In this document: positions 1-64,000 of the stretch, in pieces
How the letters are laid out: each line of letters begins with the position of its first letter
Numbering within the stretch: position 1 is the first letter of the stretch
Source of the DNA: Candidatus Uhrbacteria bacterium RIFCSPHIGHO2_02_FULL_46_47
GTDB lineage: Bacteria; Patescibacteriota; Patescibacteriia; GWA2-47-26
Direction of reading: 5' to 3'
Assembly (NCBI GenBank): GCA_001790815.1
Contig: MGDU01000010.1
Span: 2,621 to 66,620 of the forward strand
Length of the DNA stretch: 64,000 nucleotides
Notes under the pieces: generated by a model
The model's input: only the letters and a program-made list of their open reading frames with translations
Told to the model about the DNA's origin: nothing
Database searches by the model: none
Made by a program: the position numbers and the translations under genes

Positions 1-193
1 TGTGGAAAACCCAAAGTTTGTAATGGTAACCCGTATTGATCGTCCCAAGGATGTCCAATTTGCCGAGTCCTCGGCCGCCCCGCTTTTTGGCGAAATTGCG
101 CGATTTTTACTGCAATATTACGAGATTAAGCCAACCCGGCCGATTGTACAACACTGAGTGTGGTACAATATACGGAAGCTCAGCCTCCGTAAT

Positions 194-904
194 ATGCGCA
201 ATATCAATTTCTATAATGGAGGATTTTATCACATTTATAATCGCGGTGCATTAAAAGAACCGATTTTTTTAGAAGTGAATGACTATGTGCGATTTGTGCA
301 TGATCTGTACGAATTTAACGATGTAAATTATACTATTGATTTTCGGAAGATAACAGGAAGCTCAGCTTCCGTTGCATCCACGGAAGCTGAGCTTCCGAGC
401 ATTAAAAAGCCGCAGCGTGAGCCGGTGGTGGCGATCATATCATGGTGCTTGATGCCAAATCATTTTCATCTTTTCTTACAACAGCTGAAGGATGGTGGTA
501 TAAGTTTTTTTATGCATAAACTCGGCACCGGATACACCAACTATATTAATCGAAAATATGAAGAGCGGAGCGGACACCTTTTTCAAGGAAGATTTAAGGC
601 AAAACATATTGGGCAAGAAGGATATTTTTTACATATTTCGCGTTATATTCATCTGAATCCTGTGGATTTGATTGAGTCAGGATGGAAAGAAGATGGGATC
701 AAAGATTGGAATAAAATACAAGAATTTTTGGAAAATTACCGTTGGTCTAGTTACCAAGATTGGGTTGGGAAGAAAAATTTTCCATCTGTGTTGAATTTGA
801 ATGGAGTGGAGAAGATTTTTGAAGGTGCAGAAAAATATACAAGGTTTATGAAAGAATGGGCAACTGGAAATTATCAGCCGATAAAAAGTTTAGTTGCGGG
901 ATAA
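194..904 (+). CDS. REP-associated tyrosine transposase (RAYT, Y1 HuH transposase, IS200-like)
   Basis: Motif I FYHIYNRG, HuH motif MPNHFHLFL, catalytic-Tyr region SRYIHLNP. Start moved from 158 to the Met preceding motif I; about 17 aa (ITGSSASVASTEAELPS) between motif I and HuH are encoded by an inserted REP doublet. Confidence 0.8.
   Translation: MRNINFYNGGFYHIYNRGALKEPIFLEVNDYVRFVHDLYEFNDVNYTIDFRKITGSSASVASTEAELPSIKKPQREPVVAIISWCLMPNHFHLFLQQLKDGGISFFMHKLGTGYTNYINRKYEERSGHLFQGRFKAKHIGQEGYFLHISRYIHLNPVDLIESGWKEDGIKDWNKIQEFLENYRWSSYQDWVGKKNFPSVLNLNGVEKIFEGAEKYTRFMKEWATGNYQPIKSLVAG
356..396. repeat. REP-like palindrome doublet (family A, GGAAGCTCAGCTTCC) in-frame inside the RAYT gene
   Basis: Two 15-bp palindromes in inverted orientation separated by 11 nt; same element at 909-948 and 62243-62279. 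Confidence 0.8.
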
Positions 905-908
905 TATT

Positions 909-948
909 CGAAGCTGAGCTTCCGTAAATTACGGAAGCTCAGCTTCCG
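909..948. repeat. REP-like palindrome doublet (family A) downstream of RAYT
   Basis: cgaagctgagcttccg-taaatta-cggaagctcagcttccg, a 40-bp composite palindrome. Confidence 0.8.
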
Positions 949-999
949 ATCCATCACTTATTGTGGATAACTTTGAAATGCCATTTAATGACGTTTTTA

Positions 1000-1008
1000 T
1001 GGTATAAT
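1000..1008 (+). promoter_or_regulatory. extended -10 promoter (TGgTATAAT) for the giant surface protein gene
   Basis: Perfect TGnTATAAT 18 nt upstream of the ATG at 1026, with a GGAGGG RBS at 1015-1020. Confidence 0.5.
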
Positions 1009-1025
1009 ATCAAGCGGAGGGACAT

Positions 1026-4000
1026 ATGAGGAAAATATCCCTATTTCTCCTATTTCTTTTAATAGGAGGCGCTGTCATATTTGGCCGTGCCTTAACGGTT
1101 TTTGCTGTTGCCGGGATTCCAAAAGTAATTAATCACCAAGGACGGCTTCTTGACAGTAGTGGCAATTTGCTTGGCGGATCCGGGACCAATTATTGTTTCC
1201 GATTTTCCATTTATGATGATGTAACCGTGGGCGCTCCGGACACCAAAGTTTGGCCAGCTGGCACGCCTTCTACCATGACCGCGCAGGTGCGCAATGGGGT
1301 GTTTAATGTAGGGATAGGGGATACGGCGGCCGGCGGCGATACACTGGATTTTAATTTTCAAGATAATGATACTGTATTTTTGAATGTGGAAGTTGCCGCG
1401 CAAATAAGTAGCTCATGCGCAGGAGTAACATTTGAAACTTTAAGTCCGCGCCAGCGCGTAGCTTCTTCCGGGTACGCGATTAATGCTGATACAGTTGACG
1501 GGCTTAATCCCGGCACTGGCGCGAACAATCTTTTGAAACTTGGTTCATCCGGCGAGATCGCGCTTGGCGGAACTACTTATTTGACTGCCGCCGGCGCGCT
1601 TTCAAACATCGCAAGTCTTACCGGTTCAGGCGCGCTGACTATTACTTCAAGCGCCTCTGGCGCGATTACTCTTGATGCCGCTTCAAATGTGGTTGCTATT
1701 GCGGCGGGCGATGAATTACAACTTGGCACGGCCGCGGCAGACCCTACTGGCGCAAACGGCCGCGTATTTTATAACACGGCAACCAATAAGTTCCGCTGTT
1801 ATGAAAATGGCGCGTGGGCTAATTGCATTGGCGCGGGCGGGAGCAGTACTTTGCAAGATGCCTATGGCAATGGAAATACCATTACCACAACTGATGCCCG
1901 CAACATTCTTTTTTCACTTGCAGATACTGCGACAGATTCGGATTTTATCATAGATCTTTTAGGCACTGGCAACATATTTGAAGTGCGCGATAGCGGCGTA
2001 GCTGTCGTGACTGTGGCCGATGGCGGCGCGACAACCTTTACCGGCGCGGTTACAGCCAATGGTAATATCAATTTTGACGATGCTGGCGCAGATACGATTT
2101 CAATCGGCGCTGCAGCAGATACCGTGACAATTACCTCTGACACCCTGTCTTTGACCGACAATAACTGGACAATTTCCACAGTGGGCGCGGCTTCTTTTGC
2201 CTCGCTTTCGGTGGGCGGCGTTTCTGATCCCTACGTGGACGAAACCGGAGACACCATGACCGGATCACTGACTTTCTCCGCAGTTGCCACTGACCTTACC
2301 ACTGGCGTGAATGAAGCCCTGACCATCTCTCCCAATGGCACTGGCGACTTGGTGGTTGACACAGACGCTGACACCACCCTGACCTTAAACGGCGGAGGAG
2401 ACGGAGTTGATTCTCTGGTGCTTACCGACGGCGATATTCTTGTTTCTGACGGCGATCTTGACCTTTCCGGCGGGGACTTCAATGTTACGCTGGATGCCGG
2501 CGATACGGCCAACATTTCCAAAACCTCAGCCAATGCCGGGGATGTGGTGGCTTTAGCCGGCACCTCAGTCAATGCCATTGACGTGCTGGATCTCTCCGCC
2601 ACCTCTATAGCTGACGCGGTAGCGGATGCCATAAACGGCTTGGTAATTAACTGGACTGAATCCACTGACGCTGACACTTTCACTGCCTTAAACATCGGCA
2701 ATACCACCACCACCAATTCCGCCACCACCGGCATTTCCCTCGGCACAGGTTACGACACCGACTTAAACGCCACGACCGACCTGACTCTGGGCATCGGCGG
2801 AACGAATGAACTCACCATCACCTCCACGGCCACATCTCCCTCCACCTCAGACGGCAATGCTCTGGGCACCACCTCCTTAATGTGGGGCGATCTGTTCCTG
2901 GCCTCGGGCGGAGTGATCAACTTTGACAATGGGGATGTTACCCTCACCCATGCCGCTAATGCGCTCACCATGGCTGGAGGAAATCTAACAGTTACTCAAC
3001 CTGTGTTTACTTCCGGTTCGCCTTTCGGCTTAACCTTCACCGGCGGGGCGCATACCACGCTTGCGGCTGGAACGCAGGCAAAAGACATATACTTCAATCT
3101 TGGACGGACAGTGCAGTTTGCAACCGGAGCGTTGGCTAATCAGGAAGTAATTACGATTGACGCTCCGACTTACGCTTTCGTGGGAGCCTCAACGCTTACA
3201 GAGGCAACAACATTAAACATCTCCGGTGCGCCTCAACAAGGCACAAACGCCACGATTACAAACGCTTACGGACTTACGATTAGCCAAACCAATTACGCTA
3301 GCGCAAATGCCGTCCAGTCATTGATTGAAATGCCCGGGATTTCCAACGGAGCCGGAGCAATAACATCCCGTATAGGATTAATCATTGCTGATGCGGGCGC
3401 TAACATATCGCTTGGCAATCAAACCGCTACGCTTACTTTACTTAAAGGGCTTAGTATCAATACGGTAACCTATGAGTCCACCACAAATACCCGAACTGTC
3501 ACAAACGCGATAGGGGCAACCATAGCCGCGCCGTCTTCAGGTACGAATGTGACAATGAACACCGTTGTTGCTCTTGTCCTTGGCGATGACAACACACAGG
3601 CTAGCCAAACAGGATTTGCGTACGCGGATTTGGTAACCGGCGGCAACACTTTGACGCTTACTGGCACAACACAGCTCACCAACGTGCCTTCAATTTCTAG
3701 TGTCAATGTTGGCGCAACTACGATAACGGACGCTTCGGCGATTACGGTAGACAGCGTGGCCAGTGTTTATATTGAGGGAGCTCCAATCGCGGCAGGGTCG
3801 GTGACGCTTACGAATGCTTATGCGTTGTGGGTGGATGCGGGGGCTATTAGATTTGATGATCAAATCCAATGGGGAGCAGGTGTTGCAGTTACAGCAGGGA
3901 ATTATTCTGTCGGGAGAAACGCTGATGGTACGAATCTATTGCAACTTAACGTGCCAACTGGCTCAACACACGAGTTTTCCGTGAACGATGTTTCCCAAGT

Positions 4001-7000
4001 CAATGTGGGATTGGGCGGATTTAGCTTCCCTACTGGTGCCGCAATAACCGCGGCTGGTTATCAAGTTCTCCGCGATGCCGATGGAACGAATCAATTGCAT
4101 TTTAATGTTCCGACTGGAGCCACCTTTGAATGGTCGGTAAATGATGTTGCGGAGATGACGCTTTCGGCAACGGCGGTGAATTTTCAGAACAATTCCTTGA
4201 CTACGACTGGCGGTGGTTCGCTTACCGGTACTTGGACTGATTTGGGAAGCGTAACAACGATAGATATTAACGGCGGCACCATTGATGGCGCGACAATCGG
4301 CGGAGCGGTTGCAGGTGCAATCACTGGTACAACTATCACCGCTAATACCAATTTTGTCCCGGACGCGGATGACGGAGCTGGACTGGGTATTTCTGGTACA
4401 GCTTTCTCAGATTTGTTCTTAGCTTCTGGCGCAGTCATCAACTTCGCGGCTGGCGATGTAACGCTCACGCACGCTTCCAACTCCCTCGCAGTAGCCGGCG
4501 GCGACCTGAATGTGGATATTATTGATGGGCAAACTATTAACCTGGACGGGGATGCCAGCCCGACTGCGGATCTGGTAACCATTGGCTCTGGGGACACTTC
4601 GGCCACCGGCGGAGTGGACGCGCTACAGCTTACTTTCGGAACCTCCAATGTTTCAGGAAATGTCATTGATATTACACCGAGTTATGCCGGCGGAGCTACG
4701 GATCTTCTTTCCTACAAAATCATTGATATTGACGCTTTTTCTCCCACCAACGGCGCTGGCACTGATGGAGTTACTGGGATTGACTTTGGCGCGCTGACTG
4801 ACCCAGGCGCCACCATCAATTCTTTTGCCATGAATTTTGGCACGGGTTGGGACACGGATATCAACGCCGTTACCTCTTTGGAAATTGGCATTGGCGGCAC
4901 CAATGAGCTGGCACTCACGGCCACGGCTCTTGCTCCCTCCACCTCGGACGGCAATGCCCTGGGCACCACCGCCTTGATGTGGTCCGACCTGTTCCTCGCT
5001 TCGGGTGGAGTGATCAACTTTGACAACGGAGATGTTACTTTGACGCATGCGGCCAATGCGTTGACCATGGCTGGAGGAAACTTGACCGTCACCCAGCCGG
5101 TGTTTACTTCAGGTTCTCCTACCGGCTTGACCTTTACTGGCGGGGCGCATACAACACTTGCGGCGGGAACACAGGCAATAGACATAAACTTCAATCTTGC
5201 CCGAACAGTTCAATTCGCCACTGGCGCGTTAGCCAACCAAAGCGCGATAAACATCAGCGCGCCGACTTATGGTTTTGTCGGGGCTTCAACACTTACTACT
5301 GCGGAGTTGCTTACGTTAAGCGGATTTCCTCAGGCCGGAACAAACGCCACAATTACAAACGAGCGGATACTCCATATTGCCTCAGGCACAGCCAATGCCG
5401 GTATCGCATACAGTTTTTTCATTGATATGCCGGGGATTGCCAACGGCTTTGGCGCAATGACGAGCTTAGAGGGCATAATGCTCTCTGCGGGAGGCAATGT
5501 TTCTTTAGGGAACCAAACTGCTACTCTTTCTAATCTGATTGGGCTTAGCATTGATACTGTAACTTACGAGTCCACGACAAATGTAAGAACAGTGACAAAT
5601 GCAGTGGGAATGGTAATCTCTGCGCCATCTTCCGGTTCAAATGTCGTGATGAACACAGTGATAGCGGGCGCCTTTGGCGGAGATACAACGCAGGTGAGCC
5701 AGACAGCATTCCAATATGTGGATATTTTAACCGGCGGCAATACCCTGACGCTTACCGGCACAACGCAATTAACAGGAGCACCTTCAATTTCCAGCATTGC
5801 TGTTGATCCAATTACCATTACCGACGCTTCGGCAGTAACGGTTGATAACGCGGCAAGCGTGTACATCACGGGCGCGCCTATTGCGGCAGGGTTAGTTACG
5901 CTTACCAATGCTTATGCGCTTTGGGTTGATGCTGGGGCTATTAGATTTGATGACCATGTTCAATGGGGAGCAGGCGTTGCGGTTACAGCAGGAAATTATT
6001 CTGTCGGAAGAAATGCGGATGGTACGAATCTATTGCAGTATAACGTCCCGACTGGCTCAACGCATGAGTTTTCCGTGAATGATGTTTCCCAAGTCAATGC
6101 GGGATTGGGCGGATTTAGTTTCCCTACTGGTGCCGCAGTTACGGCGGCTGGTTATCAAGTTCTCCGCGATGCAGATGGTACAAATCAACTACATTTCAAT
6201 GTGCCCACAGGAGCTACCTTTGAATGGAGTGTAAACGATGTTGCCGAGATGACGCTTTCCGCAACGGCGGTGAACTTCCAGAATAATTCCTTGACTACGA
6301 CTGGCGGCGGTTCTCTTACGGGTACTTGGTCGGATTTGGGAAGTGTAACAACGATAGATATAAATGGAGGTACGGTGGACGGAGTAACGATTGGCGGAGC
6401 AGTGGCTGGAGCGATTACGGGAACGACCATCACAGCTACTACAAGTTTTGTAAGTGCAGTAGGTTCTGCCGCCGCTCCTACTTACACTTTCACAGGCGAT
6501 ACGAATACAGGAATGTCCGCGGCTACGGCTGATACGCTTATTCTCTCCACAGCTGGTGTCGCAGGATTAACGATTGATCCGACCCAGGACTTTACCCTAA
6601 CACAAGGCGTTTCTGCGACTGGTTCTCCTACCGGCCTTACCTTTACCGGTGGGGCGCATACTACGCTCGCGGCCAGTACAGAGGCGAGAGATGTTTACTT
6701 TGACCTTTCCAGAACAGTGCAGTTTGCAACAGGTGATATTACAGTGCAACGAGCAATGGTTATTGACGCGCCGACTTACGCGGCAGTTGGAGCAAGCAAC
6801 TTCACGCATACTTATGGTGTAGTCATTGACGGTGCGCCCAATCCGGGTACGAATGTTACATTTACCGGAATTTCCTCGGCTTTGAATATCGGGAATATGG
6901 ATAACGGGAACAATTATAGTCAAACAGAAGTTATTCATGGAATCGCCATGATTCCGGGTATTGCCAATGGTACGGGTGCCGTGGCAGAGCGCGGAGCATT

Positions 7001-10000
7001 TACCACTGCTCCGCCTGATTCAGGAATCCACCTTGGCAATCAAACCGCGACTTTGGATCTTCTTTATGGAATGGGTGCATTTGGCGGCCCGGTTGATTCA
7101 ACTACCAATACCCGCACGGTTACAAATGCCGCCACGCTTTATATTGATGGGCCGTTCAGCAATGCCGGAAATGTCACTTTCACCAACGGGCCTTATTCGC
7201 TTTGGGTGGATGCGGGGGCTATTAGATTTGATGATCAAATCCAATGGGGAGCAGGAGTTGCAGTTACAGCAGGGAATTATTCTGTTGGGAGAAACGCAGA
7301 TGGTACTAACTTAATGCAATTTAATGTACCTACTGGAGCGGCTTTTGAGTTCTCAATCAACGATGTTGCTCAAATTACTGGTGGTCTAGGGGCATGGAAT
7401 TATGCGGCTGGAGCTAGTTTTGCTGGAGGAGCCGCAAATTACATCATCGGAAGAAATGCTGACGGAACAAACCTCATGCAGTATAACGTCCCAACAGGAG
7501 CTTCGCATGAGTTTTCAATCAATGATGTTGCGCAAATAGCTATAGGTGGAGGTCAATTTTCCTTCATCACGGGTACGGCGACCGCTGGGGCTAGTTATTC
7601 TGTTGGACGAAATGCCGATGGTACGAATTTAATGCAGTACAATGTTCCGACTGGAGCTTCGCATGAGTTCTCTGTGAATGATGTTACCGAAATGACCCTC
7701 TCCGCAACAGCGGTGAATTTTCAGGATAATTCAATCACTACGACTGGCGGCGGTTCGCTTACGGGCACTTGGACTGACTTGGGTTCAGTTACCACGGTAG
7801 ACATCAACGGCGGAACGATTGATGGTGTAACTATTGGCGGAGCAGTTGCAGGGGCAATCACTGGTACAACTATCACAGTTAATACTAATCTTGTGCCAGA
7901 CGCGAATGACGGTGCAGGTCTTGGTATTTCTGGCACAGCATTTAGTGACTTGTTCTTAGCTTCTGGGGGAGTCATTAACTGGGCGGCAGGGGATGTAACA
8001 CTTACTCATGCCACAGATGCGCTCACCATGGCTGGAGGAAACTTGACCGTTACCCAGCCTGTGTTCACTTCCGGCTCACCCACCGGTCTTACCTTCACGG
8101 GCGGGGCGCATACCACGCTAACGGCTGGCAATCTTATTGATGTCAACTTCAACCTTGCTCGCACTGTTCAATTCACAACAGGTGCCGCGTTTGATTATTA
8201 CGGGGTTCAGATTTCGGCTCCGACTCTTGGAGCCACCGCCGCCACACAGACCATCTCAGGAACTACAATGTTTATCGGTGGCGGTCCAATAGCTGGAACG
8301 AATGTAACATTGAGTGGAAGCACCGCGCTAGAAGTGGACGGCTGGTTTTCCAATTCAGATATCGCGGATACCGTGTTTATTGATTATCCAGAGATCGCTA
8401 CTGGATTTGGCGCGGCGACAGAACGAGCCGCCTTAAGGATCGGAGGTGATACCTTCATTCTTGGTAATCAGACCGCCACTTTGACCGATCTGGCGGCCAT
8501 TAGCATTGGTCAAGCTACTTTCACATCCACCGACCTTGTCCGAACTGTTACCAATCCAAGCGCAATTTACATCGAGGGCGCGCCAGTGGCGAGTACGAAT
8601 GTTACTTTCACCAACGGGCCTTATTCCCTTTTTGTGGATGCCGGCGCCGCGCGGTTTGACGGCGCGGTGGCTTTGGGCGCCCAGCAATCGCTTACGGTGA
8701 ACTCAACCACCCCATCTGTTTCAGCTGGTTCCCACTTTGTTACGGCCAATTCTGCTGGAACGGTTATTAGCAATTTCACCAGCGGCCACAATGGGCAGAT
8801 CCTTGTCGTGGAAATCAACGACGCCAATACTGATTTTGACTGCACCGCTTCAAACCTTAATTGCGGTGGCGCGGACATCACCACTCCCGCGGCCGGAGAT
8901 CTTTTCACCTTCGCGTACGACGGCACGAACTGGAACCTCATCAACTGGATGGATACCTCCGCGACCCAAACCGGCGCGGATATTGCGGAATATATGTATG
9001 CGGATGCGGAGATTGCGCCAGGAACTGTGGTAGTGGCGCACCCAACGCGCAAAGAAGCTGTTATGGCGGGCGCGAAAGCTTATGACGCGACAGTGGTGGG
9101 CATTATTTCAGACGTTGAAGGTAAGTTGAGCGATATTCGACCGGGTCTCGTGCTTGGTGAAGGTCGCGGTAATGTGCCGGTCACTCTTGCCGGACGCGTG
9201 ATGGCGGCGTTTGATTTACAAAATGGTCTAGCATTTCCGGGCGATCCGCTTACCACCAGTACTAACGGCCGGCTGATGGTGGCTAAAAAAGCCGGCCCGA
9301 TTGTGGGCAAGGCCTTGAGTTTGGCCGAAAACGGATATGTGGTCGCTATGGTGAGCGTGGGTTGGTACAATCCCACGGATCTTTCACAAGTAAGCCAGGA
9401 GATGGAGGATTTGCGCGAACAAGTAAGAATCGCGCAAGCGGAAACTGCTCCAATAGAATTTACGCTGGAAGCCATGCAAAAGTTGGATGTTCGGGTTGCT
9501 AATCTTGAAACTTTGATTGCCGAACCGATAGAAGAGTTGTCAATACTTTCCAATCGCGTGGGAACCCTTGCGGATGCTTATGCGGAGGCGATAATATGGC
9601 GCGCAAGTGTTGAGACACAACTTATCGCGTTTACTGGTCGAACTGATACGCTGGAGGCGCGGGTAAATGCGATTGATCCTGTGCTTGAGGATTTGAAAAA
9701 TCGTTTGAGCGCGGTTGAGAATCCGTCACTGAGTGATGGTTCGGAAAATCACTCAGTGACAACGTTGGATTTGAGTAAGCTGGAATTGTCAGGCAGTTTG
9801 ACATTGCAAAGTGGGGCAACGATTTCCGGTGGTTTGCGCGTGGATAGCGTGAGCGCAATAGGGGATCTGCTGGCACTGATGAGTGATGTGAACTTTATTG
9901 GCCGGCCGTACTTTAACGCGGATACCGGAGGATTCGCACTTGTGAAAAAAGGTGAACGTGAGGTGCGAGTGGCGTTTACGCAAGAGTATTTGGAACAGCC

Positions 10001-10649
10001 GGTGGTAAACGCGACAATTTCACTTGAAGCCCTTGATGAATCAGCGCTTACGGAAGATCAGCGCGCTTTGCTTGATGAAGCGCAGAAAAAAGATTTGCTT
10101 GCCCAGATGCAGAGCGAACAAGAAGAGGCGCTTTTTACAAGTGGGGTGCGCTACTTGGTAACGCGCAAGAGTACCAAAGGATTTACGATTCTTTTGAGCG
10201 CGGCCGCTCCATCAGATGTGCGATTTAGCTGGATCGCGCTGGCAGTGAAGAACGCACGAACGCACACGAAAGTTGAAGATACACTAACGGACACGAACAC
10301 AAGTAGCGCGGCACTTGATGTGCCGCTGGAGGCACCCTCACCCCCGCAGTCATCCGACGCGGCTACGAACCCTCTCCCTGCGGGAGAGGGAGTAGTTTCT
10401 CCTCCGGATGATGCGGCGGTTCTTGAACCTGCCACAGAGCCCACGCCGGAAGGGCTAAGTCCTGTCGCAGGGCTTAGCCCTGAAACCAGCAACGCCCCAG
10501 AACCTGCACCTGAGCCAGTCGGGTCATCCGACCCGACTGCCCCGTCGGATGACGGGGCAGAACCCGCACCGGAAACCGCACCAGAGGCCACGCCAACCTC
10601 TGATATTTCATCCACAGATAGCATAGTTGCCACAGAGGAAACGCCATGA
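1026..10649 (+). CDS. giant (3207 aa) secreted/surface repeat protein, fibre/adhesin-like
   Basis: N-terminal signal/TM ([14 protein letters not shown]). Thr/Gly/Ala/Asn-rich beta-repeat modules are reiterated ([44 protein letters not shown] x3-4; [36 protein letters not shown] x3+). A C-terminal globular segment ([23 protein letters not shown]...WYNP) is followed by a coiled coil and a Pro/Ala/Glu-rich tail. The strand is uninterrupted for 9.6 kb. Confidence 0.85.
2791..8130 (+). repeat. intragenic long tandem/mosaic repeats (about 2.1-kb period) within the giant gene
   Basis: 2791-4886 vs 4887-6980 align with roughly 80-85% DNA identity, by eye. A third partial copy with extra [23 protein letters not shown] sub-repeats lies at about 7190-8130. 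Confidence 0.75.
9723..9760. repeat. palindromic insertion element, family D (TCACTGAGTGAT..ATCACTCAGTGA), in-frame in the giant gene
   Basis: 14-bp perfect inverted repeat with 11-nt spacer; encodes [14 protein letters not shown] near-identical copy sits at 13290-13328. Confidence 0.75.
10335..10391. repeat. GC-rich palindromic insertion element, family C, in-frame in the giant-gene tail
   Basis: CCCTCACCCCC...CCCTCTCCCTGCGGGAGAGGGAG; encodes [20 protein letters not shown]. Confidence 0.6.
10452..10483. repeat. palindromic insertion element, family B (GGGCTTAGCCC pair), in-frame in the giant-gene tail
   Basis: agggctaagtcct..cagggcttagccctg; encodes [10 protein letters not shown]. Confidence 0.7.
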
Positions 10650-10687
10650 TATCATCATAATGATATTTACTCGCCATCATAAAATAT

Positions 10688-10969
10688 ATGAGTAATACGA
10701 TTGAAGTTACCACAAATGACATAATGGAGTTTTTGAAGGATAACATGGTGACGAAGGAGGATTTACGGGATGAAATTAAGAAGGTAAAAGATGAGATTCT
10801 TTCGCAACTGGCGGTAATGCAAAAAGAACTGGAAGACATTAAAGCGCGCCTTGATGATATTGAAGAAAGATTGAAAGATGACACGGATGCGCTCGCGCGC
10901 GATGTATTGCAATTGAGAGAGCGTGTGGTTGTGCTTGAAAAACAGCTTGGCATTCAAGTATTAATGTAA
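10688..10969 (+). CDS. small coiled-coil protein, hypothetical
   Basis: 93-aa ORF with heptad-like charged repeats (KEDLRDEIKKVKDEILSQLAVMQKELEDIKARLDDIEERLKD). Confidence 0.4.
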   Translation: MSNTIEVTTNDIMEFLKDNMVTKEDLRDEIKKVKDEILSQLAVMQKELEDIKARLDDIEERLKDDTDALARDVLQLRERVVVLEKQLGIQVLM

Positions 10970-11085
10970 TAATTTAAAAATAAGTATACAACTATGGGAA
11001 ATGCAAAACGACTCGCTACTCCTGAACCAACAACCGAGCCAGTTGCCACCGAAACCCAGCCGTGATATTATGACAGTTACTAAAT

Positions 11086-11133
11086 GTAGTCGCAGGTCTT
11101 TAGCCTGCGCGCAACCTAAAGAGTTGCGGCTAC
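11086..11133. repeat. REP/BIME-like element, family E (GTAG..hairpin(TCTTTAG loop)..hairpin(CTAAAGA loop)..CTAC)
   Basis: gtagtcGCAGGtctttagCCTGCgcGCAACctaaagaGTTGCggctac: two stem-loops with the conserved loop and different stems. Confidence 0.7.
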
Positions 11134-11153
11134 CTAATTATAATAAATAAAAT

Positions 11154-11549
11154 ATGGGAAATGCAAAACGTTTTGTTCCCCTAATTCTTTTTTTGCTACT
11201 TGTGGCCTCTGTCGCAGGAAATGCAATGCTGTATAAAAAGCTCAGAGTCCTTAAGCAAAATCCGCAAATGCTTGCACAAGAAGAAAATAAAGCCCTAGTT
11301 GCTAAAGTAGGCCAATTAATTGTTTTGCCTGAAGGCGAGGAGCCAACTGTTGCAACGGTAAATGAGCCGGAAAAACTCAAAGATCAGCCATTTTTCGCAA
11401 ATGCAAAACAAGGCGACAAGGTCTTGATTTACACTAAAGCGAAAAAAGCAATTTTGTATCGCACGGCGGAAAATAAGATTGTTGAAGTCGCGCCGGTAAA
11501 TATTGGTGAACAGCCAGCCGTAAGCGCGCCAGAGGCGCCTAAGGAATAG
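11154..11549 (+). CDS. small membrane-anchored protein, hypothetical
   Basis: 131 aa with N-terminal TM (FVPLILFLLLVASVAG); bracketed by inverted family-E elements. Confidence 0.5.
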   Translation: MGNAKRFVPLILFLLLVASVAGNAMLYKKLRVLKQNPQMLAQEENKALVAKVGQLIVLPEGEEPTVATVNEPEKLKDQPFFANAKQGDKVLIYTKAKKAILYRTAENKIVEVAPVNIGEQPAVSAPEAPKE

Positions 11550-11552
11550 TTT

Positions 11553-11607
11553 GTAGCCGCAACTCTTTAGGTTGCGCAATTGACGCCGGCTAAAGACCGG
11601 CGACTAC
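11553..11607. repeat. REP/BIME-like element, family E (inverted relative to the 11086 copy)
   Basis: gtagccGCAACtctttagGTTGCgcaattgacGCCGGctaaagaCCGGCgactac. Confidence 0.7.
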
Positions 11608-11620
11608 TAGATAACACGAA

Positions 11621-11666
11621 CCCTCACCCTCAATCCCTCTCCCCGAGGGAGAGGAAAGGTGAGGGG
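11621..11666. repeat. GC-rich palindromic element, family C (intergenic copy)
   Basis: ccctcaccctcaatccctctccccgagggagaggaaaggtgagggg: nested inverted repeats. Confidence 0.7.
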
Positions 11667-11718
11667 CACGCAAAGGGTATGGCAAAAACCATGCCTTTTT
11701 GGTATGATAAGGGAATGT

Positions 11719-13026
11719 ATGAAATTACAATGTTCGCGTTCGTTCGTCCTTCTGTTCGTGTTCTTTAGTGTGTTTGCGCCTTTGGCGCAAGCAACGGATT
11801 TTACCAGCACGAATTTTATTTTGCGTGACCCAGTTGTGACAATTGAAGGAGGGTATTCAAGCTCAACAAATTTCCAATTTTTCAGCAGCACTGGTCAGAC
11901 CGCGATCGGAGAGACTACCAGCACAAGCTTTACCCAGCGCTCCGGATTTTTATATTTTCCAACAGCAACAACGCCGGCCATTGCCGCAACAGCCGGAAAT
12001 GGTGAAGTGAGTTTGAGCTGGAGCGCGGCGACTGGCTCGCTTGGTAATGTGACAAATTATCGCGTTGGCACCGCAACAGTTTCCGGCGGACCGTATACTT
12101 ATGAGTCAGTTGGAAATGTTTTGACTTTTACCAAAACAGGACTTACTAATGGCACAACATATTATTTTGTCGTGCAAGCGCAGGCCGCAACTGAAACCGT
12201 GGCAACTTCCGCGCAGGTCTCAGCCACGCCTGCCGCGCCCGCGCCGTCCGGTGGAGGCGGAAGCGCTGTTATTGCAACATCTGCTCCCTCTGGCGCAAGT
12301 GTAATGCTTTCCGGGTGGGCCTATCCATTAAGCAATGTCGTGGTACTCAAAGACGCGCAAGTGGCAATGCGCACCATTGCCGGTCCGGACGCGAAGTTTA
12401 CTGTTGCGGTCTCCGGGCTTTCCGCGGGAACCTATACATTTTCCGCGTACGCGGAAGATAATATAGGGCGGCGTTCACAATTGTTTAATTTCAGTATTTT
12501 TGCAACACAAAATGCCAGTACGCAAATTGGCGGGATATTTATCGCGCCCAGCATTGCAACCGACAAGGTACATGTCCGCGCGGGCGATGATATTGCCATT
12601 TTTGGGCAAAGCGTTCCCAATGGAGAAATCACTATCGCGGTTAATTCGCCGGAAGAGATTTTTGTAAAAACCGCTTCGGATGGAAATGGCGCGTACTTGT
12701 ACAACTTTGATACTGCGCAACTTACGACAGGGGAACATTTTACCAAATCAAAAGCGCGCCTTAACGGCGAAGTAAGCCCGTTTGGGGTCGCGGTGAGGTT
12801 TGGCGTTGGCAAGGAGAATATTTCTTCAGTTGCCGCGCCATGTCCCAAAACGGCCGATCTTAATAACGATTGCAAGGTGAACTTGATTGATTTTTCAATC
12901 GCGGCGTATTGGTATAAACGCGAGCTCAGTACTGCGTTTGCGGAACTGGAAAAAACGCGCTTGAATGGTGATGGGAAAATTGATTTGGTGGATTTTTCTA
13001 TCATGGCGTTTTATTGGACGGGATGA
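11719..13026 (+). CDS. secreted protein with fibronectin type III-like domain and C-terminal dockerin-like double Ca-binding repeat
   Basis: Signal peptide MKLQCSRSFVLLFVFFSVFAPLAQA. Fn3-like GEVSLSWSAATGS..NGTTYYFVVQAQA. C-terminal DLNNDCKVNLIDFSIAAYW / LNGDGKIDLVDFSIMAFYW matches the type I dockerin duplicated-segment pattern. Start chosen at the Met before the signal peptide (ORF track 11659). Confidence 0.6.
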   Translation: MKLQCSRSFVLLFVFFSVFAPLAQATDFTSTNFILRDPVVTIEGGYSSSTNFQFFSSTGQTAIGETTSTSFTQRSGFLYFPTATTPAIAATAGNGEVSLSWSAATGSLGNVTNYRVGTATVSGGPYTYESVGNVLTFTKTGLTNGTTYYFVVQAQAATETVATSAQVSATPAAPAPSGGGGSAVIATSAPSGASVMLSGWAYPLSNVVVLKDAQVAMRTIAGPDAKFTVAVSGLSAGTYTFSAYAEDNIGRRSQLFNFSIFATQNASTQIGGIFIAPSIATDKVHVRAGDDIAIFGQSVPNGEITIAVNSPEEIFVKTASDGNGAYLYNFDTAQLTTGEHFTKSKARLNGEVSPFGVAVRFGVGKENISSVAAPCPKTADLNNDCKVNLIDFSIAAYWYKRELSTAFAELEKTRLNGDGKIDLVDFSIMAFYWTG

Positions 13027-13028
13027 TT

Positions 13029-13056
13029 GAATGTAAAATGAAAAATGTAAAATTAA
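13029..13056 (+). promoter_or_regulatory. family G element: tandem TGTAAAAT extended -10-like boxes overlapping an MKNVKL start codon
   Basis: gaaTGTAAAATgaaaaaTGTAAAATta; copies at 15334, 20651, 39928, 55365. Confidence 0.45.
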
Positions 13057-13940
13057 AAATTATTGTTGTCCTAATGGTGCTCGCGCCTAATTTTGCGTAC
13101 GGAGCGGAGTTTTATTTTGGCACACAATCAAAAGAAATCGGCGTGGGGCAATTGGGAGAGGTCGGAGTGTTTTTAAATACTGATGATGCGCAGATTAACG
13201 CGATTGAAGGAAAAATTATATTTTCCGATAGTGTGACGGTGAAAGAAATTCGCGAAGGCGGTTCAATGATTAGTTTGTGGGTTGAGAATCCGTCACTGAG
13301 TGATGATGACCCTAATCACTCAGTGACGATCATGTTTAGCGGGATTATCCCCGGCGGCTACACCGGTAATCGCGGATATTTGTTCTCGATAATATTTGAA
13401 AAAACTAAAGTCGGCGATGTGAAAATTGAAGTGAATGATGCGCGCGCATTGCTTAATGACGGGCAGGGGACATCGACTGAAGTACGCGTATCGCCACTCA
13501 CGCTTGCGGTCGTAGAAAAAACTGGGGCGCCGGGATATTTGCCGCCTTATGATAATGAGCCGCCGGAATCATTTGTGCCGGAGATTGCGCAAGATCCGAA
13601 TTTATTTGATGGAAAATGGTTTGTTACATTTGCCACGCAGGATAAAATTTCTGGAATTGATCGTTATGAAATCGCATTTGGTTCACTTGGCAATTTCGTT
13701 CGTGTTGAAAGTCCGTTTGTCTTGCCACTCTGGAAACAGCTGGCTGGTGGAATTGTTAGGATTAAAGCCATTGATCGCGCTTCAAACGTTCGCATTGAAA
13801 CTTTACCAATCGCCATACCTTTGCCCTGGTATGAAGATTATCGGATTTGGGGTATAATCCTAGGAGGAGCTATTATTGTATACCTCATATTTCGTCTATG
13901 GAAGCAAAAACAAATAAAACACACAAAAAAACACGAATAG
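13038..13940 (+). CDS. membrane-anchored protein with cohesin-like domain
   Basis: Signal MKNVKLKIIVVLMVLAPNFAYG. Domain GVGQLGEVGVFLNTDDAQINAIEGKIIFSDSVTVKEI...VKIEVNDARALLNDG fits the cohesin beta-sandwich pattern; C-terminal TM (IWGIILGGAIIVYLIF). Contains the in-frame family D palindrome (PSLSDDDPNHSVT). Confidence 0.5.
   Translation: MKNVKLKIIVVLMVLAPNFAYGAEFYFGTQSKEIGVGQLGEVGVFLNTDDAQINAIEGKIIFSDSVTVKEIREGGSMISLWVENPSLSDDDPNHSVTIMFSGIIPGGYTGNRGYLFSIIFEKTKVGDVKIEVNDARALLNDGQGTSTEVRVSPLTLAVVEKTGAPGYLPPYDNEPPESFVPEIAQDPNLFDGKWFVTFATQDKISGIDRYEIAFGSLGNFVRVESPFVLPLWKQLAGGIVRIKAIDRASNVRIETLPIAIPLPWYEDYRIWGIILGGAIIVYLIFRLWKQKQIKHTKKHE
13290..13328. repeat. palindromic insertion element, family D, in-frame in the cohesin-like gene
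   Basis: ccgtcactgagtgat-gatgaccctaa-atcactcagtgacg. Confidence 0.75.
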
Positions 13941-15331
13941 CAACACGAAAGTACACGAAACTTTTAGTGTTTTTTAGTTTATTACTCGTGCCTTTTAGTG
14001 TAGTAAAAGCGGCGCCGGCAAGTTTGTTTTTATCTCCGGCTTCCGGAACATACGGATTGAACCGTACGTTTTCGGTTGATATTGTAGTGGCAACTCCGGG
14101 TGAATCCATGAACGCAGTCCAAGGTACAGCGCGGTTTGACGCGGATCGCTTGGAAGTAGTTTCCTTAAATAAGGACGGATCAATTTTAAGTCTTTGGATT
14201 CAGGAGCCCAGGTTTTCTAATCGTGAGGGGACTGTAACATTTGAAGGGATACGGTTAAATCCCGGTTATCAAGGTACGGCGGGGAAATTGCTTACGGTCG
14301 TATTTAAAACCAGAGCGCTGGGAACCGCGAAACTGAATTTTTCATCCGCGTCAGTTTTGGCAAATGACGGCAAGGCAACCAATATCATTACGGCGCTGGG
14401 AACCGCGGCGTATCAAATCGTAGTGCCGGAGCTTGCGCCGGAGGAAATTGACGCGACAGAAGGCGTTTTGCGCGAAACTAATATTATTTCTCCCACCCAT
14501 AGTAATCCGGAAAAATGGTACGCGCTTCGGGCGGTTCAATTTGAATGGACGTTGCCTTCTTCGATTGATGGCGCATCCTTTGTCGTCAATCAAGAGCCGG
14601 ATACTACTGTGCGAGAAAAATCGTTCGGACGATTATCAAGTTATACCTACGAGGTTGCCGAGGACGGCCTATGGTATTTTCACCTGCGCCTGCGCAATCC
14701 CAAGGGATGGGGACTGACCAGCCATTTCAAATTCCAGGTTGATACCGTTGCGCCCGAGCCATTTACTATCTCGTTTATTGATGGCAGAGAAACTGATCTG
14801 CCCCAGCCGCGGATTTTTTTCTTTGCCAATGATGCAGTTTCGGGAATTGAATATTATGAGGTAAAGGTAGATGAGGGCAGTTTTTTCAGAGTCGCCCCTG
14901 AGGAGCTTATGAGCGCGCCAGTATCTCTTCCCTCGCTTTCTCCCGGCATACATACAGCGTTTGTGTATGCCTATGATCGCGCTGGCAATGTTAGGAGTTC
15001 GGCTGAAGAATTTTCCGTTGTGGCGCCAAAAGCAACGCGTTCGGTTTTGCGCATTGGAAAAGTACAGGTGCCTTATTTTGCGGTTGTCGCAATCTTGATT
15101 GGATTTGCCCTTGCGCTTATTTTCATTTTGTTGCTAGCCTGGTGGCAATTCTTACGTTTTCGCAAAAAACTCAAAAAAGAAGCGCATGAGGTGGAAGAGG
15201 TTCTGCATAAATCTCTTGATCGGATACGCGAGGATGCCGGTAGAAGGTCTGGTAAGATTAAAAAAGACGCTGATGACGCGGAAAAGGCGGTGCGGAAAGA
15301 GATTGAGGATATTGAAAAGGAGGTGAAGTGA
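13898..15331 (+). CDS. membrane-anchored protein with cohesin-like domain (paralog of 13038 gene) and charged C-terminal tail
   Basis: Signal-anchor KLLVFFSLLLVPFSVVKA. Domain FSVDIVVATPGESMNAVQGTARFDADRLEVVSLNKDG..GKLLTVVFKTRALGTAKLNF; C-terminal TM (VVAILIGFALALIFILLLAWW) then a Lys/Glu-rich tail. Start uncertain (ORF track 13847; overlaps the upstream gene). Confidence 0.5.
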   Translation: MEAKTNKTHKKTRIATRKYTKLLVFFSLLLVPFSVVKAAPASLFLSPASGTYGLNRTFSVDIVVATPGESMNAVQGTARFDADRLEVVSLNKDGSILSLWIQEPRFSNREGTVTFEGIRLNPGYQGTAGKLLTVVFKTRALGTAKLNFSSASVLANDGKATNIITALGTAAYQIVVPELAPEEIDATEGVLRETNIISPTHSNPEKWYALRAVQFEWTLPSSIDGASFVVNQEPDTTVREKSFGRLSSYTYEVAEDGLWYFHLRLRNPKGWGLTSHFKFQVDTVAPEPFTISFIDGRETDLPQPRIFFFANDAVSGIEYYEVKVDEGSFFRVAPEELMSAPVSLPSLSPGIHTAFVYAYDRAGNVRSSAEEFSVVAPKATRSVLRIGKVQVPYFAVVAILIGFALALIFILLLAWWQFLRFRKKLKKEAHEVEEVLHKSLDRIREDAGRRSGKIKKDADDAEKAVRKEIEDIEKEVK

Positions 15332-15333
15332 CG

Positions 15334-15367
15334 GAATGTAAAATTAAAAATGTAAAATGAAAAATGA
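15334..15367 (+). promoter_or_regulatory. family G element (tandem TGTAAAAT boxes) at the murF start
   Basis: ggaaTGTAAAATtaaaaaTGTAAAATgaaaaatg; supplies the MKNE.. start. Confidence 0.45.
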
Positions 15368-16763
15368 GTGTATGAAGGAAGTAGTAATATCTATCCTCCA
15401 GGTATTTGCCAAGCTCATTTTGCAAAAATATAAACCCACTATTGTCGCTATAACCGGTTCGGTTGGAAAAACGTCAACCAAAGAGGCAATTTACGCGGTT
15501 CTTGCTTCAAAATTTTCCGTACGCGCGACGCCCAGAAATTATAATAATGAATTGGGCGTACCGCTGACTATAATTGGAGCAGGACTTAGCCCTGAGCGTG
15601 AAAGGGCTAAGTCCTTGTTTCTTGGAAAGTCACCTTTTCGCTGGTGTAGAGTATTTTGCAGAGCATTGTGGCAAATTATCATGCCTGCGCGCTATCCGGC
15701 AATATTAGTGCTGGAGATGGGAGCAGATCGGCCAAAAGACATACAAAAACTCGTAAAACTTGCTCCGCCAAAAATTGGGGTGGTAACTGCTATTGCGCCA
15801 GTGCATACTGAATTTTTTGGCGATGTGGAAAAAGTGGCGCGTGAAAAAAGGCGTCTTGTTGAAGCAGTGCCAAAGCAGGGGACAGTGGTATTAAATATAG
15901 ATGATGAAATGGTGCGTGAGTTTGCAAAGCATGCAAAAAGTACGGTTGTTGGTTATGGAATTGAGAGCAATGAGGCAGAAGTAAGGGCAGTTGAGGTGCA
16001 TGATGATATTGAAATAGGGGGAAGCCGAACCTCCGATGCTTCGGAGGTTCGGCTTCCAGACATTGAATTAGGCAGTATTCATTTCAAAATTATAACTGAC
16101 GGCTCTGCCGTGCCCGTGCATTTGCCTAGTGTGTTGGGCCACGCCCACGTGTACGCGGCGCTTGCCGCTTGCGCAGTGGGACGCGCGTTTGGAATGCACA
16201 TGGTTGAAATTTCCCGTGCGCTGTTAAATTATGCTCCGCCTCCCGGCCGCATGCGAATTATTGCTGGCATTAAAAATACGGTGATCATTGACGATACTTA
16301 CAATGCTTCTCCGCGGGCAACTGTAGCCGCCCTTGAAACACTTGGAGGGCTAAGCCCTTTTTCAAAATCAGGGCTTAGCCCTGTGCGTTACGCCGTGCTT
16401 GGCGATATGCTGGAGTTAGGGCCTTATACAGAATCCGGCCATCGCGAAGTGGGCCGCGTTGCGGCGCAAAATGCCGATGTAGTTATTGGCGTGGGTGTCA
16501 GTGCGCAATGGCTTGTTGATGAGGCAAATAAAACCCGTCTAAATTTACCCTCTGCTGAAGGAAATTTTGTCGGGCATTTGCATACCCATGACGAAGCCGA
16601 ACATTTTTTGCAGGAGCGAATACGGCCGGGCGATGTGATACTGATCAAAGGATCTCAAAGCATGCGCATGGAGAAGCTCGTCAAAGGTCTAATGGCTGAA
16701 CCTTTGCGCGCGGATGAATTATTATGCCGACAAGAAAAAGAATGGTTGACACGACAACACTAA
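15357..16763 (+). CDS. murF: Mur ligase family protein, MurF-like (UDP-MurNAc-pentapeptide synthetase)
   Basis: P-loop ITGSVGKTSTKE and MurF-type NNELGVPLT motif. The usual N-terminal domain is missing, and it carries two in-frame family B palindromes (GLSPERERAKSL; GGLSPFSKSGLSP). Confidence 0.65.
   Translation: MKNECMKEVVISILQVFAKLILQKYKPTIVAITGSVGKTSTKEAIYAVLASKFSVRATPRNYNNELGVPLTIIGAGLSPERERAKSLFLGKSPFRWCRVFCRALWQIIMPARYPAILVLEMGADRPKDIQKLVKLAPPKIGVVTAIAPVHTEFFGDVEKVAREKRRLVEAVPKQGTVVLNIDDEMVREFAKHAKSTVVGYGIESNEAEVRAVEVHDDIEIGGSRTSDASEVRLPDIELGSIHFKIITDGSAVPVHLPSVLGHAHVYAALAACAVGRAFGMHMVEISRALLNYAPPPGRMRIIAGIKNTVIIDDTYNASPRATVAALETLGGLSPFSKSGLSPVRYAVLGDMLELGPYTESGHREVGRVAAQNADVVIGVGVSAQWLVDEANKTRLNLPSAEGNFVGHLHTHDEAEHFLQERIRPGDVILIKGSQSMRMEKLVKGLMAEPLRADELLCRQEKEWLTRQH
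15581..15615. repeat. family B palindrome in-frame in murF
   Basis: aggacttagccct-gagcgtgaa-agggctaagtcct (12-bp perfect inverted repeat). Confidence 0.75.
16347..16383. repeat. family B palindrome pair in-frame in murF
   Basis: gggctaagccc..agggcttagccctg. Confidence 0.75.
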
Positions 16764-16795
16764 GTGATGTACAACACGCAGTGTTGTACGTGTTA

Positions 16796-16870
16796 GGCCC
16801 TATCGTCTAGTCCGGTCTAGGACATCTGCTTCTCAGGCAGAAGACCGGGGTTCAAATCCCCGTGGGGCTA
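16796..16870 (+). tRNA. tRNA-Glu (anticodon CUC)
   Basis: 75 nt: acceptor GGCCCTA/TGGGGCT (2 G-U), D-arm GTCTAG..GAC, anticodon stem TCTGC/GCAGA with loop TTCTCAG (U33, CTC, A37), T-arm CGGGG-TTCAAAT-CCCCG, discriminator A. CCA is not encoded. Confidence 0.75.
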
Positions 16871-16879
16871 TGGTATAAT
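16871..16879 (+). promoter_or_regulatory. extended -10 promoter (TGgTATAAT) immediately after the tRNA, for the 16909 gene
   Basis: Perfect TGnTATAAT 30 nt upstream of the ATG at 16909. Confidence 0.5.
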
Positions 16880-16908
16880 TAAACTATAATTCAATAATTA
16901 CTAATTTT

Positions 16909-18129
16909 ATGCCCAATCTTTGTTATTTTTGCCATTTTCATCGTGGGGATAAGAAGGAGAAAACAATTAAAATCGGGGGAAGTCTTTTAGTCGCAATAGC
17001 GCTTTTTATATTTGGATTTTCCATACAAATAAGTTCAGCGTCCGAGCAAGAGGCAGATTTTCTCGCCGCGTTAGTTCCTGAACCGGGATATTTGATAATG
17101 GCCGCAACCGACGCGGAAACAACAATGCCCGCGCCAATGTCTGTTTCCGAGCCGACTGCGCAAAGCGGCGGCACGGAAACAAAGTGTCCGTCGGGCGAAG
17201 AATATGGGAAAAACGATCAAGGGCAAATGACCTGTGTTAGGCGCGAAGAGGGTATGGAAATGAAAGGAGAAATGGACAATGAAAAGCAGGATGCGCAACG
17301 GGAGGAATTTGAAAAAGCGCAAATGGAGCGCGAGCGGAATGAGATTTTAAAGCGCCAACTTCCGCAACAGCGCCGGGAGCTTAACAAAGTTGTCAAGCAA
17401 TTAAAACGATTGAAAGGCGCCGATGACGATGTTGCATCCGCGCAAATAATTGCGGAATCTTTGAATACTCATGAGAGCGCGATTAAGAACGCGCGGGAAG
17501 TAGAGGATATGCGCGACGCGATTTCCGCGTATCGCGAAGACGAGATGTGGGAAAAGATTAATGATGTGCGGCGAAAAGTAGAGCTTCCGCGGGAACTAAA
17601 CTCTCTTTATAAAGAGTTGAAAAAAATTGAAAAAATATTGGCAACCAAATCATACCAAAAGCTTGGCTATAATTTAGAGGCGGTAAAAGCGCGATTGCAG
17701 GAATTATTTGCGATGCACAGCTCAGCCAAAGCCGCCTACGCAGAAGGAAACTTTGAAGACGCGGAAGCAACGCTTCAGGAGTTTCATAATAATTTTCCGG
17801 GCAATCTTCTTGGCGCGCTTGGCCGTTTGCGCGATATGCGCAATCAATTGCGCGGCATTAAAGATAAAGACTTCAAAGCCGATATAGAAGATTTACTGCA
17901 GGATCCGCTTGCGGACATTAATAGCGGTGAATGGCAAGACGCGCGTGAGTCGCTGGATGCGATTTGGCGCGAGCTTGGGCCGGTCGTTTGGCAGAAAATT
18001 ATGCGCAGTGAGAAAAACCGCAGCGGCGTGCCAGAAGAGATGTTTGAAAAGATTCAGAAACTGAAAGAAAAACTTGGTGAAGAAGGAGAAGAACCGCAAA
18101 CGCAAATGCCGCAGTCAACACCACAATAA
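16909..18129 (+). CDS. secreted/membrane-anchored Glu/Lys/Arg-rich coiled-coil protein, hypothetical
   Basis: N-terminal TM (LLVAIALFIFGFSIQISSA) followed by about 300 aa of highly charged predicted coiled coil. Confidence 0.55.
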   Translation: MPNLCYFCHFHRGDKKEKTIKIGGSLLVAIALFIFGFSIQISSASEQEADFLAALVPEPGYLIMAATDAETTMPAPMSVSEPTAQSGGTETKCPSGEEYGKNDQGQMTCVRREEGMEMKGEMDNEKQDAQREEFEKAQMERERNEILKRQLPQQRRELNKVVKQLKRLKGADDDVASAQIIAESLNTHESAIKNAREVEDMRDAISAYREDEMWEKINDVRRKVELPRELNSLYKELKKIEKILATKSYQKLGYNLEAVKARLQELFAMHSSAKAAYAEGNFEDAEATLQEFHNNFPGNLLGALGRLRDMRNQLRGIKDKDFKADIEDLLQDPLADINSGEWQDARESLDAIWRELGPVVWQKIMRSEKNRSGVPEEMFEKIQKLKEKLGEEGEEPQTQMPQSTPQ

Positions 18130-18140
18130 ATGAGGAGACC

Positions 18141-18377
18141 ATGCCGCTCAACACCGAGGAAAGAGTTGCGCGTGAGATCGAAGATGAGTTCATACGTCTG
18201 CAAAGCCAGGGCAAGATCTTGGAGGGGGTAAAGCTCAAGATCGTGCAGGAAAGGAGTCAGGATCCGGAATTTGTTTGGCAGATTGCGGCGTACAACGCGA
18301 TAACCCTTCATCGGATAATCCAGATCGAGTCCAAGCCGTTTAAGCTCAGAAGGCAGTCGTGGATTACCCTGCCGTAA
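18141..18377 (+). CDS. small hypothetical protein
   Basis: 78-aa ORF with GAGGAG RBS 5 nt upstream; followed by a strong terminator. Confidence 0.45.
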   Translation: MPLNTEERVAREIEDEFIRLQSQGKILEGVKLKIVQERSQDPEFVWQIAAYNAITLHRIIQIESKPFKLRRQSWITLP

Positions 18378-18406
18378 GCGCGCCTCGCCGCGGCAGTCTG
18401 TACATG

Positions 18407-18440
18407 GCCAAGGTGGCAGAAGAGCACCTTGGCTTTTTTC
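18407..18440 (+). terminator. rho-independent terminator
   Basis: GCCAAGGTG-gcagaagag-CACCTTGGC followed by TTTTTTCATT. Confidence 0.7.
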
Positions 18441-18494
18441 ATTGAGTTTGTTATACTGGAAGATGTCAATATGCCCGCCTAAGTTTTTGCACAT

Positions 18495-18758
18495 ATGTTC
18501 TCGTACGTGTATATTTTAAGAAGCGAAAAAGATGGCAAGATGTATATAGGATGCACTGATAATCTACAAAAACGCCTACGAGAACATAACGCAGGTGGGT
18601 CATTTGCCACACAAACCAGGATACCGCTAACGCTTATTTACTATGAAGCTTATCCCCATAGAAAAGATGCTGAACAACGCGAGAAATTTTTCAAAACAGG
18701 ATGGGGTAGACAATATATGCAACGAGCTCTAAAACATTACTTTAGTGCAAAAATTTAG
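18495..18758 (+). CDS. GIY-YIG nuclease domain protein
   Basis: YVYILRSEKDGKMYIGCTDNLQKRLREHN matches the GIY-YIG core (GIY..YIG..R..H/N). Confidence 0.75.
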   Translation: MFSYVYILRSEKDGKMYIGCTDNLQKRLREHNAGGSFATQTRIPLTLIYYEAYPHRKDAEQREKFFKTGWGRQYMQRALKHYFSAKI

Positions 18759-18764
18759 GCGGGT

Positions 18765-19037
18765 ATGACGAATGTGGATGAATTAAAAAGCAAGCTTACG
18801 CAGGAGAATTTTACCGAAGTTTGGCTGCGCACTGAGCCGGCAGGGTATGCCTATGATGATCATACCCATCCGGTGGATACGGTATATATTGTAATAACCG
18901 GCGAACTGGTTACCAATACCGGCGGAAAAGAAGCAACGATCGGGCCGGGTCAGCGCTGGGATGTTCCGAAAAATATGCCGCATTCCTCGCACATTGGTCC
19001 TGAGGGATGCACCTATCTCACTGGCGTAAAAATGTGA
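18765..19037 (+). CDS. cupin domain protein
   Basis: 90 aa; His-rich cupin motifs (HTHPVDTVYIVITGE ... GPGQRWDVPKNMPH). Confidence 0.6.
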   Translation: MTNVDELKSKLTQENFTEVWLRTEPAGYAYDDHTHPVDTVYIVITGELVTNTGGKEATIGPGQRWDVPKNMPHSSHIGPEGCTYLTGVKM

Positions 19038-19055
19038 GTGTAGTATAGTAGATGT

Positions 19056-19607
19056 ATGTTAGGGGGAATACAGCAGTTAGTCTCAAGCATCAATTGGTCT
19101 CGGCCAAGCTGGGATTTATTCATTTTTTTGTTTTTCTTTATTATCGCGTTTTTGTACGGTTTTTCTTTGGGACGCGACCGTATTTTAGTGATTTTAGTTT
19201 CCATCTATATTGCCCTGGCGGTAGTTCCCGCCTTTCCTTATCTTGATCGTCTACATCTTGATGTGTCAGTGCAGGGTTTTGCATTCCGCGTAACCTCGTT
19301 TTACATTGTATTCGTAGTTTTGTTTTTCCTGTTATCTCGCTCCGCGCTTGTGAATCTCTTGGGCGCGCAAAACACAGGAGTGGGAGATCGTTTAATTGAG
19401 GTTATTATTTTTAGTATTTTGCACGTTGGACTTTTAGTTTCTGTTACGCTCTCTTTTTTACCTCAAAATGCCCTGATGCAGCTTTCTACCGGCACGCGCG
19501 AAGTATTTACCTCTGATATGGGCAAGTTTTTGTGGCTTGTCGCGCCGGTAATCGCAATGATTATATCTTCACACCATCGATGGCGAAGAGGAGGATTCCA
19601 GGGCTAA
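19056..19607 (+). CDS. integral membrane protein (4-5 TM), possibly CvpA-like
   Basis: Multiple hydrophobic helices; the stop codon lies inside a family B palindrome. Confidence 0.45.
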   Translation: MLGGIQQLVSSINWSRPSWDLFIFLFFFIIAFLYGFSLGRDRILVILVSIYIALAVVPAFPYLDRLHLDVSVQGFAFRVTSFYIVFVVLFFLLSRSALVNLLGAQNTGVGDRLIEVIIFSILHVGLLVSVTLSFLPQNALMQLSTGTREVFTSDMGKFLWLVAPVIAMIISSHHRWRRGGFQG

Positions 19608-19636
19608 GCCCTGTGGCATCTTAGGGCTTAGCCCCG
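19599..19636. repeat. family B palindrome pair (intergenic, overlapping the stop of the 19056 gene)
   Basis: cagggctaagccctg-tggcatct-tagggcttagccccg. Confidence 0.75.
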
Positions 19637-19642
19637 TATGTG

Positions 19643-19651
19643 TGCTATAAT
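19643..19651 (+). promoter_or_regulatory. extended -10 promoter (TGcTATAAT)
   Basis: 21 nt upstream of the ATG at 19673. Confidence 0.45.
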
Positions 19652-19672
19652 GGAGTGATATATAGTATAGTT

Positions 19673-20644
19673 ATGTTGTCCAGAAAACAACTCTCCATTT
19701 CGATTATTTCCTCCTTACTGATTAGTGTGGGCGGGGCATTTGTGCTGGGAGGAGTGCAGGCGCAAGTAACCTGTACAACCGATGCGAATTGCGTGAGTCT
19801 TGGCCCGGAATTTCGCTGTGTGTCCAGTCGCTGTAATCTTCCGCCGCCGATTTGGAATGTGGATGGAACAGGACTGGCAAGTGGCGGTCAAAACGCGCAG
19901 ATTTTTTTAACCGGTAGCGCCGCCACGAATTCAGCGCGATTTGGAAATTTGCAAATTGGTTTTGGAAATCAAATTAACAATCTTGCAACAAGCGGTACTG
20001 CGCGCGAAGTTGCTGTACAATATCAAAGTGGCAATCAGGGGTTTACAGTGTATAATGGAGGTACAGAGCCACGTCTGCGTGTGGATAGCGCTGGCAATGT
20101 AAGCATTGCGCAAGGGCTGAATGTAGGAGGCGCGACTGGCGCAGGCGCAGGGGAAATTCTTGCATCAGGCAATATCCAAAGTACAGCCGGTATGATTCGC
20201 GGAAATTTTGTGGCTAGTGATGGGACAGTTTGCGCAAGCGGACAAATTCTTCAGCGCAGTGGCGCCGCCTGGGTGTGCGCAGCGCTTGCCGGGCCATGCA
20301 ATGGCGCGGTGTATGAGCAACCTTCGGCGCTTTCAAGGGACGGCAATCGCGGAGGATATTTGAGCGCCCGTATTGAATGTCCTCCTGCAATGCATATCTG
20401 CACAACATCGGAGATTCTTGAAAGCATACAATGCGGCGCGTTTTCTGGAAATGATACCAACGGAGGAGCGCCGATGTGGATTAACAATCTTGCGCCATCT
20501 CTTCCAACGCCGACCAATGACTGTGGAGGTTGGACAACAAATGCAAGCGCCTCTGTAGGAGTGGTGTATACTTATAATGCGGCCGGAGGAGTGGCCGGCA
20601 CTGCCGGATGCAATAGTGTACTTAAATTCGCCTGTTGTCAATGA
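19673..20644 (+). CDS. secreted Cys-rich fibre-like protein, paralog 1 (conserved C-terminal ..SEILESIQCG..NDCGGW..FACCQ domain)
   Basis: Signal peptide, then a Cys-rich N-terminus and Gly/Ala/Asn repeats. The C-terminal about 110 aa are shared with the 20667 and 22271 proteins (HxCTTSEILESIxCG, NDCxGW, ACCQ end). Start at the Met after the promoter (ORF track GTG 19640). Confidence 0.6.
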   Translation: MLSRKQLSISIISSLLISVGGAFVLGGVQAQVTCTTDANCVSLGPEFRCVSSRCNLPPPIWNVDGTGLASGGQNAQIFLTGSAATNSARFGNLQIGFGNQINNLATSGTAREVAVQYQSGNQGFTVYNGGTEPRLRVDSAGNVSIAQGLNVGGATGAGAGEILASGNIQSTAGMIRGNFVASDGTVCASGQILQRSGAAWVCAALAGPCNGAVYEQPSALSRDGNRGGYLSARIECPPAMHICTTSEILESIQCGAFSGNDTNGGAPMWINNLAPSLPTPTNDCGGWTTNASASVGVVYTYNAAGGVAGTAGCNSVLKFACCQ

Positions 20645-20650
20645 TATGAC

Positions 20651-20687
20651 AAATGTAAAATTCAAAATGCAAAATGTAAAATTATTG
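20651..20687 (+). promoter_or_regulatory. family G element (tandem TGTAAAAT boxes) at the start of paralog 2
   Basis: aaaTGTAAAATtcaaaatgcaaaaTGTAAAATtattg; gives the MQNVKLLLL start. Confidence 0.45.
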
Positions 20688-22268
20688 TTACTGTTTGGAG
20701 CATTTTTAATTTCAGCGTCTTCAGCGCAGGCTCAAGTCAGTTATTGCGCGCCGGGAACAACTGCCTGCTCGCAAGGATGTACACTTGGCGTTAATTGTAC
20801 CAGTTGCTGGAGCGCGCCGACATGTACGATTACTGGGCAAACCGCGCCCACTTGTGGATCATGTCAGTGTCCATCTGGCCAGATTGTTTGTGGAAGCGCG
20901 TGTCAGCTTCCGGCCGCAACTTCTGGCCAACCGTGCGATGCTGGGCAGGGGGCTGGATCAGGAACGTTTGATAGTTGTGGAGTATGTCAGGCAAATGCGC
21001 CGCGCTATGCTACCCGGCAATACTCATTTCCGGGCACTGCGGAAGACGGATATATTAATATCAAAGGAAATCTTCGCACTTCTTCTGATATGTATCTTAC
21101 TTCTGGCAAAGCAATTCGGGTTGACGGAAGCGGTGCAACACCTACTATATTGAATATCGGAAATTTTACCGGCACAGGCGGGGTAAATGTGACTATCCTT
21201 GGCACACTTGCCCTTGATGCGCTTACCGCTGATCGCGTAACTGGAGATGAGCTTTGCATTGGCGTGGATTGCCGCACCAGTTGGCCTGTGGCAGAGGGAG
21301 GGGGACTAACTGGAAGCGGCACTGCCAACCAAGTGGCATTTTTCACCAGCGCATCAAACCTTGATTCTGATGCTAATCTTTTTTGGGATAACATAAATAA
21401 GCGGCTTGGCATTGGCACTGCCACTACCCCAGGCAGTACGCTTACGGTTCGACGCTCTGCCGCCGGAGTCGCGTTTGCGGTGCGCAATACCGGTGATAAC
21501 GCTAACACATTCGCGATTACTGACACCGGATTACTTACTGTGGGCGTTGTGCCGTGGGCGCAGTTACGCGACATTCCTTCCGCATGCGCATCTGGCAAGT
21601 TTGTTATAGATATTGAAAGCGGTACTTGCGCTTTGCCAAGCTCCGCGGCTGAATCCGACCCAGTTTACCTGGCATGGTATAATAGCGCTAACCCCGGTAT
21701 CTCCAATTTAAAAGTTGTCGGTGGCGGAGCTTTTGGCGGGTATACGCCGGATGCAACATGGAAGATAACCACGCCAAACATTTACATTGGTGATCCGGCA
21801 GTAGGTGGTACAATCATCGGCGCAGGTTCTGGCCAAAGCGCCGGAGATATTACCACGGATGGAAATCTTGTAGTAAAAGGTTGTTTTGGGGCAATTTATC
21901 GCGGGGGAACATTGAGTACATATCAAGGAAATGTAAGTTATACAGATCCGGTATTGGGAACTTTGAACGGCTATAAAGCCGTGAATGAAATTTGCAAAGA
22001 TTCTGCGGGTATATTAAGTGGAAGCCATGTCTGCAGTGTGCAAGAAATTTTGGAAAGCATCAAATGCGGCGCAGCACTTCCGGGAACTGGCATTGTATGG
22101 GTGCAAGATGGCCCTCCTGGATTTACGGCGAACGTAAACGATTGTATTGGATGGACTTCCGCGGCTGGCGACTCTTATGGACGATACTGGGCGTTTGACG
22201 CAAATGGCGGCCAAGCATGGGTGCAACCTTGCAATGGTTTAGCCCGCGCGTTTGCTTGTTGCAAATAA
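20667..22268 (+). CDS. secreted Cys-rich fibre-like protein, paralog 2
   Basis: Signal MQNVKLLLLFGAFLISASSAQA and Cys-rich module (CAPGTTACSQGCTLGVNCTSCW..). Fibre-like repeats (IKGNLRTSSDMYLTSGKAIRVDGSG; IGTATTPGSTLTV) and conserved C-terminal domain ending FACCK. Confidence 0.65.
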   Translation: MQNVKLLLLFGAFLISASSAQAQVSYCAPGTTACSQGCTLGVNCTSCWSAPTCTITGQTAPTCGSCQCPSGQIVCGSACQLPAATSGQPCDAGQGAGSGTFDSCGVCQANAPRYATRQYSFPGTAEDGYINIKGNLRTSSDMYLTSGKAIRVDGSGATPTILNIGNFTGTGGVNVTILGTLALDALTADRVTGDELCIGVDCRTSWPVAEGGGLTGSGTANQVAFFTSASNLDSDANLFWDNINKRLGIGTATTPGSTLTVRRSAAGVAFAVRNTGDNANTFAITDTGLLTVGVVPWAQLRDIPSACASGKFVIDIESGTCALPSSAAESDPVYLAWYNSANPGISNLKVVGGGAFGGYTPDATWKITTPNIYIGDPAVGGTIIGAGSGQSAGDITTDGNLVVKGCFGAIYRGGTLSTYQGNVSYTDPVLGTLNGYKAVNEICKDSAGILSGSHVCSVQEILESIKCGAALPGTGIVWVQDGPPGFTANVNDCIGWTSAAGDSYGRYWAFDANGGQAWVQPCNGLARAFACCK

Positions 22269-22270
22269 AT

Positions 22271-23950
22271 ATGCGCAAAATTTCCATTTTTGTTATTTTA
22301 TTAAGCGGGTCAGCTATTTTTGCGCTTGCAAACCCGGCCAATGCTCAGCGCAATACCACTTGCGCAACAAGTGGAGGTGGCCGTAATTGCACAAATGAGC
22401 AACCCGCCGGCCAGACTTGGTATTATTGCGGAGGCACATGCCGTTTGCTTCCTGCTGATCCCGGAGCGCCATTTTCTCTGAATTGCGCCTCCTGCGTTTG
22501 GCAATGCCCGTCTGGAACTACGCTTTGCGGTTCTACAAATACCTGCGTAACCAATCTTGCGTGTCCATCGGGCACTACATTTGATGCGTGTTCTAATAGC
22601 TGCTCAACCCCCTACATTCTTAGAAATCAATTAACGCCGCAGGCAGATACTTATCTCAAAATTACCGGCAACTTGGAAAGCACAAGCGGGGATTTATATT
22701 TGGCAAACACAAAAGCCATACGGATTGACGCAACCGGCGCAAGTGTTTTGAATTTGGGGAATTATACCGCGGCAGGAACGGATTTTAATTTAACACTTCA
22801 CGGAAAACTGGAGACATCATTGACTTTACAAAATGTTGATCCAGTTTATGGCACAGATAAAGACCGCTGGCGACTGCGTTTGGATAATGCCGCGAATGAT
22901 TTTCAGATTATGCGCGTACGTTGGCCTAGTGAAGTTACGAGAATGGAAGATATGGTAGCGTGGTTTGATTACACAACCGGCGGTTTAGGATCCTCATACA
23001 GTATTACTACCAAATCCATTTTGCCACAAGGAGGTGGTGCCCAAATACTTTTGTTAGGCGACATTGATGATACAATACGCGTATCGAACAATTTGCGCGT
23101 GGATGGAAGCGCGGTACTTGGAGCTGCAACTCCAGCCGCTACTGCGCTATTGGACCTCACTTCTACGACAAAAGGTTTATTGCCGCCACGCATGACTACT
23201 GCGCAAAGAAACGGCGTAGTTTCGCCAGCCGCTGGCCTGACCATTTATAATACTAGTACCAATGAACTCAATGTGTACAAAGGTGCGTCCGGGTGGCAGG
23301 CCGTTGGTGCTGCCGCAGCGGAAACTGACCCGATTTATACAGCATGGTATACTGGAGGCAATCCGACTTTACAGAGTTTATCTATAAGTAATCTTACTGT
23401 CACAGGCACTACCACAACTCCAACACTTTGTTTAGGAGTAAACTGCCGTGGTAGCTGGCTTTCCGCAGGCAAATACTTGACAATTAATGCGGGAACAAAC
23501 ACGATTTCCGCAGTTGATTCAGCCGGTTGTTTTGGTCCAAAATTTACCGGACTTACCACAAGTGCGGGTGTAGGTGGAGTAGTACCAAGTACAGGAAGTT
23601 TTGCCAGTGGACGAACTAACGGAGATATTGCCTTTAATAGCGTTCAACAATACCGTGCCGCAAATTCAGCGTGCGCTGCCGCGCATCCGGGCAGTCATCT
23701 TTGCACAACTGCGGAAATTTTAAATTCTATCAACTGTGAAAGTTCAACAGTACTAAATAGCGCGCTTGAGGAATCCTGGATTTCCAATGGCGCACCCGCT
23801 CTTCCAGCGCAAACCAACGATTGTCAGGGTTGGAATTACGGCGTGTTATCCGCATCATTTAATGGCGTTGCATGGGCATTTGGAACTGATGGCGGAGCCG
23901 GGTGGGCAAGAGCTTGTTCAGAGATAAAACCATTAGCATGTTGTCAATAA
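22271..23950 (+). CDS. secreted Cys-rich fibre-like protein, paralog 3
   Basis: Signal MRKISIFVILLSGSAIFALANPANA, Cys-rich N-terminus, ITGNLESTSGDLYLANTKAIRIDATG repeat, C-terminal domain ending LACCQ. Confidence 0.65.
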   Translation: MRKISIFVILLSGSAIFALANPANAQRNTTCATSGGGRNCTNEQPAGQTWYYCGGTCRLLPADPGAPFSLNCASCVWQCPSGTTLCGSTNTCVTNLACPSGTTFDACSNSCSTPYILRNQLTPQADTYLKITGNLESTSGDLYLANTKAIRIDATGASVLNLGNYTAAGTDFNLTLHGKLETSLTLQNVDPVYGTDKDRWRLRLDNAANDFQIMRVRWPSEVTRMEDMVAWFDYTTGGLGSSYSITTKSILPQGGGAQILLLGDIDDTIRVSNNLRVDGSAVLGAATPAATALLDLTSTTKGLLPPRMTTAQRNGVVSPAAGLTIYNTSTNELNVYKGASGWQAVGAAAAETDPIYTAWYTGGNPTLQSLSISNLTVTGTTTTPTLCLGVNCRGSWLSAGKYLTINAGTNTISAVDSAGCFGPKFTGLTTSAGVGGVVPSTGSFASGRTNGDIAFNSVQQYRAANSACAAAHPGSHLCTTAEILNSINCESSTVLNSALEESWISNGAPALPAQTNDCQGWNYGVLSASFNGVAWAFGTDGGAGWARACSEIKPLACCQ

Positions 23951-23953
23951 TTT

Positions 23954-26182
23954 ATGCCAATACCAACATTGAAATATAGGTTTATTTTCACAGTGATTGC
24001 GCTTGCGTTTGGAATTTTTGTTTTACCATCCGCAGGGTTTGCTTATGGTGTTTGCGGTGCGAATACGCTTCTGTATTGTACTGGGCCATGTCAGTCTGTC
24101 TCTACATGGACTTCATCATATAATTGCGCTTCTGGCGCAACGAGCGTGTGCGGAACAGCAACTGATTGGCGGTCAAACTCAAATTGTGTTGCCAAAGAAT
24201 TTTCTTATAGCACAAGCAGTGGCGATGGTTCTTGCGCCTGTACTTGTCCAGCCGGATTTTCCACTAATTGCGGAACATATTGTTTAAATACTCCTGCCAC
24301 ATCATGTTACGGTTCAAATTGCACGGGTGGAATATGCAATTCCGGATACACCCGTAACTCGTGCGGACAATGCGTTCCCGCAACATACACTCCCACCTAT
24401 CTTGATTACTATCAAACCCCGCAATCTGGCAGTATAAACATCGGTGGAAGTGCAACGGTTGGCGGAAATATTTATACTAACGCGATCTACTCCGGCGCCG
24501 GCGGCGCAGCAAATATTTGGATGGGGGATAGTGATGATACTTTGCAAGTGAATGGAAATATCACTATTGGCAGTAGCAAAAGTCTTACTCTTGGAAGTGT
24601 GGCAAGAACATCTTGGCCAATCGGACTTCCAGCAGGTACTTCCGGTCAAACGCTTCGGCACGACGGCACAAACTGGGTTGCCAATAGCATACTGTATAAC
24701 AATGGAACTAATGTTGGCATTGGCACAACTACTCCCGGAACAAAATTGGATGTGGTAGGAACACTGAAAACGACCGGATTTCAATTGGGATCTTCCGCAT
24801 CCGTCGGACAAGTTCTCACAACCGATGCCTCTGGAGTCGGCACTTGGCAAACGTCGCCAGCCACGATAGGCGGAAGCGGAACTGTAAATACGCTTGCAAA
24901 ATTTACCGGAGGAACAGTGCTTGGTAATTCACAAATCGTTGATGATGGCGTAAATACTGGAATTGGCACCATGGCACCAGATACAAAATTACACATAACA
25001 GGTGGTAATAATGCGACATTAGCAAATGGATCAGGGTATGTAGTCATAGGAAATACTGCGGGAGGCAATGTTGTATTGGATAGTTGGGGAATGATGACGC
25101 GCAGTAATGGTGGAAAAGGGTTAATGTTTTTGCAAAATAATGGCGGTGATATTCTAGTTCACAATGCCCAAGGGGGAAGTTCAGTTTTTTCTATCAAGGA
25201 TTCCGGTAGGGTAGGAGTTGGAACAAGTTCTCCAGAAGAGAAACTTGAGGTATGGGAGGGCAGTGCCGGCCCTACTCGTCTGCGTATCAGGGATATGGAT
25301 GCAGGACAGAACCCAGAATTACAATTGTATTATGGGGGAACTAGTGGCAGTGATCATTGGGCGTTTTTCGTCGATAAAGCAAATAACAATTCATTGACAG
25401 TGTGGCAAGGGTCAGACATTTCTGGCACATCAATTATGGAACTTGATTCTTTGGGAAATTTAACAGTTATGGGAAATACTACAACAAACAATATCACTGC
25501 TGATAATCTTATAATAAATGCGGGTGGTGAAGTAATAGTGCCAGGTGGAATCCAAACATTGCCATCTTATACATTCACTGGCGATACCAACACCGGTATC
25601 TACAGCGGCAATGCGGATACTCTACGCTTTTCAACTGCCGGTGCGTCAAGATTAGAAATTAATTCAAGCGGTGATGTCACGATTAATAGCGGCAATGCAC
25701 TAAAATTTACCACTAACAACGTTGCTGCGCCTTCCGCAACAGATAGTTTAGTTGGAACAAGACTACTTCTTTATCCCAATGCTGCGCCTTCGCATTATGC
25801 AATCGGCGTTCAATCTAGTAATATGTGGTTTAATTCGTATAGTGGTTATAAATTTTATAGTAATGTTCAGCAAAAAGCTGAATTAACTAATGAGGGGACG
25901 CTTGATTTGGAGGGTGGTTTGATCGCCGGGACAGGAAATAAAATCATTGTCAATACCGCTGGCGGACTTAAAATGGAAGAACTTGCAAACGAAGATTGGG
26001 ATCAGAATGGTGATGGGAAGTTAATTATTGGGGTATTGGGTGGAGTTAGCTGTGCAAATGTCTGTGCTAGTCATGGCTTACCTTGTTGGGCCGCGTACAC
26101 CTTAGCAGGTGCTGTGAGAGGATTATCAGGAGATGGTTGTTCCTCAACGAGTGGCTATGCATATTGTTGGTGTGGGTCATAG
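23954..26182 (+). CDS. secreted Cys-rich fibre-like protein, paralog 4 (divergent C-terminus)
   Basis: Signal/TM FIFTVIALAFGIFVLPSAGFA and Cys-rich N-terminus. Tail-fibre-like GIGTTTPGTKLDVVGTLKTTG and PxxKLHITGG repeats; Cys-rich C-terminal end (CANVCASHGLPCW..YAYCWCGS). Confidence 0.65.
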   Translation: MPIPTLKYRFIFTVIALAFGIFVLPSAGFAYGVCGANTLLYCTGPCQSVSTWTSSYNCASGATSVCGTATDWRSNSNCVAKEFSYSTSSGDGSCACTCPAGFSTNCGTYCLNTPATSCYGSNCTGGICNSGYTRNSCGQCVPATYTPTYLDYYQTPQSGSINIGGSATVGGNIYTNAIYSGAGGAANIWMGDSDDTLQVNGNITIGSSKSLTLGSVARTSWPIGLPAGTSGQTLRHDGTNWVANSILYNNGTNVGIGTTTPGTKLDVVGTLKTTGFQLGSSASVGQVLTTDASGVGTWQTSPATIGGSGTVNTLAKFTGGTVLGNSQIVDDGVNTGIGTMAPDTKLHITGGNNATLANGSGYVVIGNTAGGNVVLDSWGMMTRSNGGKGLMFLQNNGGDILVHNAQGGSSVFSIKDSGRVGVGTSSPEEKLEVWEGSAGPTRLRIRDMDAGQNPELQLYYGGTSGSDHWAFFVDKANNNSLTVWQGSDISGTSIMELDSLGNLTVMGNTTTNNITADNLIINAGGEVIVPGGIQTLPSYTFTGDTNTGIYSGNADTLRFSTAGASRLEINSSGDVTINSGNALKFTTNNVAAPSATDSLVGTRLLLYPNAAPSHYAIGVQSSNMWFNSYSGYKFYSNVQQKAELTNEGTLDLEGGLIAGTGNKIIVNTAGGLKMEELANEDWDQNGDGKLIIGVLGGVSCANVCASHGLPCWAAYTLAGAVRGLSGDGCSSTSGYAYCWCGS

Positions 26183-26208
26183 TAGTGTTTGAAGGAATTC
26201 TAGGACAG

Positions 26209-26240
26209 CGCGAAGTCAAGCTTTGCGCTGTTTTTGTGAT
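26209..26240 (+). terminator. rho-independent terminator of the paralog-4 gene
   Basis: ACAGCGCgaagtcaagctttGCGCTGT followed by TTTTTG. Confidence 0.6.
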
Positions 26241-26334
26241 ACCGTCAAATTAGGAGGTTCTTAATGAAAAGAGCATTGACAATTTTGCTCGTGCTGGGCT
26301 GTGCGGACACCCGCTATCAGCCGAGCACCTCCCC

Positions 26335-26592
26335 AAACCCCTGCGGACGATTTGCGACGGCCGCACACAATCGTCCGCAACCGTCAACGCTCCTTCCGCT
26401 AATTTACCTTAGCCCGACTGAAATTCGCCCACGGCGAATTTGGGCGGGTCCGCCCTTTTTCCCAACCACTGCTCGTCTCCTCCCCGGAGCTCCGAGCAGC
26501 TTTCATTTTTTTCATCATACTATTGTGCCACCCACCTCGCGACCACCAATTTGCTATGCGGACAAAACGCGACGGTCGTCGCAAATCGTCCG
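26335..26592. repeat. highly structured noncoding segment bounded by 27-bp inverted repeats (GCGGACGATTTGCGACGGCCG)
   Basis: Inverted copies at 26335-26362 and 26565-26592. Internal hairpins (AATTCGCC-cac-GGCGAATT; GGGCGGgtCCGCCC + TTTTT; CTGCTCG..CGAGCAG) and an ATCGTCCGC motif repeated four times. Confidence 0.45.
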
Positions 26593-26766
26593 CACCAGCC
26601 AACGCCCATTGCGCATTTTGCACATTTTTTCATTGCTTTTTTGTTTTTGTGAATGTGCTATACTGATTTACTATGGTATCTCATCTCTATAACTCATATA
26701 TTAAGCGCAAGGAGAGATTTTCGGCTGGTTATCATAATTTGTACAATTCTCTTCCATTCAACACAT

Positions 26767-26798
26767 AACAAAAATCTCACGATCGTGAGATTTTTGTT
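26767..26798. promoter_or_regulatory. perfect 32-bp palindrome with TCACGATCGTGA core
   Basis: AACAAAAATCTCACGA|TCGTGAGATTTTTGTT. Confidence 0.55.
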
Positions 26799-26942
26799 AT
26801 AAACTGCCGCGAAGTCATTAGCGCACGCCAGCTGACTTTCGCAAATTATTCACTCCATAATATCATGCGCGAAAAGGAGGTTGTGGATAAGTCTATTTCA
26901 ATATGCATATCAAATGTGATACGATGGCCACACTTATCAATA

Positions 26943-26971
26943 ACAAAAAAGTCACGATCGTGAACTTTTTG
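26943..26971. promoter_or_regulatory. palindromic operator-like site (TCACGATCGTGA core) 10 nt upstream of the wHTH/Cas2-like gene
   Basis: acaaaaaagtcacgatcgtgaactttttg; a near-identical direct copy is downstream at 27607-27638. Confidence 0.55.
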
Positions 26972-26980
26972 CGATAGATT

Positions 26981-27628
26981 ATGGCGCAGCGTTTAAAGAA
27001 TTCAAAGCAAAAGTCCGCGAAATCGCAATCCAATGCCAGCCGCGCATCTAGGAGTCGTATGCTATCATCTGCCCGTGTGTATCTTCAGGATTTTGCGCAC
27101 GAGTTCTCGGTTTTTACCGGTGCGATATCAGGACGGCATCCTATGGGTTTTGCTGAGTACGAAGATAAGTTGGTCGCGCAAGAGGCGCGTGAGCGCAAAG
27201 CGCGACTTTACGAATTAAGGCGGCGCAAATGGATTGAAACAAAAAAGATAGGGGAGCGCTTGCTTGTGCGGCTTACAAAACAGGGCTGGCAACGCGCCCT
27301 TCGCGACCAAATTCGCTGTACTTCCGTAAAATGTAAAGACGGAATTTGCATTGTGGTTTTTGATGTGCCGGAATCCGAGCGACATGTTCGCGATGCCCTG
27401 CGCGAGATTTTGCAAAGTTGTAATTTTACAATGCTGCAAAAAAGCGTGTGGGTGAGCCGCAAAGATATTATCAAGCCGCTTTGCGCGCTTTTGCAGGGCG
27501 CGAAGCTTGAGCGCTGGGTTCGCATATTGGTTGGCAAAGAGCTTACAAGTTCATTTCTTAGGCGCACTATTACGCGCGCTCAAGCATCCACCGCATCCGC
27601 GATTGCAACAAAAAAGTCACGATCGTGA
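26981..27628 (+). CDS. winged-helix + Cas2-like domain protein (PaaX-like architecture?), paralog 1
   Basis: The C-terminal GICIVVFDVPESERHVRDALREILQSCNFTMLQKSVWV matches the Cas2 beta1-alpha1..QxSV core including the conserved Asp. The N-terminal half is Lys/Arg-rich with a wHTH-like wing (KKIGERLLVRLTKQGWQ). Confidence 0.6.
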   Translation: MAQRLKNSKQKSAKSQSNASRASRSRMLSSARVYLQDFAHEFSVFTGAISGRHPMGFAEYEDKLVAQEARERKARLYELRRRKWIETKKIGERLLVRLTKQGWQRALRDQIRCTSVKCKDGICIVVFDVPESERHVRDALREILQSCNFTMLQKSVWVSRKDIIKPLCALLQGAKLERWVRILVGKELTSSFLRRTITRAQASTASAIATKKSRS

Positions 27629-27638
27629 ACTTTTTGTT
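27607..27638. promoter_or_regulatory. palindromic site (TCACGATCGTGA core) downstream of paralog 1, about 90 bp upstream of cysS
   Basis: aacaaaaaagtcacgatcgtgaactttttgtt. Confidence 0.55.
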
Positions 27639-27705
27639 ATGCATTAAATTGCACGATAATTTCCATCTACGGGTTTTGTGATAGGTTTTATGAAATTTAT
27701 GAGTG

Positions 27706-27714
27706 TGATATACT
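27706..27714 (+). promoter_or_regulatory. extended -10 promoter (TGaTATACT) for cysS
   Basis: 12 nt upstream of the ATG at 27726. Confidence 0.4.
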
Positions 27715-27725
27715 GCGAATGATCT

Positions 27726-29381
27726 ATGTTCAAGCTTTATAATTCCTATACCAAGCGCAAGGAGGGGTTTCGGCCCGCCCATCAAGTGGGCGAGGCTCGC
27801 CTCCGGCGGCCGCTAAAGGATAAGCAGGTGGGGATGTATAATTGCGGGCCCACGGTCTATGACTATGTGCATATTGGAAATTTGCGCGCGTTTTTGTTTG
27901 CCGATATTTTGCGGCGGTATTTGGAATATCGTAGATACAAAGTGAAACAGGTGATGAATATTACTGATGTGGGGCATATGGTTGCCGATGGTGAAAATGG
28001 TGAGGATAAAATGTCCGTGGCAATGCGTCGAGAGGGTAAAGGGCCGGCGGAAGTCGCGCGTTTTTACGAAAAAGCATTTTTTCAAGACATCAATACGCTC
28101 GGTATCAAGCCAGCCTGGAAATATCCGCGTGCCACTGAGCATATTCCGGAGATGATCGCGCTAATTAAAAAATTACTCAAACGCGGGCATGCGTATTTGG
28201 TGGCGGAATCTGCACCACCCCTAACCCCTCCTCCACAAGGAGGGGAAACGAATCAATTTCCTCCCCTGCCCGAGGGGAGGTTAGGAGGGGTGGGAGCTTC
28301 TGTTTATTACGACTTATCTACTTTTCCAAACTACGGCAAACTTTCCGGAAACAAAGTAGATGATCTCATTCCCGGAGCACGAGTGGATGTTATTCATGAA
28401 AAACGCAATCCGTATGATTTCGCGCTGTGGATTTATAAACCGGAGCATGTTTTAAAATGGAGTGCGCCATGGGGCGCGGGATATCCGGGCTGGCATTTAG
28501 AGTGTTCTGCAATGTCCATGAAATATCTTGGGCAAACGCTTGATATCCACACAGGCGGCGAAGATAATAAGTTCCCGCATCATGAGTGCGAGATCGCGCA
28601 GTCAGAGGGCGCAACCGGCAAGCCATTTGCGCGCTATTGGTTGCATGTCAAACATTTACTGGTTGATGGCAAAAAAATGTCAAAATCGCTGGGAAATTTT
28701 TATACTCTGAAAGATTTACTGCAAAAAGGATATTCAGCGCGCGCGATTCGTTATGCGCTTATTTCAACGCACTATCGGGAAACTCTGAATTTTACTTTGG
28801 AAAGCGTGAAGGCGGCGGAGAATGCGTTGCAAAGGGTGGATGAGGTGGTGGATAGGTTGCATCCCCCCTCACCCCAACCCTCTCCCGCACGGGGAGAGGG
28901 AGTAAAGCGCATTCCCTCGCCCTTCATGGGAGAGGGGCAGGGTGAGGGTTTTGCGCGATTGGTCGCACGCACCCGCAAGGATTTTATTGCCGCCATGGAT
29001 GATGATTTAAATGTTTCAAAGGCGCTGGCAGTGATGTTTGAATTGGTGAAAAAAATCAATAAAGTAATGGATAGACCCTCACCGGTCCTTCGGACACCCT
29101 CTCCCGAAGGGGTCGAAGACGGGCCGAGCGAGCGCAGGCCCCGGGGAGGGGTGGGTGAGGGGTTGAAATTGCTGATGGAATTTGATGAGGTGCTGGGATT
29201 GGGGATTGGAAAAAGTGAAAAGCGCACTGTGCCAGAAGAAATTATGAAATTAGTGCAAGAGCGTGAAAAAGCGCGCAATAAAAAAGATTTTGGCCGTGCT
29301 GATGCGTTGCGTAAAGAAATTGCAGAACATGGCTATATTTTGGAAGACACAGCGCAAGGTCCGAGGGTGAAATTAAAATAG
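27726..29381 (+). CDS. cysS: cysteine--tRNA ligase (CysRS) with three in-frame palindromic insertions
   Basis: N-terminal [16 protein letters not shown] (class I HIGH), KMSKS present (KKMSKSLGN). At 551 aa vs about 460 typical, the excess comes from three family C elements encoding P/G/E-rich loops. Confidence 0.9.
28214..28295. repeat. family C palindromic element in-frame in cysS (1 of 3)
   Basis: caccaccctaacccctcctccacaaggagggg...cctcccctgcccgaggggaggttaggaggggtggga; encodes [28 protein letters not shown]. Confidence 0.8.
28863..28948. repeat. family C palindromic element in-frame in cysS (2 of 3)
   Basis: cccccctcaccccaaccctctcccgcacggggagaggg...gggagaggggcagggtgaggg; encodes [22 protein letters not shown]. 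Confidence 0.8.
29077..29162. repeat. family C palindromic element in-frame in cysS (3 of 3)
   Basis: ccctcaccggtccttcggacaccctctcccgaagggg...ccccggggaggggtgggtgagggg. Confidence 0.8.
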
Positions 29382-29418
29382 AAGAGCCGCCGCGAGGTTG
29401 AGCCAAGCGGCGGCGTGC
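29376..29418 (-). terminator. rho-independent terminator (minus strand) for the response-regulator gene
   Basis: Minus-strand GCCGCCGCttggctcaacctcGCGGCGGC followed by TCTTCTATTTT; overlaps the cysS stop. Confidence 0.45.
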
Positions 29419-29579
29419 TAAAGAACGGATCTCAGCGCAAGCGCTATAGGTGCTTGAGTTCTGCGCGGATTGCGATGAGCGGCTGTCCTGTTGGGAAGGG
29501 CTTTGGAACAAAGGTCGTGATGATTCCTTCATGAAGGAGATCACGCCCTCCTTCCTCATACCCACGATGGGTGTTGAAG

Positions 29580-30017
29580 CTACTGCGCCGCGGCGATTGA
29601 TGGCTTGAGCACGGCGCGGAAATCGCCAGTCGTAAATGGCTTGGGAATGAAGCCGGCGATGAGCGCCCTCAGCTCATCGGTTAGCAAGTGACTGTCAGCG
29701 CCCGACATCACGAACACTCGTAGATCTCTGTATTCCTTGAGTGCTTCAGCGACGATTGCACAGCCATTTTCACCATTGAGTCCGATGTCGCTTACCAGAA
29801 TATCAAATGGTTCGCCCTCTGCTTTGGCCTGCGCAAGTGCCGTACGGACTGCGCTTCCGAAGCCGTGCTCGCCCGCCTCAATGATGGTAACGACCGTGTA
29901 TCCGTCTGCCTCAAGGATACCCTCAAGGATGCGTAGGACTACTCTTGCCACCATCGGCTCATCATCTACAACGAGGATGTTTAGCAGTCTTTTTTCCACG
30001 TTTCCTCCAATGTACAA
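29580..30017 (-). CDS. single-domain response regulator (CheY-like receiver)
   Basis: VVDDEP..D..(acidic pocket), conserved T/S and K positions of REC domains. The gene and its 3' UTR are visibly more GC-rich than their surroundings. Confidence 0.75.
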   Translation of the reverse strand: MYIGGNVEKRLLNILVVDDEPMVARVVLRILEGILEADGYTVVTIIEAGEHGFGSAVRTALAQAKAEGEPFDILVSDIGLNGENGCAIVAEALKEYRDLRVFVMSGADSHLLTDELRALIAGFIPKPFTTGDFRAVLKPSIAAAQ

Positions 30018-30081
30018 GTCTGGCTCTATTTAAGCACACTAAGAAGAGTTTGTCAACTCTTCTTGTTTTGTTTTTGTATTA

Positions 30082-31017
30082 TTAAAGCCATTTTTTCTTT
30101 TTGAATATCCCAATTACCACAAGCGTGCCAAGCATCATCAGCCCAAGAATCGCCCAAAAATCATACAGTTTGCCAATAAGCGGTGTTGAATATGCAGGAA
30201 TAATGAAAAGATTGGAAAATAAAGTCAACCCCAAAAGAATAATGGAAAAAATTGTAAGCGTTTTCATGATATCATTCAGACGGAGCGAAAGCAGGGTAGA
30301 GTGAGTATCTTGCACTGCATCAATGGCGCTATTATATGTTTCAAGGTGATCCCAGATTTCTTTGGTGTGATCAATTAGACGATCATAGGTATGCAAAGAA
30401 TCGTCAGACACTTTCATGTAATGTGGTAAAAGATTTATGAGGCGTCGCAAGAGATCACGATGCGGCTGCATGGCCTTGCGAAAGGTGACAACATTATTTT
30501 TAAGGCGCAAGATTTCATAGACAGTTTCTTTGGTTCTGCCATGGAGTACTTTTGTGTGCAAAGTATCGATGTCATTTGAAATATGAAAGATCATGGGGAA
30601 GCAGGCATCAAAAAGCTCGTCAAGAAGCTGGGAAATAAAACGCGTTGGATCTGCCATAAGATCGTCGCGATGATCCGGTTTTAGCTCCAGGAGCTGGAAG
30701 AAATTTTTAAGGTCCATAAAACTATTTTCATGAACAGTAATAACCTTGTTTTTGAAAATGAAAAAATCAATTTCTTGCTGTTCTATTTCGCGAGTTTTTT
30801 GGTTAAAAAGCGGGAAAACAAAGATTGCAAAAATATACTTGCGATCAAGCCGCGGCACTACTTTGGGGCGCTGGATAGGCGGCAAACAATCCTTAAGATC
30901 AAGCGGGTGCAAATTATAGGCCTTTTCCAAGTATTGCAGTTCTTCCCCGCTCGTTTTAACCGCATTTATCCATTGATAGCGTTTTCCTTTCAGGGTGTGG
31001 ATAGTTGATGGCGTCAT
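30082..31017 (-). CDS. CorA/ZntB-like divalent cation transporter (divergent, no canonical GMN)
   Basis: About 250-aa cytoplasmic N-terminal domain plus two C-terminal TM helices (LTIFSIILLGLTLF..; WAILGLMMLGTLVVIGIF) and a KKKW tail, which is the CorA topology. The GMN motif is not seen. Confidence 0.45.
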   Translation of the reverse strand: MTPSTIHTLKGKRYQWINAVKTSGEELQYLEKAYNLHPLDLKDCLPPIQRPKVVPRLDRKYIFAIFVFPLFNQKTREIEQQEIDFFIFKNKVITVHENSFMDLKNFFQLLELKPDHRDDLMADPTRFISQLLDELFDACFPMIFHISNDIDTLHTKVLHGRTKETVYEILRLKNNVVTFRKAMQPHRDLLRRLINLLPHYMKVSDDSLHTYDRLIDHTKEIWDHLETYNSAIDAVQDTHSTLLSLRLNDIMKTLTIFSIILLGLTLFSNLFIIPAYSTPLIGKLYDFWAILGLMMLGTLVVIGIFKKKKWL

Positions 31018-31028
31018 AGATATATCTC

Positions 31029-31037
31029 ATTATAGCA
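31029..31037 (-). promoter_or_regulatory. extended -10 promoter (TGcTATAAT, minus strand) for the CorA-like gene
   Basis: Reverse complement of attatagca; ATG 11 nt downstream. Confidence 0.45.
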
Positions 31038-31042
31038 AACTA

Positions 31043-31051
31043 TGGTATACT
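31043..31051 (+). promoter_or_regulatory. extended -10 promoter (TGgTATACT, plus strand) upstream of family E repeats and the 31176 gene
   Basis: Divergent from the CorA-like promoter; places the family E hairpins in a 5' UTR. Confidence 0.4.
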
Positions 31052-31066
31052 TTACTAATTATTAAG

Positions 31067-31175
31067 GTAGTCGCCGCTCTTTAGGCGGCGCGCAGGCTAA
31101 AGACCTGCGGCTACATATGGCACAAGTAGTCGCCGCTCTTTAGGCGGCGCGCAGGCTAAAGACCTGCGGCTACAT
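31067..31175. repeat. two tandem 60-bp copies of the family E REP/BIME-like element
   Basis: gtagtcGCCGCtctttagGCGGCgcGCAGGctaaagaCCTGCggctacatatggcacaag x2; the second copy ends 2 nt before the ATG at 31176. Confidence 0.8.
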
Positions 31176-31652
31176 ATGGCACAAGAAGAAAAACCAAAAA
31201 TAGTCCCAACTGAACAACCGCCGGAAATAGAAAAAATTCCTGAAGCGCCAAAAGAGGCGCCTGTCCTTGAGGTTCCAATGGAACGTCCGCCTGCGGAAAA
31301 AGAATTGCCGGCAAAAGCGCCGCCGCCAATTGCGCCGGCAGTGTTGCCGCCGGCAGTACCAGCAGATCCAGTGCTTAAGCAAATTGAAACAATCCTTGCG
31401 GAGGATTTGGAAGAGGTTTATGCGCAACTTCCGCCAGAGCTTAAGCCAAAGTTTAAGGTCAAGGGCGAGGAAGTCGCGAGCGCAATTCGCACTATGATGG
31501 CAACTGCCAAGATTAAAGCGCGCAAAGTATTAAAGCTCATTGCGCAGTGGCTCAAAATTATTCCGGGTGTGAACAAATTTTTTCTGGAACAAGAAGCCGC
31601 GATCAAAGCGCAGAAAATTATGGCTGTCGCGCAGGAGGAGAAGGAAGTATGA
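31176..31652 (+). CDS. Pro/Ala/Glu/Lys-rich protein, hypothetical
   Basis: 158 aa; a low-complexity PEAPKE/PPAV N-terminal half, then a helical C-terminal half. Confidence 0.5.
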   Translation: MAQEEKPKIVPTEQPPEIEKIPEAPKEAPVLEVPMERPPAEKELPAKAPPPIAPAVLPPAVPADPVLKQIETILAEDLEEVYAQLPPELKPKFKVKGEEVASAIRTMMATAKIKARKVLKLIAQWLKIIPGVNKFFLEQEAAIKAQKIMAVAQEEKEV

Positions 31653-31732
31653 TGCCAATATACGAATTTCATGCCAATCTACAAATTGCAAATTCGTATT
31701 TGTAGATTTGAATAAGATTTGTAGATTTGCAT
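31652..31732. repeat. family F intergenic element (ATGCCAATCTACGAATTTCATGCCAATCTACAAAT...ATTTGTAGATTTGAATAAGATTTGTAGATTTGCAT)
   Basis: Contains four TTTGTAGATT/AATCTACAAA half-sites in inverted arrangement. Begins at the stop of the upstream gene and ends 8 nt before the next ATG; copies at 40973 and 48320. Confidence 0.75.
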
Positions 31733-31739
31733 TACATTT

Positions 31740-34286
31740 ATGCTACAGTTCGCAATCAATATCACTCCGCCGGAAATACCATCCGCCGGATTTATCACGG
31801 CAGGAATTATTGTGGGATTTTATGGTGGCATTATTGCGGCCGTATTTGCCGCGCGCGCGGCATTGCGCTTTTGGTATAAAAAAGCCATTGGGCTTAAAAA
31901 AACTATTCTTCTTGTAAGCGTGCCAAAGGAGGCCGCTGAGAAAAAATCAGAACTTGAAAAACAAAAAGCGCTCCAAGAGATTCAAGAGGATATCGCGGTC
32001 GGGGAAAAATTATTTGCCGCAATCGGCGGTCTGCGAGCGGAGCGTGGAATTATCGCTTGGTTTTTAGGGCGTTCTGATCTTTTTTCATTTGAGATTGTTG
32101 TGAAGGGCGGATTAATTTGGTTTTATGTCGCGACCCACCCCAAATATAAAGATTATGTTATACAGCAAATCCAAGCGTTGTATCACAATGCTCAAGTTGA
32201 AGAAGTTGAGGACTATAATATTTTTACTTCCAAAGGCGCGATTGCCGGCGGCTATCTCACGCTTAAGCGTCCAACACTTTTTCCACTCAAAACTTATCGC
32301 AAACTTGAAGCTGATCCGCTTGATGGCTTAGCAAACGCGCTTTCACGTATTGATAAAGCAGATGGCGCGGCTATTCAGTTTGTCGTACGCTCCGCGCGCA
32401 AAAAATGGCGCAAGTACGGCGCAAAAGTTGCTATTGAAATGCAAAAAGGAAAAAGCGCGCATGAGGCAATGGCATCTATTTCAATATTTAAAGGATTTAG
32501 CAAAGCGTTTAAGACCAGTAAAAAAGGCCCGGGTGGAGCGCCAGCTGAGGAGCAATCAAAAAGATTTTTGTCAGCCATGGAGCAGGAACAGCAAAAAGCA
32601 ATTCAGGAAAAAGCATCAAAAGCCGGGCTGGACATGAATATCCGGGTGATAACCGCGGCAAAAACCGGAACACAAGCGCATGAATATCTAAAAAATATAA
32701 TGAACGCGTTTGTGCAGTATGATTGGTTTGAGTATGGAAACAGTTTTGGGAAATCCTATCCGCGCTTAACTTCGTTTATTGCGCGCGATTTTATTTATCG
32801 CGGCTGGCGTCAAAAGCGCCGCGTAACACTGGGCGCGGAAGAGGCGGCCTCGGTTTGGCATTTGCCGCTGCCTACCACTGAGACGCCGAATATCCGCTGG
32901 CTTCTCGCGCGTAAAGCGCCTGCGCCGGTAAATGTCCCCAAAGAAGGAATTACACTTGGCTACAATCGCTACCGCGGCATTGATACAGTGATAAAACTCA
33001 AACGCGATGATCGCCGGCGGCATCTCTACATTATCGGTAAATCCGGAACAGGAAAATCTGTGTTTATTGAAAATCTGGCAATTCAGGATATTCGCGCTGG
33101 CGAAGGCGTATGTGTGGTGGATCCGCATGGTGATTTGATTGAGCATATTTTGGCCGCGGTGCCCAAAGAACGGATTGATGATGTGATTATTTTTGATCCT
33201 TCGGATTTGGAGCGGCCGGTGGGGCTTAATATGCTGGAGGCAAAAGACGAAGGCACTAAGGATTTTGCCGTGCAGGAAATGATCGCGATTTTTTACAAAC
33301 TATTTCCTCCAGAAATGATTGGTCCGATGTTTGAACATAATATGCGCAATGTGATGCTCACGCTCATGTCAGATCCCAATGAAAATGGCACCATTGCGGA
33401 AATCCCGCGCATGTTTTCCGACGCGGATTATCAAAAGTTCTGGGTGGCCAAGCTTAAAGATCCGGTAGTGCGCGCGTTTTGGGAAAAAGAAATGGCAAAA
33501 ACCAGCGATTTTCATAAATCAGAAATGCTTGGTTACTTAATTTCAAAAGTCGGTCGATTTGTGGAAAACGCGATGATGCGCAATATTATTGGCCAGCAAA
33601 ACTCCGGCTTTGATATTCGCGAAGTCATGGATAAAAAGAAAGTGCTTTTGGTAAATCTTGCCAAAGGAAAAACCGGAGAGGTGAACTCCAATTTGCTCGG
33701 GCTTATTATTGTATCAAAACTGCAGATGGCGGCTCTTGGCCGCGCGGATTTGCCAGAGGCGGAGCGGCACGATTTTTATCTTTATATTGATGAGTTTCAA
33801 AACTTTATTACTGATTCTATTGCCACGATTTTATCTGAGGCGCGCAAATACCGTTTGTGTCTTATTATCGCGCACCAATATATGGGACAACTGTCTGGCG
33901 GAAAAGAAGGCGGACAAGATACCAAGATTCGTGATGCCGTGCTTGGAAATGCCGGGACCATGTCGTCATTTCGCATCGGCGTTGAAGACGCGGAAGTTAT
34001 GGCAAAAGAATTCGCGCCGGTATTTAATGAGTATGACATGATCAACATTGAGCAATATACGGCATACATAAAATTGTTGGTGGACAATCAATCAACCAGG
34101 CCGTTTAATATGCACACTTATCCGCCCATAAAAGGCGATCCAAAAATTGCCGAAGCAATAAAACAACTTTCGCGCCTGAAATACGGCCGCGATCGCGCGA
34201 TTGTGGAAGCAGAGATTTTGGAACGCTCGCAGTTGGGCGAGCCGGAGCGAACTGCCGGACCTTTGGTAGGGGAGCGCGGATTATGA
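31740..34286 (+). CDS. membrane-anchored FtsK/HerA-superfamily P-loop ATPase (DUF87/TraG-VirD4-like)
   Basis: N-terminal TM (ITAGIIVGFYGGIIAAVFAA), Walker A YIIGKSGTGKSVF, HerA/DUF87-type VVDPHGDL motif, Walker B LYIDEFQNF; 848 aa. Confidence 0.55.
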   Translation: MLQFAINITPPEIPSAGFITAGIIVGFYGGIIAAVFAARAALRFWYKKAIGLKKTILLVSVPKEAAEKKSELEKQKALQEIQEDIAVGEKLFAAIGGLRAERGIIAWFLGRSDLFSFEIVVKGGLIWFYVATHPKYKDYVIQQIQALYHNAQVEEVEDYNIFTSKGAIAGGYLTLKRPTLFPLKTYRKLEADPLDGLANALSRIDKADGAAIQFVVRSARKKWRKYGAKVAIEMQKGKSAHEAMASISIFKGFSKAFKTSKKGPGGAPAEEQSKRFLSAMEQEQQKAIQEKASKAGLDMNIRVITAAKTGTQAHEYLKNIMNAFVQYDWFEYGNSFGKSYPRLTSFIARDFIYRGWRQKRRVTLGAEEAASVWHLPLPTTETPNIRWLLARKAPAPVNVPKEGITLGYNRYRGIDTVIKLKRDDRRRHLYIIGKSGTGKSVFIENLAIQDIRAGEGVCVVDPHGDLIEHILAAVPKERIDDVIIFDPSDLERPVGLNMLEAKDEGTKDFAVQEMIAIFYKLFPPEMIGPMFEHNMRNVMLTLMSDPNENGTIAEIPRMFSDADYQKFWVAKLKDPVVRAFWEKEMAKTSDFHKSEMLGYLISKVGRFVENAMMRNIIGQQNSGFDIREVMDKKKVLLVNLAKGKTGEVNSNLLGLIIVSKLQMAALGRADLPEAERHDFYLYIDEFQNFITDSIATILSEARKYRLCLIIAHQYMGQLSGGKEGGQDTKIRDAVLGNAGTMSSFRIGVEDAEVMAKEFAPVFNEYDMINIEQYTAYIKLLVDNQSTRPFNMHTYPPIKGDPKIAEAIKQLSRLKYGRDRAIVEAEILERSQLGEPERTAGPLVGERGL

Positions 34287-34906
34287 TTCTTCTAACAGTT
34301 TTTTACGGTGTTTTCCTTTTGGGAATTGGTTTTTTAGGTTTTTCCATGCTTTCGAGTTTGCGCGCGGAGGCGCCGTATGTTCCAACCGGAAGGCGAGATT
34401 TGAAAAAAATCCTGGAAGCGGCGGAAATTAAACCCGGCGAAGTATTTTATGATTTAGGAAGCGGTGATGGCCGTGCTGTGCGCGCGGCGGCGCGTTTGGG
34501 TGCGCGCGCTGTGGGATTTGAACAGTCGTGGTTGCTGGTTTGGTGGTCGCGGCTGTGGTGGCGCACTGCCACCACCCGGCAGTGTGGATTCGGAAGGAAC
34601 GCAAGGGTCCTCTTTCGGCCTTCGGCCTGCAGACGCTCCCAATCCTTCCTCACCACACCGCCGAGCGTTGGCAGTGCTTCTTTTTTAAAAAAGAATTATT
34701 TACGGGAAAATTTGTCTGATGCGGATGTGATTTTTTGTTATTTAATGCCCAAAGCCATGGAACATTTGAAGGAAAAATTTGAAACCGAACTTAAGCCCGG
34801 TACGCGTATTTTTTCCCGTGCTTTTAAAATTCCGGGCTGGACGCCGCAGGCGCGTTTACAGTTTTCCCGCCGCGCCCCGCCGGTGTATGTGTATGTGAAA
34901 GAGTAG
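34283..34906 (+). CDS. class I SAM-dependent methyltransferase (with internal palindrome-rich insertion)
   Basis: Motif I VFYDLGSGDGRAVRAAARLGARAVGFE. The central about 50 aa (WWSRLWWRTATTRQCGFGRNARVLFRPSACRRS) are encoded by GC-rich hairpin DNA (34530-34680) and look inserted. Confidence 0.5.
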   Translation: MILLTVFYGVFLLGIGFLGFSMLSSLRAEAPYVPTGRRDLKKILEAAEIKPGEVFYDLGSGDGRAVRAAARLGARAVGFEQSWLLVWWSRLWWRTATTRQCGFGRNARVLFRPSACRRSQSFLTTPPSVGSASFLKKNYLRENLSDADVIFCYLMPKAMEHLKEKFETELKPGTRIFSRAFKIPGWTPQARLQFSRRAPPVYVYVKE

Positions 34907-34956
34907 CACACATTGCAAAATGGGAGACGTTGCGATGCGTTGAAAATATGCAAAAA

Positions 34957-34998
34957 CCGTGATTGTCAACTATTCACGATCGTGATAAACTGACAAGC
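34957..34998. promoter_or_regulatory. nested palindromic operator-like site (TGATTGTCA..TCACGATCGTGA..TGACAAGCA) immediately upstream of wHTH/Cas2-like paralog 2
   Basis: Ends 1 nt before the ATG at 35000. Confidence 0.55.
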
Positions 34999-34999
34999 A

Positions 35000-35620
35000 G
35001 TGAAGCACCCCAAAATTGAGCAAAAAAATATGAGTCTGAAATTAAAACTAAAACAGTGGGAAATTTCACTGTTGGAATGGGAACTTGCGCATCCTCAGGA
35101 AGAGAGTGTGCATGTGTCGCGTACTCGCAAGTGGACAAGCACTGGGCTTGGCCCCGAAGTCTATGCCGCGGAGCAACGCTATTGGACGCGCAAGAAATTG
35201 GTGGCCAAGCAAAAAATGCTTGCCCAGCGCCTCGCATACCTAAAGCGACATCATTATTTGGAGCGCGTTAAGGAAGCGGATCACACTTTTGAAAAACTGA
35301 CCGCGCGCGGAAAGTTTGAAGTATTGCGCCTTCAGTTCGCGCTGCATATGCAGGCACAGCGTCACAAACCATGGAATGGAAAATTTTATTTGGTGGTATT
35401 TGATATTCCGGAAACAATGCGCCGATATCGCGATTTTTTCCGAAAACTGCTGAAAAGCAACGGTTTTAAGTTCTTGCAGTTGAGCGTGTGGATGACGCGC
35501 TATGACCCGCGCCCGGCGCTTGACGATATAGTGCGTTATCTAAAATTGCAGATACATTATGAACTAATGGAAATTGATTGCGGCGGTTGCAGCCCGCGCG
35601 TGCAACGGAAGATTAGGTAG
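35000..35620 (+). CDS. winged-helix + Cas2-like domain protein, paralog 2
   Basis: C-terminal KFYLVVFDIPETMRRYRDFFRKLLKSNGFKFLQLSVWM (Cas2-like core); N-terminal Lys-rich plus a wHTH-like segment. Confidence 0.6.
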   Translation: MKHPKIEQKNMSLKLKLKQWEISLLEWELAHPQEESVHVSRTRKWTSTGLGPEVYAAEQRYWTRKKLVAKQKMLAQRLAYLKRHHYLERVKEADHTFEKLTARGKFEVLRLQFALHMQAQRHKPWNGKFYLVVFDIPETMRRYRDFFRKLLKSNGFKFLQLSVWMTRYDPRPALDDIVRYLKLQIHYELMEIDCGGCSPRVQRKIR

Positions 35621-35642
35621 TTTGTGCGAAAATCTCCAAAAA

Positions 35643-35687
35643 TGTGATTGTCAAATACTCACGATCGTGATAAACTGACAATCAGTG
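35643..35687. promoter_or_regulatory. nested palindrome TGATTGTCA-N21-TGACAATCA with central TCACGATCGTGA (direct repeat of the 34957 site)
   Basis: tgattgtcaaatactcacgatcgtgataaactgacaatca. Confidence 0.55.
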
Positions 35688-35732
35688 CCGCATGTGATTT
35701 GCGAGTTTTTGTGACAGGATAAAAAACTTTCT

Positions 35733-35768
35733 AAATTAAAAGAAGCGCGTCCTGCGAAGCAGGCGCGC
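35733..35768 (-). terminator. rho-independent terminator (minus strand) for the AIRS-family gene
   Basis: Minus-strand GGCGCGCCTGC-ttc-GCAGGACGCGC followed by TTCTTTTAATTT. Confidence 0.5.
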
Positions 35769-35780
35769 CTAGAAACCTTC

Positions 35781-36896
35781 TTAACGAACGCCCAAGGTTG
35801 AACCGTCGTACTCCAGTCCCTTGGGTTGGATGACCACTTTCTTTTCTTCGCCGCGCTTTTCGATGTGGCCGGCGCGCATGGCTTTGAAATCGCACTGCTC
35901 GGCAAGTGTGATTACCTGTTCCACATCGGCCGTTGGTACATAAAGCGCAAAACCCGCGCCCATGTTGAAGTTGCCGTACATCTCTGTGTCGTTTACCGGA
36001 CCGCACTCCTGGATGAAGCGAAAGATCGGCTGGGGTTCCGGGATTTTTTCCAGCAGATACACGAACGGTTCGCGCGCGCGCATGAGCTTGCGCCAGCCGT
36101 GTCCGGTGATGTTCACCGTGTAGTGTATACTCACGCCATGGTTGAGGCAATCCTCAACAAGTGCGACGTAGATGTATGTCGGATCCAGCAGTGCCTCACC
36201 GTATGTCCGCCCATCAGGAAGCTGAGTGAGATATCCTTCGGGCAAATTGTCGGCAATCGTCCGCGCCATCGTGAGGCCGTTCGCGTGAATCCCGGAACTC
36301 TCGACAAGAACGATCGCGTCGCCGTGTTGGATTTTGCTCGGTGTGATGAGTCGTTCTTTAGGCTGCACCAGGCCGATCGCCGAACCGGAAAGTACCACTG
36401 CTTCGGGTACCACTACACCCTTGAGTGTTGGTGTTTCACCGCCGCCCCAGACACAGCGGGCGAGTATGCACGCTTGTTTCCATCCATGGATTAGATCACT
36501 ACAACGTCGCGTGTCTTGGAACCAATCGGACGCGCCAACCGCAAGATGCATCGCCACCGAAAGCGGCAGAGCACCAAGCGTGATCATATCGTTTACGATC
36601 ATCGCCACAGTGTCCTGTGCAATCTGGTCGTAATAGGACTTGCCGGTGAGTTTGTACATCGCGTCGGCAACGAGATTCTTCGTACCCAGCCCTTCCTCAA
36701 CATGGGCAAGGAAACGGTCACCGGCGTCGATGAGGTACGCGCTCTCACCGCGACTCATTAGAACTTCCGATAAACCGAGTCGAGCGACGTTGATTGCTGT
36801 TTCCATCGCGGCAAGTTGTGCCTCGCGCTTGAACGGATCCATGGCATCGTAGTCCACACCTGTACCGGCGTAGGTTATTGCCTGTTTCTCGCTCAT
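35781..36896 (-). CDS. AIR synthase-related (PurM-like) ATP-binding protein
   Basis: N-terminal YAGTGVDYDAMDP resembles the PurM N-terminus (YKDAGVDIDAGN); two-domain PurM/ThiL/HypE-family layout; 371 aa. Confidence 0.55.
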   Translation of the reverse strand: MSEKQAITYAGTGVDYDAMDPFKREAQLAAMETAINVARLGLSEVLMSRGESAYLIDAGDRFLAHVEEGLGTKNLVADAMYKLTGKSYYDQIAQDTVAMIVNDMITLGALPLSVAMHLAVGASDWFQDTRRCSDLIHGWKQACILARCVWGGGETPTLKGVVVPEAVVLSGSAIGLVQPKERLITPSKIQHGDAIVLVESSGIHANGLTMARTIADNLPEGYLTQLPDGRTYGEALLDPTYIYVALVEDCLNHGVSIHYTVNITGHGWRKLMRAREPFVYLLEKIPEPQPIFRFIQECGPVNDTEMYGNFNMGAGFALYVPTADVEQVITLAEQCDFKAMRAGHIEKRGEEKKVVIQPKGLEYDGSTLGVR

Positions 36897-37037
36897 AGTC
36901 GCACTCTTTCTCCTACTTGTGCGTGGATTTGAGTCAATGATCTACTAGCCAGCCCCATGATATTAACATAATTCCTTACAGTTGCAAAATGCGTGGTGCC
37001 GTGGTACGCTGTAAATAGACAAATACCCATACAAAAT

Positions 37038-37574
37038 ATGCCAAACAAAAATGATGAGCTTGCCTTACAGCTTGCGGAATTTCGAAAAAAAATTGATGCG
37101 GCGCAGAAGATGATGGAGCAGGGCGATGTAGAGCAAGCTGAGGCATTCATAGCTGATTTGCGCGCGCACAGTCATGCCACGCAACCCACCCCAGTGCCGG
37201 ATGGGAGTCGTATAATTGAAGGCGTGTTTGACGGACAGCGCATGATTGGCGCGGACGGAAAACAGTATTTAGTGCCGCCAAATTATGCGTCGAAGTCAAA
37301 GTTGGTGGAGGGTGATATGATGAAGCTCTCTATAACTTTGCAAGGCGCGTTTATTTATAAACAAATCGGACCTATTGAGCGCAAACGAGTGGCATGCACG
37401 CTCACCAAAGATGGCGAGGGATTGTGGCATGCAACTGATGGCGTGCATGAATGGCGCCTTTTGACTGCGGCAGTAACATTTTTTAAAGGCAAAGCCGGAG
37501 ATGAGGTAATTATTTTCTTGCCAGGCGATGCTCCCTCAAAATGGGCAGCAGTGGAAAACATTATTGCAAAATAA
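37038..37574 (+). CDS. hypothetical protein
   Basis: 178-aa ORF; start moved to the Met after the promoter-like region (ORF track 36993). Confidence 0.45.
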   Translation: MPNKNDELALQLAEFRKKIDAAQKMMEQGDVEQAEAFIADLRAHSHATQPTPVPDGSRIIEGVFDGQRMIGADGKQYLVPPNYASKSKLVEGDMMKLSITLQGAFIYKQIGPIERKRVACTLTKDGEGLWHATDGVHEWRLLTAAVTFFKGKAGDEVIIFLPGDAPSKWAAVENIIAK

Positions 37575-37577
37575 TCT

Positions 37578-39224
37578 ATGGCATTAGCACTCTATCGCAA
37601 ATATCGTCCCCAAACCTTTCGGGAAATTACCAATCAGAATCATGTCAAAATAACTCTTGAGCGAGAGGTTGCGCAAGAAAAGGTAGCACACGCCTACCTT
37701 TTTTCAGGTCCGCGAGGAACGGGAAAGACTTCGCTCGCGCGCATTTTGGCAAAAGCAGTGAATTGTCAGGGCTTAGCCCTGGACGCAAAAGGGCTAAGCC
37801 CTAGACAAAATGGTGAGCCGTGCAATAAATGCGAGGCATGCAATACTATTACGGAGGGACGTGCGCTGGATGTTATTGAAATTGACGCCGCTTCATATAC
37901 CGGCGTAGATAATGTGCGCGAAACCATTGTTGAAACGGCGAAATTCGCGCCCTCGCGCCTTAAGTGCAAGGTATTCATTATTGATGAGGTGCATATGCTC
38001 TCAAATGCGGCCTGGAACGCGCTTTTGAAAATAATGGAGGAGCCTCCCGCGCATGTTATTTTTGTACTGGCCACAACCGAGGTGCATAAAGTTCCGGCAA
38101 CGATTCTCTCACGCTGTCAGCGATTTGATTTTCATCGTATTCGCCCCTCTGACATGGTTGCGCGGTTGAAATTTATCGCGGCGCAGGAAAAAGTAAAAGT
38201 TGCAACGCCAGTGCTTCAATCTGTGGCGCGATTTGCCGAAGGGTGCGTACGCGACGCTGAAAGTTTGCTGGAGCAATTATTTTCATTGGGAGAAAAGGAA
38301 ATTACCGAAGATGTGGCATCACTGGTACTTCCGCGCACTTCCATGCCGCTCGCGCTGGATTTACTGGAGTGTATAAGCGCGGGTGAGGTTAGACGCGCGC
38401 TTTTGCTTATCGGGTCGCTTACGGATCAAGGGATAGATCTTCCGCAATTTTCCAGCGACTTGCTGGAATTGTTGCGCAATGTGCTTCTGATTAAAAATGG
38501 CGGCAAGGACATGGTGGTTTCCGCGACAGACGCGTCCACATTTGAGCGTTTGGAAAAAATTAGCGACGGCTGGACAATGCCGCGGATACTCTTCATCGTT
38601 GATACATTTGTAAAAGCCAAACAAGGACTCAAGGGCGCAACCATTCCGCAATTGCCATTGGAGATTGCTGTAGTGGAGGCGGGGGAGGAAGGGCGCGCCG
38701 GTCAGCCGGAAGATCTGCCTCGAACACGCGTCGGCGCAACATTTACCCTGTACGATGACTCATCTCGCCGCGCTCCCGCTCGCCCCGCCTCAACGACTCC
38801 ATTAAAAGAGACCCAGATTTCGGCGGGGCTGCGCGAGGGTTCTCGGCAGTCCTCCCAGCCGCCCGTCGCGCCAAAAGTGAAGAGGAATGAAAATAACAAT
38901 GCGGTATTATCTTTGCAAGATCTCCAGGCCAAATGGCCGGAGGTGTTAAAGCGCGCGCAAGAAGAGAATCATTCACTGCCATTTTTGCTTTCCACAAGTG
39001 AACCAATGCGGATGGAAGGCGATACCATTCATGTTGGCGTGCAATATCCGTTTCATTGCGATAAATTAAATGAGCCAAAATCCCGTGCGGTACTTGAAAA
39101 GATTGTAAGTGATGTATATGCCATGCCACTGCGCATCCAAGGGGTAATTTCCGCCCGGCCGTCTGAAAAAGATAATTCAGTGGAGGATGTTTTAAAAACA
39201 CTTGGCGGGCGACTTGTTGGATAA
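37578..39224 (+). CDS. dnaX: DNA polymerase III subunit gamma/tau
   Basis: YRPQTFREI, GPRGTGKTS Walker A, zinc module CNKCEACN, IIDEVHMLS Walker B, SRCQRF sensor; carries one in-frame family B palindrome (QGLALDAKGLSPRQ). Confidence 0.9.
   Translation: MALALYRKYRPQTFREITNQNHVKITLEREVAQEKVAHAYLFSGPRGTGKTSLARILAKAVNCQGLALDAKGLSPRQNGEPCNKCEACNTITEGRALDVIEIDAASYTGVDNVRETIVETAKFAPSRLKCKVFIIDEVHMLSNAAWNALLKIMEEPPAHVIFVLATTEVHKVPATILSRCQRFDFHRIRPSDMVARLKFIAAQEKVKVATPVLQSVARFAEGCVRDAESLLEQLFSLGEKEITEDVASLVLPRTSMPLALDLLECISAGEVRRALLLIGSLTDQGIDLPQFSSDLLELLRNVLLIKNGGKDMVVSATDASTFERLEKISDGWTMPRILFIVDTFVKAKQGLKGATIPQLPLEIAVVEAGEEGRAGQPEDLPRTRVGATFTLYDDSSRRAPARPASTTPLKETQISAGLREGSRQSSQPPVAPKVKRNENNNAVLSLQDLQAKWPEVLKRAQEENHSLPFLLSTSEPMRMEGDTIHVGVQYPFHCDKLNEPKSRAVLEKIVSDVYAMPLRIQGVISARPSEKDNSVEDVLKTLGGRLVG
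37767..37801. repeat. family B palindrome pair in-frame in dnaX
   Basis: cagggcttagccctg-gacgcaaa-agggctaagccct. Confidence 0.8.
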
Positions 39225-39234
39225 CAGTGAAAAT

Positions 39235-39900
39235 ATGAAAAGTTCTTTAGTCCAATTTCATAGTTTAAAGTTTCAAAAAAAGAAATTTCGCGCGCTAGTT
39301 GCCAAACATTTTGGTCCGCAAGATCAAAAGAAAATAATAGATGCGTTTATTTTTGCGGAGCGCGCGCACACTTTACAGCGGCGCGATGAGGGAGACGCCT
39401 ACATTATTCATCCAATTAGAGTTGCAATTACGCTTCTTGATAATATAGGAACTTGGGATAGTGATATTGTAGGTGCCGCGCTTTTACATGACGTAATTGA
39501 GGATTGCGGCGTGCGACGCGCAACTCTGCAAAAACGTTTTGGAAAACGCGTTACCCACTTTGTTGAAGCTCTTACGCGTAGAAGAGAAAAAGGAGAAACC
39601 GAAGTTGAGAAAGAAAAACGCAAGATTGCAAAACTCAAAACATTGCAAAAATATCCGTTTGAAGTGCAACTAATCAAATGCGCGGATATTCTTGATAATT
39701 TGCGATGCGCGGCGGACGTGCCGTGGTGGGCCTGGACTCCTATTGCGCGAAAAAAATTTCCGCGATGGCGCCGCGAATTTCATGTCGCAGCGGAATTCGC
39801 GAAAAGTGTTCATCCTATTTTATATCGTGAAATACGCGACGCGCTTCGGCTGTTTGAAGTAAAACGAATGGTGCGCGGCCTTGTACGCCTCGGGTTTTAA
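39235..39900 (+). CDS. HD-domain hydrolase (SpoT/RelA-type (p)ppGpp hydrolase-like)
   Basis: HTLQRRDEGDAYIIHPIRVA .. AALLHDVIEDC (HD motif); start placed after the dnaX stop. Confidence 0.65.
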   Translation: MKSSLVQFHSLKFQKKKFRALVAKHFGPQDQKKIIDAFIFAERAHTLQRRDEGDAYIIHPIRVAITLLDNIGTWDSDIVGAALLHDVIEDCGVRRATLQKRFGKRVTHFVEALTRRREKGETEVEKEKRKIAKLKTLQKYPFEVQLIKCADILDNLRCAADVPWWAWTPIARKKFPRWRREFHVAAEFAKSVHPILYREIRDALRLFEVKRMVRGLVRLGF

Positions 39901-39927
39901 ATGTTATACTAAATGGGGAATCATATG

Positions 39928-39960
39928 AATGTAAAATGTAAAATGAAAAATGTAAAATTA
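39928..39960 (+). promoter_or_regulatory. family G element (three TGTAAAAT boxes) at the start of the 39943 gene
   Basis: gaaTGTAAAATGTAAAATgaaaaaTGTAAAATta. Confidence 0.45.
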
Positions 39961-40971
39961 TTGCGCCTCGCTCAGTGTGCATTTTTAATTTTTAATTTTA
40001 CATTTTTAATTCAATTTGCACAGGGCGGTGAATTTGAGGTTGATTTGGGACTGCGTTTCGAAGATATTTTGATAGTGCCAGCCTTACCTATTGCTGGACA
40101 AACTGCGCGTATATACGCGACCGTGCATAATTTTGGAACCAAAGATGCTTTAGGAAAAGTTTCATTTTATCAAGGGCCATTTCTTATTGGTCAGTTACAG
40201 ATTGTATCTGTTAAGGCGCAAGGATTTGCCGATGAAGTATTTATTGATTTTACGGTGCCGGACGGCCCATTTAATATCTTGGTCAAATTAAGTGAAATAT
40301 CTCCTGCCGACCAAAATTCAGGCAATGACGATACAGTGACTCCGCTTAAAGAACCGCTCCCGGATCAAGATCATGATGGGATTATTGATGAACGCGATAG
40401 TTGTATTTCAGTTGTAAATGCGGACCAAGCAGATCACGATGGAGATGGACGTGGAGATGCGTGTGATCCGGATTCTGATAATGATGGACTCGCAGATATT
40501 GACGAAGTCGCGCGCGGATTAAATCCGTTGAATCCCGATACTGATAATGATGGTATGATTGACAGTAAAGATCCGCATCCTCTCAAAGCCGATCCTTCGC
40601 CGCTAGCAAAGAAAGATACGCCGGTAAAAGTCGCAAAAGTTACAGAGACGCAAAAATCACAGTCTGGCGGTGCGGCAGTGGAGGGTGCAAAAAATGATAA
40701 TGCAGCTTCGGAAACTATGGTAGACACGCGCAGTACACCTGAGGCATCAGCTCCGCTTGCCACAGCAGTGCTGGATAAGGAAGATTCTGTACGCGCGGAA
40801 GAAGAATCAATTATTTCAGCTGAATACGCGACTATAATTACGCCGCAGACAAAAATTCCGAAAATACCGCGCGGAGGTTTTTCAAAGCTTTGGGTTGCAG
40901 CCGTATTTTCTACAATATTTGCAGGCGTATTTTCATTTTTAGCGCTGCGTATGAAAACTCCCAAAGAATGA
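39943..40971 (+). CDS. secreted membrane-anchored protein with thrombospondin type 3-like Ca-binding Asp repeats
   Basis: Signal MKNVKLLRLAQCAFLIF. Repeats DQDHDGIIDERD / DHDGDGRGDACDPDSDNDGLADIDE / DTDNDGMIDSKD; C-terminal TM (LWVAAVFSTIFAGVFSFLAL). Confidence 0.6.
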   Translation: MKNVKLLRLAQCAFLIFNFTFLIQFAQGGEFEVDLGLRFEDILIVPALPIAGQTARIYATVHNFGTKDALGKVSFYQGPFLIGQLQIVSVKAQGFADEVFIDFTVPDGPFNILVKLSEISPADQNSGNDDTVTPLKEPLPDQDHDGIIDERDSCISVVNADQADHDGDGRGDACDPDSDNDGLADIDEVARGLNPLNPDTDNDGMIDSKDPHPLKADPSPLAKKDTPVKVAKVTETQKSQSGGAAVEGAKNDNAASETMVDTRSTPEASAPLATAVLDKEDSVRAEEESIISAEYATIITPQTKIPKIPRGGFSKLWVAAVFSTIFAGVFSFLALRMKTPKE

Positions 40972-40972
40972 A

Positions 40973-41053
40973 ATGCCAATCTACGAATTTCATGCAAATC
41001 TACAAATCGCGAATTTGTATTTGTAGATTTGAATAAGATTTGTAAATTTGCAT
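40973..41053. repeat. family F intergenic element, copy 2 (immediately upstream of murJ)
   Basis: atgccaatctacgaatttcatgcaaatctacaaatcgcgaatttgtatttgtagatttgaataagatttgtaaatttgcat. Confidence 0.75.
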
Positions 41054-41057
41054 TGTC

Positions 41058-42710
41058 GTGGTTCAATGGTTCAATTCTAAAATAGAAAGCATTGCAGGTG
41101 CCGCGGTAATTTTGGCCGGGGCATCTTTCGCATCTAAAATTTTAGGGCTGCTGCGCAATCGCGTGCTTGCTGGCGCGTTTGGCGCTTCAGATACGCTGGA
41201 TGCTTATTATGCCGCCTTCCGCATTCCGGACGCAATTTTTCAGTTTGTGGTCTTAGGCGCGCTCTCGGCCGGGTTTATTCCGGTATTTATGGAGTTGATG
41301 GCGCACACCCCCTCACCTCAATCCTCTCCCTCAGGGAGAGGGCAGGGTGAGGGCAATTCTCAGTGGCAAGTGGCTTCAACCGTGCTAAACGCGCTCGTCA
41401 TAATTCTTGCCGTTTTTGCCACGGTCTTTGCAATTTTCGCTCCACAGCTTCAAATGCTTATTGCCCCCGGATTTAATGGCGAAAAACTCGCGCTGACCAT
41501 ACAATTCGCGCGCATCATGGCGCTTAGCCCTATTTTTTTGGGAATCTCCGCGGTATTTTCCGGAATTTTGCAATCCTATCGCCGTTTTGTAATTTACGCG
41601 CTGGCCCCGCTTTTTTATAATGTAGGCATAATTTTCGGCGCGCTTTGGCTTGTGCCGATTTTTGGAGTTTTGGGATTGGCACTTGGCGTTGTAATAGGCG
41701 CGCTAATGCACATGGCCGTGCAAATTCCAAATGTGCGCCGTGTTGGATTTCGCTGGCGGCCTATTTTAGATTTAAAAAGCCAAGCCGTACGCAAAATCGG
41801 AGTGCTTTCCATGCCGCGCTTGCTTGGTTTGGCTGTAACTCAAGTCAATTTATTCGCGATTACACTTTTAGCTTCAAAATTGTCTTCCGGAAGTTTGTCA
41901 ATATTTAATCTGGCAAATGACATTCAAAGCGTACCCATAGGACTTTTTGCGATTTCCCTTGCCACCGCCGCGTTTCCGGCCTTTTCCGAATTTGCCACGC
42001 GTAAAGATAACGATGGATTTAGAAAAAGTTTTTCTTCTACGGCGCGCCTCATTTTGTTTTTAACCATTCCATTTGCCATCCTGCTTTTGCTTTTGCGGGC
42101 CCAAGTTGTACGCGTGCTTTTGGGGTCCGGAAAATTTGATTGGGCAGATACTATAGCTACCGCGGACACGCTTGCATTTTTTAGCTTAAGTTTGTTTGCC
42201 CAGGCGCTATTGCCCCTTTTGGCACGCGCATCCTACGCATTGAAGGATACATTGTCGCCGCTTCTGGCCGGTGCCGCAGGAGTCGCGGCCAATGTCATAC
42301 TCGCTTTGTATTTTCGCGGACCTTTTGGGATTGCCGGGTTGGCGCTTGCGTTTTCATTCGCGATGCTTATAAATTTAGGGATACTTTGGCTTATGCTTCG
42401 TGCGCGTCTGCGCTCGCTTGACGAGGCGCAAATTGTTCCCGCGCTTTTTAAAATCTCCGGAGCGGCGCTGGCCATGGCACTTGTCGTGCAGGCCACAAAG
42501 TATTGGCTTGCCCCGCAAGTGAATATGCAAACCGGGGTAGGAGTTTTAACGCAAGGATTTGTCTCGGGCACCCTCGGTCTTACTGTATTTTTAATTACCG
42601 CGCTGGCCATGGGCTCAGACGAAGCCCGCGCCATTAAGAATGCTTTTACCAAGCGCCTTTTCCGCGGGAAAGATGTCCGGCCAGTGGAAATCGTGGAGCC
42701 CCGCGGATGA
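41058..42710 (+). CDS. murJ: lipid II flippase MurJ (MviN)
   Basis: GTG start; N-terminal ASKILGLLRNRVLAGAFGASDTLDAYYAAFRIPD is the MurJ signature and the protein has about 14 TM segments. A family C element is inserted in-frame (HTPSPQSSPSGRGQGEGNSQ). Confidence 0.85.
   Translation: MVQWFNSKIESIAGAAVILAGASFASKILGLLRNRVLAGAFGASDTLDAYYAAFRIPDAIFQFVVLGALSAGFIPVFMELMAHTPSPQSSPSGRGQGEGNSQWQVASTVLNALVIILAVFATVFAIFAPQLQMLIAPGFNGEKLALTIQFARIMALSPIFLGISAVFSGILQSYRRFVIYALAPLFYNVGIIFGALWLVPIFGVLGLALGVVIGALMHMAVQIPNVRRVGFRWRPILDLKSQAVRKIGVLSMPRLLGLAVTQVNLFAITLLASKLSSGSLSIFNLANDIQSVPIGLFAISLATAAFPAFSEFATRKDNDGFRKSFSSTARLILFLTIPFAILLLLLRAQVVRVLLGSGKFDWADTIATADTLAFFSLSLFAQALLPLLARASYALKDTLSPLLAGAAGVAANVILALYFRGPFGIAGLALAFSFAMLINLGILWLMLRARLRSLDEAQIVPALFKISGAALAMALVVQATKYWLAPQVNMQTGVGVLTQGFVSGTLGLTVFLITALAMGSDEARAIKNAFTKRLFRGKDVRPVEIVEPRG
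41308..41352. repeat. family C palindromic element in-frame in murJ
   Basis: cccctcacctcaatcctctccctcagggagagggcagggtgaggg. Confidence 0.8.
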
Positions 42711-42779
42711 TACGTGGGGCGGGATTGACAAAATAGGGTAAGAAGCGCAGGGTGGAAGTAGTTCCTAGGAGGAAAAATC

Positions 42780-43736
42780 ATGCAATCACGGCCAAGGCGC
42801 ACTCTCTATCAAGATAGGACATGGCTTAAGGTGCGGCTAAAGCGCGGCTTGACCGCGCCTCAGATTGCAAATCAGGTCAAAGTCAGCACGCCTACCATAA
42901 CACGATGGATCGCGATTCATGACCTTGTTGGATGTTCCTTGCGCGCGATTTGTCGCAATTATCTGAACAGACGCGCGCGGGCAACCTATGCCAATAGAGC
43001 GTGGCTTCGCGCAGAACTTGCGGCAGAACACACCTACAAAGAGATTGCCAAAAAGGTAGGCGTTTATCCGCTTACCATTGCCAATTGGGCCTTGCGGTTC
43101 AAGTTGGCTAATGGGCACCTTTCTCATACTGCCACTTGTACCTACGCCAATCAGAAGTGGCTGGCCGCCCAGATTGCGCGCGGGTTTCTTGATAGGCAAA
43201 TTGCTCACGAAACCGGCGTAACAGCTCACACTATAGAATATTGGCGCAAGCAGTTTGGCATCAGGTGCCCGCCGCGGCAGCGACCACCGAGAAATCTGAA
43301 GGAGCGGCGTGCTTTTGGGACGTGGCTTGCGCCGCGCCTGCATCGCTTAGCGCTCCCGGAGACACAAGGCGCTGCCCTTTGCGCGTATTACGCAGTAAAC
43401 GGCACTTTCTGTGAGCAGAAGCAATTGGCACAAGAGCAGGGAGTGACTCCGCATGGTATTGATTATCGCAGAACCAAAGCACTTGCGGTCATACTGGATA
43501 CCTTTGGCATGGGACAGCTCGCAAGATTTCCGGAGATAGTTAAGCGACGAAAAACACTTCAAGCGTTTGTGCCAAAGAAACAAACACACACGCTACGCAC
43601 ATATCGTGATAAGGCGTGGCTTAGGGCGCGCGTTGCGCGCAACTTATCCGACAAGCAAATCGCGAGCGAGGTTGGAAACACTAGTTTTACAACTATCGCG
43701 CATTGGCGTCGATCTTTTGGGATCACAAGGAGGTAG
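42780..43736 (+). CDS. protein built from tandem helix-turn-helix repeats (5-6 units, about 46 aa each), IS3-OrfA-like HTH
   Basis: Repeats of the form Y.N..WL...LA....K(E/Q)IA...GV...TI..W...FGI (e.g. YANRAWLRAELAAEHTYKEIAKKVGVYPLTIANWALRF). No transposase catalytic domain follows. Confidence 0.55.
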   Translation: MQSRPRRTLYQDRTWLKVRLKRGLTAPQIANQVKVSTPTITRWIAIHDLVGCSLRAICRNYLNRRARATYANRAWLRAELAAEHTYKEIAKKVGVYPLTIANWALRFKLANGHLSHTATCTYANQKWLAAQIARGFLDRQIAHETGVTAHTIEYWRKQFGIRCPPRQRPPRNLKERRAFGTWLAPRLHRLALPETQGAALCAYYAVNGTFCEQKQLAQEQGVTPHGIDYRRTKALAVILDTFGMGQLARFPEIVKRRKTLQAFVPKKQTHTLRTYRDKAWLRARVARNLSDKQIASEVGNTSFTTIAHWRRSFGITRR

Positions 43737-43893
43737 CGTTGAATTCATATGCCGACCGCGTCATCCCAGCGGCCGGCCTTATTTTTGACAATAAAGCGGT
43801 GTGGGCATTTTTTTATAAATACCGCATTCTCCAATTCGCGCGAATTGGAGAATGCATTCTGCGATTCTGCGGAATTGCGGAATGATGGCGGAA

Positions 43894-44300
43894 TAAAAAA
43901 AGCGCCCACCCCGAGAGTCCATTGGGTGGGCATTTACGCCGTGCGATCATGCAATGTGCCTGTTCCCAGGCCTGCTCCAGGTCCCACTGGAGAGAGGGCG
44001 GGCTCTCGTCGGTCTCAATGAGCCCTAGTTGCTGATGCACTTGTGGCTAGCTGTACTGTACGACCTTGCGGTCGGAAGGAGCAAATAAAGGGCGCCGGGT
44101 TCACCGCCGGTACGGCGCCCGAGAAACAATTACGGTGCGGGGAGTACCGGACTCCCACACAGAGCCGAGTCGTGCGCGTTCACGATCTCGGAGCATTCCA
44201 GCACGCCTAGTTGGCTCCCTTGCGAGAGTTGACCGCGCATCGGTCGTGCCGGCGGCCATTTTAAGGCCCACACATTTTTCTTATTTTTGACTTTTACTTC
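43894..44300 (-). ncRNA. candidate structured ncRNA of about 400 nt, family unassigned (RNase P RNA-like size, motifs inconclusive)
   Basis: Minus-strand consensus -35 TTGACA (44331-44336), 17-nt spacer, -10 TAAACT (44308-44313). The 0.6-kb gap has no credible ORF, is GC-rich and full of perfect hairpins including GNRA/GGAA tetraloops. It ends in a strong minus-strand terminator (43894-43931). Confidence 0.4.
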
Positions 44301-44307
44301 TGAATGC

Positions 44308-44336
44308 AGTTTAGCATAATCTGAATGCCTTGTCAA
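44308..44336 (-). promoter_or_regulatory. sigma70-like promoter (-35 TTGACA / -10 TAAACT) driving the minus-strand ncRNA
   Basis: The palindromic core CTTGTCAAG also supplies TTGTCA as a -35 for the plus strand, with TATGGT as a -10 just before lepA. Confidence 0.45.
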
Positions 44337-44366
44337 GGGGGGTAGAAATGGGGTATGGTGGGAGAC

Positions 44367-46337
44367 ATGGAACAATCGAAAATTCGGAATTTTTGCATTA
44401 TCGCCCATATTGATCATGGAAAGTCCACGCTCGCGGATCGGTTTTTGGAATTGACCGGAACAGTAGAAAAGCGGCAGATGAAAGAACAGCTTTTGGATCA
44501 GATGGATATTGAACGCGAGCGCGGCATCACTATCAAACTCGCTCCAGTCCGCATGAACTACGTACTACATACTACCCCCTACGTACTTAACCTAATTGAC
44601 ACCCCCGGCCACGTTGACTTCACTTACGAAGTTTCGCGTTCACTGGCGGCAGTGGAAGGCGCGATTTTACTGGTTGATGCAACTCAAGGCGTGCAAGCCC
44701 AAACTATTGGTAATCTTTATCTTGCGCTAGAGCAAAATCTCACAATTATTCCAGTGGTAAATAAAATTGATTTGCCCAGTGCCGATGTTGCTAAGACAAA
44801 GGCAGAACTCATGCATTTAATCGGATGCAAAGAAGAGGAGATTTTGGCAGTTTCCGGACGAACTGGTGAAGGTGTGCCGGAATTGTTGGAGGCGATTGTG
44901 GAACGCGTGCCAGCCCCTCACCCCAACCCTCTCCCACAAGGGGAGAGGGAGTTACAGAAATACCCCACTCCCTTAATGGGAGGGGATAAAGGGGGGGGTG
45001 TTTCGCTTCGGGCCTTAATCTTTGACTCCATTTATGACACGTATCGCGGAGTGGTGGCGTATGTGCGGGTATTTGACGGTGAAATAAAAAAGGGCGAGAA
45101 AATCATTTTCATGGCCACCAAGGCGCAAAGCGAAGCGCTGGAAGTTGGATTTTTCAAACCAAAATTTGTTCCCTCCGATTCACTTGGAGCCGGTGAGATC
45201 GGTTATATTGTGACTGGGCTTAAAGATATTGCCGGATGCCGCGTTGGAGATACTATTACGGGCTACACGCTACACGCTACAAGCTACACGGTTGAACCCC
45301 TTCCCGGCTATAAAGAAGTAAAACCCATGGTGTTTGCCGGAATTTTTCCAAAAGTAGGGGATGAGTATTCGCAACTGCGCGAGGCCATGGGAAAACTCAA
45401 ACTCAATGACGGCGCGCTTAGCTATGAGCCGGAAAAATCCACTGCGCTGGGATTTGGATTCCGCTGCGGATTTTTAGGACTTTTACATTTGGAAATTGTA
45501 GAAGAGCGTTTGCGTCGCGAGCATAACGTTGAAGTAATTACAACAGTTCCATCTGTGGCGTATCGGGTTAGCAAAACTGATGGTCAAGTGATGATAATCA
45601 AAGGCGCGCAGGAATTGCCTGATCAAAATTATATTCAAAAAATTGAAGAGCCGTGGGTCAAAATTGATGTGGTGGTGCCAAAAAAATACATTGGCGGAGT
45701 GATGCAGTTGGTACAAGAGAAAAGGGGAGTGTATGTGAATACGGAGTACATGCTACCCTCACCCCAACCCTCTCCCATAAGGGGCGAGGGAGAAAATCAG
45801 GTTCCCTCTCCCTCCATGGGAGAGGGAGATTCGGCCATGGACGAATCGGGTGAGGGGCGCGTAATTTTGCATTACGAACTCCCGCTTGCCTCAATTCTTG
45901 TGGATTTTTATGATAAACTCAAAAGCGTTTCTTCTGGTTATGCCTCGCTCAATTATGAATTGACCAAATACAAGGAAGCAGATGTGGTGCGACTTGATAT
46001 TTTAGTGGCTGAAGATCAGGTTGAGGCGCTGGCCACGGTTGTTTATAGCGATAGCGCGCAAGACTCGGGTCGTAAAATTGTGGAGGCGCTTAAAAAAACT
46101 TTGCCGCGCCAGCAATTTGAAATTAAAATCCAGGCCGCGCTGGGCGGAAAAATTATTGCTTCCGAACGCATTTCACCTTTGCGCAAAGATGTGACGGCCA
46201 AGCTTTATGGCGGCGATGTGACGCGCAAAATGAAACTTTTGGAAAAACAGAAAAAAGGCAAGAAAAAAATGGCGGCCATGGGCCACGGGGCAGTGGATAT
46301 TCCACCAGCGGCCTACCTTGCGGTACTGAAACGTTGA
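44367..46337 (+). CDS. lepA: elongation factor 4 (LepA) with two in-frame palindromic insertions
   Basis: MEQSKIRNFCIIAHIDHGKSTLADR (G1), DTPGHVDF (G3), NKID (G4). Family C insertions encode PAPHPNPLPQGERELQKYPTPLMGGDKGGGVS and LPSPQPSPIRGEGENQVPSPSMGEGD... Start taken at the homologous Met (ORF track 44355). Confidence 0.9.
   Translation: MEQSKIRNFCIIAHIDHGKSTLADRFLELTGTVEKRQMKEQLLDQMDIERERGITIKLAPVRMNYVLHTTPYVLNLIDTPGHVDFTYEVSRSLAAVEGAILLVDATQGVQAQTIGNLYLALEQNLTIIPVVNKIDLPSADVAKTKAELMHLIGCKEEEILAVSGRTGEGVPELLEAIVERVPAPHPNPLPQGERELQKYPTPLMGGDKGGGVSLRALIFDSIYDTYRGVVAYVRVFDGEIKKGEKIIFMATKAQSEALEVGFFKPKFVPSDSLGAGEIGYIVTGLKDIAGCRVGDTITGYTLHATSYTVEPLPGYKEVKPMVFAGIFPKVGDEYSQLREAMGKLKLNDGALSYEPEKSTALGFGFRCGFLGLLHLEIVEERLRREHNVEVITTVPSVAYRVSKTDGQVMIIKGAQELPDQNYIQKIEEPWVKIDVVVPKKYIGGVMQLVQEKRGVYVNTEYMLPSPQPSPIRGEGENQVPSPSMGEGDSAMDESGEGRVILHYELPLASILVDFYDKLKSVSSGYASLNYELTKYKEADVVRLDILVAEDQVEALATVVYSDSAQDSGRKIVEALKKTLPRQQFEIKIQAALGGKIIASERISPLRKDVTAKLYGGDVTRKMKLLEKQKKGKKKMAAMGHGAVDIPPAAYLAVLKR
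44914..45000. repeat. family C palindromic element in-frame in lepA (1 of 2)
   Basis: cccctcaccccaaccctctcccacaaggggagagggag...gggaggggataaaggggggggtg. Confidence 0.8.
45756..45857. repeat. family C palindromic element in-frame in lepA (2 of 2)
   Basis: ccctcaccccaaccctctcccataaggggcgagggag...ctccatgggagagggag...gggtgagggg. Confidence 0.8.
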
Positions 46338-46458
46338 TGATATAGTATTCAACCATTATGAAACGCAAGACATTTCAGCGTGCCTGGACAGTAGTCGTAA
46401 TCATTATGATTGCGGCGATGATTTTATTTACCATCGTGCCGTATCTGTTCTAGTGAAC

Positions 46459-46481
46459 GCCGGCTAAAGACCGGCGACTAC
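46459..46481. repeat. family E REP-like half element (single hairpin + GACTAC) 8 nt upstream of recJ
   Basis: GCCGGctaaagaCCGGCgactac. Confidence 0.65.
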
Positions 46482-46488
46482 ATTTAAT

Positions 46489-48315
46489 ATGGAAAAGAAT
46501 TGGGTACTTTTGGAAAACGCGCCGGAGGATTGGCAAGGTCAAATGCCAGAGGTGTCTGCTATTTTGCGGCAGATTTTGTGGACTCGTGGATTGCGAACTA
46601 AGGCCGAGGCAGAACAATTTTTACATCCTAGTTTTGAAAAGGATCTGCATGATCCTTTTTTGTTTAAGGACATGGAAAAAACAGTGGCGCGGCTGTTTGC
46701 GGCAATTGAGAAAAAGGAGAAAATTTTTGTGTATGGCGATTATGACGCGGATGGCGTACCGGGCGCGGCTATTTTGAAAACTACCCTGGACGCGCTTGGC
46801 GCGGTTACGGATATTTATATTCCGCATCGCGAAAAAGAAGGATATGGACTAAATAGCGGCGCCATTGCCTATATGGCCGAGCAAAATGGCAAGATAGTGA
46901 TTACTTGCGACTGTGGGATTAGCAATGCGTCAGAAGTGGCTGAGGCGCGCGCAAAAGGAATTGATGTAATCATCACTGACCATCATCGCATACCTGAAAT
47001 AGTACCCAAACCATTTGCAATTTTGCATCCATTAATTCCCGGAGAAAAATATCCGAACAAGTTTTTAACCGGCGGTGGCGTGGCGTATAAGCTGGCGTGC
47101 GCGCTTTTACAAACCGCGCATAACTCCCCCCAACCCCCTCTTACCTTAAGAGGGGGAGAGGATCTTGAAGGATTTGAAAAGTGGTTGTTGGATTTGGTGG
47201 CCATATCAACTGTGGCGGATGTGGGGAAACTTCTGGATGAGAATCGAACGCTTGTAAAATATGGACTTACCGTACTTAACAAAACCCGCCGGCTAGGTTT
47301 GCAAAAACTTATTGAAGCCGCAGGAATAAAGCTGGGTGCGCTAGACACTTATTCAATCGGCTGGCAAATCGCTCCGCGTATCAATGCCGCCGGCCGCATG
47401 GATCATGCCAATGCCGCTTTTCAATTGCTGATGGCCACTGACGCGGAAGAAGCGCAGCGTCTTGCGGCACAGTTGAACGAATCAAATGTGGCGAGACAAA
47501 AGGAAACCGATCGCGCGTTAAAGGAGGCGAGGGAACAAATTATGAAGGGATTACTCTCACCTCAATCCTCTCCCATAAAGGGAGAGGAAGTAACGCAACC
47601 CCCCTCGCACCTTGCGGGAGAGGGTCGGGGTGAGGGGGAATTACCGTACCTCCTTGCCGCGTATAATCCTTCCTGGAATCCCGGAGTGATTGGGTTGGTA
47701 GCTGGACGGCTTATGGAAGAATTTCGGCGGCCGGTACTTATCTGCACGCGCAATGAAGGCGGAAAATTTATGGCCTCGGCACGATCAATTTCAGAATTTA
47801 ATATTATTGAAGCGCTCGCCTCATCAAAAGAATATCTTTTGAAATTTGGCGGGCACCCCAAAGCCGCTGGTTTTTCTGTTGAAAGCGAAGAGAAATGGCA
47901 TGCACTTATTGCGCATTTGCAGGAACTCGCGCACAAAGCGCTCCATGCTGTTGATGTGCGGCCAACGCTCTATATTGACGCGGATCTTATACTTGCGCAA
48001 GTAGATTGGAATTTAGTTTCTGATGTGCAAGCGCTTGAGCCGTGCGGGGAAGGCAATCCGCGTCCGCGGTTTTTAATACATGGCATAACCGTGCTTGGAT
48101 TTGATACTGTAGGAAATGGCGGGAAGCACTTGCGTCTTACGGTTACTGATGAAACGCAAAAGCCGCGCAAAATGATTGGATTTAATTGTGGAAGCTGGTG
48201 CGAGCGGTTAAAAATCGGCGACTTGATTGATGTGGTCGTTGAAGTTGGAGTAAATGAATGGAATGGAAATCGTGATATTGAGATGCGAATTGTGGATTTA
48301 AGATTCCATCAATAA
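46489..48315 (+). CDS. recJ: single-stranded-DNA-specific exonuclease RecJ (DHH family) with two in-frame palindromic insertions
   Basis: VYGDYDADGVPGAAIL, ITDHH (DHH motif), DHHA1 region GGHPKAAG; insertions AHNSPQPPLTLRGGEDLEG and LSPQSSPIKGEEVTQPPSHLAGEGRGEGE. Confidence 0.85.
   Translation: MEKNWVLLENAPEDWQGQMPEVSAILRQILWTRGLRTKAEAEQFLHPSFEKDLHDPFLFKDMEKTVARLFAAIEKKEKIFVYGDYDADGVPGAAILKTTLDALGAVTDIYIPHREKEGYGLNSGAIAYMAEQNGKIVITCDCGISNASEVAEARAKGIDVIITDHHRIPEIVPKPFAILHPLIPGEKYPNKFLTGGGVAYKLACALLQTAHNSPQPPLTLRGGEDLEGFEKWLLDLVAISTVADVGKLLDENRTLVKYGLTVLNKTRRLGLQKLIEAAGIKLGALDTYSIGWQIAPRINAAGRMDHANAAFQLLMATDAEEAQRLAAQLNESNVARQKETDRALKEAREQIMKGLLSPQSSPIKGEEVTQPPSHLAGEGRGEGELPYLLAAYNPSWNPGVIGLVAGRLMEEFRRPVLICTRNEGGKFMASARSISEFNIIEALASSKEYLLKFGGHPKAAGFSVESEEKWHALIAHLQELAHKALHAVDVRPTLYIDADLILAQVDWNLVSDVQALEPCGEGNPRPRFLIHGITVLGFDTVGNGGKHLRLTVTDETQKPRKMIGFNCGSWCERLKIGDLIDVVVEVGVNEWNGNRDIEMRIVDLRFHQ
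47125..47161. repeat. family C-like palindromic element in-frame in recJ (1 of 2)
   Basis: ctccccccaaccccctcttaccttaagagggggagagg. Confidence 0.7.
47556..47638. repeat. family C palindromic element in-frame in recJ (2 of 2)
   Basis: ctcacctcaatcctctcccataaagggagagg...cttgcgggagagggtcggggtgaggggg. Confidence 0.8.
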
Positions 48316-48319
48316 TATG

Positions 48320-48408
48320 ATGCCAATATACGAATTTCATGCCAATCTACAAATAACAAATAATTCATTCGCAATTCGTAGATTAGCATAAGATTTGTAG
48401 ATTTGCAT
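48320..48408. repeat. family F intergenic element, copy 3 (immediately upstream of rnhA)
   Basis: atgccaatatacgaatttcatgccaatctacaaataacaaataattcattcgcaattcgtagattagcataagatttgtagatttgcat. Confidence 0.75.
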
Positions 48409-48416
48409 CATATTTT

Positions 48417-48863
48417 ATGCACTACATAACTTACACTGATGGTGGGGCGCGGGGGAATCCGGGGCCGGCCGGGATTGGGGTTGTGATTTATTCATTAAAA
48501 CATGAAAACATTAAAGCATTAAAGCATGCGAAGGAAGATTTGGAATTAGTGGAGAAGTTTGGAAAGTATATTGGCAAAACTACTAATAATCAAGCAGAAT
48601 ACAACGCGCTTTTAGCGGCACTCAAGCGCGTGCATGAGCTTGGCGCAACTGAGGTGCATTGTATGCTTGACAGTGAGCTGGTGGTAAAACAGCTAAATCG
48701 TGAATATAAAGTGCGGGATCCGGATATCGCGCTGATTTTTACCAAAGTTTGGAATGAGATAATCAATTTTAAAAAAGTTACTTTTACGCATATTCCGCGA
48801 GAGAAAAATAAAGAAGCAGATCAGATGGTAAACGAAGCGATTGATCGTGCACAACATGGTTAG
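48417..48863 (+). CDS. rnhA: ribonuclease HI
   Basis: YTDGGARGNPGPAGIGVVI (DxxGG..NPG), NNQAEYNALLAAL (E), LDSELVVKQL (D), HIPREKNKEADQMVNEA (H..D). Confidence 0.9.
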   Translation: MHYITYTDGGARGNPGPAGIGVVIYSLKHENIKALKHAKEDLELVEKFGKYIGKTTNNQAEYNALLAALKRVHELGATEVHCMLDSELVVKQLNREYKVRDPDIALIFTKVWNEIINFKKVTFTHIPREKNKEADQMVNEAIDRAQHG

Positions 48864-48866
48864 ACA

Positions 48867-48875
48867 TGCTATAAT
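48867..48875 (+). promoter_or_regulatory. extended -10 promoter (TGcTATAAT) 6 nt upstream of the ATG at 48882 (near-leaderless)
   Basis: TGCTATAATacaggcATG. Confidence 0.5.
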
Positions 48876-48881
48876 ACAGGC

Positions 48882-51182
48882 ATGAAGCGGTTTCTCAAAA
48901 CCATGCAAAAGGGAAGCCAATTTTCCGTTATATACGGCGCCTTTGCGCTGTTGTTTTTAATTTTAGGCAGCTCATGGCTTGTACAAATAGATCTTCACGG
49001 CCTCGCGCAGGCGCAAAGCACACCACCAAATTATGCGGGATTTTTGTGGAGTGACACAATCGGCTGGATCAGCATGAATTGCAGCAATGATTGGGATAAT
49101 AATACGGCAACGCCACCAGAGGAGCGTTGCAGTGGTGAGGGCGGCGCGTATGGCGTGACGGTTGAGGTAAATCCTGTAACGCTTATTGGTACAATTAGCG
49201 GTGCGGCATGGTCACCAAATATTGGGCTTGTATGTTTTGGAGAAACCTGTGGGGCATGTTCCGGAGTAAGCTGTGACGGCAGACCTGAAGGCAGTCCGGT
49301 TGAGGCTCGATTTGACATGAATAATTTGCAGTGCGCGCCTTCGTCCGCTTCGTGCACGCGGCAAGTTGCGTATGTGCAAGGATATGCCCGCGTAGAAACG
49401 CAAGCCAATGAAAGCGGAGCAAATCTTGGCGGCTGGATTAAACTAAGCGGCACAGCGCCGGGCAATACGCCGATTCAAGTTGGCGCATGGCAAAATGAGT
49501 CCGGCACAACAAGTTTATCCGGTTCTGGTTGGCAGCAAAATAGCGATAGAGGCGGAATTGGCTGGGTTTATTTTGATGAAGGCCCGCCGGGAAATGCGAA
49601 TTGCGTGACAAATTGCGGAGGCGATAATGATGTGATCGTTACATTGCCGCCGGATCAAGAAACTGGTTGCGGCGATGGCCCGATTGCCTGCTGTAGTAAT
49701 TTGGTAGACGATGACCGTGACCGAAGCTATACAACTACTGATGAAAAAGATTTGGCTGGCGCGCTTGACGCAACCACAACCGGGGTTGATTGCCAAGATT
49801 ATGACTGCGCCGGCATGCCCAATTGTCCTTCAAGGGAGAACCAAAATCCGGATGGAACTCCCGCTCCAGCGCAATGTTTTGATGGGGTTGATGTTGATAA
49901 TGATCTTGACGCATGGGTGCGCGGCGGTGCGCCTGCCCAAGGCGCCGGAGTTGATTGCAGTGATACTGATTGCATCGGTGCAGAAAATCCTACAGATTCA
50001 ACAGAGCGTTGTGTAACAGTGGAGGCCTCAAATGAATTTAATTATTGTACTGATGGAATTGATAATGACAGAAATAATGATGCAGACTGCTTGGATTCTG
50101 CGTGCGGTTCATTTGTGGCGTGTGTTCAAAGCAATATTATAGGTGATGGCCCAGCAGACGGGGCAGAAGATGACCATCCTAATTGTGAGGGCGTGTGCAA
50201 ATCATCTGATCCTGCAGATATAGGACAGCCAAACTATTGTGCAGATAATGATAATGATAAAGTGTGTGACTTTGCGGACAATTGCGGAAAACTAGGTACA
50301 ACGCTTGTTGCAAATGAGAATCAAACTGATGTGAATGCTAATGGTGTTGGTGATGCCTGTGATGCATTCCTTGAAACGCGGGAAGGATCAATTTATGGCG
50401 GCGGATTCCGGGCGCCAGCTCGTCCGCGCGGATCAAATGCGACATTTTGTCTTCTTTCATCAGGTGCGATAGAAAATTTCAGATCAGAAACTGAAAGATG
50501 TGAATTGACGCTTGGTTTGCGCGCGCGCGAGTTTTTGCTGCTGCAGTACGGCGATGCATTGGCATTATGGAGTCAAGCTTTGCGCGCCCGTATTGATTAT
50601 ACGAAGTTGCGCCAGACTGCGGTTCAGCCGCTTCCTGCGAACCTTTCCGATTTGGGCTTAGCGGCAAATGCTGGCAAGGTATTTTATCATCAAGGTGATC
50701 TTGTTGTTGATCAAGAAATACTTTGGCAAAATGGAGTGCAAAATGGAGCACGAACAATTCTTGTTGATGGAAATATTACTTTTCGCGCGCCCTCACATTA
50801 TGATCCGACTCCGCTTTTGCCCGGTGCGCCTCTTCGTCAACTTGCCTCAGTTGCCTGGATTGCTGTTGGAGATGCTAGCGGGACAAAAGGCAATATTATC
50901 ATTGATCCAGCGGTTGGCGGTCATCCATCAGAAGATATGGTTGGCGCGTTTATCGCGTCAAATAGGATATCAACAGGACAGAGTAGTGAAGCACTGACGA
51001 TAAAGGGACTTGCAGTAGCCAGGCGGTTTAATTTTGAACGCACCTATGTAAGTCCGCCAGCCTTGCCTGCGCGCGGAGCAGAGCTTATTATCTATGACGG
51101 CCGAACAATCTTAAATCCGCCGCCTGGGCTTGCTGATCTTGTAAAAGCCCTACCAGTCTCCAAAGTAGTAGCACCACAGTAG
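48882..51182 (+). CDS. large secreted Cys/Asp-rich protein with thrombospondin type 3-like Ca-binding repeats (possible pilus-associated adhesin)
   Basis: Signal-anchor FSVIYGAFALLFLILGSSWLV; many Cys; Asp-rich loops (DNDNDKVCDFADNCG, NENQTDVNANGVGDACD, DVDNDLD); 766 aa; sits directly upstream of pilMNO. Confidence 0.5.
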   Translation: MKRFLKTMQKGSQFSVIYGAFALLFLILGSSWLVQIDLHGLAQAQSTPPNYAGFLWSDTIGWISMNCSNDWDNNTATPPEERCSGEGGAYGVTVEVNPVTLIGTISGAAWSPNIGLVCFGETCGACSGVSCDGRPEGSPVEARFDMNNLQCAPSSASCTRQVAYVQGYARVETQANESGANLGGWIKLSGTAPGNTPIQVGAWQNESGTTSLSGSGWQQNSDRGGIGWVYFDEGPPGNANCVTNCGGDNDVIVTLPPDQETGCGDGPIACCSNLVDDDRDRSYTTTDEKDLAGALDATTTGVDCQDYDCAGMPNCPSRENQNPDGTPAPAQCFDGVDVDNDLDAWVRGGAPAQGAGVDCSDTDCIGAENPTDSTERCVTVEASNEFNYCTDGIDNDRNNDADCLDSACGSFVACVQSNIIGDGPADGAEDDHPNCEGVCKSSDPADIGQPNYCADNDNDKVCDFADNCGKLGTTLVANENQTDVNANGVGDACDAFLETREGSIYGGGFRAPARPRGSNATFCLLSSGAIENFRSETERCELTLGLRAREFLLLQYGDALALWSQALRARIDYTKLRQTAVQPLPANLSDLGLAANAGKVFYHQGDLVVDQEILWQNGVQNGARTILVDGNITFRAPSHYDPTPLLPGAPLRQLASVAWIAVGDASGTKGNIIIDPAVGGHPSEDMVGAFIASNRISTGQSSEALTIKGLAVARRFNFERTYVSPPALPARGAELIIYDGRTILNPPPGLADLVKALPVSKVVAPQ

Positions 51183-51189
51183 TGAGATA

Positions 51190-51198
51190 TGGTATAAT
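51190..51198 (+). promoter_or_regulatory. extended -10 promoter (TGgTATAAT) for the pilM operon
   Basis: 18 nt upstream of the ATG at 51217. Confidence 0.5.
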
Positions 51199-51216
51199 AC
51201 TGCGAACAAGCAAAGT

Positions 51217-52290
51217 ATGAGCATATTTAAACGAAAACAAAAAGGGCATATCGGAATTGATTTTGGCGCAGGAGGAATTAAGATAATACAGCTTCAACCT
51301 GGCGATGGCCGGGGAAATCTTTTTACTTATGGATTTTCCGAGCGAACGCCTGAAGAGATGGGAGTAGATTATATTGAAAATCCAGAGGCAACCGCCGCAC
51401 TTTTAAAAACGATTTGTTCAAAAGCGCGTACGACTACTACTTCCGCGGTAGCCGCGCTTCCTATTCCAACTGTATTTTCCGCGGTTCTCTCTATTGCGCC
51501 AGTGCCAAAAAAAGAGCTTGCCAAAGCTGTTGAGTGGGAAGCGAAAAAATTGATACCTTTGCCGCTTGAGGAAGTTACGCTTGATTTTAAAGAGCTTAGA
51601 TTTCCAGATGAAGAAACCACGGCTAAAAAGACATTTGGAGAAAAGCAGATCTCAGTGCTTTTAACCGCGGCGCCAAAGAGCGTAATTGATAAATATGTGG
51701 CGATCGCAAAGGCCGCAGGACTTACTCTTACTTCACTTGAGACAGAAGCATTTGCACTTATTCGTGCGATGGTAGGTGTTGATCCAGCTCCGGTGATTAT
51801 TGTGGATATGGGAGCGGTGCGTTCCAATATTTTATTTGTGGATCGCGGAATACCTATGCTTATTCGTTCAGTAGAAATCGGAGGAAAAAAATGCACGGAG
51901 GCAATCGCAAGCGCACTTTCAATTGATATGAACCGCGCTGAGGCGATGAAGCGCGATTTGGGAATTGCTCCGCTTCCCGGAAGCGCTCCCGGACAGATGC
52001 CGACACTTTTAAAAGATGTGCTTACTCCGCTTTTGAATGAAATGAAGTACAGTTTTAACGTATATAGAACCCGCAGTGTCATCGCGCGTCCGCCGGAGAA
52101 AATCATTCTTTCTGGCGGAGGCGCGGGATTGCCCGGACTGAGCGAACTTATAACCTCGGAATTTAATATTAAGAGTTTTTTGGGGAATCCATGGGAGAGA
52201 GTGAATTTTCAGGATGATTTAATACCACTTTTGTACACATTTGGAAGCAGATTTGCAGTAGCAATCGGTCTAGCGTTGCGAAACGCATAA
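51217..52290 (+). CDS. pilM: type IV pilus assembly protein PilM (actin-like ATPase fold)
   Basis: IGIDFGAGGIKIIQL N-terminal phosphate-1 motif, about 355 aa; followed by the pilN/pilO pattern. Confidence 0.8.
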   Translation: MSIFKRKQKGHIGIDFGAGGIKIIQLQPGDGRGNLFTYGFSERTPEEMGVDYIENPEATAALLKTICSKARTTTTSAVAALPIPTVFSAVLSIAPVPKKELAKAVEWEAKKLIPLPLEEVTLDFKELRFPDEETTAKKTFGEKQISVLLTAAPKSVIDKYVAIAKAAGLTLTSLETEAFALIRAMVGVDPAPVIIVDMGAVRSNILFVDRGIPMLIRSVEIGGKKCTEAIASALSIDMNRAEAMKRDLGIAPLPGSAPGQMPTLLKDVLTPLLNEMKYSFNVYRTRSVIARPPEKIILSGGGAGLPGLSELITSEFNIKSFLGNPWERVNFQDDLIPLLYTFGSRFAVAIGLALRNA

Positions 52291-52317
52291 GTCTGTAAGA
52301 TCTGTCGCACTTATAAT

Positions 52318-52917
52318 ATGGCGGCGAAAAAAACAAAAAAAATTGAAGAGGTGCGAGTTAGCTTATTGCCGGAAGAAAAGGTAGTATCCAAAATTGAATC
52401 TCGGCGAACCGAGCGAATTCTTACTGCTATTCTCGCGGGGACGATATTAATAATTGTATCAGCAACTATATATTTGCGCGCCGGAGCCGCGCGCGCTATA
52501 TCACAAGCAAAGATACAGGAAAACGCGCTTGCCGCGCTTAATTTAGAGCTTGCCAAAGTTGAGACATCAGTGCGCACAGGAGGAAATGTTGGCCAGAGAA
52601 TTGAATTTGCAAAACGCAGTTTGCAAAACCATATTGCCGCTGAGCGCGTTGCGGATGTTTTAGAATCATCCACAGTGCCGGAAGTGTATTTTACGCAATT
52701 TGCCGCAAATACTGACGGCACGCTTATACTTTCCGCGCGAGGAAAGAATTTTCAAGCAGTAACGCGTCAGATACTGGCCTGGAATACGCATCCGCAAATT
52801 GCGCACTCGCGTGTTTCAGGCGTATCCGCAACTGTTGATAAACTCGGGAATGTGGAAGGCATTGATTTTAGCGTTACGCTCACGCTTAAGGAGGGCACAC
52901 TGATTTGGAAACCATAA
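52318..52917 (+). CDS. pilN: type IV pilus assembly protein PilN-like
   Basis: Short cytoplasmic N-terminus, single TM (ILTAILAGTILIIVSATIYL), periplasmic coiled coil; sits between pilM and pilO. Confidence 0.6.
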   Translation: MAAKKTKKIEEVRVSLLPEEKVVSKIESRRTERILTAILAGTILIIVSATIYLRAGAARAISQAKIQENALAALNLELAKVETSVRTGGNVGQRIEFAKRSLQNHIAAERVADVLESSTVPEVYFTQFAANTDGTLILSARGKNFQAVTRQILAWNTHPQIAHSRVSGVSATVDKLGNVEGIDFSVTLTLKEGTLIWKP

Positions 52918-52922
52918 TTTAT

Positions 52923-53612
52923 ATGCCCGCATTATTTACAAAGCAGTATAGAATATTAATTCTTGCCTCAGCAATTATCGCGGTTGGAATCGGCGGTTAT
53001 TTTTTCGGTGTGCGGTCAAACATCGCGGAATTTCGCAGTGCCAATGGCGAACTTGCTAAGTTCAAAGAAACGCGCGAAGTCACACAGGAGAAAATTGTAG
53101 AAGCGCGCGCAGTTGCGGCGCAGGCGACCGCCGGCACGCCAGCTGAAATTATTAAACTGCAATCTTTGTTTGTGCGTCAGAGCGAAATCGCGGAGCTGAT
53201 AAATATTATTGGTAACCGCGCGCAGACGGCTCGCTTTCTTCTGACCAATCTTGAAATTAGCACTGAGAAAGCAGAACGTAATGATGCTCGTGCGCTTCAA
53301 ACAGTGCGCGCGCAGGCGCAGCTTAAAGGCGGAGGTTATCGCGAACTTAAAGAGCTTTTGAAGCTTTTAACAGTCGCGGTTCCGCTCCTTGAGGTAAATT
53401 CGTTTACCTTTGATCCCAAAAGCACAACGGTCAGCATCAACTTAAGCGCACAGCGTATTTCGCAAGAGGCGTCTGCTTTAGTTCCTGTGGATACGGCATT
53501 CTTTAGCGACCCACGATTCAAAGCGCTTGGAGCGCCGGTGCTATTGCCTCAAAAAGAGCCAGTGGGACGAGAAAATCCGTTCGCGACATTTGAATCTCAA
53601 AAGAGCCAATAA
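52923..53612 (+). CDS. pilO: type IV pilus assembly protein PilO-like
   Basis: Single TM (ILILASAIIAVGIGGYFFGV) plus coiled coil; position in operon. ATG at 52923 chosen (ORF track TTG 52905). Confidence 0.55.
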   Translation: MPALFTKQYRILILASAIIAVGIGGYFFGVRSNIAEFRSANGELAKFKETREVTQEKIVEARAVAAQATAGTPAEIIKLQSLFVRQSEIAELINIIGNRAQTARFLLTNLEISTEKAERNDARALQTVRAQAQLKGGGYRELKELLKLLTVAVPLLEVNSFTFDPKSTTVSINLSAQRISQEASALVPVDTAFFSDPRFKALGAPVLLPQKEPVGRENPFATFESQKSQ

Positions 53613-53615
53613 GCT

Positions 53616-55364
53616 ATGGCTGTTCAAACTACTTTTAAAAATGAATTTCTTGATTTTTTAGTTAGAGAAAAGGTATTGAGCACAGAAAAAGTCGGTGAGT
53701 TGGAGTCACGTGCTAAACAAGAAGGCAGTACAGTTGAGCAAGTATTGACAAAGGATAGAATTATTTCTGAAGAGGAACTTACTTCAAAAAAGGCAAAATT
53801 TTTCGGTCTTCCCTATATTGATTTGACCGGAATTAAAATTGATCAGGCAACTTTGGGACTTATTCCAAAAGCAGTGGCTGAAAACTATCGTGTAATCGCG
53901 TTTGATCGCGATGCCGCGCAGCTTAATGTTGCGATTTACGATCCTCGCAATTTTCAAGCCATGGCTGCCCTTGATGTGCTGGCCGTGAAAAGTAATCTGC
54001 GCATCAAATATTATCTTACCTCGCTTAGTAGTTTTACCTCCGCAGTAAAGGTATACGCGGAGCTGACAAAAGAGGTCGCGGAGGTTATTGAGGTTGTGCG
54101 CAGAGAAAAGGTACGTGAGGCGCCAAAAGAAGAGGCGGCAGTGCCGGTTGAGGAGGTAATTAAGGGCGCTCCGGTTTCCCGCATCGTTTCAGTTATAATG
54201 CGGCATGCTTATGAAGGAAAGGCCTCCGATATTCATATAGAACCTTATCGCGGTGAGACGCGCGTGCGTTATCGCATTGATGGAGTGCTAAAAACTTCGC
54301 TGGCTCTTCCGGAAGAATTGCATTCCGCAATCGTCTCGCGCGTGAAAGTGCTGGCGAATTTAAAGCTGGATGAGACGCGCATTCCGCAAGACGGCCGCAT
54401 TACCGAGGAGATTGGCGGAAGGCCGATTGATTTTCGCGTTTCAACTTTGCCTCTTCAGGAAGGCAAAGAAAAAGTGGTGATGAGGATTTTGTCCACCGAA
54501 CGCACCCCGACTTTGGAAGAATTGGGATTTCATCCGGAACATATTAAAATCATAGACAGCAACATAAAAAAGCCGCACGGACTTTTGCTTATTTCCGGGC
54601 CAACCGGAGCCGGAAAATCAACCACCCTTTACGCGGTTTTAAGCATGCTTAATCGCGAGGGAATAAATATCATTACTTTGGAAGATCCGATTGAGTATTT
54701 TATTGCCGGCATTAATCAATCGCAAATTCGCCCGGAGGTTGGATATACTTTCGCAACCGGTCTGCGCTCAATTTTGCGGCAAGATCCGAATATAATTATG
54801 GTTGGCGAGATCCGCGACGCGGAAACCGGAGAACTTGCGGTGCATGCCGCGCTTACCGGACATTTGCTTTTGACCACTATTCACACCAACGACGCCCTGG
54901 GGGTAGTGCCGCGGCTGATTGATTTGAAGGCCGAGCCGTTTTTGCTCGCGGCAACATTTAACGTGGCAATCGCGCAGAGACTCGCGCGCAAAATTTGCCC
55001 GGATTGCAAAGGGCCGGCAGAAGTGCCTTTAAATGTGGTAGAACAGATGCGCAGTGAACTGCGCGCTACCCCGACGCGCTTTGTGCCATCTGGGCTTGAC
55101 GTAAATGGTCCCTTGACATTTTATCGTGGTCAAGGATGTCCAAAGTGTGGTACACTTGGATATAAGGGGCGCGTTGCGGTTGCCGAGATTTTGCAGGGAA
55201 CTGTGAATTTGAATCGATTGATTGCGATTGGATTTCCACAGGCCGAAGTTGTCGCGGAAACGCAAAGTCAAGGGATGATTACAATGAAGCAGGACGCGCT
55301 TCTAAAAGCCATTCAAGGATTTACCACTATTGAAGAAGTGATGCGTATTAGCAAGGAACAATAA
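53616..55364 (+). CDS. pilB: type IV pilus assembly ATPase PilB (GspE family)
   Basis: GspE_N domain, Walker A LLISGPTGAGKSTTLYAVL, ITLEDPIEY, Walker B IMVGEIRD, tetracysteine CPDCKG..CPKCG. Confidence 0.9.
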   Translation: MAVQTTFKNEFLDFLVREKVLSTEKVGELESRAKQEGSTVEQVLTKDRIISEEELTSKKAKFFGLPYIDLTGIKIDQATLGLIPKAVAENYRVIAFDRDAAQLNVAIYDPRNFQAMAALDVLAVKSNLRIKYYLTSLSSFTSAVKVYAELTKEVAEVIEVVRREKVREAPKEEAAVPVEEVIKGAPVSRIVSVIMRHAYEGKASDIHIEPYRGETRVRYRIDGVLKTSLALPEELHSAIVSRVKVLANLKLDETRIPQDGRITEEIGGRPIDFRVSTLPLQEGKEKVVMRILSTERTPTLEELGFHPEHIKIIDSNIKKPHGLLLISGPTGAGKSTTLYAVLSMLNREGINIITLEDPIEYFIAGINQSQIRPEVGYTFATGLRSILRQDPNIIMVGEIRDAETGELAVHAALTGHLLLTTIHTNDALGVVPRLIDLKAEPFLLAATFNVAIAQRLARKICPDCKGPAEVPLNVVEQMRSELRATPTRFVPSGLDVNGPLTFYRGQGCPKCGTLGYKGRVAVAEILQGTVNLNRLIAIGFPQAEVVAETQSQGMITMKQDALLKAIQGFTTIEEVMRISKEQ

Positions 55365-55438
55365 GAATGTAAAATGTAGAATGTAAAATGAAAAATGAAA
55401 ACGTAATTTTGCATTTTAAATTTTAAATTTTACATTTA
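55365..55438. promoter_or_regulatory. family G element (TGTAAAAT boxes in both orientations) between pilB and the receiver gene
   Basis: agaaTGTAAAATgtagaaTGTAAAATgaaaaatgaaaacgtaattttgcattttaaATTTTACAtt; contains a decayed MKNENV mini-ORF. Confidence 0.45.
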
Positions 55439-55443
55439 TCCAT

Positions 55444-55836
55444 ATGGCTCAAGGAACAAAAATGAAAATACTTATTGTTGAAGATGATACATTTTTGGCC
55501 GGAATTTACGCTAATAAATTTGAAAAAGAAGGTTTTGAGGTGGCGCTTGCCACTGACGGCGAAATGGCGCTTAAACTGGCGAAAAAGGAAGCGCCGCATA
55601 TAATACTGCTGGATATTCTTTTGCCCAAACTGGATGGTTTTGAAGTCCTGGAAAAATTAAAAAGTGACGCGGGAACAAAAGCTATTCCGGTAATTTTGCT
55701 GACCAATCTTGGACAAAAAGAAGATGTTGATAAAGGGCTGAAACTTGGCGCGGCGGATTATCTTATCAAAGCGCATTTTATGCCTGCCGAAACCGTAGAG
55801 AAAGTAAAGAAAGTTTTGGCCGCATCCGGACGATAA
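55444..55836 (+). CDS. single-domain response regulator (CheY/PilH-like receiver) inside the pilus operon
   Basis: KILIVEDD..D(55)ILLP..T..K REC-domain motifs. Confidence 0.8.
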   Translation: MAQGTKMKILIVEDDTFLAGIYANKFEKEGFEVALATDGEMALKLAKKEAPHIILLDILLPKLDGFEVLEKLKSDAGTKAIPVILLTNLGQKEDVDKGLKLGAADYLIKAHFMPAETVEKVKKVLAASGR

Positions 55837-55846
55837 ATTTTCGCCT

Positions 55847-57043
55847 ATGGCAATATTTCGCTATAGGGCAAAAGACAAATCCGGCCGTATGGCCGTTGGC
55901 CGGGCTGAAGCGCCGAATTTGGCAAGTGCAGAGCAAGCGCTGGAGGATCGCGGCTTGAATATTGTTCTGCTTGAAGAAATCGCGCCGCGCTGGCGCATCC
56001 CCCTTGCCGGACGCGTAACCGCGCGCGATATTGTTATTTTTTCCCGCCAGTTATCCGTATTGACTTCAGCTAATGTTACCTTGGTTCAGGGTTTGCGCAC
56101 TTTGCAGGACCAAACTCCCAATCGCGAACTTGGCAAAATTTTGAAAGAAGTCGCGGATGATGTGGAAGCCGGCACGCGGCTAAGTATCGCGCTTGGCAAG
56201 CATCCGCGGGTTTTTAATCGTTTTTTTGTGAGTATGGTAAAGTCCGGCGAGACCGCTGGCCGGCTTGCTGAAGTATTGAATTTTTTGGCGGATCAAACCG
56301 AGAAAGAATATGATTTGGTTTCCAAGGTGCGCGGCGCCATGCTTTACCCCGCGTTTATCGTAACCGGCATGATTATCATCAGTGTCGTGCTTTTGATTTT
56401 TGTGATTCCGCGGTTGACTTCCGTGCTGTTGGAGTCCGGCGCCACGCTTCCGCTTACCACCCGCATGCTTATTGGCGCGTCGTCATTCATGCGCAATTTT
56501 TGGTGGCTTTTGATTATTTTGATAGTCGGCGCGATTGTATTGTTCCGTTTGGCGCTAAGGCAGTCCGATTTTCGTGAATCCTATGACAAGCTGAAATTGC
56601 GTATACCGATTTTCGGCTCGCTTTTACAAAAAATTTACCTTGCGCGCATGACTCGCAGTTTGCACATTTTGCTTTCCGGTGGCGTGGATGTGGTTGGGTC
56701 TTTGGAGGTGGTGGGGGAGGTGGTTGGCAATGAGTATTACGCGCGGATGATACGCGAAACTCAGCGCGAAGTTGCGGATGGAAATTCCATAAATACCATA
56801 ATTCAACAAAGCTCGCTTGTTCCGGCCATGGTTTCGCAAATGTTGGCAGTAGGCGAGGAAAGCGGTCAGATGACACAAATTCTTGATAAATTAACTTCAT
56901 TTTATACGCGTGAGGTGGATAATGGCGTAACTACGCTGGTGTCCATTATTGAGCCGCTTTTGATGGTGATAATCGGGCTTGGAGTTGGAATGATTGTGGC
57001 TTCTATAATTTTGCCCATGTACAAACTTGCCGGGTCATTTTGA
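55847..57043 (+). CDS. pilC: type IV pilus platform protein PilC (GspF family)
   Basis: Two GspF-type repeats and 3 TM segments (e.g. AFIVTGMIIISVVLLIFVIP); 398 aa. Confidence 0.85.
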   Translation: MAIFRYRAKDKSGRMAVGRAEAPNLASAEQALEDRGLNIVLLEEIAPRWRIPLAGRVTARDIVIFSRQLSVLTSANVTLVQGLRTLQDQTPNRELGKILKEVADDVEAGTRLSIALGKHPRVFNRFFVSMVKSGETAGRLAEVLNFLADQTEKEYDLVSKVRGAMLYPAFIVTGMIIISVVLLIFVIPRLTSVLLESGATLPLTTRMLIGASSFMRNFWWLLIILIVGAIVLFRLALRQSDFRESYDKLKLRIPIFGSLLQKIYLARMTRSLHILLSGGVDVVGSLEVVGEVVGNEYYARMIRETQREVADGNSINTIIQQSSLVPAMVSQMLAVGEESGQMTQILDKLTSFYTREVDNGVTTLVSIIEPLLMVIIGLGVGMIVASIILPMYKLAGSF

Positions 57044-57066
57044 TAGATGACAACACCGAGTCAATC

Positions 57067-57120
57067 GTAGTCGCGGATTTTGTAGTCGACGGCTTTAGCC
57101 GGCGCGCGCGAACTGACGAC
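57067..57120. repeat. degenerate family E REP-like element after pilC
   Basis: gtagtcgcggattttgtagtcgacGGCtttagCCggcgcgcgcgaactgacgac. Confidence 0.5.
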
Positions 57121-57140
57121 TTTGTGCAGTCACAAAAATA

Positions 57141-57149
57141 TGCTATACT
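57141..57149 (+). promoter_or_regulatory. extended -10 promoter (TGcTATACT) 6 nt upstream of the pilin ATG (near-leaderless)
   Basis: TGCTATACTatacctATG. Confidence 0.5.
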
Positions 57150-57155
57150 ATACCT

Positions 57156-57626
57156 ATGTGGATAAGTCGAAATAGAACCGGAAAAGGTTTTACGCTCATT
57201 GAGCTTCTTGTGGTGATTGCGATTATAGGCATATTGACCACTGTGGCCACATTGTCGCTGATTCAGGCACGGCGTCGGGCGCGAGATACCAAACGCGTTT
57301 CCGATATTCAGCAGGTGCGCAACGCGCTGCTCATTTACTCAAATCAGCGGGCAACTTATCCGGCAACTCCTGTTGGCGGCGTCATATTGGGAAGCGGGGA
57401 TGCAAAGTGCCTGGATGATTCTGTTGCAGGATTTAACGTGGTATGCGGCGCTGGCGGAGAACTTGTGATTATGCAAAGGGTTCCTGCTGATATTGTTGGC
57501 GGCGCGAGTTACACATACAGTAAAACCGGAGCGCAGAATTATGCCATCACGTTTACATTGGAAGGAAATGTTGAAAATTTAAGTGGAAATTGTACTGCGA
57601 CAGAAAGTGGAATTACTTGTCCATAA
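57156..57626 (+). CDS. type IV pilin (major pilin candidate 1)
   Basis: Prepilin leader ...GKG|FTLIELLVVIAIIGIL (class III signal, Glu5). Confidence 0.85.
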   Translation: MWISRNRTGKGFTLIELLVVIAIIGILTTVATLSLIQARRRARDTKRVSDIQQVRNALLIYSNQRATYPATPVGGVILGSGDAKCLDDSVAGFNVVCGAGGELVIMQRVPADIVGGASYTYSKTGAQNYAITFTLEGNVENLSGNCTATESGITCP

Positions 57627-57641
57627 AGGTCGAATCAAAGT

Positions 57642-57738
57642 GTAGCCGCCGGTCTTTAGCCGGCGCACTTGCTCAAAGTAGATTGTAGCCGCCGGTCTTT
57701 AGCCGGCGCACTCGCGCAGCTTAAAGCGCTGCGGCTAT
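57642..57738. repeat. family E REP-like cluster: two identical GTAGCCGCCGGTCTTTAGCCGGCGCAC units plus a third hairpin
   Basis: 57642-57668 and 57685-57711 are identical; 57714-57738 is GCGCAGCttaaagcGCTGCGgctat. Confidence 0.75.
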
Positions 57739-57760
57739 AATAATTAAAATATAATAAACT

Positions 57761-58243
57761 ATGAAACAATATAAAAAAGGATTCACCCTTATAGAATTGC
57801 TTGTCGTGATTGCAATTATCGGCATCTTGTCAACCTTGGCAGTTGTCTCACTCGGAAACGCGCGAGTGCGTGCAAGGGATTCAAAACGAACAGCGGATAT
57901 GCGTTCACTCCAAAGCGCATTGGAAATTTTCTACACAGATCGCGCGGCTTACCCAGTTCTAAATCCGGGGGCAAACATAGAGGATCAATATCTTTGCAAT
58001 ACCTCGGGGGTTACTGCATTCCAAGCTGGGGTATGTACAACCGCATCTGACCAGTTGATTCGCGTGCCACGCGATCCATCGTCAAATTCCGGTAATACGG
58101 ATTCCAATGTATACACGTATACTAGTATAAGTGGAAGCAATACTTATAAAGTTGCCTTTACGCTGGAGCAAGCAGTTGGTACATTACCATCAGGCGCAAA
58201 TTGTCTTACAACGGGAGGCCTTGCAGGTGGTGCTTGCCCATAA
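57761..58243 (+). CDS. type IV pilin (major pilin candidate 2)
   Basis: KKG|FTLIELLVVIAIIGILS prepilin leader. Confidence 0.85.
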   Translation: MKQYKKGFTLIELLVVIAIIGILSTLAVVSLGNARVRARDSKRTADMRSLQSALEIFYTDRAAYPVLNPGANIEDQYLCNTSGVTAFQAGVCTTASDQLIRVPRDPSSNSGNTDSNVYTYTSISGSNTYKVAFTLEQAVGTLPSGANCLTTGGLAGGACP

Positions 58244-58271
58244 AGTTGTATTGTATTACAAGGGCTCGCAA

Positions 58272-58306
58272 GGATTACCCTATATGGGTAGTCCTTTGTG
58301 TTTTAT
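58272..58306 (+). terminator. rho-independent terminator after pilin 2
   Basis: GGATTACCC-tata-TGGGTAGTCC followed by TTTGTGTTTTAT. Confidence 0.45.
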
Positions 58307-58322
58307 GGTATAATGGCATACT

Positions 58323-59117
58323 ATGATGGGCATTGTTTTTATAGCCGGTCTTGCAATTGGCAGCTTTTTAAATGCGTATATTTGGCGCTTGCATAGCGGT
58401 GGATCTGTGTGGCGGGGGAGGTCGTATTGTCCAAAATGCAAAAAAGGTCTTGCCTGGTACGAGCTTATTCCACTTGTATCATTCTTTGTACAACTTGGCC
58501 GATGTCGCGGTTGCAATCAAAAAATAGATTGGCAATATCCGTTGGTAGAGTTTGTCACTGGGATTTTGTTTATATTGGTTTTTGTGAATATAAAGCAAAT
58601 GGCGCTTGCGCCGCTTTGGCGCGAAGATCTTGCTATTGTAGTATCCTGGTACTTACTCGCAGTGCTCACGATACTGTTTGTATTTGATCTTCGTTATGGT
58701 CTTGTTCCGGATGAAGCGGTGTTGCCGGCTATTGTAATCGCGATGGCGTACAACATCATCTTGAGCTATGGTAAAAATCCAAACCATAACTACTTACTAC
58801 CTACTACTTACTACCTACTCGCAGTCGCAATTGGCGCGGGATTTTTCGCCTTGCAATACTGGTTTTCAAAAGGAAAGTGGCTAGGGGCAGGTGATATACG
58901 CATTGGCGCGCTTATGGGCGCGATGGTTGGTTGGCCGTATATTTTTGAAGCAATTATCATTTCTTACATAATCGGCGGATTTGTCGGTGTGTTTCTTTTA
59001 ATAAACGGCAGGAAGAAATTTGGACAAACATTGCCGCTTGGGACATTTCTTACTCTTGGTACCGCAATTGTATTTTTATATGGCGAACAATTATGGCGCG
59101 CGTATTGGAAAATATGA
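58323..59117 (+). CDS. pilD: prepilin peptidase PilD (A24 family)
   Basis: N-terminal tetracysteine CPKCKK..CRGCNQ and a membrane core with conserved Asp residues; 264 aa. Confidence 0.85.
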   Translation: MMGIVFIAGLAIGSFLNAYIWRLHSGGSVWRGRSYCPKCKKGLAWYELIPLVSFFVQLGRCRGCNQKIDWQYPLVEFVTGILFILVFVNIKQMALAPLWREDLAIVVSWYLLAVLTILFVFDLRYGLVPDEAVLPAIVIAMAYNIILSYGKNPNHNYLLPTTYYLLAVAIGAGFFALQYWFSKGKWLGAGDIRIGALMGAMVGWPYIFEAIIISYIIGGFVGVFLLINGRKKFGQTLPLGTFLTLGTAIVFLYGEQLWRAYWKI

Positions 59118-59800
59118 ATCACGAATCAGGAATTTGGAATCATGGATTGCGAAAAAATCATAATTCATTATTCATAATTCATAATTCGCGTAAATCCGCA
59201 GGATTTACGCTTTTGGAGCTTCTTGTTTCTATCAGCATTTTTGTTATAATTACGACCGCGGTTGTAATTAATTATCGCAGTGGGGAGCAAAGCGCGCAAT
59301 TGCGCCTTGGCGCGGAAAATCTGGCAAGCACACTGCGGCTTTTGCAAACAATGGCGCAAAGCGGTAAAACAGTGGAGTTGTGCGATACCCAGGACGCAGA
59401 TGGCACGCCAGATCAATACGCAAACCAAGTATGCACGGTAGGCAGTGGAGTAAACTGCGACAGCGCATGCACTCAGCGTGTTCCAACCGGCGGATATGGC
59501 ATGTCTATAGTAAATGGCGCAGTATTATTATTTGCGGATGGAAACAATAATCATGTTTTTGATACAGGTGAGGAATTGGCAAATGTGAAAACAGATTTTC
59601 CGCAAAACATTGTAATTGGCGTTATAACCGAAACCGAAGATGCACAATTGGCCATTGTGTTTTTGCCGCCAGATGCAGAAATTTTGGTAAATGGAGCGCA
59701 AGCCGCAAGTAATGTATACATCACAGCACAGCATGAAAAAAGCGGGGATAATCGCACGATTGTTGTACGTCCCGCAAGCGGTCGTATTGATGTGAAATAA
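59114..59800 (+). CDS. minor pilin/pseudopilin (prepilin-type N-terminus)
   Basis: SAG|FTLLELLVSISIFVIITTAV; ATGA overlap with the pilD stop. Confidence 0.7.
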   Translation: MNHESGIWNHGLRKNHNSLFIIHNSRKSAGFTLLELLVSISIFVIITTAVVINYRSGEQSAQLRLGAENLASTLRLLQTMAQSGKTVELCDTQDADGTPDQYANQVCTVGSGVNCDSACTQRVPTGGYGMSIVNGAVLLFADGNNNHVFDTGEELANVKTDFPQNIVIGVITETEDAQLAIVFLPPDAEILVNGAQAASNVYITAQHEKSGDNRTIVVRPASGRIDVK

Positions 59801-59806
59801 AATAGT

Positions 59807-60382
59807 ATGCTGAAACGTGGTTTTGGGCTACTGGAAACTATTATTGCGCTGGGAGTAATTATAACTGGGCTTGTTTCAGTTATTTCGCTTAGTATTGCAA
59901 ATCTAACAAATGAGCGCGACACGGCGATGCGCTACCAAGCAGTTAATCTTGCGCGCGAAGGAATTGAGCTTGTGCGCAATATTCGCGATAGCAACTGGCT
60001 TGCTGGTACGGATACCTGGCAAGGAATTCCGCCAGGAGGAGGGGATTTTACTATACAATTCAATCCAGAAACTCAAAAGTTTGCGTTTGCGCCTGCAGGC
60101 GGTGAAGAGTCTGTTGAAGGCGCGCGCGTTGCACAGTGCGGAGATGGAATCTATATCCAACCGAGCAGTTTTATTTGCGATAAAATTACCCCATTTTCAA
60201 GAACGCTGAATCTTACGTTCAAAAGCTGTGTAGGAGAATTTTCAGGCGATGAATTCGCCTCTGTATGCGAAGCGGCTGGGAATCCCACTCCCCCGGTTGC
60301 CCTTGAGATTTCGTCCACTGTTAGTTGGAATCAAGGAGCAAAAAATATCACGATTACTGATATCCTATATGACTGGCGATAA
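59807..60382 (+). CDS. minor pilin-like protein
   Basis: KRG|FGLLETIIALGVIITGLVSVISL prepilin-like N-terminus. Confidence 0.65.
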   Translation: MLKRGFGLLETIIALGVIITGLVSVISLSIANLTNERDTAMRYQAVNLAREGIELVRNIRDSNWLAGTDTWQGIPPGGGDFTIQFNPETQKFAFAPAGGEESVEGARVAQCGDGIYIQPSSFICDKITPFSRTLNLTFKSCVGEFSGDEFASVCEAAGNPTPPVALEISSTVSWNQGAKNITITDILYDWR

Positions 60383-60950
60383 AAACGGCTTTACACTGAT
60401 GGAGATGCTGGTTTCACTTGCGCTTTTTTCAGTGGTTGTTACGATTTCAACAGATCTTTTCTTTACCTTCCAGCGCGTTTCTCGCAAAACAGAGAGCTTT
60501 GAGCATTTAGTTTCAGATGCGAGATTGATTATTGAGCAAATTGCGCGCGAAGTGCGGGAAGGTACGATCCATTACAGTGCATATCCAACTCTGCCGTTGA
60601 ATACGCCGCAAACCACGCTTAAGATATTAGATAGTTCCGCAGTTCCGGTTGAATTTGCCTTTAACGCATCTTGTCCGGATAATAGCGAGTTCCCATGTCT
60701 TACGATTGCGCGTGGCGGTTCTCCGGAGCGGCTTTCCGGCGTGGATACGCGAGTTATCAACGCGCAATTCTTCATTTCCCCAACACTAGATCCATTTAAC
60801 TTTTCAGCAGATACCGGAAATTATTTAGCCGATAGCCAACCGCGCGTAACAGTCGCGCTATCGCTTGATAATGGCAAAGACGCCGGCGATCCAAATTATA
60901 TTCGTTATGATGTTCAAACCACAATATCAAGCCGCGTTTATCGGCGGTAA
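60369..60950 (+). CDS. minor pilin-like protein
   Basis: KNG|FTLMEMLVSLALFSVVVTIS; start at the ATG overlapping the upstream stop (ORF track 60249). Confidence 0.65.
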   Translation: MTGDKNGFTLMEMLVSLALFSVVVTISTDLFFTFQRVSRKTESFEHLVSDARLIIEQIAREVREGTIHYSAYPTLPLNTPQTTLKILDSSAVPVEFAFNASCPDNSEFPCLTIARGGSPERLSGVDTRVINAQFFISPTLDPFNFSADTGNYLADSQPRVTVALSLDNGKDAGDPNYIRYDVQTTISSRVYRR

Positions 60951-61743
60951 CCCTACCCAACCTCCCTCACCCGGCCTGCGGCCACCCTCTCCCTCAGGGA
61001 GAGGGGAGGGTGAGGGGAAAAAAGGAGAGAGGAGGGGTTACTCCTTGCTTTTGGCCGTGCTGATTACCAGCACTGTTCTTTCAGCCGCTTCTGCGCTAGC
61101 CACTATTATTATTTCGGAAATTCGGCAAACGCGGCAAACTGCCGGCGCAATCCAAGCTCGCGCAAGCGCAGAACAAAAAACCGAGCGCGTTTTGTATTTA
61201 TTGCGCAAGACAGAATTGCCACTTGATCAGATTGCCGGCGCAACCGGTGCGGCCGTTTCATCTTCGCAAGATCCACAATATTTTAGCATTCAGGAAAATG
61301 ATTTTGTGTCATTGCCCATTAGCGTAGACGGGGAAGTATCCGATATTGCGCCGCGCATTACTACCATTACTACATGGAAGCCGGCAGAGGCATGCGCAAG
61401 CGCAAGCGCAAGCTGGATTGAGGTAACACCGATTTCATGGAACGGTGCGGAATTTATTTCACAACGATACCCGTATTCTCACAGCGACTTTACATCCGAA
61501 GGTCAGTTGCGTATTGCATTTCCGGCTGGTGGAACGCCGGTTGAAATGCGCATCCGCGCTTTGTATTGCGACATTGATAATCTTGCCGTAGAAGATATTC
61601 CCGGACGCGTGCGCATCGTGGCTTCTGGGCAATCCGGAGACGTGAGCCAGTCCTTGCAGACGCTTATGGTTCGCCGTCCTCCAGCGTCAGGATTATTTGA
61701 TTTTGTCATTTTTTCAGAATCCGAAATCAAAAAAGGACTATGA
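60865..61743 (+). CDS. pilus-associated membrane-anchored protein (PilX/GspK-like position); start ambiguous
   Basis: Hydrophobic anchor GYSLLLAVLITSTVLSAASALATIIISE. The ORF N-terminus runs through a family C element (60951-61017); an alternative TTG start at 61045 has a GGAGAGGAGGGG RBS. Confidence 0.5.
   Translation: MIMAKTPAIQIIFVMMFKPQYQAAFIGGNPTQPPSPGLRPPSPSGRGEGEGKKGERRGYSLLLAVLITSTVLSAASALATIIISEIRQTRQTAGAIQARASAEQKTERVLYLLRKTELPLDQIAGATGAAVSSSQDPQYFSIQENDFVSLPISVDGEVSDIAPRITTITTWKPAEACASASASWIEVTPISWNGAEFISQRYPYSHSDFTSEGQLRIAFPAGGTPVEMRIRALYCDIDNLAVEDIPGRVRIVASGQSGDVSQSLQTLMVRRPPASGLFDFVIFSESEIKKGL
60951..61017. repeat. family C palindromic element at the junction of minor pilin genes
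   Basis: ccctacccaacctccctcacccggcctgcggccaccctctccctcagggagaggggagggtgagggg. Confidence 0.8.
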
Positions 61744-63830
61744 TTAAAGATGAAGCAAAAAAGCGAATTGAGAAATTGCGCGAGGGAATTAATCGCTATC
61801 GATATCAGTATCATGTACTGGATAAGCTTGAAATTTCCGAAGCCGCGCTGGACTCATTAAAGCACGAGCTTTTTAAGCTGGAACAAGAGTATCCGGAATT
61901 TATCACGTCGGATTCGCCAACTCAGCGGGTTGGCGGAAAGCCTCTGCCGGAATTTAAAAAAGTGACGCATAAGGTGCCCATGCTTTCCATGGAAGATGTG
62001 TTTTCGCCGCAGGAACTTACGGCATGGCTCACAAGAATTGAGCGGCACTATCCTAATGGCCATTTTGATTTTTACGCGGAAGTTAAAATGGACGGATTGG
62101 CTGTATCGCTTATTTATAAAAATGGCATACTGCATACCGGATCTACGCGTGGAGATGGAAAAGTGGGGGAGGATGTAACGCAGAATTTGAAAACAATTGA
62201 AGCCATCCCATTGCGCTTGCGTGTACCAAGCGAATCAGAAATCCGGAAGCTGAGCTTCCCAGGGGGAAGCTCAGCTTCCTTATATCTTACAATTACCAAT
62301 GCTATTGAACACGGCGAGATTGAAATTCGCGGTGAAGCGTACATGTCCAAGAAAACTTTTGAGGAGCTTAATTACGAGCAAAAGAAAAAGGGCGAAGAAT
62401 TATTTGCCAATCCGCGCAATGCCGCCGCCGGGGCAATTCGCCAGCTGGATCCTAAAATCAGTGCCTCGCGCCGACTTTCATTTTTTGGTTATGCGCTTTT
62501 GTTTCCTCCCCTGCCTGAGGGGAGGATTAAGGAGGGGTGGGAGACCCACGAGCAAGCGCACGAACTTATAAAATTATTCGGAATTCCGGTGAATTCGGAA
62601 AATAAGCACTGTAAAACTCTTGATGACGTAGTGCAATTTCATGAGCACGTTTATAAAAAGCGTGAAAAGCTCCCATATTGGACTGATGGTATTGTCGCGG
62701 TTATAAATAATGACGCGACGTTTGAGCGGCTTGGGGCGGTTGGTAAAGCGCCGCGCGGGATGATTGCGTATAAATTTCCGGCGCAACAGGCAACCACAAA
62801 AGTAAAAGAAGTGCGCTGGCAAGTCGGCCGTACTGGCGCGCTTACGCCCGTTGCGGTAATGGATCCGGTTTTTGTGGCCGGAACAACCGTTCAGCACGCT
62901 ACCCTGCATAATATGGATGAGATTGAGCGACTTGGTCTGAAAATAGGGGATACGGTAATTTTGGAAAAAGCCGGCGACATTATTCCAAAAATTGTGAAGG
63001 TTTTGTCAAAACTGCGCACTGGCCATGAAAAAATAATCCACACGCCAACGCATTGTCCGGCTTGCGGAAGTAAGGTCACGCGCGCGGAGGGCGAGGTTGC
63101 AATAGTTTGCAATAAAAAAAATTGTCCGGCAAAACATCTGGAAAATATCACGCATTTTGTTTCCAAAAAAGCCATGGATATTGACGGACTTGGCTATAAA
63201 ATAGTGGAACAGTTAATGAATGCGGGGTTTATTGCCACGCCGGCAGATATTTATAAACTGACCAAGTCAGATTTGATTGATTTAGAACGGTTTGGCGAAA
63301 AATCCGCGGAAAATCTGATTGCCGCCATTAATAAAGCACGCACGCCCCAGCTTTCACGTTTTATTTTTGCGCTGGGTATTAAACATGTGGGTGAGGAAAC
63401 TGCGGTGGATTTGGCCAACACTTTTGGCACGCTTAAAAAAATACGCGGAGCCGCGCTTGAAGAGCTTGAAGCCGTACCGAATATCGGTGAAGTAGTGGCG
63501 CGATCATTGCACGAGTATTTTTCGGACAAGCACAATCAAAAATTAATTGATGATTTGCTTGATGCAGGGGTTAGAGCTGAAGAAGTGCATATTAGGCGCC
63601 ATCAACCTTTTACGGGAAAAACATTCGTATTGACCGGCGGCCTGGAAACCATGACGCGCGATGAAGCCAAAGAAAAAATCCGCGCCTTAGGCGGCGATAT
63701 TTCCGGCTCGGTTTCCAAAAACACCGATTATGTCGTCGTCGGCACCGACCCCGGCGACAAATACGAAAAGGCCAAAAAACTCGGAATTAAAACACTAGAT
63801 GAGAAAACGTTTCGGGGCATGCTAAAATAA
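61740..63830 (+). CDS. ligA: NAD-dependent DNA ligase LigA with two in-frame palindromic insertions
   Basis: Adenylation motif KMDG (EVKMDGLAVSL), Zn finger CPACGS..C, HhH and C-terminal BRCT (FTGKTFVLTG). Insertions: family A REP doublet (KLSFPGGSSASLY) and family C ([15 protein letters not shown]). Confidence 0.9.
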   Translation: MIKDEAKKRIEKLREGINRYRYQYHVLDKLEISEAALDSLKHELFKLEQEYPEFITSDSPTQRVGGKPLPEFKKVTHKVPMLSMEDVFSPQELTAWLTRIERHYPNGHFDFYAEVKMDGLAVSLIYKNGILHTGSTRGDGKVGEDVTQNLKTIEAIPLRLRVPSESEIRKLSFPGGSSASLYLTITNAIEHGEIEIRGEAYMSKKTFEELNYEQKKKGEELFANPRNAAAGAIRQLDPKISASRRLSFFGYALLFPPLPEGRIKEGWETHEQAHELIKLFGIPVNSENKHCKTLDDVVQFHEHVYKKREKLPYWTDGIVAVINNDATFERLGAVGKAPRGMIAYKFPAQQATTKVKEVRWQVGRTGALTPVAVMDPVFVAGTTVQHATLHNMDEIERLGLKIGDTVILEKAGDIIPKIVKVLSKLRTGHEKIIHTPTHCPACGSKVTRAEGEVAIVCNKKNCPAKHLENITHFVSKKAMDIDGLGYKIVEQLMNAGFIATPADIYKLTKSDLIDLERFGEKSAENLIAAINKARTPQLSRFIFALGIKHVGEETAVDLANTFGTLKKIRGAALEELEAVPNIGEVVARSLHEYFSDKHNQKLIDDLLDAGVRAEEVHIRRHQPFTGKTFVLTGGLETMTRDEAKEKIRALGGDISGSVSKNTDYVVVGTDPGDKYEKAKKLGIKTLDEKTFRGMLK
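62243..62279. repeat. family A REP palindrome doublet inserted in-frame in ligA
   Basis: ccggaagctgagcttcc-caggg-ggaagctcagcttcc, identical in type to the RAYT-flanking elements. Confidence 0.85.
62505..62543. repeat. family C-like palindromic element in-frame in ligA
   Basis: cctcccctgcctgaggggaggattaaggaggggtgggag. Confidence 0.75.
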
Positions 63831-63920
63831 ATTACCCAGGGTAAAATCATTTGTATTTGAATACATTGAATGAATAACAGTCACAATAACAAAAGTGATA
63901 GTAAAATACGCTGAACGGAT

Positions 63921-63956
63921 AATTATTCACGATCGTGAGTAATAAGTTGTTATGAC
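63921..63956. promoter_or_regulatory. third copy of the TCACGATCGTGA palindrome/operator-like site, immediately upstream of a truncated third paralog
   Basis: aattattcacgatcgtgagtaataagttgttatgacaatg, resembling the 35643 site. Confidence 0.5.
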
Positions 63957-64000
63957 AATGAGAAAGAAAATACAAAAGAAAAAATCAAGGCAGGCGGAAT
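63957..64000 (+). CDS. 5' end of a third wHTH/Cas2-like paralog (truncated by the window end)
   Basis: MRKKIQKKKSRQAE.. Lys-rich N-terminus like the 26981/35000 proteins, directly after the palindromic site. Confidence 0.35.

What the first reader, a model, noticed from the sequence alone, without database searches (positions are those of the whole stretch)
173..948. RAYT (REP-associated tyrosine transposase) whose cognate REP doublet has invaded its own ORF and the ligA ORF
The HuH transposase gene at 194-904 is bracketed by GGAAGCTCAGCTTCC palindromes (173-189, 909-948), the classic RAYT-REP arrangement. The same REP doublet sits in-frame within the RAYT gene between motif I and the HuH motif (356-396, adding about 17 aa), and again in-frame in ligA (62243-62279). 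A transposase carrying its own substrate inside its coding sequence is unusual. It may affect RAYT activity or create a self-targeting cleavage site.
Basis: partly seen in the sequence, partly recalled or inferred. Interest (0 to 1): 0.65.

Follow-up and report, generated by a model that had tools for sequence, protein, structure and literature searches.

The report
Transposase gene carrying its own hairpin
A REP-mobilising tyrosine transposase (RAYT) gene from a Patescibacteria-type genome carries an in-frame copy of the DNA hairpin it is thought to mobilise, and about half of 88 related genes do the same, each with its own genome's hairpin, so each such gene names its own presumed DNA substrate.

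Summary
The palindrome GGAAGCTSAGCTTCC occurs at 174-188, 356-396, 909-947 and 62245-62279, against 0.07 matches expected by chance.

ORF 194-904 is an intact Y1 HUH protein. Its closest solved structure is the E. coli RAYT bound to a REP hairpin.

The internal doublet encodes residues 55-68, in a loop that AlphaFold2 models with low confidence. It does not add 17 aa: related genes have linkers of similar length whether or not they hold a hairpin.

It is also not a one-off invasion. In 42-43 of 88 related genes, almost all from Patescibacteria, the same linker holds a palindrome matching the one flanking that gene. The palindrome sequence differs between genomes. Control segments of the same ORFs match in 3.6% of cases, and flanks of other loci in 1.7%.

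This palindrome family lives mostly inside genes. In metagenomes, 29 of 30 doublets lie in frame in long ORFs, including enolase, GatA, UvrB, UvrC and DinB. The ligA copy is one of these.

Most likely this is a RAYT-plus-flanking-REP locus (REPtron) with a third, long-resident internal REP kept matched to its flanks. Whether it has a function is untested. I found no earlier description.

The parts
172..190 (.). Upstream REP unit ACGGAAGCTCAGCCTCCGT: an 8-bp stem with one A.C mismatch and a 3-nt loop, ending 3 nt before the start codon
194..904 (+). RAYT-like Y1 HUH transposase ORF, 236 aa. HUH at nt 461-469 (H90, H92); conserved Tyr Y151 at nt 644-646
322..415 (+). Coding segment for the variable linker (residues 44-74) between helix 1 (res 28-40) and the strand leading to HUH (res 79-86). 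AlphaFold2 confidence is low over residues 51-70
356..396 (.). Internal in-frame inverted REP doublet (REPIN-like): a 17-bp perfect hairpin with a 7-nt loop, encoding GSSASVASTEAELP (res 55-68)
909..947 (.). Downstream inverted REP doublet, starting 5 nt after the stop codon: a 17-bp hairpin with a 3-nt loop
61740..63830 (+). NAD-dependent DNA ligase gene ligA, 696 aa, intact; E = 2e-182 against E. coli LigA
62245..62279 (.). In-frame inverted REP doublet of the same family inside ligA (RKLSFPGGSSAS), within a lineage-variable segment of the adenylation domain (res 162-192)

Best explanation
ORF 194-904 encodes a RAYT-type Y1 HUH single-strand DNA transposase. Its cognate hairpin, an 8-bp stem with a 3-nt loop that often occurs as inverted doublets (REPINs), sits at three places in the locus: just upstream of the start codon, just after the stop codon, and in frame inside the gene.

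The internal copy lies in a variable, low-confidence loop between helix 1 and the HUH strand, where the extra residues should be tolerated. It is not a fresh accident. The linker is a long-standing hairpin site across a Patescibacterial RAYT clade.

The internal copy stays matched to the flanking copies while the hairpin sequence diverges between genomes. That is concerted evolution. I infer it works by templated replacement or gene conversion among the three closely spaced copies, or by RAYT-mediated turnover. Where that upkeep stops, the internal copy decays in place.

The hairpin family is open in 5 of its 6 reading frames. In these gene-dense genomes it survives mainly as in-frame insertions in surface segments of housekeeping proteins, and the ligA copy is one of those.

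- Shown: the anatomy, the co-variation with flanks, the enrichment in the linker, the mostly intragenic location of the family, and the fold.
- Inferred: that this RAYT mobilises these hairpins, how the three copies are homogenised, and any regulatory effect of a -33 kcal/mol hairpin inside the mRNA or gene.
For: **The protein**
- Pfam Y1_Tnp 5.5e-11.
- A profile of the homologs hits 4ER8 best in the PDB, aligning HUH and the Y-x-x-x-NP motif.
- The AlphaFold2 model has pLDDT 86.8 and pTM 0.84. The only internal stretch below pLDDT 50 is residues 57-65, inside the REP-encoded segment 55-68.
- Foldseek's top hit is 4ER8 at E = 3e-6, followed by the IS608 and ISDra2 TnpA structures.

**The clade-wide pattern**
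- In 88 related genes (80 GTDB loci, 4 close metagenomic relatives and the window), the HMM-defined linker shares an exact match of at least 12 nt with that gene's own 150-nt flanks in 42-43 cases. In 26 of these it matches both flanks.
- Control segments of the same ORFs match in 17 of 476 cases.
- Linkers match the flanks of other loci in 122 of 7140 comparisons, 1.7%.
- The palindromes differ between genomes: GGAAGC/GCTTCC here, GGAGAC/GTCTCC in L081 (70% aa identity), CAGAGGC.. in L082, CGAGG.. in L083, ACGGAGGAC.. in L084, ACAGGGGT.. in L009, ATTTTATCGGGGAC.. in L026, and others.

**Long residence and upkeep**
- Linker length is the same with and without the palindrome, median 27 against 25 aa.
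- In a subclade with a constant 19-aa linker, some members have a perfect hairpin at the homologous codons (QGxPL) and others a decayed remnant.

**Site specificity**
- Cognate copies occur at about 5 per kb in linkers (my arithmetic: about 42 copies in 88 linkers of roughly 90 nt). The next 1 kb has 0.13 per kb and more distant DNA about 0.03 per kb.

**Intragenic lifestyle**
- 29 of 30 doublets of this exact family in metagenomes lie in frame in long ORFs.
- Ten of these ORFs were checked with Pfam and are intact housekeeping genes: GatA-type amidase, enolase, PolX, GltX, DinB, UvrB, KsgA, class-V aminotransferase, pyruvate kinase and UvrC.
- Two of the loci are independent assemblies of the window's own organism and carry identical copies.
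Against: - No biochemical data link this protein to these hairpins.
- The NCBIfam REP_Tyr_transpos score is 47 bits, below the cut-off of 80.
- The classical GTAG tag is absent. The copies that flank these genes, here and in the four close relatives, carry TAC or ATTTAC next to the stem.
- The family is sparse. The window has one dispersed site in 64 kb, and the 88 loci have 38 dispersed copies in about 1 Mb of flanking DNA. Mobilisation is therefore weakly evidenced in many genomes.
- 32 of 88 genes have matching flank palindromes but none in the linker, so the internal copy is dispensable for keeping the ORF intact.
- The homogenisation mechanism is inferred only from pattern.
- The unit is palindromic except for one central base, so orientation cannot be used as evidence.
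Confidence: 0.7

Rival explanations
1. The internal hairpin is a selected cis-acting element. The RAYT recognises the hairpin in its own gene or mRNA, together with the copies upstream and downstream, and uses it to limit its own expression. Alternatively the ORF shelters a master copy that re-seeds the REPIN family. On this view selection, not only mechanical homogenisation, keeps it matched to the enzyme's specificity.
For: - Internal copies are as intact as the flank copies, with exact matches of 17-34 nt, in genes whose proteins are only 40-70% identical.
- Occupancy of the linker is about 40 times higher than in the adjacent 1 kb.
- The hairpin changes while linker length stays constant in the 19-aa subclade.
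- The hairpin is very stable, -33 kcal/mol as RNA.
- The upstream copy ends 3 nt before the ATG both here and in L081.
Against: - 32 of 88 genes keep matching flank palindromes with no internal copy, and decayed remnants sit in intact ORFs.
- No asymmetry between G.T and A.C mismatches points to an RNA-level constraint; the counts are too small to judge.
- Frames and encoded peptides vary.
- No expression or binding data exist.
Confidence: 0.3
2. This is a one-off, recent and essentially random insertion of a REPIN into its own transposase gene, tolerated by luck.
For: - This genome is full of in-frame palindromes: 23 of 30 perfect hairpins lie in long ORFs. A chance hit on any one gene is therefore plausible.
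- The doublet is perfect, which fits a recent origin.
Against: - The same position is occupied by the locus-specific palindrome in 42-43 of 88 related genes, against 1.7% in cross-locus controls.
- The four closest relatives all carry their own doublet there.
- The linker is no longer than in relatives that lack a palindrome.
- Several intragenic palindrome families are present in the window, yet the linker holds the one that flanks the gene.
Confidence: 0.05
3. The unit is an ordinary IS200/IS605-type insertion sequence: a mobile transposase gene with subterminal hairpins, not a domesticated RAYT. The internal hairpin would be an alternative or relic end.
For: - Fold and sequence similarity to the IS608 and ISDra2 TnpA structures is nearly as good as to 4ER8.
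- In many loci the palindromes are few and concentrated at the gene.
- L014 has two tandem copies of the gene.
- Neighbouring genes are mostly not conserved between homologs.
Against: - The window has one copy in 64 kb.
- The palindrome spreads without the gene: in ligA here, and at 28 further loci in metagenomes.
- The hairpins are near-perfect palindromes identical on both sides of the gene, not distinct left-end and right-end structures.
- The best structural match is the RAYT.
Confidence: 0.1
4. The linker encodes a conserved functional peptide, such as EV(Q/E/G)(L/P)R or QGxPL. On this view the palindromy is incidental, and the flanking copies derive from partial duplication of the gene.
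For: Recurrent peptide patterns appear in the linkers.
Against: - Those peptides are simply the translation of GAAGTnnnACTTCG-type and CAAGGGnnnCCCTTG-type palindromes.
- The same palindrome type is read in different frames in L009 and L044.
- The peptides differ completely between subclades.
- The loop is modelled with low confidence.
- The same palindromes occur in unrelated housekeeping genes.
Confidence: 0.03

Closest known systems
REPtron: RAYT / TnpA-REP gene flanked by its REPs (E. coli yafM, PDB 4ER8; Pseudomonas and Stenotrophomonas groups 2 and 3)
   Same: - Y1 HUH protein with a conserved Tyr; best fold and sequence match in the PDB.
- The gene is bracketed by the palindrome that also occurs elsewhere without the gene.
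- The hairpin geometry, an 8-bp perfect stem with a 3-nt loop, resembles the group 3 REPs described in PMC8266576.
   Different: - A third cognate copy lies in frame inside the ORF. The RAYT/REP papers I searched do not describe this.
- There is no GTAG tag; the gene-flanking copies here and in four close relatives carry TAC or ATTTAC instead.
- The protein is longer (236 aa against 165) and has a 31-aa linker between helix 1 and the HUH strand. Homologs share this layout, with linkers of 7-48 aa.
- It scores below the NCBIfam cut-off.
- The hairpin family is sparse and mostly intragenic rather than extragenic.
REPINs (inverted REP doublets; Bertels and Rainey, PMC3116915 and PMC3337134)
   Same: Two REP units in inverted orientation with a 3-14 nt spacer fold into one long hairpin. 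Copies are dispersed without a transposase gene.
   Different: Spacers are much shorter. 29 of 30 copies lie inside coding sequences, in frame. One copy sits inside the presumed mobilising gene.
Rickettsia palindromic elements and intragenic GTAG/CGTC REPs (Di Nocera et al. 2013, PMC3733652)
   Same: - Palindromic repeats are inserted in frame in intact housekeeping genes.
- DNA repair and replication genes are prominent among them, including a DNA ligase in Opitutus terrae.
- Here the hosts include LigA, PolX, DinB, UvrB and UvrC.
   Different: - A different sequence family and a different host phylum.
- Here the intragenic repeats have an identifiable candidate transposase, and that gene is itself a regular host of the repeat.
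- No homology to RPEs was tested.
IS200/IS605 family (IS608, ISDra2)
   Same: The catalytic fold is the same, and a coding sequence is bordered by hairpins that a Y1 transposase recognises on single-stranded DNA (PMC8266576).
   Different: - There are no distinct left and right ends.
- There is no evidence of a multi-copy gene.
- The hairpins are perfect palindromes identical at both ends and inside the gene.

Membership tests
RAYT / TnpA-REP (REPtron) | HUH motif and a single catalytic Tyr in a Y1 transposase fold | tested here: met
   H90, H92 and Y151 are invariant in 118 homologs. Pfam Y1_Tnp 5.5e-11. Foldseek's best hit is 4ER8 at E = 3e-6 with target-normalised TM-score 0.68.
RAYT / TnpA-REP (REPtron) | Scores above the curated NCBIfam equivalog cut-off (NF047646, 80 bits) | tested here: not met
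   47 bits, E = 2.4e-12, matching residues 67-157 only.
RAYT / TnpA-REP (REPtron) | Gene immediately flanked by copies of a palindrome | tested here: met
   Copies at 172-190 and 909-947. 60 of 88 homologous genes have matching upstream and downstream palindromes.
RAYT / TnpA-REP (REPtron) | The same palindrome is dispersed in the genome without the gene | tested here: met
   The ligA copy in the window. 30 doublet loci in metagenomes, 2 of them from the window's own organism. Density is low.
RAYT / TnpA-REP (REPtron) | Conserved GTAG tetranucleotide 5' of the hairpin | tested here: not met
   Flanking bases are TAC or ATTTAC next to the stem. A separate GTAG-tagged family exists in the window but is not associated with this gene.
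RAYT / TnpA-REP (REPtron) | Single-copy gene with no sign of self-mobility | tested here: inconclusive
   One copy in 64 kb. No complete genome was available. L014 has tandem duplicates. Synteny is mostly not conserved.
RAYT / TnpA-REP (REPtron) | The protein binds and cleaves single-stranded cognate REP | not testable with these tools
   Needs purified protein and oligonucleotides.
REPIN | Two REPs in inverted orientation forming one hairpin, present in many copies | tested here: met
   16-17 bp perfect hairpins. 30 loci in metagenomes.
Intragenic palindromic elements (RPE-like) | In-frame, stop-free insertion in intact conserved genes | tested here: met
   29 of 30 doublets lie in long ORFs. 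Pfam confirms 10 housekeeping families. LigA aligns to E. coli LigA on both sides of the doublet.
IS200/IS605 insertion sequence | Multi-copy element with distinct left-end and right-end hairpins, mobile as a unit | tested here: inconclusive
   Not seen in the window. The ends are identical palindromes. Complete genomes are needed.

The most novel reading that the evidence does not exclude
In this clade the RAYT gene deliberately houses the master copy of its own substrate. The in-frame hairpin would be a cis element that the enzyme recognises on its own gene or transcript, either to throttle its own expression or to seed new REPINs. Enzyme and substrate would then be inherited as one self-contained unit and co-evolve.

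If so, each of these genes reports its cognate DNA hairpin, giving dozens of natural enzyme-substrate pairs for working out how Y1 HUH transposases read hairpins.
Probability: 0.3. Interest if true: 0.8.

Novelty: new variant of a known kind. Interest (0 to 1): 0.68.

Why it matters
How RAYTs pick their REPs, how REP families change over time, and whether REPINs still move are open questions. So far they have been studied in a few proteobacterial systems.

This clade offers more than 40 natural cases in which the gene carries, in frame, the same hairpin that flanks it, and the hairpin sequence differs from genome to genome. That gives a ready set of candidate enzyme-hairpin pairs for specificity studies. 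It is also a clear case of concerted evolution between coding and non-coding copies.

The results also show a REPIN family that lives mostly inside housekeeping genes of gene-dense Patescibacteria. This extends the Rickettsia RPE phenomenon to another phylum and supplies a candidate mobilising enzyme.

For annotation, these hairpins explain many odd short insertions in Patescibacterial proteins.

Tried and rejected
- **Single-sequence PDB search.** It found nothing relevant for the RAYT. A profile search was needed.
- **Orientation of the three copies.** I first read differences in the loop centre (CTCAG against CTGAG, TTCAA against TTGAA) as orientation flips. L038 and L039 are 98% identical and differ there by a single substitution. 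Orientation rests on one base, so I dropped it as evidence.
- **G.T against A.C mismatch asymmetry.** This was meant to separate RNA-level from DNA-level constraint. The stems have too few mismatches: upstream copies 5 G.T against 1 A.C, linker copies 2 against 4, downstream copies 6 against 3. Inconclusive.
- **Promoter and terminator scan of 1-1100.** No plus-strand promoter-like site upstream of the gene, so I make no promoter claim.
- **Rfam.** No family matches any of the palindromes.
- **Synteny.** A penicillin-binding-protein gene sits directly upstream of the RAYT only in the window and in L044, and 1.4 kb away in L056. This says little about whether the gene is mobile.
- **Local hopping alone.** Cognate copies are about 4 times denser within 1 kb of the gene than further away, but about 40 times denser again in the linker. 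Proximity alone does not explain the occupancy.
- **First motif-based linker definition.** It missed about 25 loci. I replaced it with HMM-based mapping.
- **Source genome.** It was not among the top GTDB hits; the best was 59% identical. No whole-genome REP census was possible.

Full report
**1. The observation**

The 15-nt palindrome GGAAGCTSAGCTTCC occurs at seven positions in the 64-kb window.
- One unit at 174-188, with one stem mismatch.
- An inverted pair at 356-370 and 382-396.
- An inverted pair at 909-923 and 933-947.
- An inverted pair at 62245-62259 and 62265-62279.

Dinucleotide-preserving shuffles give 0.07 matches at the same stringency.

The pair at 356-396 lies in frame in ORF 194-904 and encodes GSSASVASTEAELP. 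The pair at 62245-62279 lies in frame in ligA and encodes RKLSFPGGSSAS.

Each pair folds as one perfect 16-17 bp hairpin. The free energy is -31 to -33 kcal/mol as RNA and about -20 kcal/mol as DNA, with z-scores of -6 to -9.

**2. The gene**

ORF 194-904 (236 aa) matches Pfam Y1_Tnp at 5.5e-11. It matches the NCBIfam RAYT model at 47 bits, below that model's 80-bit cut-off.

Homologs number in the thousands. Those that carry a source name are annotated as Patescibacteria-group (Parcubacteria, Wolfebacteria) or simply 'bacterium'. H90, H92 and Y151 are invariant in 118 aligned sequences.

A profile of the homologs finds the E. coli RAYT (4ER8) as its best PDB hit. The alignment pairs the HUH motifs and pairs YIHLNPV with YIYINPV.

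An AlphaFold2 model is confident overall, with pLDDT 86.8 and pTM 0.84. Its best structural match is again 4ER8 (E = 3e-6), followed by the IS608 and ISDra2 transposases.

The only internal region below pLDDT 50 is residues 57-65, inside the REP-encoded segment 55-68. This loop connects helix 28-40 to strand 79-86, which leads into HUH. The gene is intact and looks functional.

**3. Not a simple 17-aa insertion**

Every homolog has a variable linker at this position, 7-48 aa long. The window's linker is 31 aa, and its closest relatives have 19-35 aa. Across 88 genes the median linker is 27 aa when it holds a palindrome and 25 aa when it does not.

**4. The main result: the internal palindrome is clade-wide and co-varies with the flanks**

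I fetched 80 related loci from GTDB genomes and four close relatives from metagenome assemblies. I mapped the linker in each with an HMM.

| Comparison | Exact match of at least 12 nt |
|---|---|
| Linker against its own 150-nt flanks | 42-43 of 88 (48%); 26 match both flanks |
| Other same-length segments of the same ORFs against those flanks | 17 of 476 (3.6%) |
| Linker against the flanks of other loci | 122 of 7140 (1.7%) |

The palindromes differ between genomes.
- Window: ACGGAAGCTCAGCTTCCGT
- L081 (70% aa identity): CGGAGACTCAGTCTCCG
- L082: CAGAGGCTCAACCTCTG
- L083: CGAGGTTGAGCCTCG
- L084: ACGGAGGACGGTCCTCCGT
- L009: ACAGGGGTTGCACCCCTGT
- L026: ATTTTATCGGGGACAGTCCCCGATAAAAT
- L050: TGTACAAGGGCCGCCCTTGTACA

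The four closest relatives all carry an inverted doublet in the linker, as the window does. Nearer homologs are positive more often (32 of 48) than distant ones (11 of 40). A further 32 genes have matching upstream and downstream palindromes but none in the linker.

In a subclade with a constant 19-aa linker, some members have a perfect hairpin at the homologous codons (CAAGGGnnnCCCTTG, read as QGxPL). Others have a decayed remnant at the same place. That points to long residence with upkeep or decay, rather than repeated fresh insertion.

Cognate copies occur at about 5 per kb in linkers (my arithmetic: about 42 copies in 88 linkers of roughly 90 nt). The next 1 kb has 0.13 per kb, and more distant DNA about 0.03 per kb. 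Proximity to the gene alone does not explain the occupancy.

**5. The family lives inside genes**

A metagenome scan for the window's doublet returned 30 loci. Two of them are independent assemblies of the window's own organism: L091 matches at 100% and L092 at 99.96-100% over their shared stretches, and both carry the same copies.

In 29 of the 30 loci the doublet lies in frame in a long ORF. Ten of these ORFs were checked with Pfam and are intact housekeeping genes: GatA-type amidase, enolase, PolX, GltX, DinB, UvrB, KsgA, class-V aminotransferase, pyruvate kinase and UvrC.

The unit is open in 5 of its 6 reading frames, which follows directly from the sequence. The encoded peptides are GSSAS, EA(E/Q)LP or KLSF.

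In LigA the doublet sits in a lineage-variable segment of the adenylation domain, residues 162-192, which is absent from E. coli LigA. That segment is no longer in the window than in Patescibacterial homologs. The closest homolog carries a different, unusual peptide there that looks repeat-derived.

Intragenic REPs, including one in a DNA ligase, and their frequent occurrence in repair genes were reported by Di Nocera et al. (PMC3733652).

**6. Genome context**

The window has 30 perfect hairpins with a stem of at least 9 bp, against 0-2 in shuffles. Of these, 23 lie inside long ORFs and belong to several families.

The RAYT linker nevertheless holds the family that flanks the gene. There is only one RAYT gene in the window. 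No Rfam family matches the palindromes.

**7. Interpretation**

The best-supported reading is a REPtron-like locus with a third, in-frame cognate REP or REPIN in a tolerant loop. It is inherited across a Patescibacterial RAYT clade and kept matched to the flanking copies by concerted evolution.

The mechanism of that homogenisation is inferred. Candidates are gene conversion among three copies spaced within about 800 bp, or RAYT-mediated turnover.

A selected cis role, such as autoregulation or a sheltered master copy, is compatible with the intactness and site specificity of the internal copies. It is not required, because a third of the genes lack the internal copy.

A one-off random invasion is contradicted by the comparative data. 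An ordinary IS200/IS605 element is not excluded without complete genomes.

**8. Novelty**

Full-text searches returned the main RAYT, REP and REPIN papers. Term searches inside six of them (PMC6006769, PMC5581495, PMC3733652, PMC8266576 and the RAREFAN preprint among them) found no description of a REP inside a RAYT gene. The library does not cover all journals, so this is absence of evidence in what could be searched.

I rate the finding a new variant of a known kind.

Noticed in passing
window 10370-10390, 11636-11654, 28260-28280, 28879-28935, 41323-41341, 44928-44948, 45769-45825, 47567-47587, 60986-61004, 62505-62525: A second, more abundant palindrome family, CCTCTCCC-N3-5-GGGAGAGG and the variant CCTCCCC..GGGGAGG. 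All 12 copies lie in frame inside long ORFs and encode PSPxxGEG-type or PPLPEGR-type peptides. One sits in ligA as a window-specific insertion of about 8-10 aa. No associated transposase gene is in the window.
   Followed up: partly
window 11074-11144, 11541-11607, 31055-31184, 46457-46481, 57630-57715: A classical GTAG-tagged palindromic repeat family (GTAGTCGCCGCTCTTTAGGCGGCGC...CTAC), often as doublets. The copies lie outside long ORFs, so they look like true extragenic REPs. No RAYT for this family is in the window.
   Followed up: partly
window 15357-16763 (ORF with a Mur-ligase-like sequence, judged by eye, no domain search run); hairpins at 15581-15615, 16020-16057, 16346-16382: One ORF carries three in-frame palindromic doublets from two families. 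The one at 16020-16057 (GGAAGCCGAACCTCCGA..TCGGAGGTTCGGCTTCC, peptide GSRTSDASEVRLP) looks like a diverged relative of the finding's palindrome.
   Followed up: partly
window 9725-9760, 13291-13328; 15581-15615, 16346-16382, 19601-19634, 37768-37802: Two more doublet families: GTCACTGAGTGAT..ATCACTCAGTGAC (peptide PSLSD..NHSVT) and AGGGCTTAGCCCT..AGGGCTAAGCCCT (peptide GLSP). Most copies lie in frame in long ORFs. The first family's peptide also appears in metagenome locus L090.
   Followed up: no
window 1026-10649: A giant 3207-aa ORF with internal repeats of about 2.1 kb (direct repeats D1-D7). An independent assembly of the same organism (L092) lacks 36 nt at window 1748-1783, an in-frame strain-level indel.
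   Followed up: no
window 31645-31743, 40967-41056, 48310-48420: AT-rich composite inverted repeats of about 100 nt (ATGCCAATCTACAAAT...). They are conserved at 80-96% in contigs of other metagenome bins (L085, L090, L106, L113), so they form another shared repeat family.
   Followed up: no
protein P0121 (closest LigA homolog, Parcubacteria GW2011_GWC2_45_7): At the LigA position that holds the REP doublet in the window, this homolog has a longer, unrelated peptide (..PRVKHGILRFAQDDAHVV..). It looks repeat-derived, which suggests different elements colonise the same permissive site in different genomes.
   Followed up: no
L014 1319-2033 and 2244-2958; L020 and L024 (two RAYT genes each): L014 has two tandem RAYT genes whose linkers encode the same 27 aa and hold the same hairpin. 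L020 and L024 each carry two different RAYT genes within 10 kb, each with its own palindrome.
   Followed up: no
window 26765-26800, 26940-26989, 27605-27654, 34960-34999, 35645-35684, 63927-63938: Intergenic palindromes built around TCACGATCGTGA with A/T-rich arms, in at least six copies. Their role is unknown.
   Followed up: no

What the first reader, a model, noticed from the sequence alone, without database searches (positions are those of the whole stretch)
9723..13328. Family D palindrome (TCACTGAGTGAT-N11-ATCACTCAGTGA) shared in-frame by the giant protein and a cohesin-like protein
Two unrelated genes carry a near-identical 38-bp element with a 14-bp perfect inverted repeat, both translated as ENPSLSD..NHSVT. 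The shared DNA, not just shared peptide, indicates insertion or recombination of a mobile palindrome between surface-protein genes.
Basis: seen in the sequence. Interest (0 to 1): 0.5.

Follow-up and report, generated by a model that had tools for sequence, protein, structure and literature searches.

The report
Mobile hairpin element inserted inside genes
The shared palindrome is real: it is one of at least eight copies of a small REP-like hairpin element that this groundwater Uhrbacteria genome carries in frame inside unrelated genes, some of them essential. Matching copies crowd around an IS200/RAYT-type transposase gene elsewhere in the same genome, so this is a known kind of selfish DNA in a new lineage and an unusually compact form.

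Summary
TCACTGAGTGAT-N10-ATCACTCAGTGA occurs exactly twice in the window (9726-9759 and 13293-13326), against 0 expected. Both copies are in frame as (E)NPSLSD....HSVT. Homologs of both host proteins lack the peptide, so the stated refutation does not apply.

It is not an exchange between two surface-protein genes. The genome is Candidatus Uhrbacteria RIFCSPLOWO2_01_FULL_47_24. The same doublet, with identical arms and different loops, also sits in frame in MurC, PrmC, a Ser/Thr kinase, two membrane proteins and a Y1 (IS200/RAYT-like) transposase gene, A3B21_04710. That transposase gene is densely flanked by units with the same 11-nt core.

Three paralogous or homologous transposase genes, including window 194-904, show the same layout, each with its own odd palindrome. 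A fourth homolog shows only the copy inside its reading frame.

Best explanation: a REP/REPIN-like hairpin element mobilised by a cognate RAYT-like transposase and tolerated in genes. Only one frame per strand is stop-free, and the peptide lands in surface loops. Mobilisation is inferred, not shown, and no empty-site allele was found.

The closest known cases are intragenic REPs and Rickettsia palindromic elements. I rate it a new variant of a known kind, of moderate interest.

The parts
9720..9760 (.). Family-D doublet, copy 1, in the giant surface protein gene. One-sided AATCCG tag 9720-9725; arm 1 9725-9737 (GTCACTGAGTGAT); loop 9738-9747 (GGTTCGGAAA); arm 2 9748-9760 (ATCACTCAGTGAC). Read in frame as [14 protein letters not shown].
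   Evidence: Twelve of 18 aligned homologs of this C-terminal region lack at least 10 of the extra ~11 residues, and none has the peptide.
13287..13328 (.). Family-D doublet, copy 2, in the cohesin-like protein gene. AATCCG tag 13287-13292; arm 1 13291-13304 (CGTCACTGAGTGAT); loop 13305-13314 (GATGACCCTA); arm 2 13315-13328 (ATCACTCAGTGACG). Read in frame as NPSLSDDDPNHSVT.
   Evidence: It falls in a loop of variable length in the family: the mode is 8-9 aa in 74 of 113 homologs, and 14 aa here. In the AF2 model the arms encode the ends of strands 88-95 and 104-116, and the DNA loop encodes the turn 96-103.
1026..10649 (+). Host gene 1: giant (3207 aa) repeat-rich surface protein. Its C-terminal 300 aa also carry units of palindrome families B (10450, 10468) and C (10370-10390).
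13014..13940 (+). Host gene 2: cohesin-fold plus second beta domain plus C-terminal TM helix. It corresponds to A3B21_02765 / P0001 (305 aa from the annotated start at 13023).
146..166 (.). Non-coding D-related single unit GTACA-ACACTGAGTGT-GGTAC. It is the fifth copy of the 9-mer core CACTSAGTG in the window and lies 27 nt upstream of the RAYT-like gene's ATG.
   Evidence: (5 copies against 0.10 expected).
194..904 (+). RAYT-like Y1 (HUH) transposase paralog in the window (HUH 'NHFHLF', 'RYIHLNP'). It is 41% identical to the family-D-associated transposase. It is flanked by, and contains in frame, its own palindrome family GGAAGCTSAGCTTCC (174-190, 356-396, 910-946).
   Evidence: Pfam Y1_Tnp 43 bits against cut-off 23. 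NCBIfam REP_Tyr_transpos 47 bits against cut-off 80. Also.
16757..16789 (.). Degenerate D-like units (CAACACTAAGTGATG; GTACAACACGCAGTGTTGTAC) in the intergenic stretch after the Mur-ligase gene.

Best explanation
The two sequences are members of a dispersed, species-specific family of miniature REP/REPIN-like elements. Each is two inverted copies of an 11-nt odd palindrome, TCACT-S-AGTGA. Together they form a 13-14-bp hairpin with a variable 10-nt loop, usually with CCG...CGA at the foot and a one-sided (G)AATCC tag.

Shown:
- The same genome holds at least 8 such doublets, all in frame in unrelated ORFs.
- The same genome encodes a Y1 HUH (IS200/RAYT-like) transposase, A3B21_04710, whose gene is packed with units of the same core on both flanks and inside its ORF.
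- Paralogous transposases have the same layout, each with a different palindrome.

Inferred, by analogy with IS200/IS605 TnpA and E. coli TnpA-REP:
- The transposase recognises the hairpin in single-stranded DNA, then cuts and re-inserts it.
- In a genome that is about 90% coding, most insertions land in genes.
- The survivors are those in the only stop-free frame (the same on both strands, TCA CTG AGT GAT ... CAC TCA GTG AC = SLSD....HSVT) and in surface loops that tolerate 11-14 extra residues.

On this reading the peptide is a passenger, not a functional motif.
For: (1) Pattern scans of public contigs recover the N10 doublet only in this Rifle-aquifer Uhrbacteria population, at 6 further places. 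Exact-sequence look-ups assign four hosts to the window's genome by the A3B21 locus-tag prefix: MurC A3B21_00610, GT-like A3B21_05005, kinase A3B21_04665 and transposase A3B21_04710. PrmC is found in the sibling MAG set. The transposase also shares an ENA contig with another gene of this genome.

(2) All 8 doublets have identical arms at every synonymous site but at least 5 different loops. Three copies share one loop, AAGGGTGCCC.

(3) In 20 kb around the transposase, all 7 exact 11-mer cores lie within 1.45 kb of it. One is just upstream, two form the in-frame doublet, two are downstream, and two form a doublet in the adjoining gene. Two related hairpins, GTCACTGAGAG..CTCTCAGTGAC, lie alongside. 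About 0.07 cores per 9 kb are expected by chance. A 92%-identical ortholog from another sample has the same flanks.

(4) Window RAYT 194-904 with GGAAGCTSAGCTTCC, P0149 (A3B21_03010) with CAGGGCTWAGCCCTG, and P0142 with TGTACAAAGCTWAGCTTTGTACA repeat the design: flanking units plus an in-frame internal copy at the same linker position. P0145 with CGTCTCTWAGAGACG shows only the internal doublet; no flanking units with arms of at least 6 nt were found within 260 nt.

(5) The proteins match Pfam Y1_Tnp. Their only NCBIfam match is REP-associated tyrosine transposase.

(6) Homologs of both window hosts lack the peptide. The insert sits in a loop of variable length (cohesin-like) or is an 11-aa extra (giant). 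In MurC the element region is about 15 residues longer than in a solved MurC.

(7) The two other frames hit TGA in arm 1 on either strand (read directly from the sequence; one search shows both strands open only in this frame).

(8) The hairpins are stable. The AF2 model places the peptide as a beta-hairpin tip.

(9) Precedent comes from the literature. REPs flank RAYT genes, and intragenic REPs occur in Opitutus terrae and Rickettsia conorii (PMC3733652). TnpA-REP binds and cleaves REP hairpins (PMC3479197).
Against: - No transposition event or empty-site allele was seen. All members of the >=90% identity clusters of MurC and PrmC carry the element, and all 8 assemblies carry both window copies.
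- The element ends, and any target or target-site duplication, could not be defined. The AATCC tag is on either side relative to the loop and is absent from the kinase copy and degenerate in the membrane-protein copy.
- The net length gain in the cohesin-like loop is only about 5-6 aa over the modal homolog. This is less than the 12-13 aa the element encodes, so a simple insertion must have been accompanied by loss of native residues.
- The two window copies also share 6-7 nt (GGTTGA) beyond what other copies share. This may be native W/A-V-E codons, a target preference or a short conversion tract.
- The transposases score below NCBIfam's RAYT cut-off: 47 and 34 bits against 80.
- Units next to the transposase carry GTACA..TGTAC extensions that the dispersed doublets lack.
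- The collection scans required exact arms, so the perfect conservation of the arms is partly by construction and degenerate copies are uncounted.
Confidence: 0.72

Rival explanations
1. Short-patch gene conversion or recombination copied the segment from one of the two neighbouring surface-protein genes into the other.
For: The two window copies share 26 nt on the left, including GGTTGA. No other family member has that stretch, and it lies outside the palindrome. The genes are only 3.5 kb apart.
Against: The 8 loop positions between the identical blocks match at only one position, so no single tract spans the element. Six further copies with the same arms sit in unrelated genes on other contigs of the same genome, so no transfer between these two genes is needed. 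V-E (GTT GAG) is the native consensus at this position in both protein families, and W (TGG) is invariant in the cohesin-like family. That makes a shared GGTTGAG a modest coincidence.
Confidence: 0.08
2. The palindrome is kept because it is a binding site or structural signal used by the cell. It could be a paired operator or parS-like site for a dimeric DNA-binding protein (two 11-bp palindromes 23 bp apart), or an mRNA hairpin. On this view it is not mobile DNA.
For: Each arm is itself a perfect odd palindrome, typical of dimer-binding sites. The arms are perfectly conserved while the loops drift. A conserved 'GTACA-N11-TGTAC' box sits just upstream of several transposase genes, which could be an operator. 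The copies are fixed in the population.
Against: The copies sit at arbitrary positions in unrelated genes, with no run of T and no link to gene ends. Three other palindrome families with the same architecture co-occur, each tied to its own Y1 transposase gene. That fits REP/RAYT pairs, not one regulator. Binding by the transposase itself is part of the main explanation, so the two views overlap.
Confidence: 0.12
3. ENPSLSD..NHSVT is a conserved functional peptide motif or domain element shared by the proteins, and the DNA identity is secondary.
For: The peptide is in frame and reads the same in all copies.
Against: Of 261 homologs retrieved for the cohesin-like protein, the giant C-terminus and the transposase, only the window's own protein has SLSD..HSV. 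Homolog alignments show a gap or a variable loop there. The hosts span unrelated folds and compartments. Every synonymous position of the arms is identical in 8 copies. The frame is forced by stop codons in the other two frames.
Confidence: 0.02
4. Chance match or assembly artefact.
For: None. Palindromes can cause assembly errors, as shown by a run of N inside one copy in L056.
Against: Zero of 100 shuffles gave a match. Both copies are identical in 8 independent assemblies from NCBI and ENA.
Confidence: 0.01

Closest known systems
REP / REPIN elements with their RAYT (TnpA-REP) transposases (Nunvar 2010; Bertels & Rainey 2011, PMC3116915; Messing 2012, PMC3479197)
   Same: Both are short, species-specific palindromes dispersed in many copies. 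The mobile-looking unit is a doublet of two inverted units that forms a long hairpin, as in a REPIN. A Y1 HUH transposase gene is flanked by the same units, as in a 'REPtron'. Several palindrome/transposase pairs coexist in one genome.
   Different: All 8 doublets are intragenic and in frame, rather than extragenic. The unit is a perfect 11-nt odd palindrome with no bulge. No unpaired 5' GTAG tag is present: CGTC is present but base-paired, and a (G)AATCC tag is one-sided. The whole doublet is only 38-46 bp. Each transposase gene carries a copy inside its own ORF. The proteins fall below NCBIfam's RAYT cut-off. The lineage (Patescibacteria/CPR) is not among those surveyed in the papers read.
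Rickettsia palindromic elements (RPE) and other intragenic REPs (Opitutus terrae, Thauera, R. conorii RPE-4/6; Di Nocera 2013, PMC3733652; Ogata 2000, from memory)
   Same: Both are palindromic repeats inserted in frame into many unrelated protein-coding genes, including housekeeping genes, adding a short peptide without destroying the protein. Several families occur per genome. R. conorii RPE-4/6 are 'CGTC' REPs, and family D also starts CGTC.
   Different: RPE-1 is 100-150 bp, whereas this element is 38-46 bp. The CGTC REPs of that survey have 8-9-bp stems, 4-5-nt loops and an unpaired tag, and were reported to lack any dedicated transposase. Here a transposase gene flanked by the units exists. 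Sequence similarity to RPEs was not tested.
IS200/IS605 insertion sequences (IS608, ISDra2)
   Same: The transposase is of the Y1 HUH type (Pfam Y1_Tnp), and subterminal hairpins are the recognised feature.
   Different: The dispersed copies carry no gene. No defined left and right ends or tetra/pentanucleotide target were found. The transposase genes appear single-copy per palindrome type rather than multicopy.
MITEs (miniature inverted-repeat transposable elements)
   Same: Both are small, non-autonomous, hairpin-forming and dispersed, and are sometimes found in frame in genes.
   Different: No target-site duplication could be identified, and no DDE transposase partner was found. The element is far shorter than typical MITEs.

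Membership tests
REP/REPIN-RAYT system | Short palindromic repeat present in multiple dispersed copies in one genome | tested here: met
   At least 8 exact doublets. Six host genes carry the A3B21 locus-tag prefix or lie in the window; PrmC and the adjoining membrane protein come from the same MAG set. This is a lower bound, because the scans needed exact arms and only part of the genome was readable.
REP/REPIN-RAYT system | Y1 HUH transposase gene flanked by the same repeats (REPtron) | tested here: met
   A3B21_04710 (L013:1515-2249). All 7 exact cores in 20 kb lie within 1.45 kb of the gene, on both flanks, inside it and in the adjoining gene, with two related hairpins alongside. The 92% ortholog has the same flanks.
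REP/REPIN-RAYT system | Transposase belongs to the RAYT clade by sequence | tested here: inconclusive
   Pfam Y1_Tnp 43 bits is above the cut-off of 23. The only NCBIfam hit is NF047646 REP_Tyr_transpos, but at 47 and 34 bits it is below the cut-off of 80. phmmer found no PDB hit. HUH and 'RYIHLNP' are present.
REP/REPIN-RAYT system | Conserved unpaired tetranucleotide (GTAG or CGTC) at the 5' foot of the hairpin | tested here: not met
   CGTC is present in 7 of 8 copies but lies inside the stem, paired with GACG. The candidate unpaired tag is (G)AATCC, found intact in 5 of the 7 N10 copies, on one side only and on either side relative to the loop.
REP/REPIN-RAYT system | Doublet of two inverted units forming a larger hairpin (REPIN) | tested here: met
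   The G-centred unit is followed by the C-centred unit in every copy. The hairpin energy is -13 to -15 kcal/mol.
REP/REPIN-RAYT system | Extragenic location | tested here: not met
   All 8 doublets are inside ORFs. Only single D-like units are non-coding, at window 146-166 and 16757-16789 and in the transposase flanks.
REP/REPIN-RAYT system | Mobilisation by the transposase (binding, cleavage, copy-number change) | not testable with these tools
   No polymorphic or empty sites were found in the available assemblies.
Rickettsia palindromic elements / intragenic REPs | In-frame insertion into many unrelated protein-coding genes with the host ORF preserved | tested here: met
   The hosts are recognisably MurC, HemK/PrmC, a kinase, a cohesin-fold protein and others.
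Rickettsia palindromic elements / intragenic REPs | Inserted peptide lies at the protein surface or in a loop | tested here: met
   Shown for one host only. In the AF2 model of the cohesin-like protein the element spans the ends of strands 88-95 and 104-116 and the turn between them.
Rickettsia palindromic elements / intragenic REPs | Sequence or size relationship to the described RPE families | not tested
   No RPE sequences were compared. The size (38-46 bp) is far below RPE-1.
MITE | Terminal inverted repeats plus a target-site duplication | tested here: inconclusive
   The whole element is an inverted repeat. No consistent direct repeat flanks the 8 copies. TTGAG occurs on both sides of the giant copy only.
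Conserved protein domain or motif | Peptide present in homologs of the host proteins | tested here: not met
   Only 1 of 261 homologs has the peptide, and that is the window's own protein. Pfam finds no family on either region.

The most novel reading that the evidence does not exclude
Uhrbacteria (CPR) may maintain several co-resident palindrome/Y1-transposase pairs. In these pairs the palindromes live mainly inside protein-coding genes, as stop-free 'repetitive intragenic palindromes', and remodel surface loops even of essential enzymes. Every transposase gene examined also carries its own cognate palindrome in frame at one conserved linker position, which could reflect cis-acting self-insertion or autoregulation. 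If so, this would be the first dedicated transposase found for a CGTC-starting intragenic REP type, and a coding-adapted REPIN system in ultra-small genomes.
Probability: 0.4. Interest if true: 0.65.

Novelty: new variant of a known kind. Interest (0 to 1): 0.5.

Why it matters
Three reasons.

1. It explains an odd DNA identity between two surface-protein genes as part of a genome-wide process. In this window alone, at least four palindrome families add short peptides to proteins. One family adds a roughly 40-residue insert to this genome's MurC, encoded on another contig. Insert-rich CPR proteins may therefore owe part of their 'extra' loops to selfish hairpin DNA rather than to adaptation. 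This matters for annotation, for structure prediction and for reading lineage-specific inserts.

2. It links an intragenic, CGTC-starting palindrome to a specific Y1 transposase gene. A 2013 survey (PMC3733652) reported that CGTC-type REPs, including the Rickettsia intragenic ones, had no dedicated transposase. This system offers a testable pair.

3. The copy of each palindrome inside its own transposase ORF is a feature I did not find described in the papers read. It could bear on how such systems are regulated.

Tried and rejected
- A genome-contig scan for the doublet gave only unrelated hits: tandem arrays in rumen Bacteroidales, actinobacterial MAGs and others. The window's species is not in that collection.
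- A viral-contig scan gave 0 hits.
- Most metagenome hits with other spacers (L010-L012, L014, L016, L019-L027, L029-L034, L036, L038-L042) are unrelated tandem or other repeats.
- Pfam gave nothing for the cohesin-like protein or the giant C-terminus. phmmer against PDB gave nothing for the transposase.
- An Rfam E-value search of 9000-14000 gave no family at either copy.
- I looked for empty-site alleles in the >=90% identity clusters of MurC and PrmC. The length differences are only start-codon calls.
- I looked for orthologs of the other host genes in the window to obtain empty sites, and found none.
- The closest giant-protein homolog, P0121, covers only the upstream domain.
- I tried to decide whether AATCC is part of the element or a preferred target, using PrmC, where D-S-P could be native. 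Both readings fit.
- I tested whether the giant copy and the L013 membrane-protein copy share extended flanks. The loops are 7/10 identical, but the flanks are not convincingly similar.
- Literature searches found no paper combining REP/RAYT terms with CPR/Patescibacteria terms. This covers only the held library.

Full report
**Observation**

The pattern TCACTGAGTGAT-N10-ATCACTCAGTGA occurs exactly twice in the 64-kb window, at 9726-9759 and 13293-13326. None of 100 dinucleotide-preserving shuffles gave a match.

Read in place, the two copies share 26 identical bases (GGTTGAGAATCCGTCACTGAGTGATG). Eight bases follow of which only one matches, then 14 identical bases (AATCACTCAGTGAC).

The perfect inverted repeat is 13 bp in copy 1 and 14 bp in copy 2. 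The spacer between the quoted 12-mers is 10 nt, not 11.

Copy 1 lies in ORF 1026..10649 (3207 aa) and reads [16 protein letters not shown]. Copy 2 lies in ORF 13014..13940 and reads [16 protein letters not shown].

Both strands of both copies fold as single-stranded DNA into the expected hairpin (-13 to -15 kcal/mol; z -4.0 to -6.7). The copies are identical in eight independent assemblies.

**Organism and host proteins**

The 308-aa protein is 100% identical to A3B21_02765 of Candidatus Uhrbacteria bacterium RIFCSPLOWO2_01_FULL_47_24, a CPR/Patescibacteria MAG from the Rifle aquifer.

Its AF2 model (mean pLDDT 89.9) matches solved cohesin modules (Foldseek TM about 0.7). 'Cohesin-like' is therefore correct.

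In an alignment of 30 family members, W89 is invariant and P93 nearly so, and they are followed by a loop of variable length before the F-S-G strand. Among 113 homologs that loop is 8-9 residues in 74 and 14 residues here. Only the window's own protein, out of all 261 proteins fetched, contains SLSD..HSV.

In the model the element's arms encode the ends of strands 88-95 and 104-116, and its loop encodes the turn 96-103.

For the giant protein, 18 homologs of the C-terminal region align across the site. Twelve lack at least 10 of the 11 extra residues, and none has the peptide.

**A genome-wide family, not a two-gene affair**

A scan of metagenome contigs for the doublet returned many unrelated repeats. 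It also returned a coherent set with the same N10 spacing and CCG...CG(A) feet.

In every case the element lies in a long ORF and is read as SLSD....HSVT. The hosts are MurC, a HemK/PrmC methyltransferase, a Ser/Thr kinase, a glycosyltransferase-like membrane protein, a small membrane protein and a Y1 transposase.

Exact-sequence look-ups show that four of these proteins carry the locus-tag prefix of the window's own genome: A3B21_00610, _04665, _04710 and _05005. PrmC is found in the same set of sibling MAGs. The transposase also lies on the same ENA contig as another gene of this genome.

One genome therefore holds at least eight doublets. Their arms are identical at every synonymous position. 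There are at least five different loops, three copies share AAGGGTGCCC, and the giant and small-membrane-protein loops are 7/10 alike.

Because the scans required exact arms, this count is a lower bound, and the perfect conservation of the arms is partly by construction.

The frame is forced. In arm 1 the two other frames contain TGA, and by symmetry the same holds on the opposite strand. Exactly one frame per strand is therefore open.

**Link to a transposase**

The transposase gene (L013:1515-2249 = A3B21_04710) is preceded by GTACA-TCACTGAGTGA-TGTAC and the hairpin GTCACTGAGAG..CTCTCAGTGAC. It contains an in-frame doublet with a 16-nt loop. It is followed by two more exact core units and a second copy of the related hairpin.

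In 20 kb around it, all seven exact 11-mer cores lie within 1.45 kb of the gene, two of them as a doublet in the adjoining gene. About 0.07 per 9 kb are expected by chance. A 92%-identical ortholog from another sample has the same flanks.

The protein matches Pfam Y1_Tnp. Its only NCBIfam match is 'REP-associated tyrosine transposase', although below the curated cut-off.

The window's own paralog (194-904, 41% identical) repeats the design with GGAAGCTSAGCTTCC. Units lie at 174-190 upstream, 356-396 in frame at the same protein position, and 910-946 just after the stop.

A third paralog of the same genome (P0149, A3B21_03010) does so with CAGGGCTWAGCCCTG.

A homolog from another sample (P0142) does so with TGTACAAAGCTWAGCTTTGTACA. 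For P0145, with CGTCTCTWAGAGACG, only the in-ORF doublet was found; no flanking units with arms of at least 6 nt lie within 260 nt.

The window also holds a non-coding D-related unit, GTACAACACTGAGTGTGGTAC at 146-166, immediately upstream of its transposase gene. This is the fifth copy of the 9-mer core, against 0.10 expected. Degenerate D-like units lie at 16757-16789.

**Mechanism**

*Shown:*
- a dispersed hairpin family;
- a cognate-looking Y1 HUH transposase gene surrounded by the same core;
- parallel palindrome/transposase pairs;
- in-frame survival in loops.

*Inferred from IS200/IS605 TnpA and E. coli TnpA-REP, which bind hairpins in single-stranded DNA and cut via a catalytic tyrosine (PMC3479197):*
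- The transposase mobilises the doublet.
- In a roughly 90% coding genome most insertions fall in genes.
- Selection keeps those that land in the single open frame and in tolerant loops.

*Not resolved:*
- the exact ends of the element;
- whether (G)AATCC, intact in 5 of the 7 N10 copies on either side, is a tag of the element or a preferred target;
- why the cohesin-like loop gained only about 5-6 residues when the element encodes 12-13, which implies some loss of native sequence;
- why the two window copies share GGTTGA beyond the family consensus. V-E is the native consensus in both protein families and W is invariant in one, so coincidence is plausible, but a short conversion tract or a target preference is not excluded.

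No empty-site allele was found, so mobility itself is not demonstrated.

**Rivals**

- *Conversion between the two genes.* This is unnecessary given six further copies elsewhere. It also cannot span the element, because the loops are unrelated.
- *Functional peptide.* This is excluded by the homolog alignments and by identical codons.
- *Host-used binding site or RNA structure.* This remains possible in part, since each arm is itself a dimer-type palindrome. It does not explain four parallel families, each tied to its own transposase gene.
- *Chance or artefact.* Both are excluded.
- No Rfam family matches either copy, and no viral contig carries the doublet.

**Comparison with what is known**

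The system works like REP/REPIN-RAYT. It also resembles the intragenic REPs and Rickettsia palindromic elements described by Di Nocera et al. (PMC3733652), who found REPs inside genes in Opitutus terrae and R. conorii and noted that CGTC-type REPs lack a dedicated transposase.

It differs from these in six ways:
- an exclusively intragenic doublet location;
- a perfect 11-nt odd-palindrome unit without a bulge or an unpaired GTAG/CGTC tag;
- a very small size (38-46 bp);
- a transposase gene flanked by a CGTC-starting palindrome;
- a copy of each palindrome inside its own transposase ORF;
- the CPR lineage.

Searches of the held literature found no paper joining REP/RAYT with CPR terms.

**Verdict**

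It is a new variant of a known kind, of moderate interest (0.5). The broader pattern is the more interesting lead: several coding-adapted palindrome/transposase pairs in an ultra-small genome.

Noticed in passing
window 174-190, 356-396, 910-946, 62237-62287; variant at 16020-16057: Palindrome family A (GGAAGCTSAGCTTCC doublets) flanks the window's RAYT-like gene and sits in frame inside it. It also lies in frame in ORF 61740..63830. A variant (GGAAGCCGAACCTCCGA / TCGGAGGTTCGGCTTCC) lies inside the Mur-ligase ORF 15357..16763.
   Followed up: partly
window 10450, 10468, 15580, 16345, 16369, 19599, 19622, 37767, 37789; L052:9945-10689: Palindrome family B (CAGGGCTWAGCCCTG) has 8 of 9 units inside ORFs: the giant protein tail, the Mur ligase, and ORFs 19056..19607 and 37578..39224. 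Its cognate-looking transposase is P0149 / A3B21_03010 on another contig, which has flanking doublets and one internal unit.
   Followed up: partly
window 10370-10390, 28866-28948, 29097, 41323-41356, 44915-44985, 45756-45826, 47554-47624, 60985-61019; L018 MurC residues 307-350: Family C (CCCTCTCCC..GGGAGAGGG hairpin pairs, peptides such as PLPEGEGRV / LRGGEG) lies almost entirely inside ORFs (15 of 16 arms). In this genome's MurC it accounts for an insert of about 40 residues that is absent from solved MurC 9ir5.
   Followed up: partly
window 11086-11144, 11553-11607, 31067-31184, 46457-46481, 57630-57715: GTAG-tagged hairpins (GTAGYCGCNNNTCTTTAGNNNGCGC), the classical REP signature, occur 11 times and only in intergenic DNA. 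This contrasts with families A-D. No associated transposase was identified.
   Followed up: no
alignment A2 columns ~95-125; window 356-396; L013:1695-1734; L052:10169-10189; L055:1363-1407; L057:3158-3193: Every RAYT-like transposase gene examined (five lineages) carries its own palindrome in frame at the same variable linker, just before the HUH strand. A 'GTACA-[11-nt odd palindrome]-TGTAC' box lies just upstream of several of these genes, with a different core in each.
   Followed up: partly
window 26765-26800, 26936-26979, 27607-27638, 34960-34999, 35645-35684, 63928: Intergenic palindromes centred on CACGATCGTG, with A/T-rich arms (AACAAAAA..TTTTTGTT or TGATTGTCAA..TTGACAATCA). They sit between genes and could be regulatory or terminator-like sites.
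   Followed up: no
window 13024-13066, 15329-15371, 20646-20688, 39922-39964, 55360-55436: A/T-rich AATGTAAAATG-type repeats lie at the 5' ends of genes and partly form inverted pairs. They overlap the mechanically called starts of ORFs 13014.. and 15357.., so the true start codons are probably downstream.
   Followed up: no
window 31645-31739, 40972-41054, 48320-48415: An 82-nt intergenic repeat (ATGCCAATMTACGAATTTCATGC..ATTTGTAGATTTG) is present in three copies, forming long imperfect hairpins after ORFs.
   Followed up: no
window 2742-8128: The giant protein contains three internal repeats of about 2.1 kb (66-89% identical at the DNA level).
   Followed up: no
L056:935-944: A run of 10 N sits exactly inside the transposase-internal D palindrome in one public scaffold. 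These hairpins evidently break or gap short-read assemblies.
   Followed up: no
P0276 (PrmC strain variant), element residues SSLRDKG: One strain variant has a point change (S to R) inside the D arm of the PrmC copy. This is the only sequence variation seen in an arm.
   Followed up: no
L007, L033, L036, L026 (unrelated metagenome/genome contigs): The same 11-12-mers recur in long tandem arrays in unrelated organisms (rumen Tannerellaceae and others). They are probably coding or satellite repeats and are not related to the Uhrbacteria family.
   Followed up: no

Follow-up and report, generated by a model that had tools for sequence, protein, structure and literature searches.

A 64-kb stretch of DNA from Candidatus Uhrbacteria, a tiny groundwater bacterium (the whole stretch is called the window here), carries twelve GC-rich palindromic elements between 10335 and 62541, and their repeat unit, judged by its match to a published consensus, belongs to the BoxC/PIT/TMECO class of intrastrand triplex motifs. 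Ten of the elements are in frame within genes (three in cysS, two each in lepA and recJ, and one each in murJ, ligA, and a giant ORF); the other two are an intergenic copy and a copy at a pilin-gene junction. The motif class is already known; its in-frame intragenic lifestyle is new. We consider it probable, at roughly 0.7, that repeats of this class have multiplied in this Candidatus Uhrbacteria lineage and have been kept where they are harmless.

The twelve copies, referred to as Family C after the initial annotation, are listed below with folding values (MFE in kcal/mol) computed for Watson-Crick pairing.

10335-10390, plus strand: partial TM-type element, in frame near the C-terminus of the giant 3207-aa ORF (1026-10649), with left outer arm CCCTCACCC and central hairpin CCCTCTCCC/GGGAGAGGG; MFE -26.2, z -3.5.
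11621-11665, unstranded: intergenic short form between the stop of the giant ORF (10649) and the following gene, two overlapping triplex motifs with one common central hairpin; z -3.1.
28218-28294, plus strand: cysS insert 1 (aa ~159-191), from a second triplex-type family, arranged as an inverted pair, CCCCTCC..GGAGGGG and CCTCCCC-N7-GGGGAGG-TTA-GGAGGGG.
28866-28948, plus strand: cysS insert 2 (aa 381-408), inverted TMECO pair of units 28866-28900 (minus) and 28914-28948 (plus); MFE -59.8, z -7.4.
29076-29161, plus strand: cysS insert 3 (aa 451-479), TM element with a GGCC-type side hairpin.
41310-41353, plus strand: murJ insert (aa 85-99), 44-nt short form; MFE -31.8, z -5.1.
44915-44985, plus strand: lepA insert 1 (aa 187-216), minus-strand TMECO unit (44915-44949) followed by a degenerate right half.
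45756-45856, plus strand: lepA insert 2 (aa 468-501), inverted TM pair and side hairpin GATTCGGCC..GACGAATC; MFE -64.5, z -5.9.
47125-47165, plus strand: recJ insert 1 (aa ~213-232), third family, single C-C-G three-arm unit, CCCCCC-AA-CCCCCTCTTA-CC-TTAAGAGGGGG; weak z of -1.7.
47556-47636, plus strand: recJ insert 2 (aa 356-383), inverted TM pair; MFE -43.9, z -4.7.
60964-61016, plus strand: TM element with GGCC side hairpin at the pilin junction, 14 nt past the stop of the pilin gene 60249-60950; MFE -41.3, z -4.8.
62505-62541, plus strand: second-family copy in ligA, limited to the plus-strand half, a close match to cysS 28258-28294 with one 1-nt indel.

The 60964 copy is either intergenic or within the long leader of a prepilin-like ORF (..KKGERRG/YSLLLAVLI). 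Its architecture recurs in L115, L138, L189, and P0122 cysS.

Two core motifs are strongly enriched in the window, GGGAGAGGG with 16 occurrences against 0.28 expected and GGGTGAGGG with 13 against 0.21, and no shuffle reached either count. The matches group into the 12 loci that had been named in the initial annotation. The description of at least 12 copies of one element holds as to the number of loci, but the consensus quoted for it fits only nine of them, and what had been treated as a single family is three sequence families taken together, the second comprising the 28218 and 62505 copies and the third the 47125 copy. The intergenic copy is confirmed, and the element thus occurs outside coding context.

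Although the repeat had been presented without a known identity, its unit matches the motif described as BoxC, PIT, or TMECO (Holder et al. 2015, PMC4666352; PMC5100583). The TMECO consensus reads 5'-CCCTCNCCC N3-6 GGGNGAGGG N3 GGGNGAGGG-3' (PMC4666352). Four units in the window match it exactly (28914-28948 on the plus strand; 28866-28900, 44915-44949, and 45756-45790 on the minus strand), the unit at 60985-61016 matches save for a 2-nt second loop, and those at 41310, 47556, and 11621 come within one or two mismatches of it. A unit consists of three arms, one of them C-rich, one its G-rich complement, and one a further G-rich arm. Single units occur, as do overlapping pairs with one common hairpin (44-53 nt) and inverted pairs that make a nested palindrome (71-101 nt); in cysS insert 2, both lepA inserts, and recJ insert 2, a minus-strand unit precedes a plus-strand unit. 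Apart from its loops, the window unit CCCTCACCC-CAA-CCCTCTCCC-N4-GGGAGAGGG is identical to the E. coli K-12 hrpB-mrcB copy. The motif class was reportedly described by Bachellier et al. in the 1990s and by Hoyne and Maher in 2000.

The likeness extends to the three-arm consensus, the inverted pairs, canonical G-quadruplex (G4) motifs in the G-rich arms, lineage-specific abundance, and the lack of a known enzyme. Eleven of the 12 canonical G4 motifs in the window fall within Family C elements, in agreement with the hairpin/G4 description of Kaplan et al. 2016 (PMC5100583), in which HPG1/HPG2 undergo a G-quadruplex-hairpin-duplex switch. Single strands of the motif class are described as folding in vitro into a purine-motif triplex or a G-quadruplex. 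Some features differ. The order of the pair is permuted: here the structure is closed by its outer arms, but in E. coli hrpB-mrcB their counterparts meet at the centre of the pair; CAA, instead of the stop-forming TAA, makes up the second loop of the coding strand; and the host is a CPR bacterium of ~48% GC, unlike E. coli. The copies also differ in location, which is not part of the motif definition: all 23 E. coli K-12 copies are intergenic and none is within an ORF (PMC4666352), whereas 10 of 12 are in frame within conserved genes here. This proportion in ORF interiors compares with 0.56 for random positions in the window; in other organisms the interiors of ORFs are poor in TM copies, with proportions of 0-0.40 against 0.37-0.69 at random positions. 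The motif is widespread across bacterial contigs of 44-73% GC and is nearly identical to the E. coli intergenic copies, so it is not a lineage-specific invention.

Alignment of CysRS, LepA, RecJ, MurJ, and LigA confirmed that the elements in these proteins are insertions relative to orthologs. As had been noted, CysRS reaches 551 aa and LepA 660 aa; the baselines are ~477 and ~593, respectively. The number of residues across the insert site is 46 in the window against an ortholog mode of 24 for lepA insert 1, 52 against 20 for lepA insert 2, and 47 against 18-21 in most orthologs for recJ insert 2. The claim of a 15-35-aa loop per copy does not extend to ligA, in which the copy adds only ~5 residues net (vs E. 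coli LigA). The murJ copy adds ~12 aa (vs E. coli MurJ) and is in a loop that is already variable in length among orthologs. The large ligA insert is a different palindrome, GGAAGCTNAGCTTCC at 62237-62287, and not Family C.

Insert-free relatives were sought, and the nearest ones indeed do not have most copies at orthologous sites. At the cysS insert 1 site most orthologs are without an insert, and the closest relative, P0122, has a TM short form there. The pair of cysS insert 2 is missing from P0122 at 79% nucleotide identity. The cysS insert 3 is common to both, in P0122 as a simple 52-nt copy, and the central loop of the window copy has since gained a nested 33-nt secondary insertion (29112-29144). 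No TM 9-mer was found in 72 kb of four relatives at 69-74% LepA identity, and in the Falkowbacteria L001 and L007 the family is present at another lepA site. At several loops, relatives bear other inserts at the identical site, and some window copies may have landed in, or taken the place of, an older insert instead of an untouched loop. Within the population, whose contigs are 100% and 99.9% identical, no site was polymorphic for the presence of an element, and recent mobility is therefore not supported.

The expectation that the inserts would map to surface loops is borne out by an AlphaFold2 model of CysRS (pLDDT 86, pTM 0.84) and by alignments to solved structures. In the model, low-confidence coil is located at 15-30, 162-189, 379-405, and 450-475, and all four CysRS insert regions are coil between well-folded elements; the coil of cysS insert 2 is between helices 358-378 and 406-425, and that of insert 3 between helices 430-449 and 476-490. 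The structure alignments place inserts between domains or between secondary-structure elements, with lepA insert 1 where the G domain meets domain II and the murJ copy in the loop joining transmembrane helices 2 and 3. Every copy inside a gene leaves the host frame open, as had been claimed, and the host genes are functional and under strong purifying selection, with dN/dS of 0.08 for cysS and at most 0.06 for lepA.

Taken with these data, our preferred reading is that the elements would have multiplied and been kept at a few intergenic sites, and mostly in frame in permissive surface loops and domain linkers, the gene-dense genome offering few non-coding refuges. The C-rich arms would be read as Pro/Ser and the G-rich arms as Gly/Glu/Arg, so that read-through may yield hydrophilic, disordered loops. 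Of 139 units taken from other contigs, the majority have two of three frames open when read on the G-rich strand and all three on the C-rich strand; since the arms are pyrimidine or purine runs, a unit is stop-free in ~5/6 frames. The copies are thus best viewed as translated, selfish or neutral passengers, and their in-frame placement appears to reflect survivorship rather than targeting. The earlier proposal that the elements are selected to land in frame within surface loops is accordingly retained for the loops, but survivorship reads better than selection for an element that is nearly stop-free. Candidates for the copying activity would be a trans-acting ssDNA transposase specific for hairpins, or else break repair and gene conversion triggered by non-B DNA. 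No enzyme associated with Family C and no parent insertion sequence were found in the 64-kb window, and the window copies have no common direct repeat, as a target-site duplication, at their borders, the boundaries being imprecise.

Rickettsia palindromic elements (RPEs) were reportedly described by Ogata et al. in 2000 and 2002. The parallel drawn with them holds as a functional analogy, that is, in-frame and fold-compatible insertion into unrelated conserved genes. Both are palindromic, occur in unrelated housekeeping genes of a small genome, map to protein surfaces, and are also found in non-coding DNA. However, Family C elements are 44-101 nt long, compared to ~100-150 bp for RPEs, and have a GC-rich triplex/G4 architecture, and their unit is common to distant phyla whereas RPEs are genus-specific; as described, the two are set apart by length, host (Patescibacteria), and TMECO-type motif. 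The density had been called unusually high, and at ~1 per 6 kb in ORFs it is far above the ~1 per 30-70 kb of RPEs in R. conorii ORFs (RPE copies quoted in PMC10969869). MITEs, such as intragenic ERIC, QMITE1, and cyanobacterial MITEs (PMC10969869), are likewise small, non-autonomous, and able to give rise to in-frame fusions, but Family C is much smaller, and terminal inverted repeats from a parent insertion sequence are not evident in it.

An alternative is that the elements serve a function at the nucleic acid level, with very stable mRNA hairpins, or triplex/G-quadruplex structures in the DNA, being retained in loops and at domain boundaries, where they would pause ribosomes for co-translational folding or modulate transcription, replication, or recombination. 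This could explain the stable folding of the TM-type copies (-26 to -65 kcal/mol, z of -3 to -7), the position of lepA insert 1 between two domains, and the conservation of the motif across phyla. It is also in line with the orthologous cysS insert 3, in which, relative to P0122, pS is 0.18 in the element and 0.57 in the gene core (p ~0.001) and pN is about equal to pS; this copy is conserved at the nucleotide level, which points to nucleotide-level constraint. The low pS indicates that the copy is not a purely neutral passenger, unless gene conversion homogenises the copies, which would account for the synonymous conservation equally well. Against such a function, the corresponding sites of close relatives are empty or occupied by an unrelated palindrome, so no site needs this sequence, and E. 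coli studies cited in PMC4666352 detected neither promoter nor terminator activity, nor a triplex that was stable in vivo. We therefore regard this alternative as rather unlikely.

Mobilisation of Family C as REPINs by a RAYT (REP-associated Y1 transposase), as had been suggested, is more doubtful still. The window does contain one such gene:

194-904, plus strand: RAYT-type Y1 transposase gene (PF01797, 43 bits with the cut-off at 23; motifs YHIYNRG, NHFHLF, and RYIHLNP).

Cognate REPs normally flank their RAYT and are classically extragenic. Family C resembles REPs and REPINs in being short hairpin repeats that form inverted doublets, and its asymmetric copies in the window all have one orientation, on the presumed leading strand, as ssDNA transposition predicts; coding partly explains this bias, however, and a reversed murJ copy is open in only one of three frames. 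The Family C unit has three arms instead of a simple hairpin, and no Family C copy flanks the RAYT gene in the 64-kb window. The palindromes that do so belong to a different family, GGAAGCTNAGCTTCC hairpins (174-188 and 909-947; individual hairpins at 174, 356/382, and 909/933), and the gene itself contains an in-frame hairpin doublet at 356-396. A RAYT-REPIN system thus coexists with Family C in the window, and its doublets are likewise inserted in frame, both within ligA and within the RAYT gene. In addition, the E. coli BoxC/TMECO repeats have no RAYT association (PMC4666352).

It is very improbable that the inserts are ancestral low-complexity Pro/Ser/Gly/Glu linkers under protein selection that became palindromic through codon composition, even though relatives have expanded loops at the same positions. 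One 21-mer gives PSPQPSP in cysS and lepA insert 2 and HPNPLP in lepA insert 1, whose alternative frame gives HPNPLPQGERE; because identical DNA is read in two frames into unrelated peptides, this is a DNA-level repeat and not a protein linker. The linker explanation is further contradicted by the intergenic copy, the match of the units to an E. coli intergenic repeat, the absence of copies from near relatives, and pN close to pS in the orthologous copy. An assembly artefact or decaying pseudogenes can hardly be credited at all, for although the source is a metagenome-assembled genome, the identical sequence is found in nine contigs from different projects (JGI, ENA, and NCBI assemblies), and the host genes show no frameshift, all frames being intact at dN/dS of 0.06-0.08.

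Beyond the preferred reading of harmless multiplication in one lineage, a broader proposal is tentatively put forward, which we hold to be possible but well short of probable: the element may be an ancient, cross-phylum copied element that, being nearly stop-free, colonises coding sequence, that together with REPINs and other palindromes is a main source of lineage-specific loop inserts in essential proteins of gene-dense CPR genomes, and that is actively maintained at the nucleotide level, in view of the low pS of the one orthologous copy. If this is true, it would imply either a nucleic-acid-level function or an undescribed homogenising or copying machinery.

The two 9-mers that define the elements, GGGAGAGGG and GGGTGAGGG, occur in the window 16 and 13 times, compared to 0.28 and 0.21 copies expected, respectively, and no shuffle came near either count. 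They group into 12 loci spanning 10335 to 62541, which are listed below.

Palindromic loci (window coordinates; TM-type unless a sequence family is named)
10335-10390, in the giant ORF 1026-10649
11621-11665, intergenic copy
28218-28294, cysS-1, second sequence family, CCTCCCC-N7-GGGGAGG-TTA-GGAGGGG (shared with 62505)
28866-28948, cysS-2
29076-29161, cysS-3
41310-41353, murJ
44915-44985, lepA-1
45756-45856, lepA-2
47125-47165, recJ-1, third sequence family, with three-arm architecture
47556-47636, recJ-2
60964-61016, pilin-junction copy, beginning 14 nt past the stop of the pilin gene
62505-62541, ligA, second sequence family

The host ORFs named by NCBIfam, cysS, lepA, recJ, murJ, and ligA, match those of the initial annotation, and the host frame stays open through every intragenic copy, with encoded peptides rich in Pro, Ser, Gly, and Glu. 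The reported lengthening of CysRS (551 aa, baseline ~477) and LepA (660 aa, baseline ~593) was likewise reproduced, and the intergenic copy is present. The 60964-61016 copy may be part of the leader of the prepilin-like ORF that comes next.

BoxC/PIT/TMECO motifs were first recognised some 30 years ago, and to our knowledge neither their function nor their copying mechanism has been established. The elements of the window are, by sequence, members of this motif class. The published consensus is 5'-CCCTCNCCC N3-6 GGGNGAGGG N3 GGGNGAGGG-3', which has 23 copies in E. coli K-12, all intergenic and including five inverted pairs, and a total of 3610 in 262 proteobacterial genomes, and cyanobacteria are likewise rich in G/C-rich triplex motifs of the same general kind; the motif forms a triplex in vitro and is tied to local genomic instability, and it is not known to act as a promoter or terminator (Holder et al. 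2015, PMC4666352; Kaplan et al. 2016, PMC5100583). Four units in the window match this consensus exactly, and a fifth matches it apart from a second loop of 2 nt. In addition, the unit in the E. coli hrpB-mrcB spacer has the sequence CCCTCACCC-TAA-CCCTCTCCC-TCAA-GGGAGAGGG, and the window copies read CCCTCACCC-CAA-CCCTCTCCC-N4-GGGAGAGGG. It follows from these matches that the nested inverted repeats described earlier, which are indeed present, are better understood as three-arm triplex-type units that occur in two forms. The short form (murJ, 11621, and 60964) consists of two overlapping units with one common central hairpin, and the long form (cysS-2, lepA-1, lepA-2, and recJ-2) of a unit on the minus strand and, after it, one on the plus strand. 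The grouping of all copies into a single Family C could not be kept, because three loci with equal three-arm architecture fall in two other sequence families. Eleven of the 12 canonical G-quadruplex motifs in the window are located within these elements. The TM-type copies fold at -26 to -65 kcal/mol with z-scores of -3 to -7, and folding of the variant-family copies is less distinctive. Rfam at gathering thresholds returned a tRNA only and no family for the elements, and a permissive scan gave only chance matches to eukaryotic miRNA hairpins, so that a known RNA family was rejected.

Comparison with orthologs lacking the inserts, as proposed in the initial annotation, showed that the lepA, recJ, and murJ sites are longer in the window.

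Residues at insert sites, from ortholog alignments
lepA site 1: window 46, orthologs 24 (mode)
lepA site 2: window 52, orthologs 20 (mode)
recJ: window 47, most orthologs 18-21
murJ: window 35, orthologs 21-22 (mode), a variable loop

In 72 kb from four relatives whose LepA is 69-74% identical, the TM 9-mer is absent. P0122, the closest relative by CysRS, has a cysS with 79% nucleotide identity to the window gene and lacks both the cysS-2 pair and a 36-nt palindrome at the cysS N-terminus (27771-27806); the latter has CGGCC at both borders, which may be a target-site duplication. At the cysS-1 site P0122 has a TM short form instead, and it shares cysS-3 as a simple 52-nt form, relative to which the window copy has gained both a 33-nt insert within the central loop and one additional T:A pair of a side stem. 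Two Falkowbacteria (L001 and L007) have the same family in lepA at another position and in another frame. These comparisons thus show copies that were gained, one that was kept at its orthologous site, and an insertion nested within a copy. Moreover, one 21-mer is read in two frames, as PSPQPSP in cysS-2 and lepA-2 and as HPNPLP in lepA-1. The objection that the peptides are ancestral protein linkers fails on this double reading and on the lack of the inserts in relatives, which indicate insertion at the DNA level.

In the orthologous cysS-3 copy, pS is 0.18 compared to 0.57 for the remainder of the gene (binomial p ~0.001; one element), and pN is 0.19 compared to 0.085. The combination of low pS and high pN in this single element points to constraint on DNA or RNA rather than on the peptide, which could arise either through selection acting on the structure or through gene conversion between copies.

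The host genes are functional as judged from dN/dS, which is 0.08 for cysS and at most 0.06 for lepA. AlphaFold2 modelling of CysRS from the window (106-sequence alignment; pLDDT 86, pTM 0.84) gives low-confidence coil at residues 15-30, 162-189, 379-405, and 450-475, each flanked by well-defined strands or helices. The LepA model, built from a 16-sequence alignment, was too poor (pLDDT 47) and was set aside. Alignment to solved structures places lepA-1 at the end of the G domain, lepA-2 between two conserved blocks, the recJ inserts between aligned blocks, the murJ insert in the loop joining transmembrane helices 2 and 3, and the ligA inserts in loops. Taken together, the structure mapping suggested earlier places the inserts in loops, between blocks, or at a domain end.

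Ten of the 12 window copies lie in ORF interiors, a fraction that compares with 0.56 for random positions, and in other contigs the motif is depleted in ORF interiors (0-0.40 vs 0.37-0.69 for random positions). Among 139 units of unrelated contigs, mostly two of the three frames are open on the G-rich strand and all three on the C-rich strand; the TGA in GGGTGAGGG is the only stop that the unit itself contains. The loop CAA of the window copies replaces the E. coli TAA, a stop in the PSP frame. That seven of nine copies use the PSP frame falls short of significance when two frames are open (binomial estimate, p ~0.09). The most economical reading of the ORF-interior counts would be that the in-frame copies are survivors in a genome where non-coding DNA is very scarce, and the suggested selection to land in frame, that is, targeting, is not needed.

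The possibility that a RAYT drives the family was also raised earlier. ORF 194-904 was assigned to the RAYT-type Y1 transposases on the basis of Pfam PF01797 (43 bits, cut-off 23) and the motifs YHIYNRG, NHFHLF, and RYIHLNP read from its sequence; it scores 46.8 bits for NCBIfam REP_Tyr_transpos, under the cut-off of 80, and a search of solved structures gave no match. In this window the gene is flanked by GGAAGCTNAGCTTCC hairpins (174-188 and 909-947; region 172-947) and not by Family C. The idea that a RAYT mobilises Family C therefore has no support here; the enzyme may act on it in trans. The RAYT-linked family also occurs as an in-frame GGAAGCTNAGCTTCC doublet within the RAYT gene (356-396, peptide GSSASVASTEAELP) and in frame in ligA (62237-62287), where it accounts for ~25 aa that E. 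coli LigA lacks. The Mur ligase ORF 15357-16763 contains a diverged form, GGAAGCCGAACCTCC, at 16020-16057.

At the same four LepA loops, namely after residue ~72, after RVPAP, after VGDTIT, and after NTEYL, related Uhrbacteria (L207-L210 lepA and P0002-P0015) carry unrelated palindromic or AT-rich repeats in frame; one of these inserts, in L209, is a perfect 18-bp palindrome. Together with the palindromes of the window, these inserts make in-frame palindromic repeats seem a general feature of the clade, each genome having its own families. Several further palindromes were observed:

AGGGCTWAGCCCT doublets: 10451-10481 (giant ORF), 15581-15615 and 16346-16382 (Mur ligase ORF), 19600-19635 (dnaX), 37768-37802 (gene end)
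AT-rich intergenic ATGCCAATCTACAAAT / ATTTGTAGATTTGCAT palindromes after three genes: 31645-31739, 40972-41054, 48314-48414; a related string lies within the lepA insert of L207
AT-rich palindromes of AATGTAAAATG-type heptamer repeats: 39926-40013 and 55366-55436, one at the start of ORF 39913-40971 and one after the T2SSE gene
Intergenic GTAGCCGC..GGTCTTTAGCC.. palindromes: 11086-11133, 11585-11610, 57681-57740
C-terminal 100 residues of the giant 3207-aa ORF 1026-10649: several different palindromes (10335, 10451, 10516)

A CCCTCACCYCAAYCCTCTCCC scan of metagenome contigs, aimed at more of this genome, matched more than 120 unrelated contigs (L211-L330), mostly of high GC, and gives no genome-wide census; judged from these sequence matches, the motif is widespread. 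The hairpin with the second G-arm matches at least 120 contigs of a viral collection (L087-L206; GC 44-73%), most of them without the left outer arm; taken together, the two sets of contigs also span 44-73% GC. A TM unit of ~34 nt is near-identical in E. coli (K-12 164540-164650) and this CPR bacterium.

An identical LepA is encoded by nine contigs across NCBI, JGI, and ENA assemblies, and the six of these that were compared as DNA are 99.9-100% identical to the window, indicating that the window is not an assembly artefact; the same six contigs are uninformative on strain-level presence or absence of copies. The cluster to which this LepA belongs carries the name Candidatus Uhrbacteria bacterium RIFCSPLOWO2_12_FULL_47_10 (source contig MGEO01000008.1 of GCA_001791415.1), the best species-level LepA matches are Patescibacteria at ~60% identity, and the murJ-lepA-recJ order is kept in ~50 Patescibacteria matches. 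A cyanobacterial origin was ruled out by the un-enriched HIP1 octamer and by this placement of LepA. Window GC is 47.6%. The plus strand carries nearly all genes in 1-64000, and GC skew is positive throughout with cumulative skew rising monotonically, which suggests that the entire window is the leading strand of one replichore.

The parallel drawn with Rickettsia palindromic elements stands for behaviour, in which the elements of the window are alike; nothing in the analysis points to a relation between the two, and Family C is the shorter of them, occurs far more densely, and shares its sequence with distant phyla. An earlier description of such elements in CPR/Patescibacteria or inside genes was not found in the literature, within incomplete search coverage. 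Near-identical BoxC/PIT/TMECO units in essential CPR genes extend the range of the motif to Patescibacteria, and the in-gene units indicate that a motif reported as strictly intergenic can be tolerated and, as inferred from the open frames, translated. Orthologous, gained, lost, and nested copies offer a natural system for how the motif spreads and what constrains it. The results also suggest that many of the unusual insertions that make conserved CPR proteins longer derive from repeats and are not adaptive domains, and such repeat-derived insertions bear on annotation, on structure prediction, and on the use of protein length and indels as phylogenetic characters.
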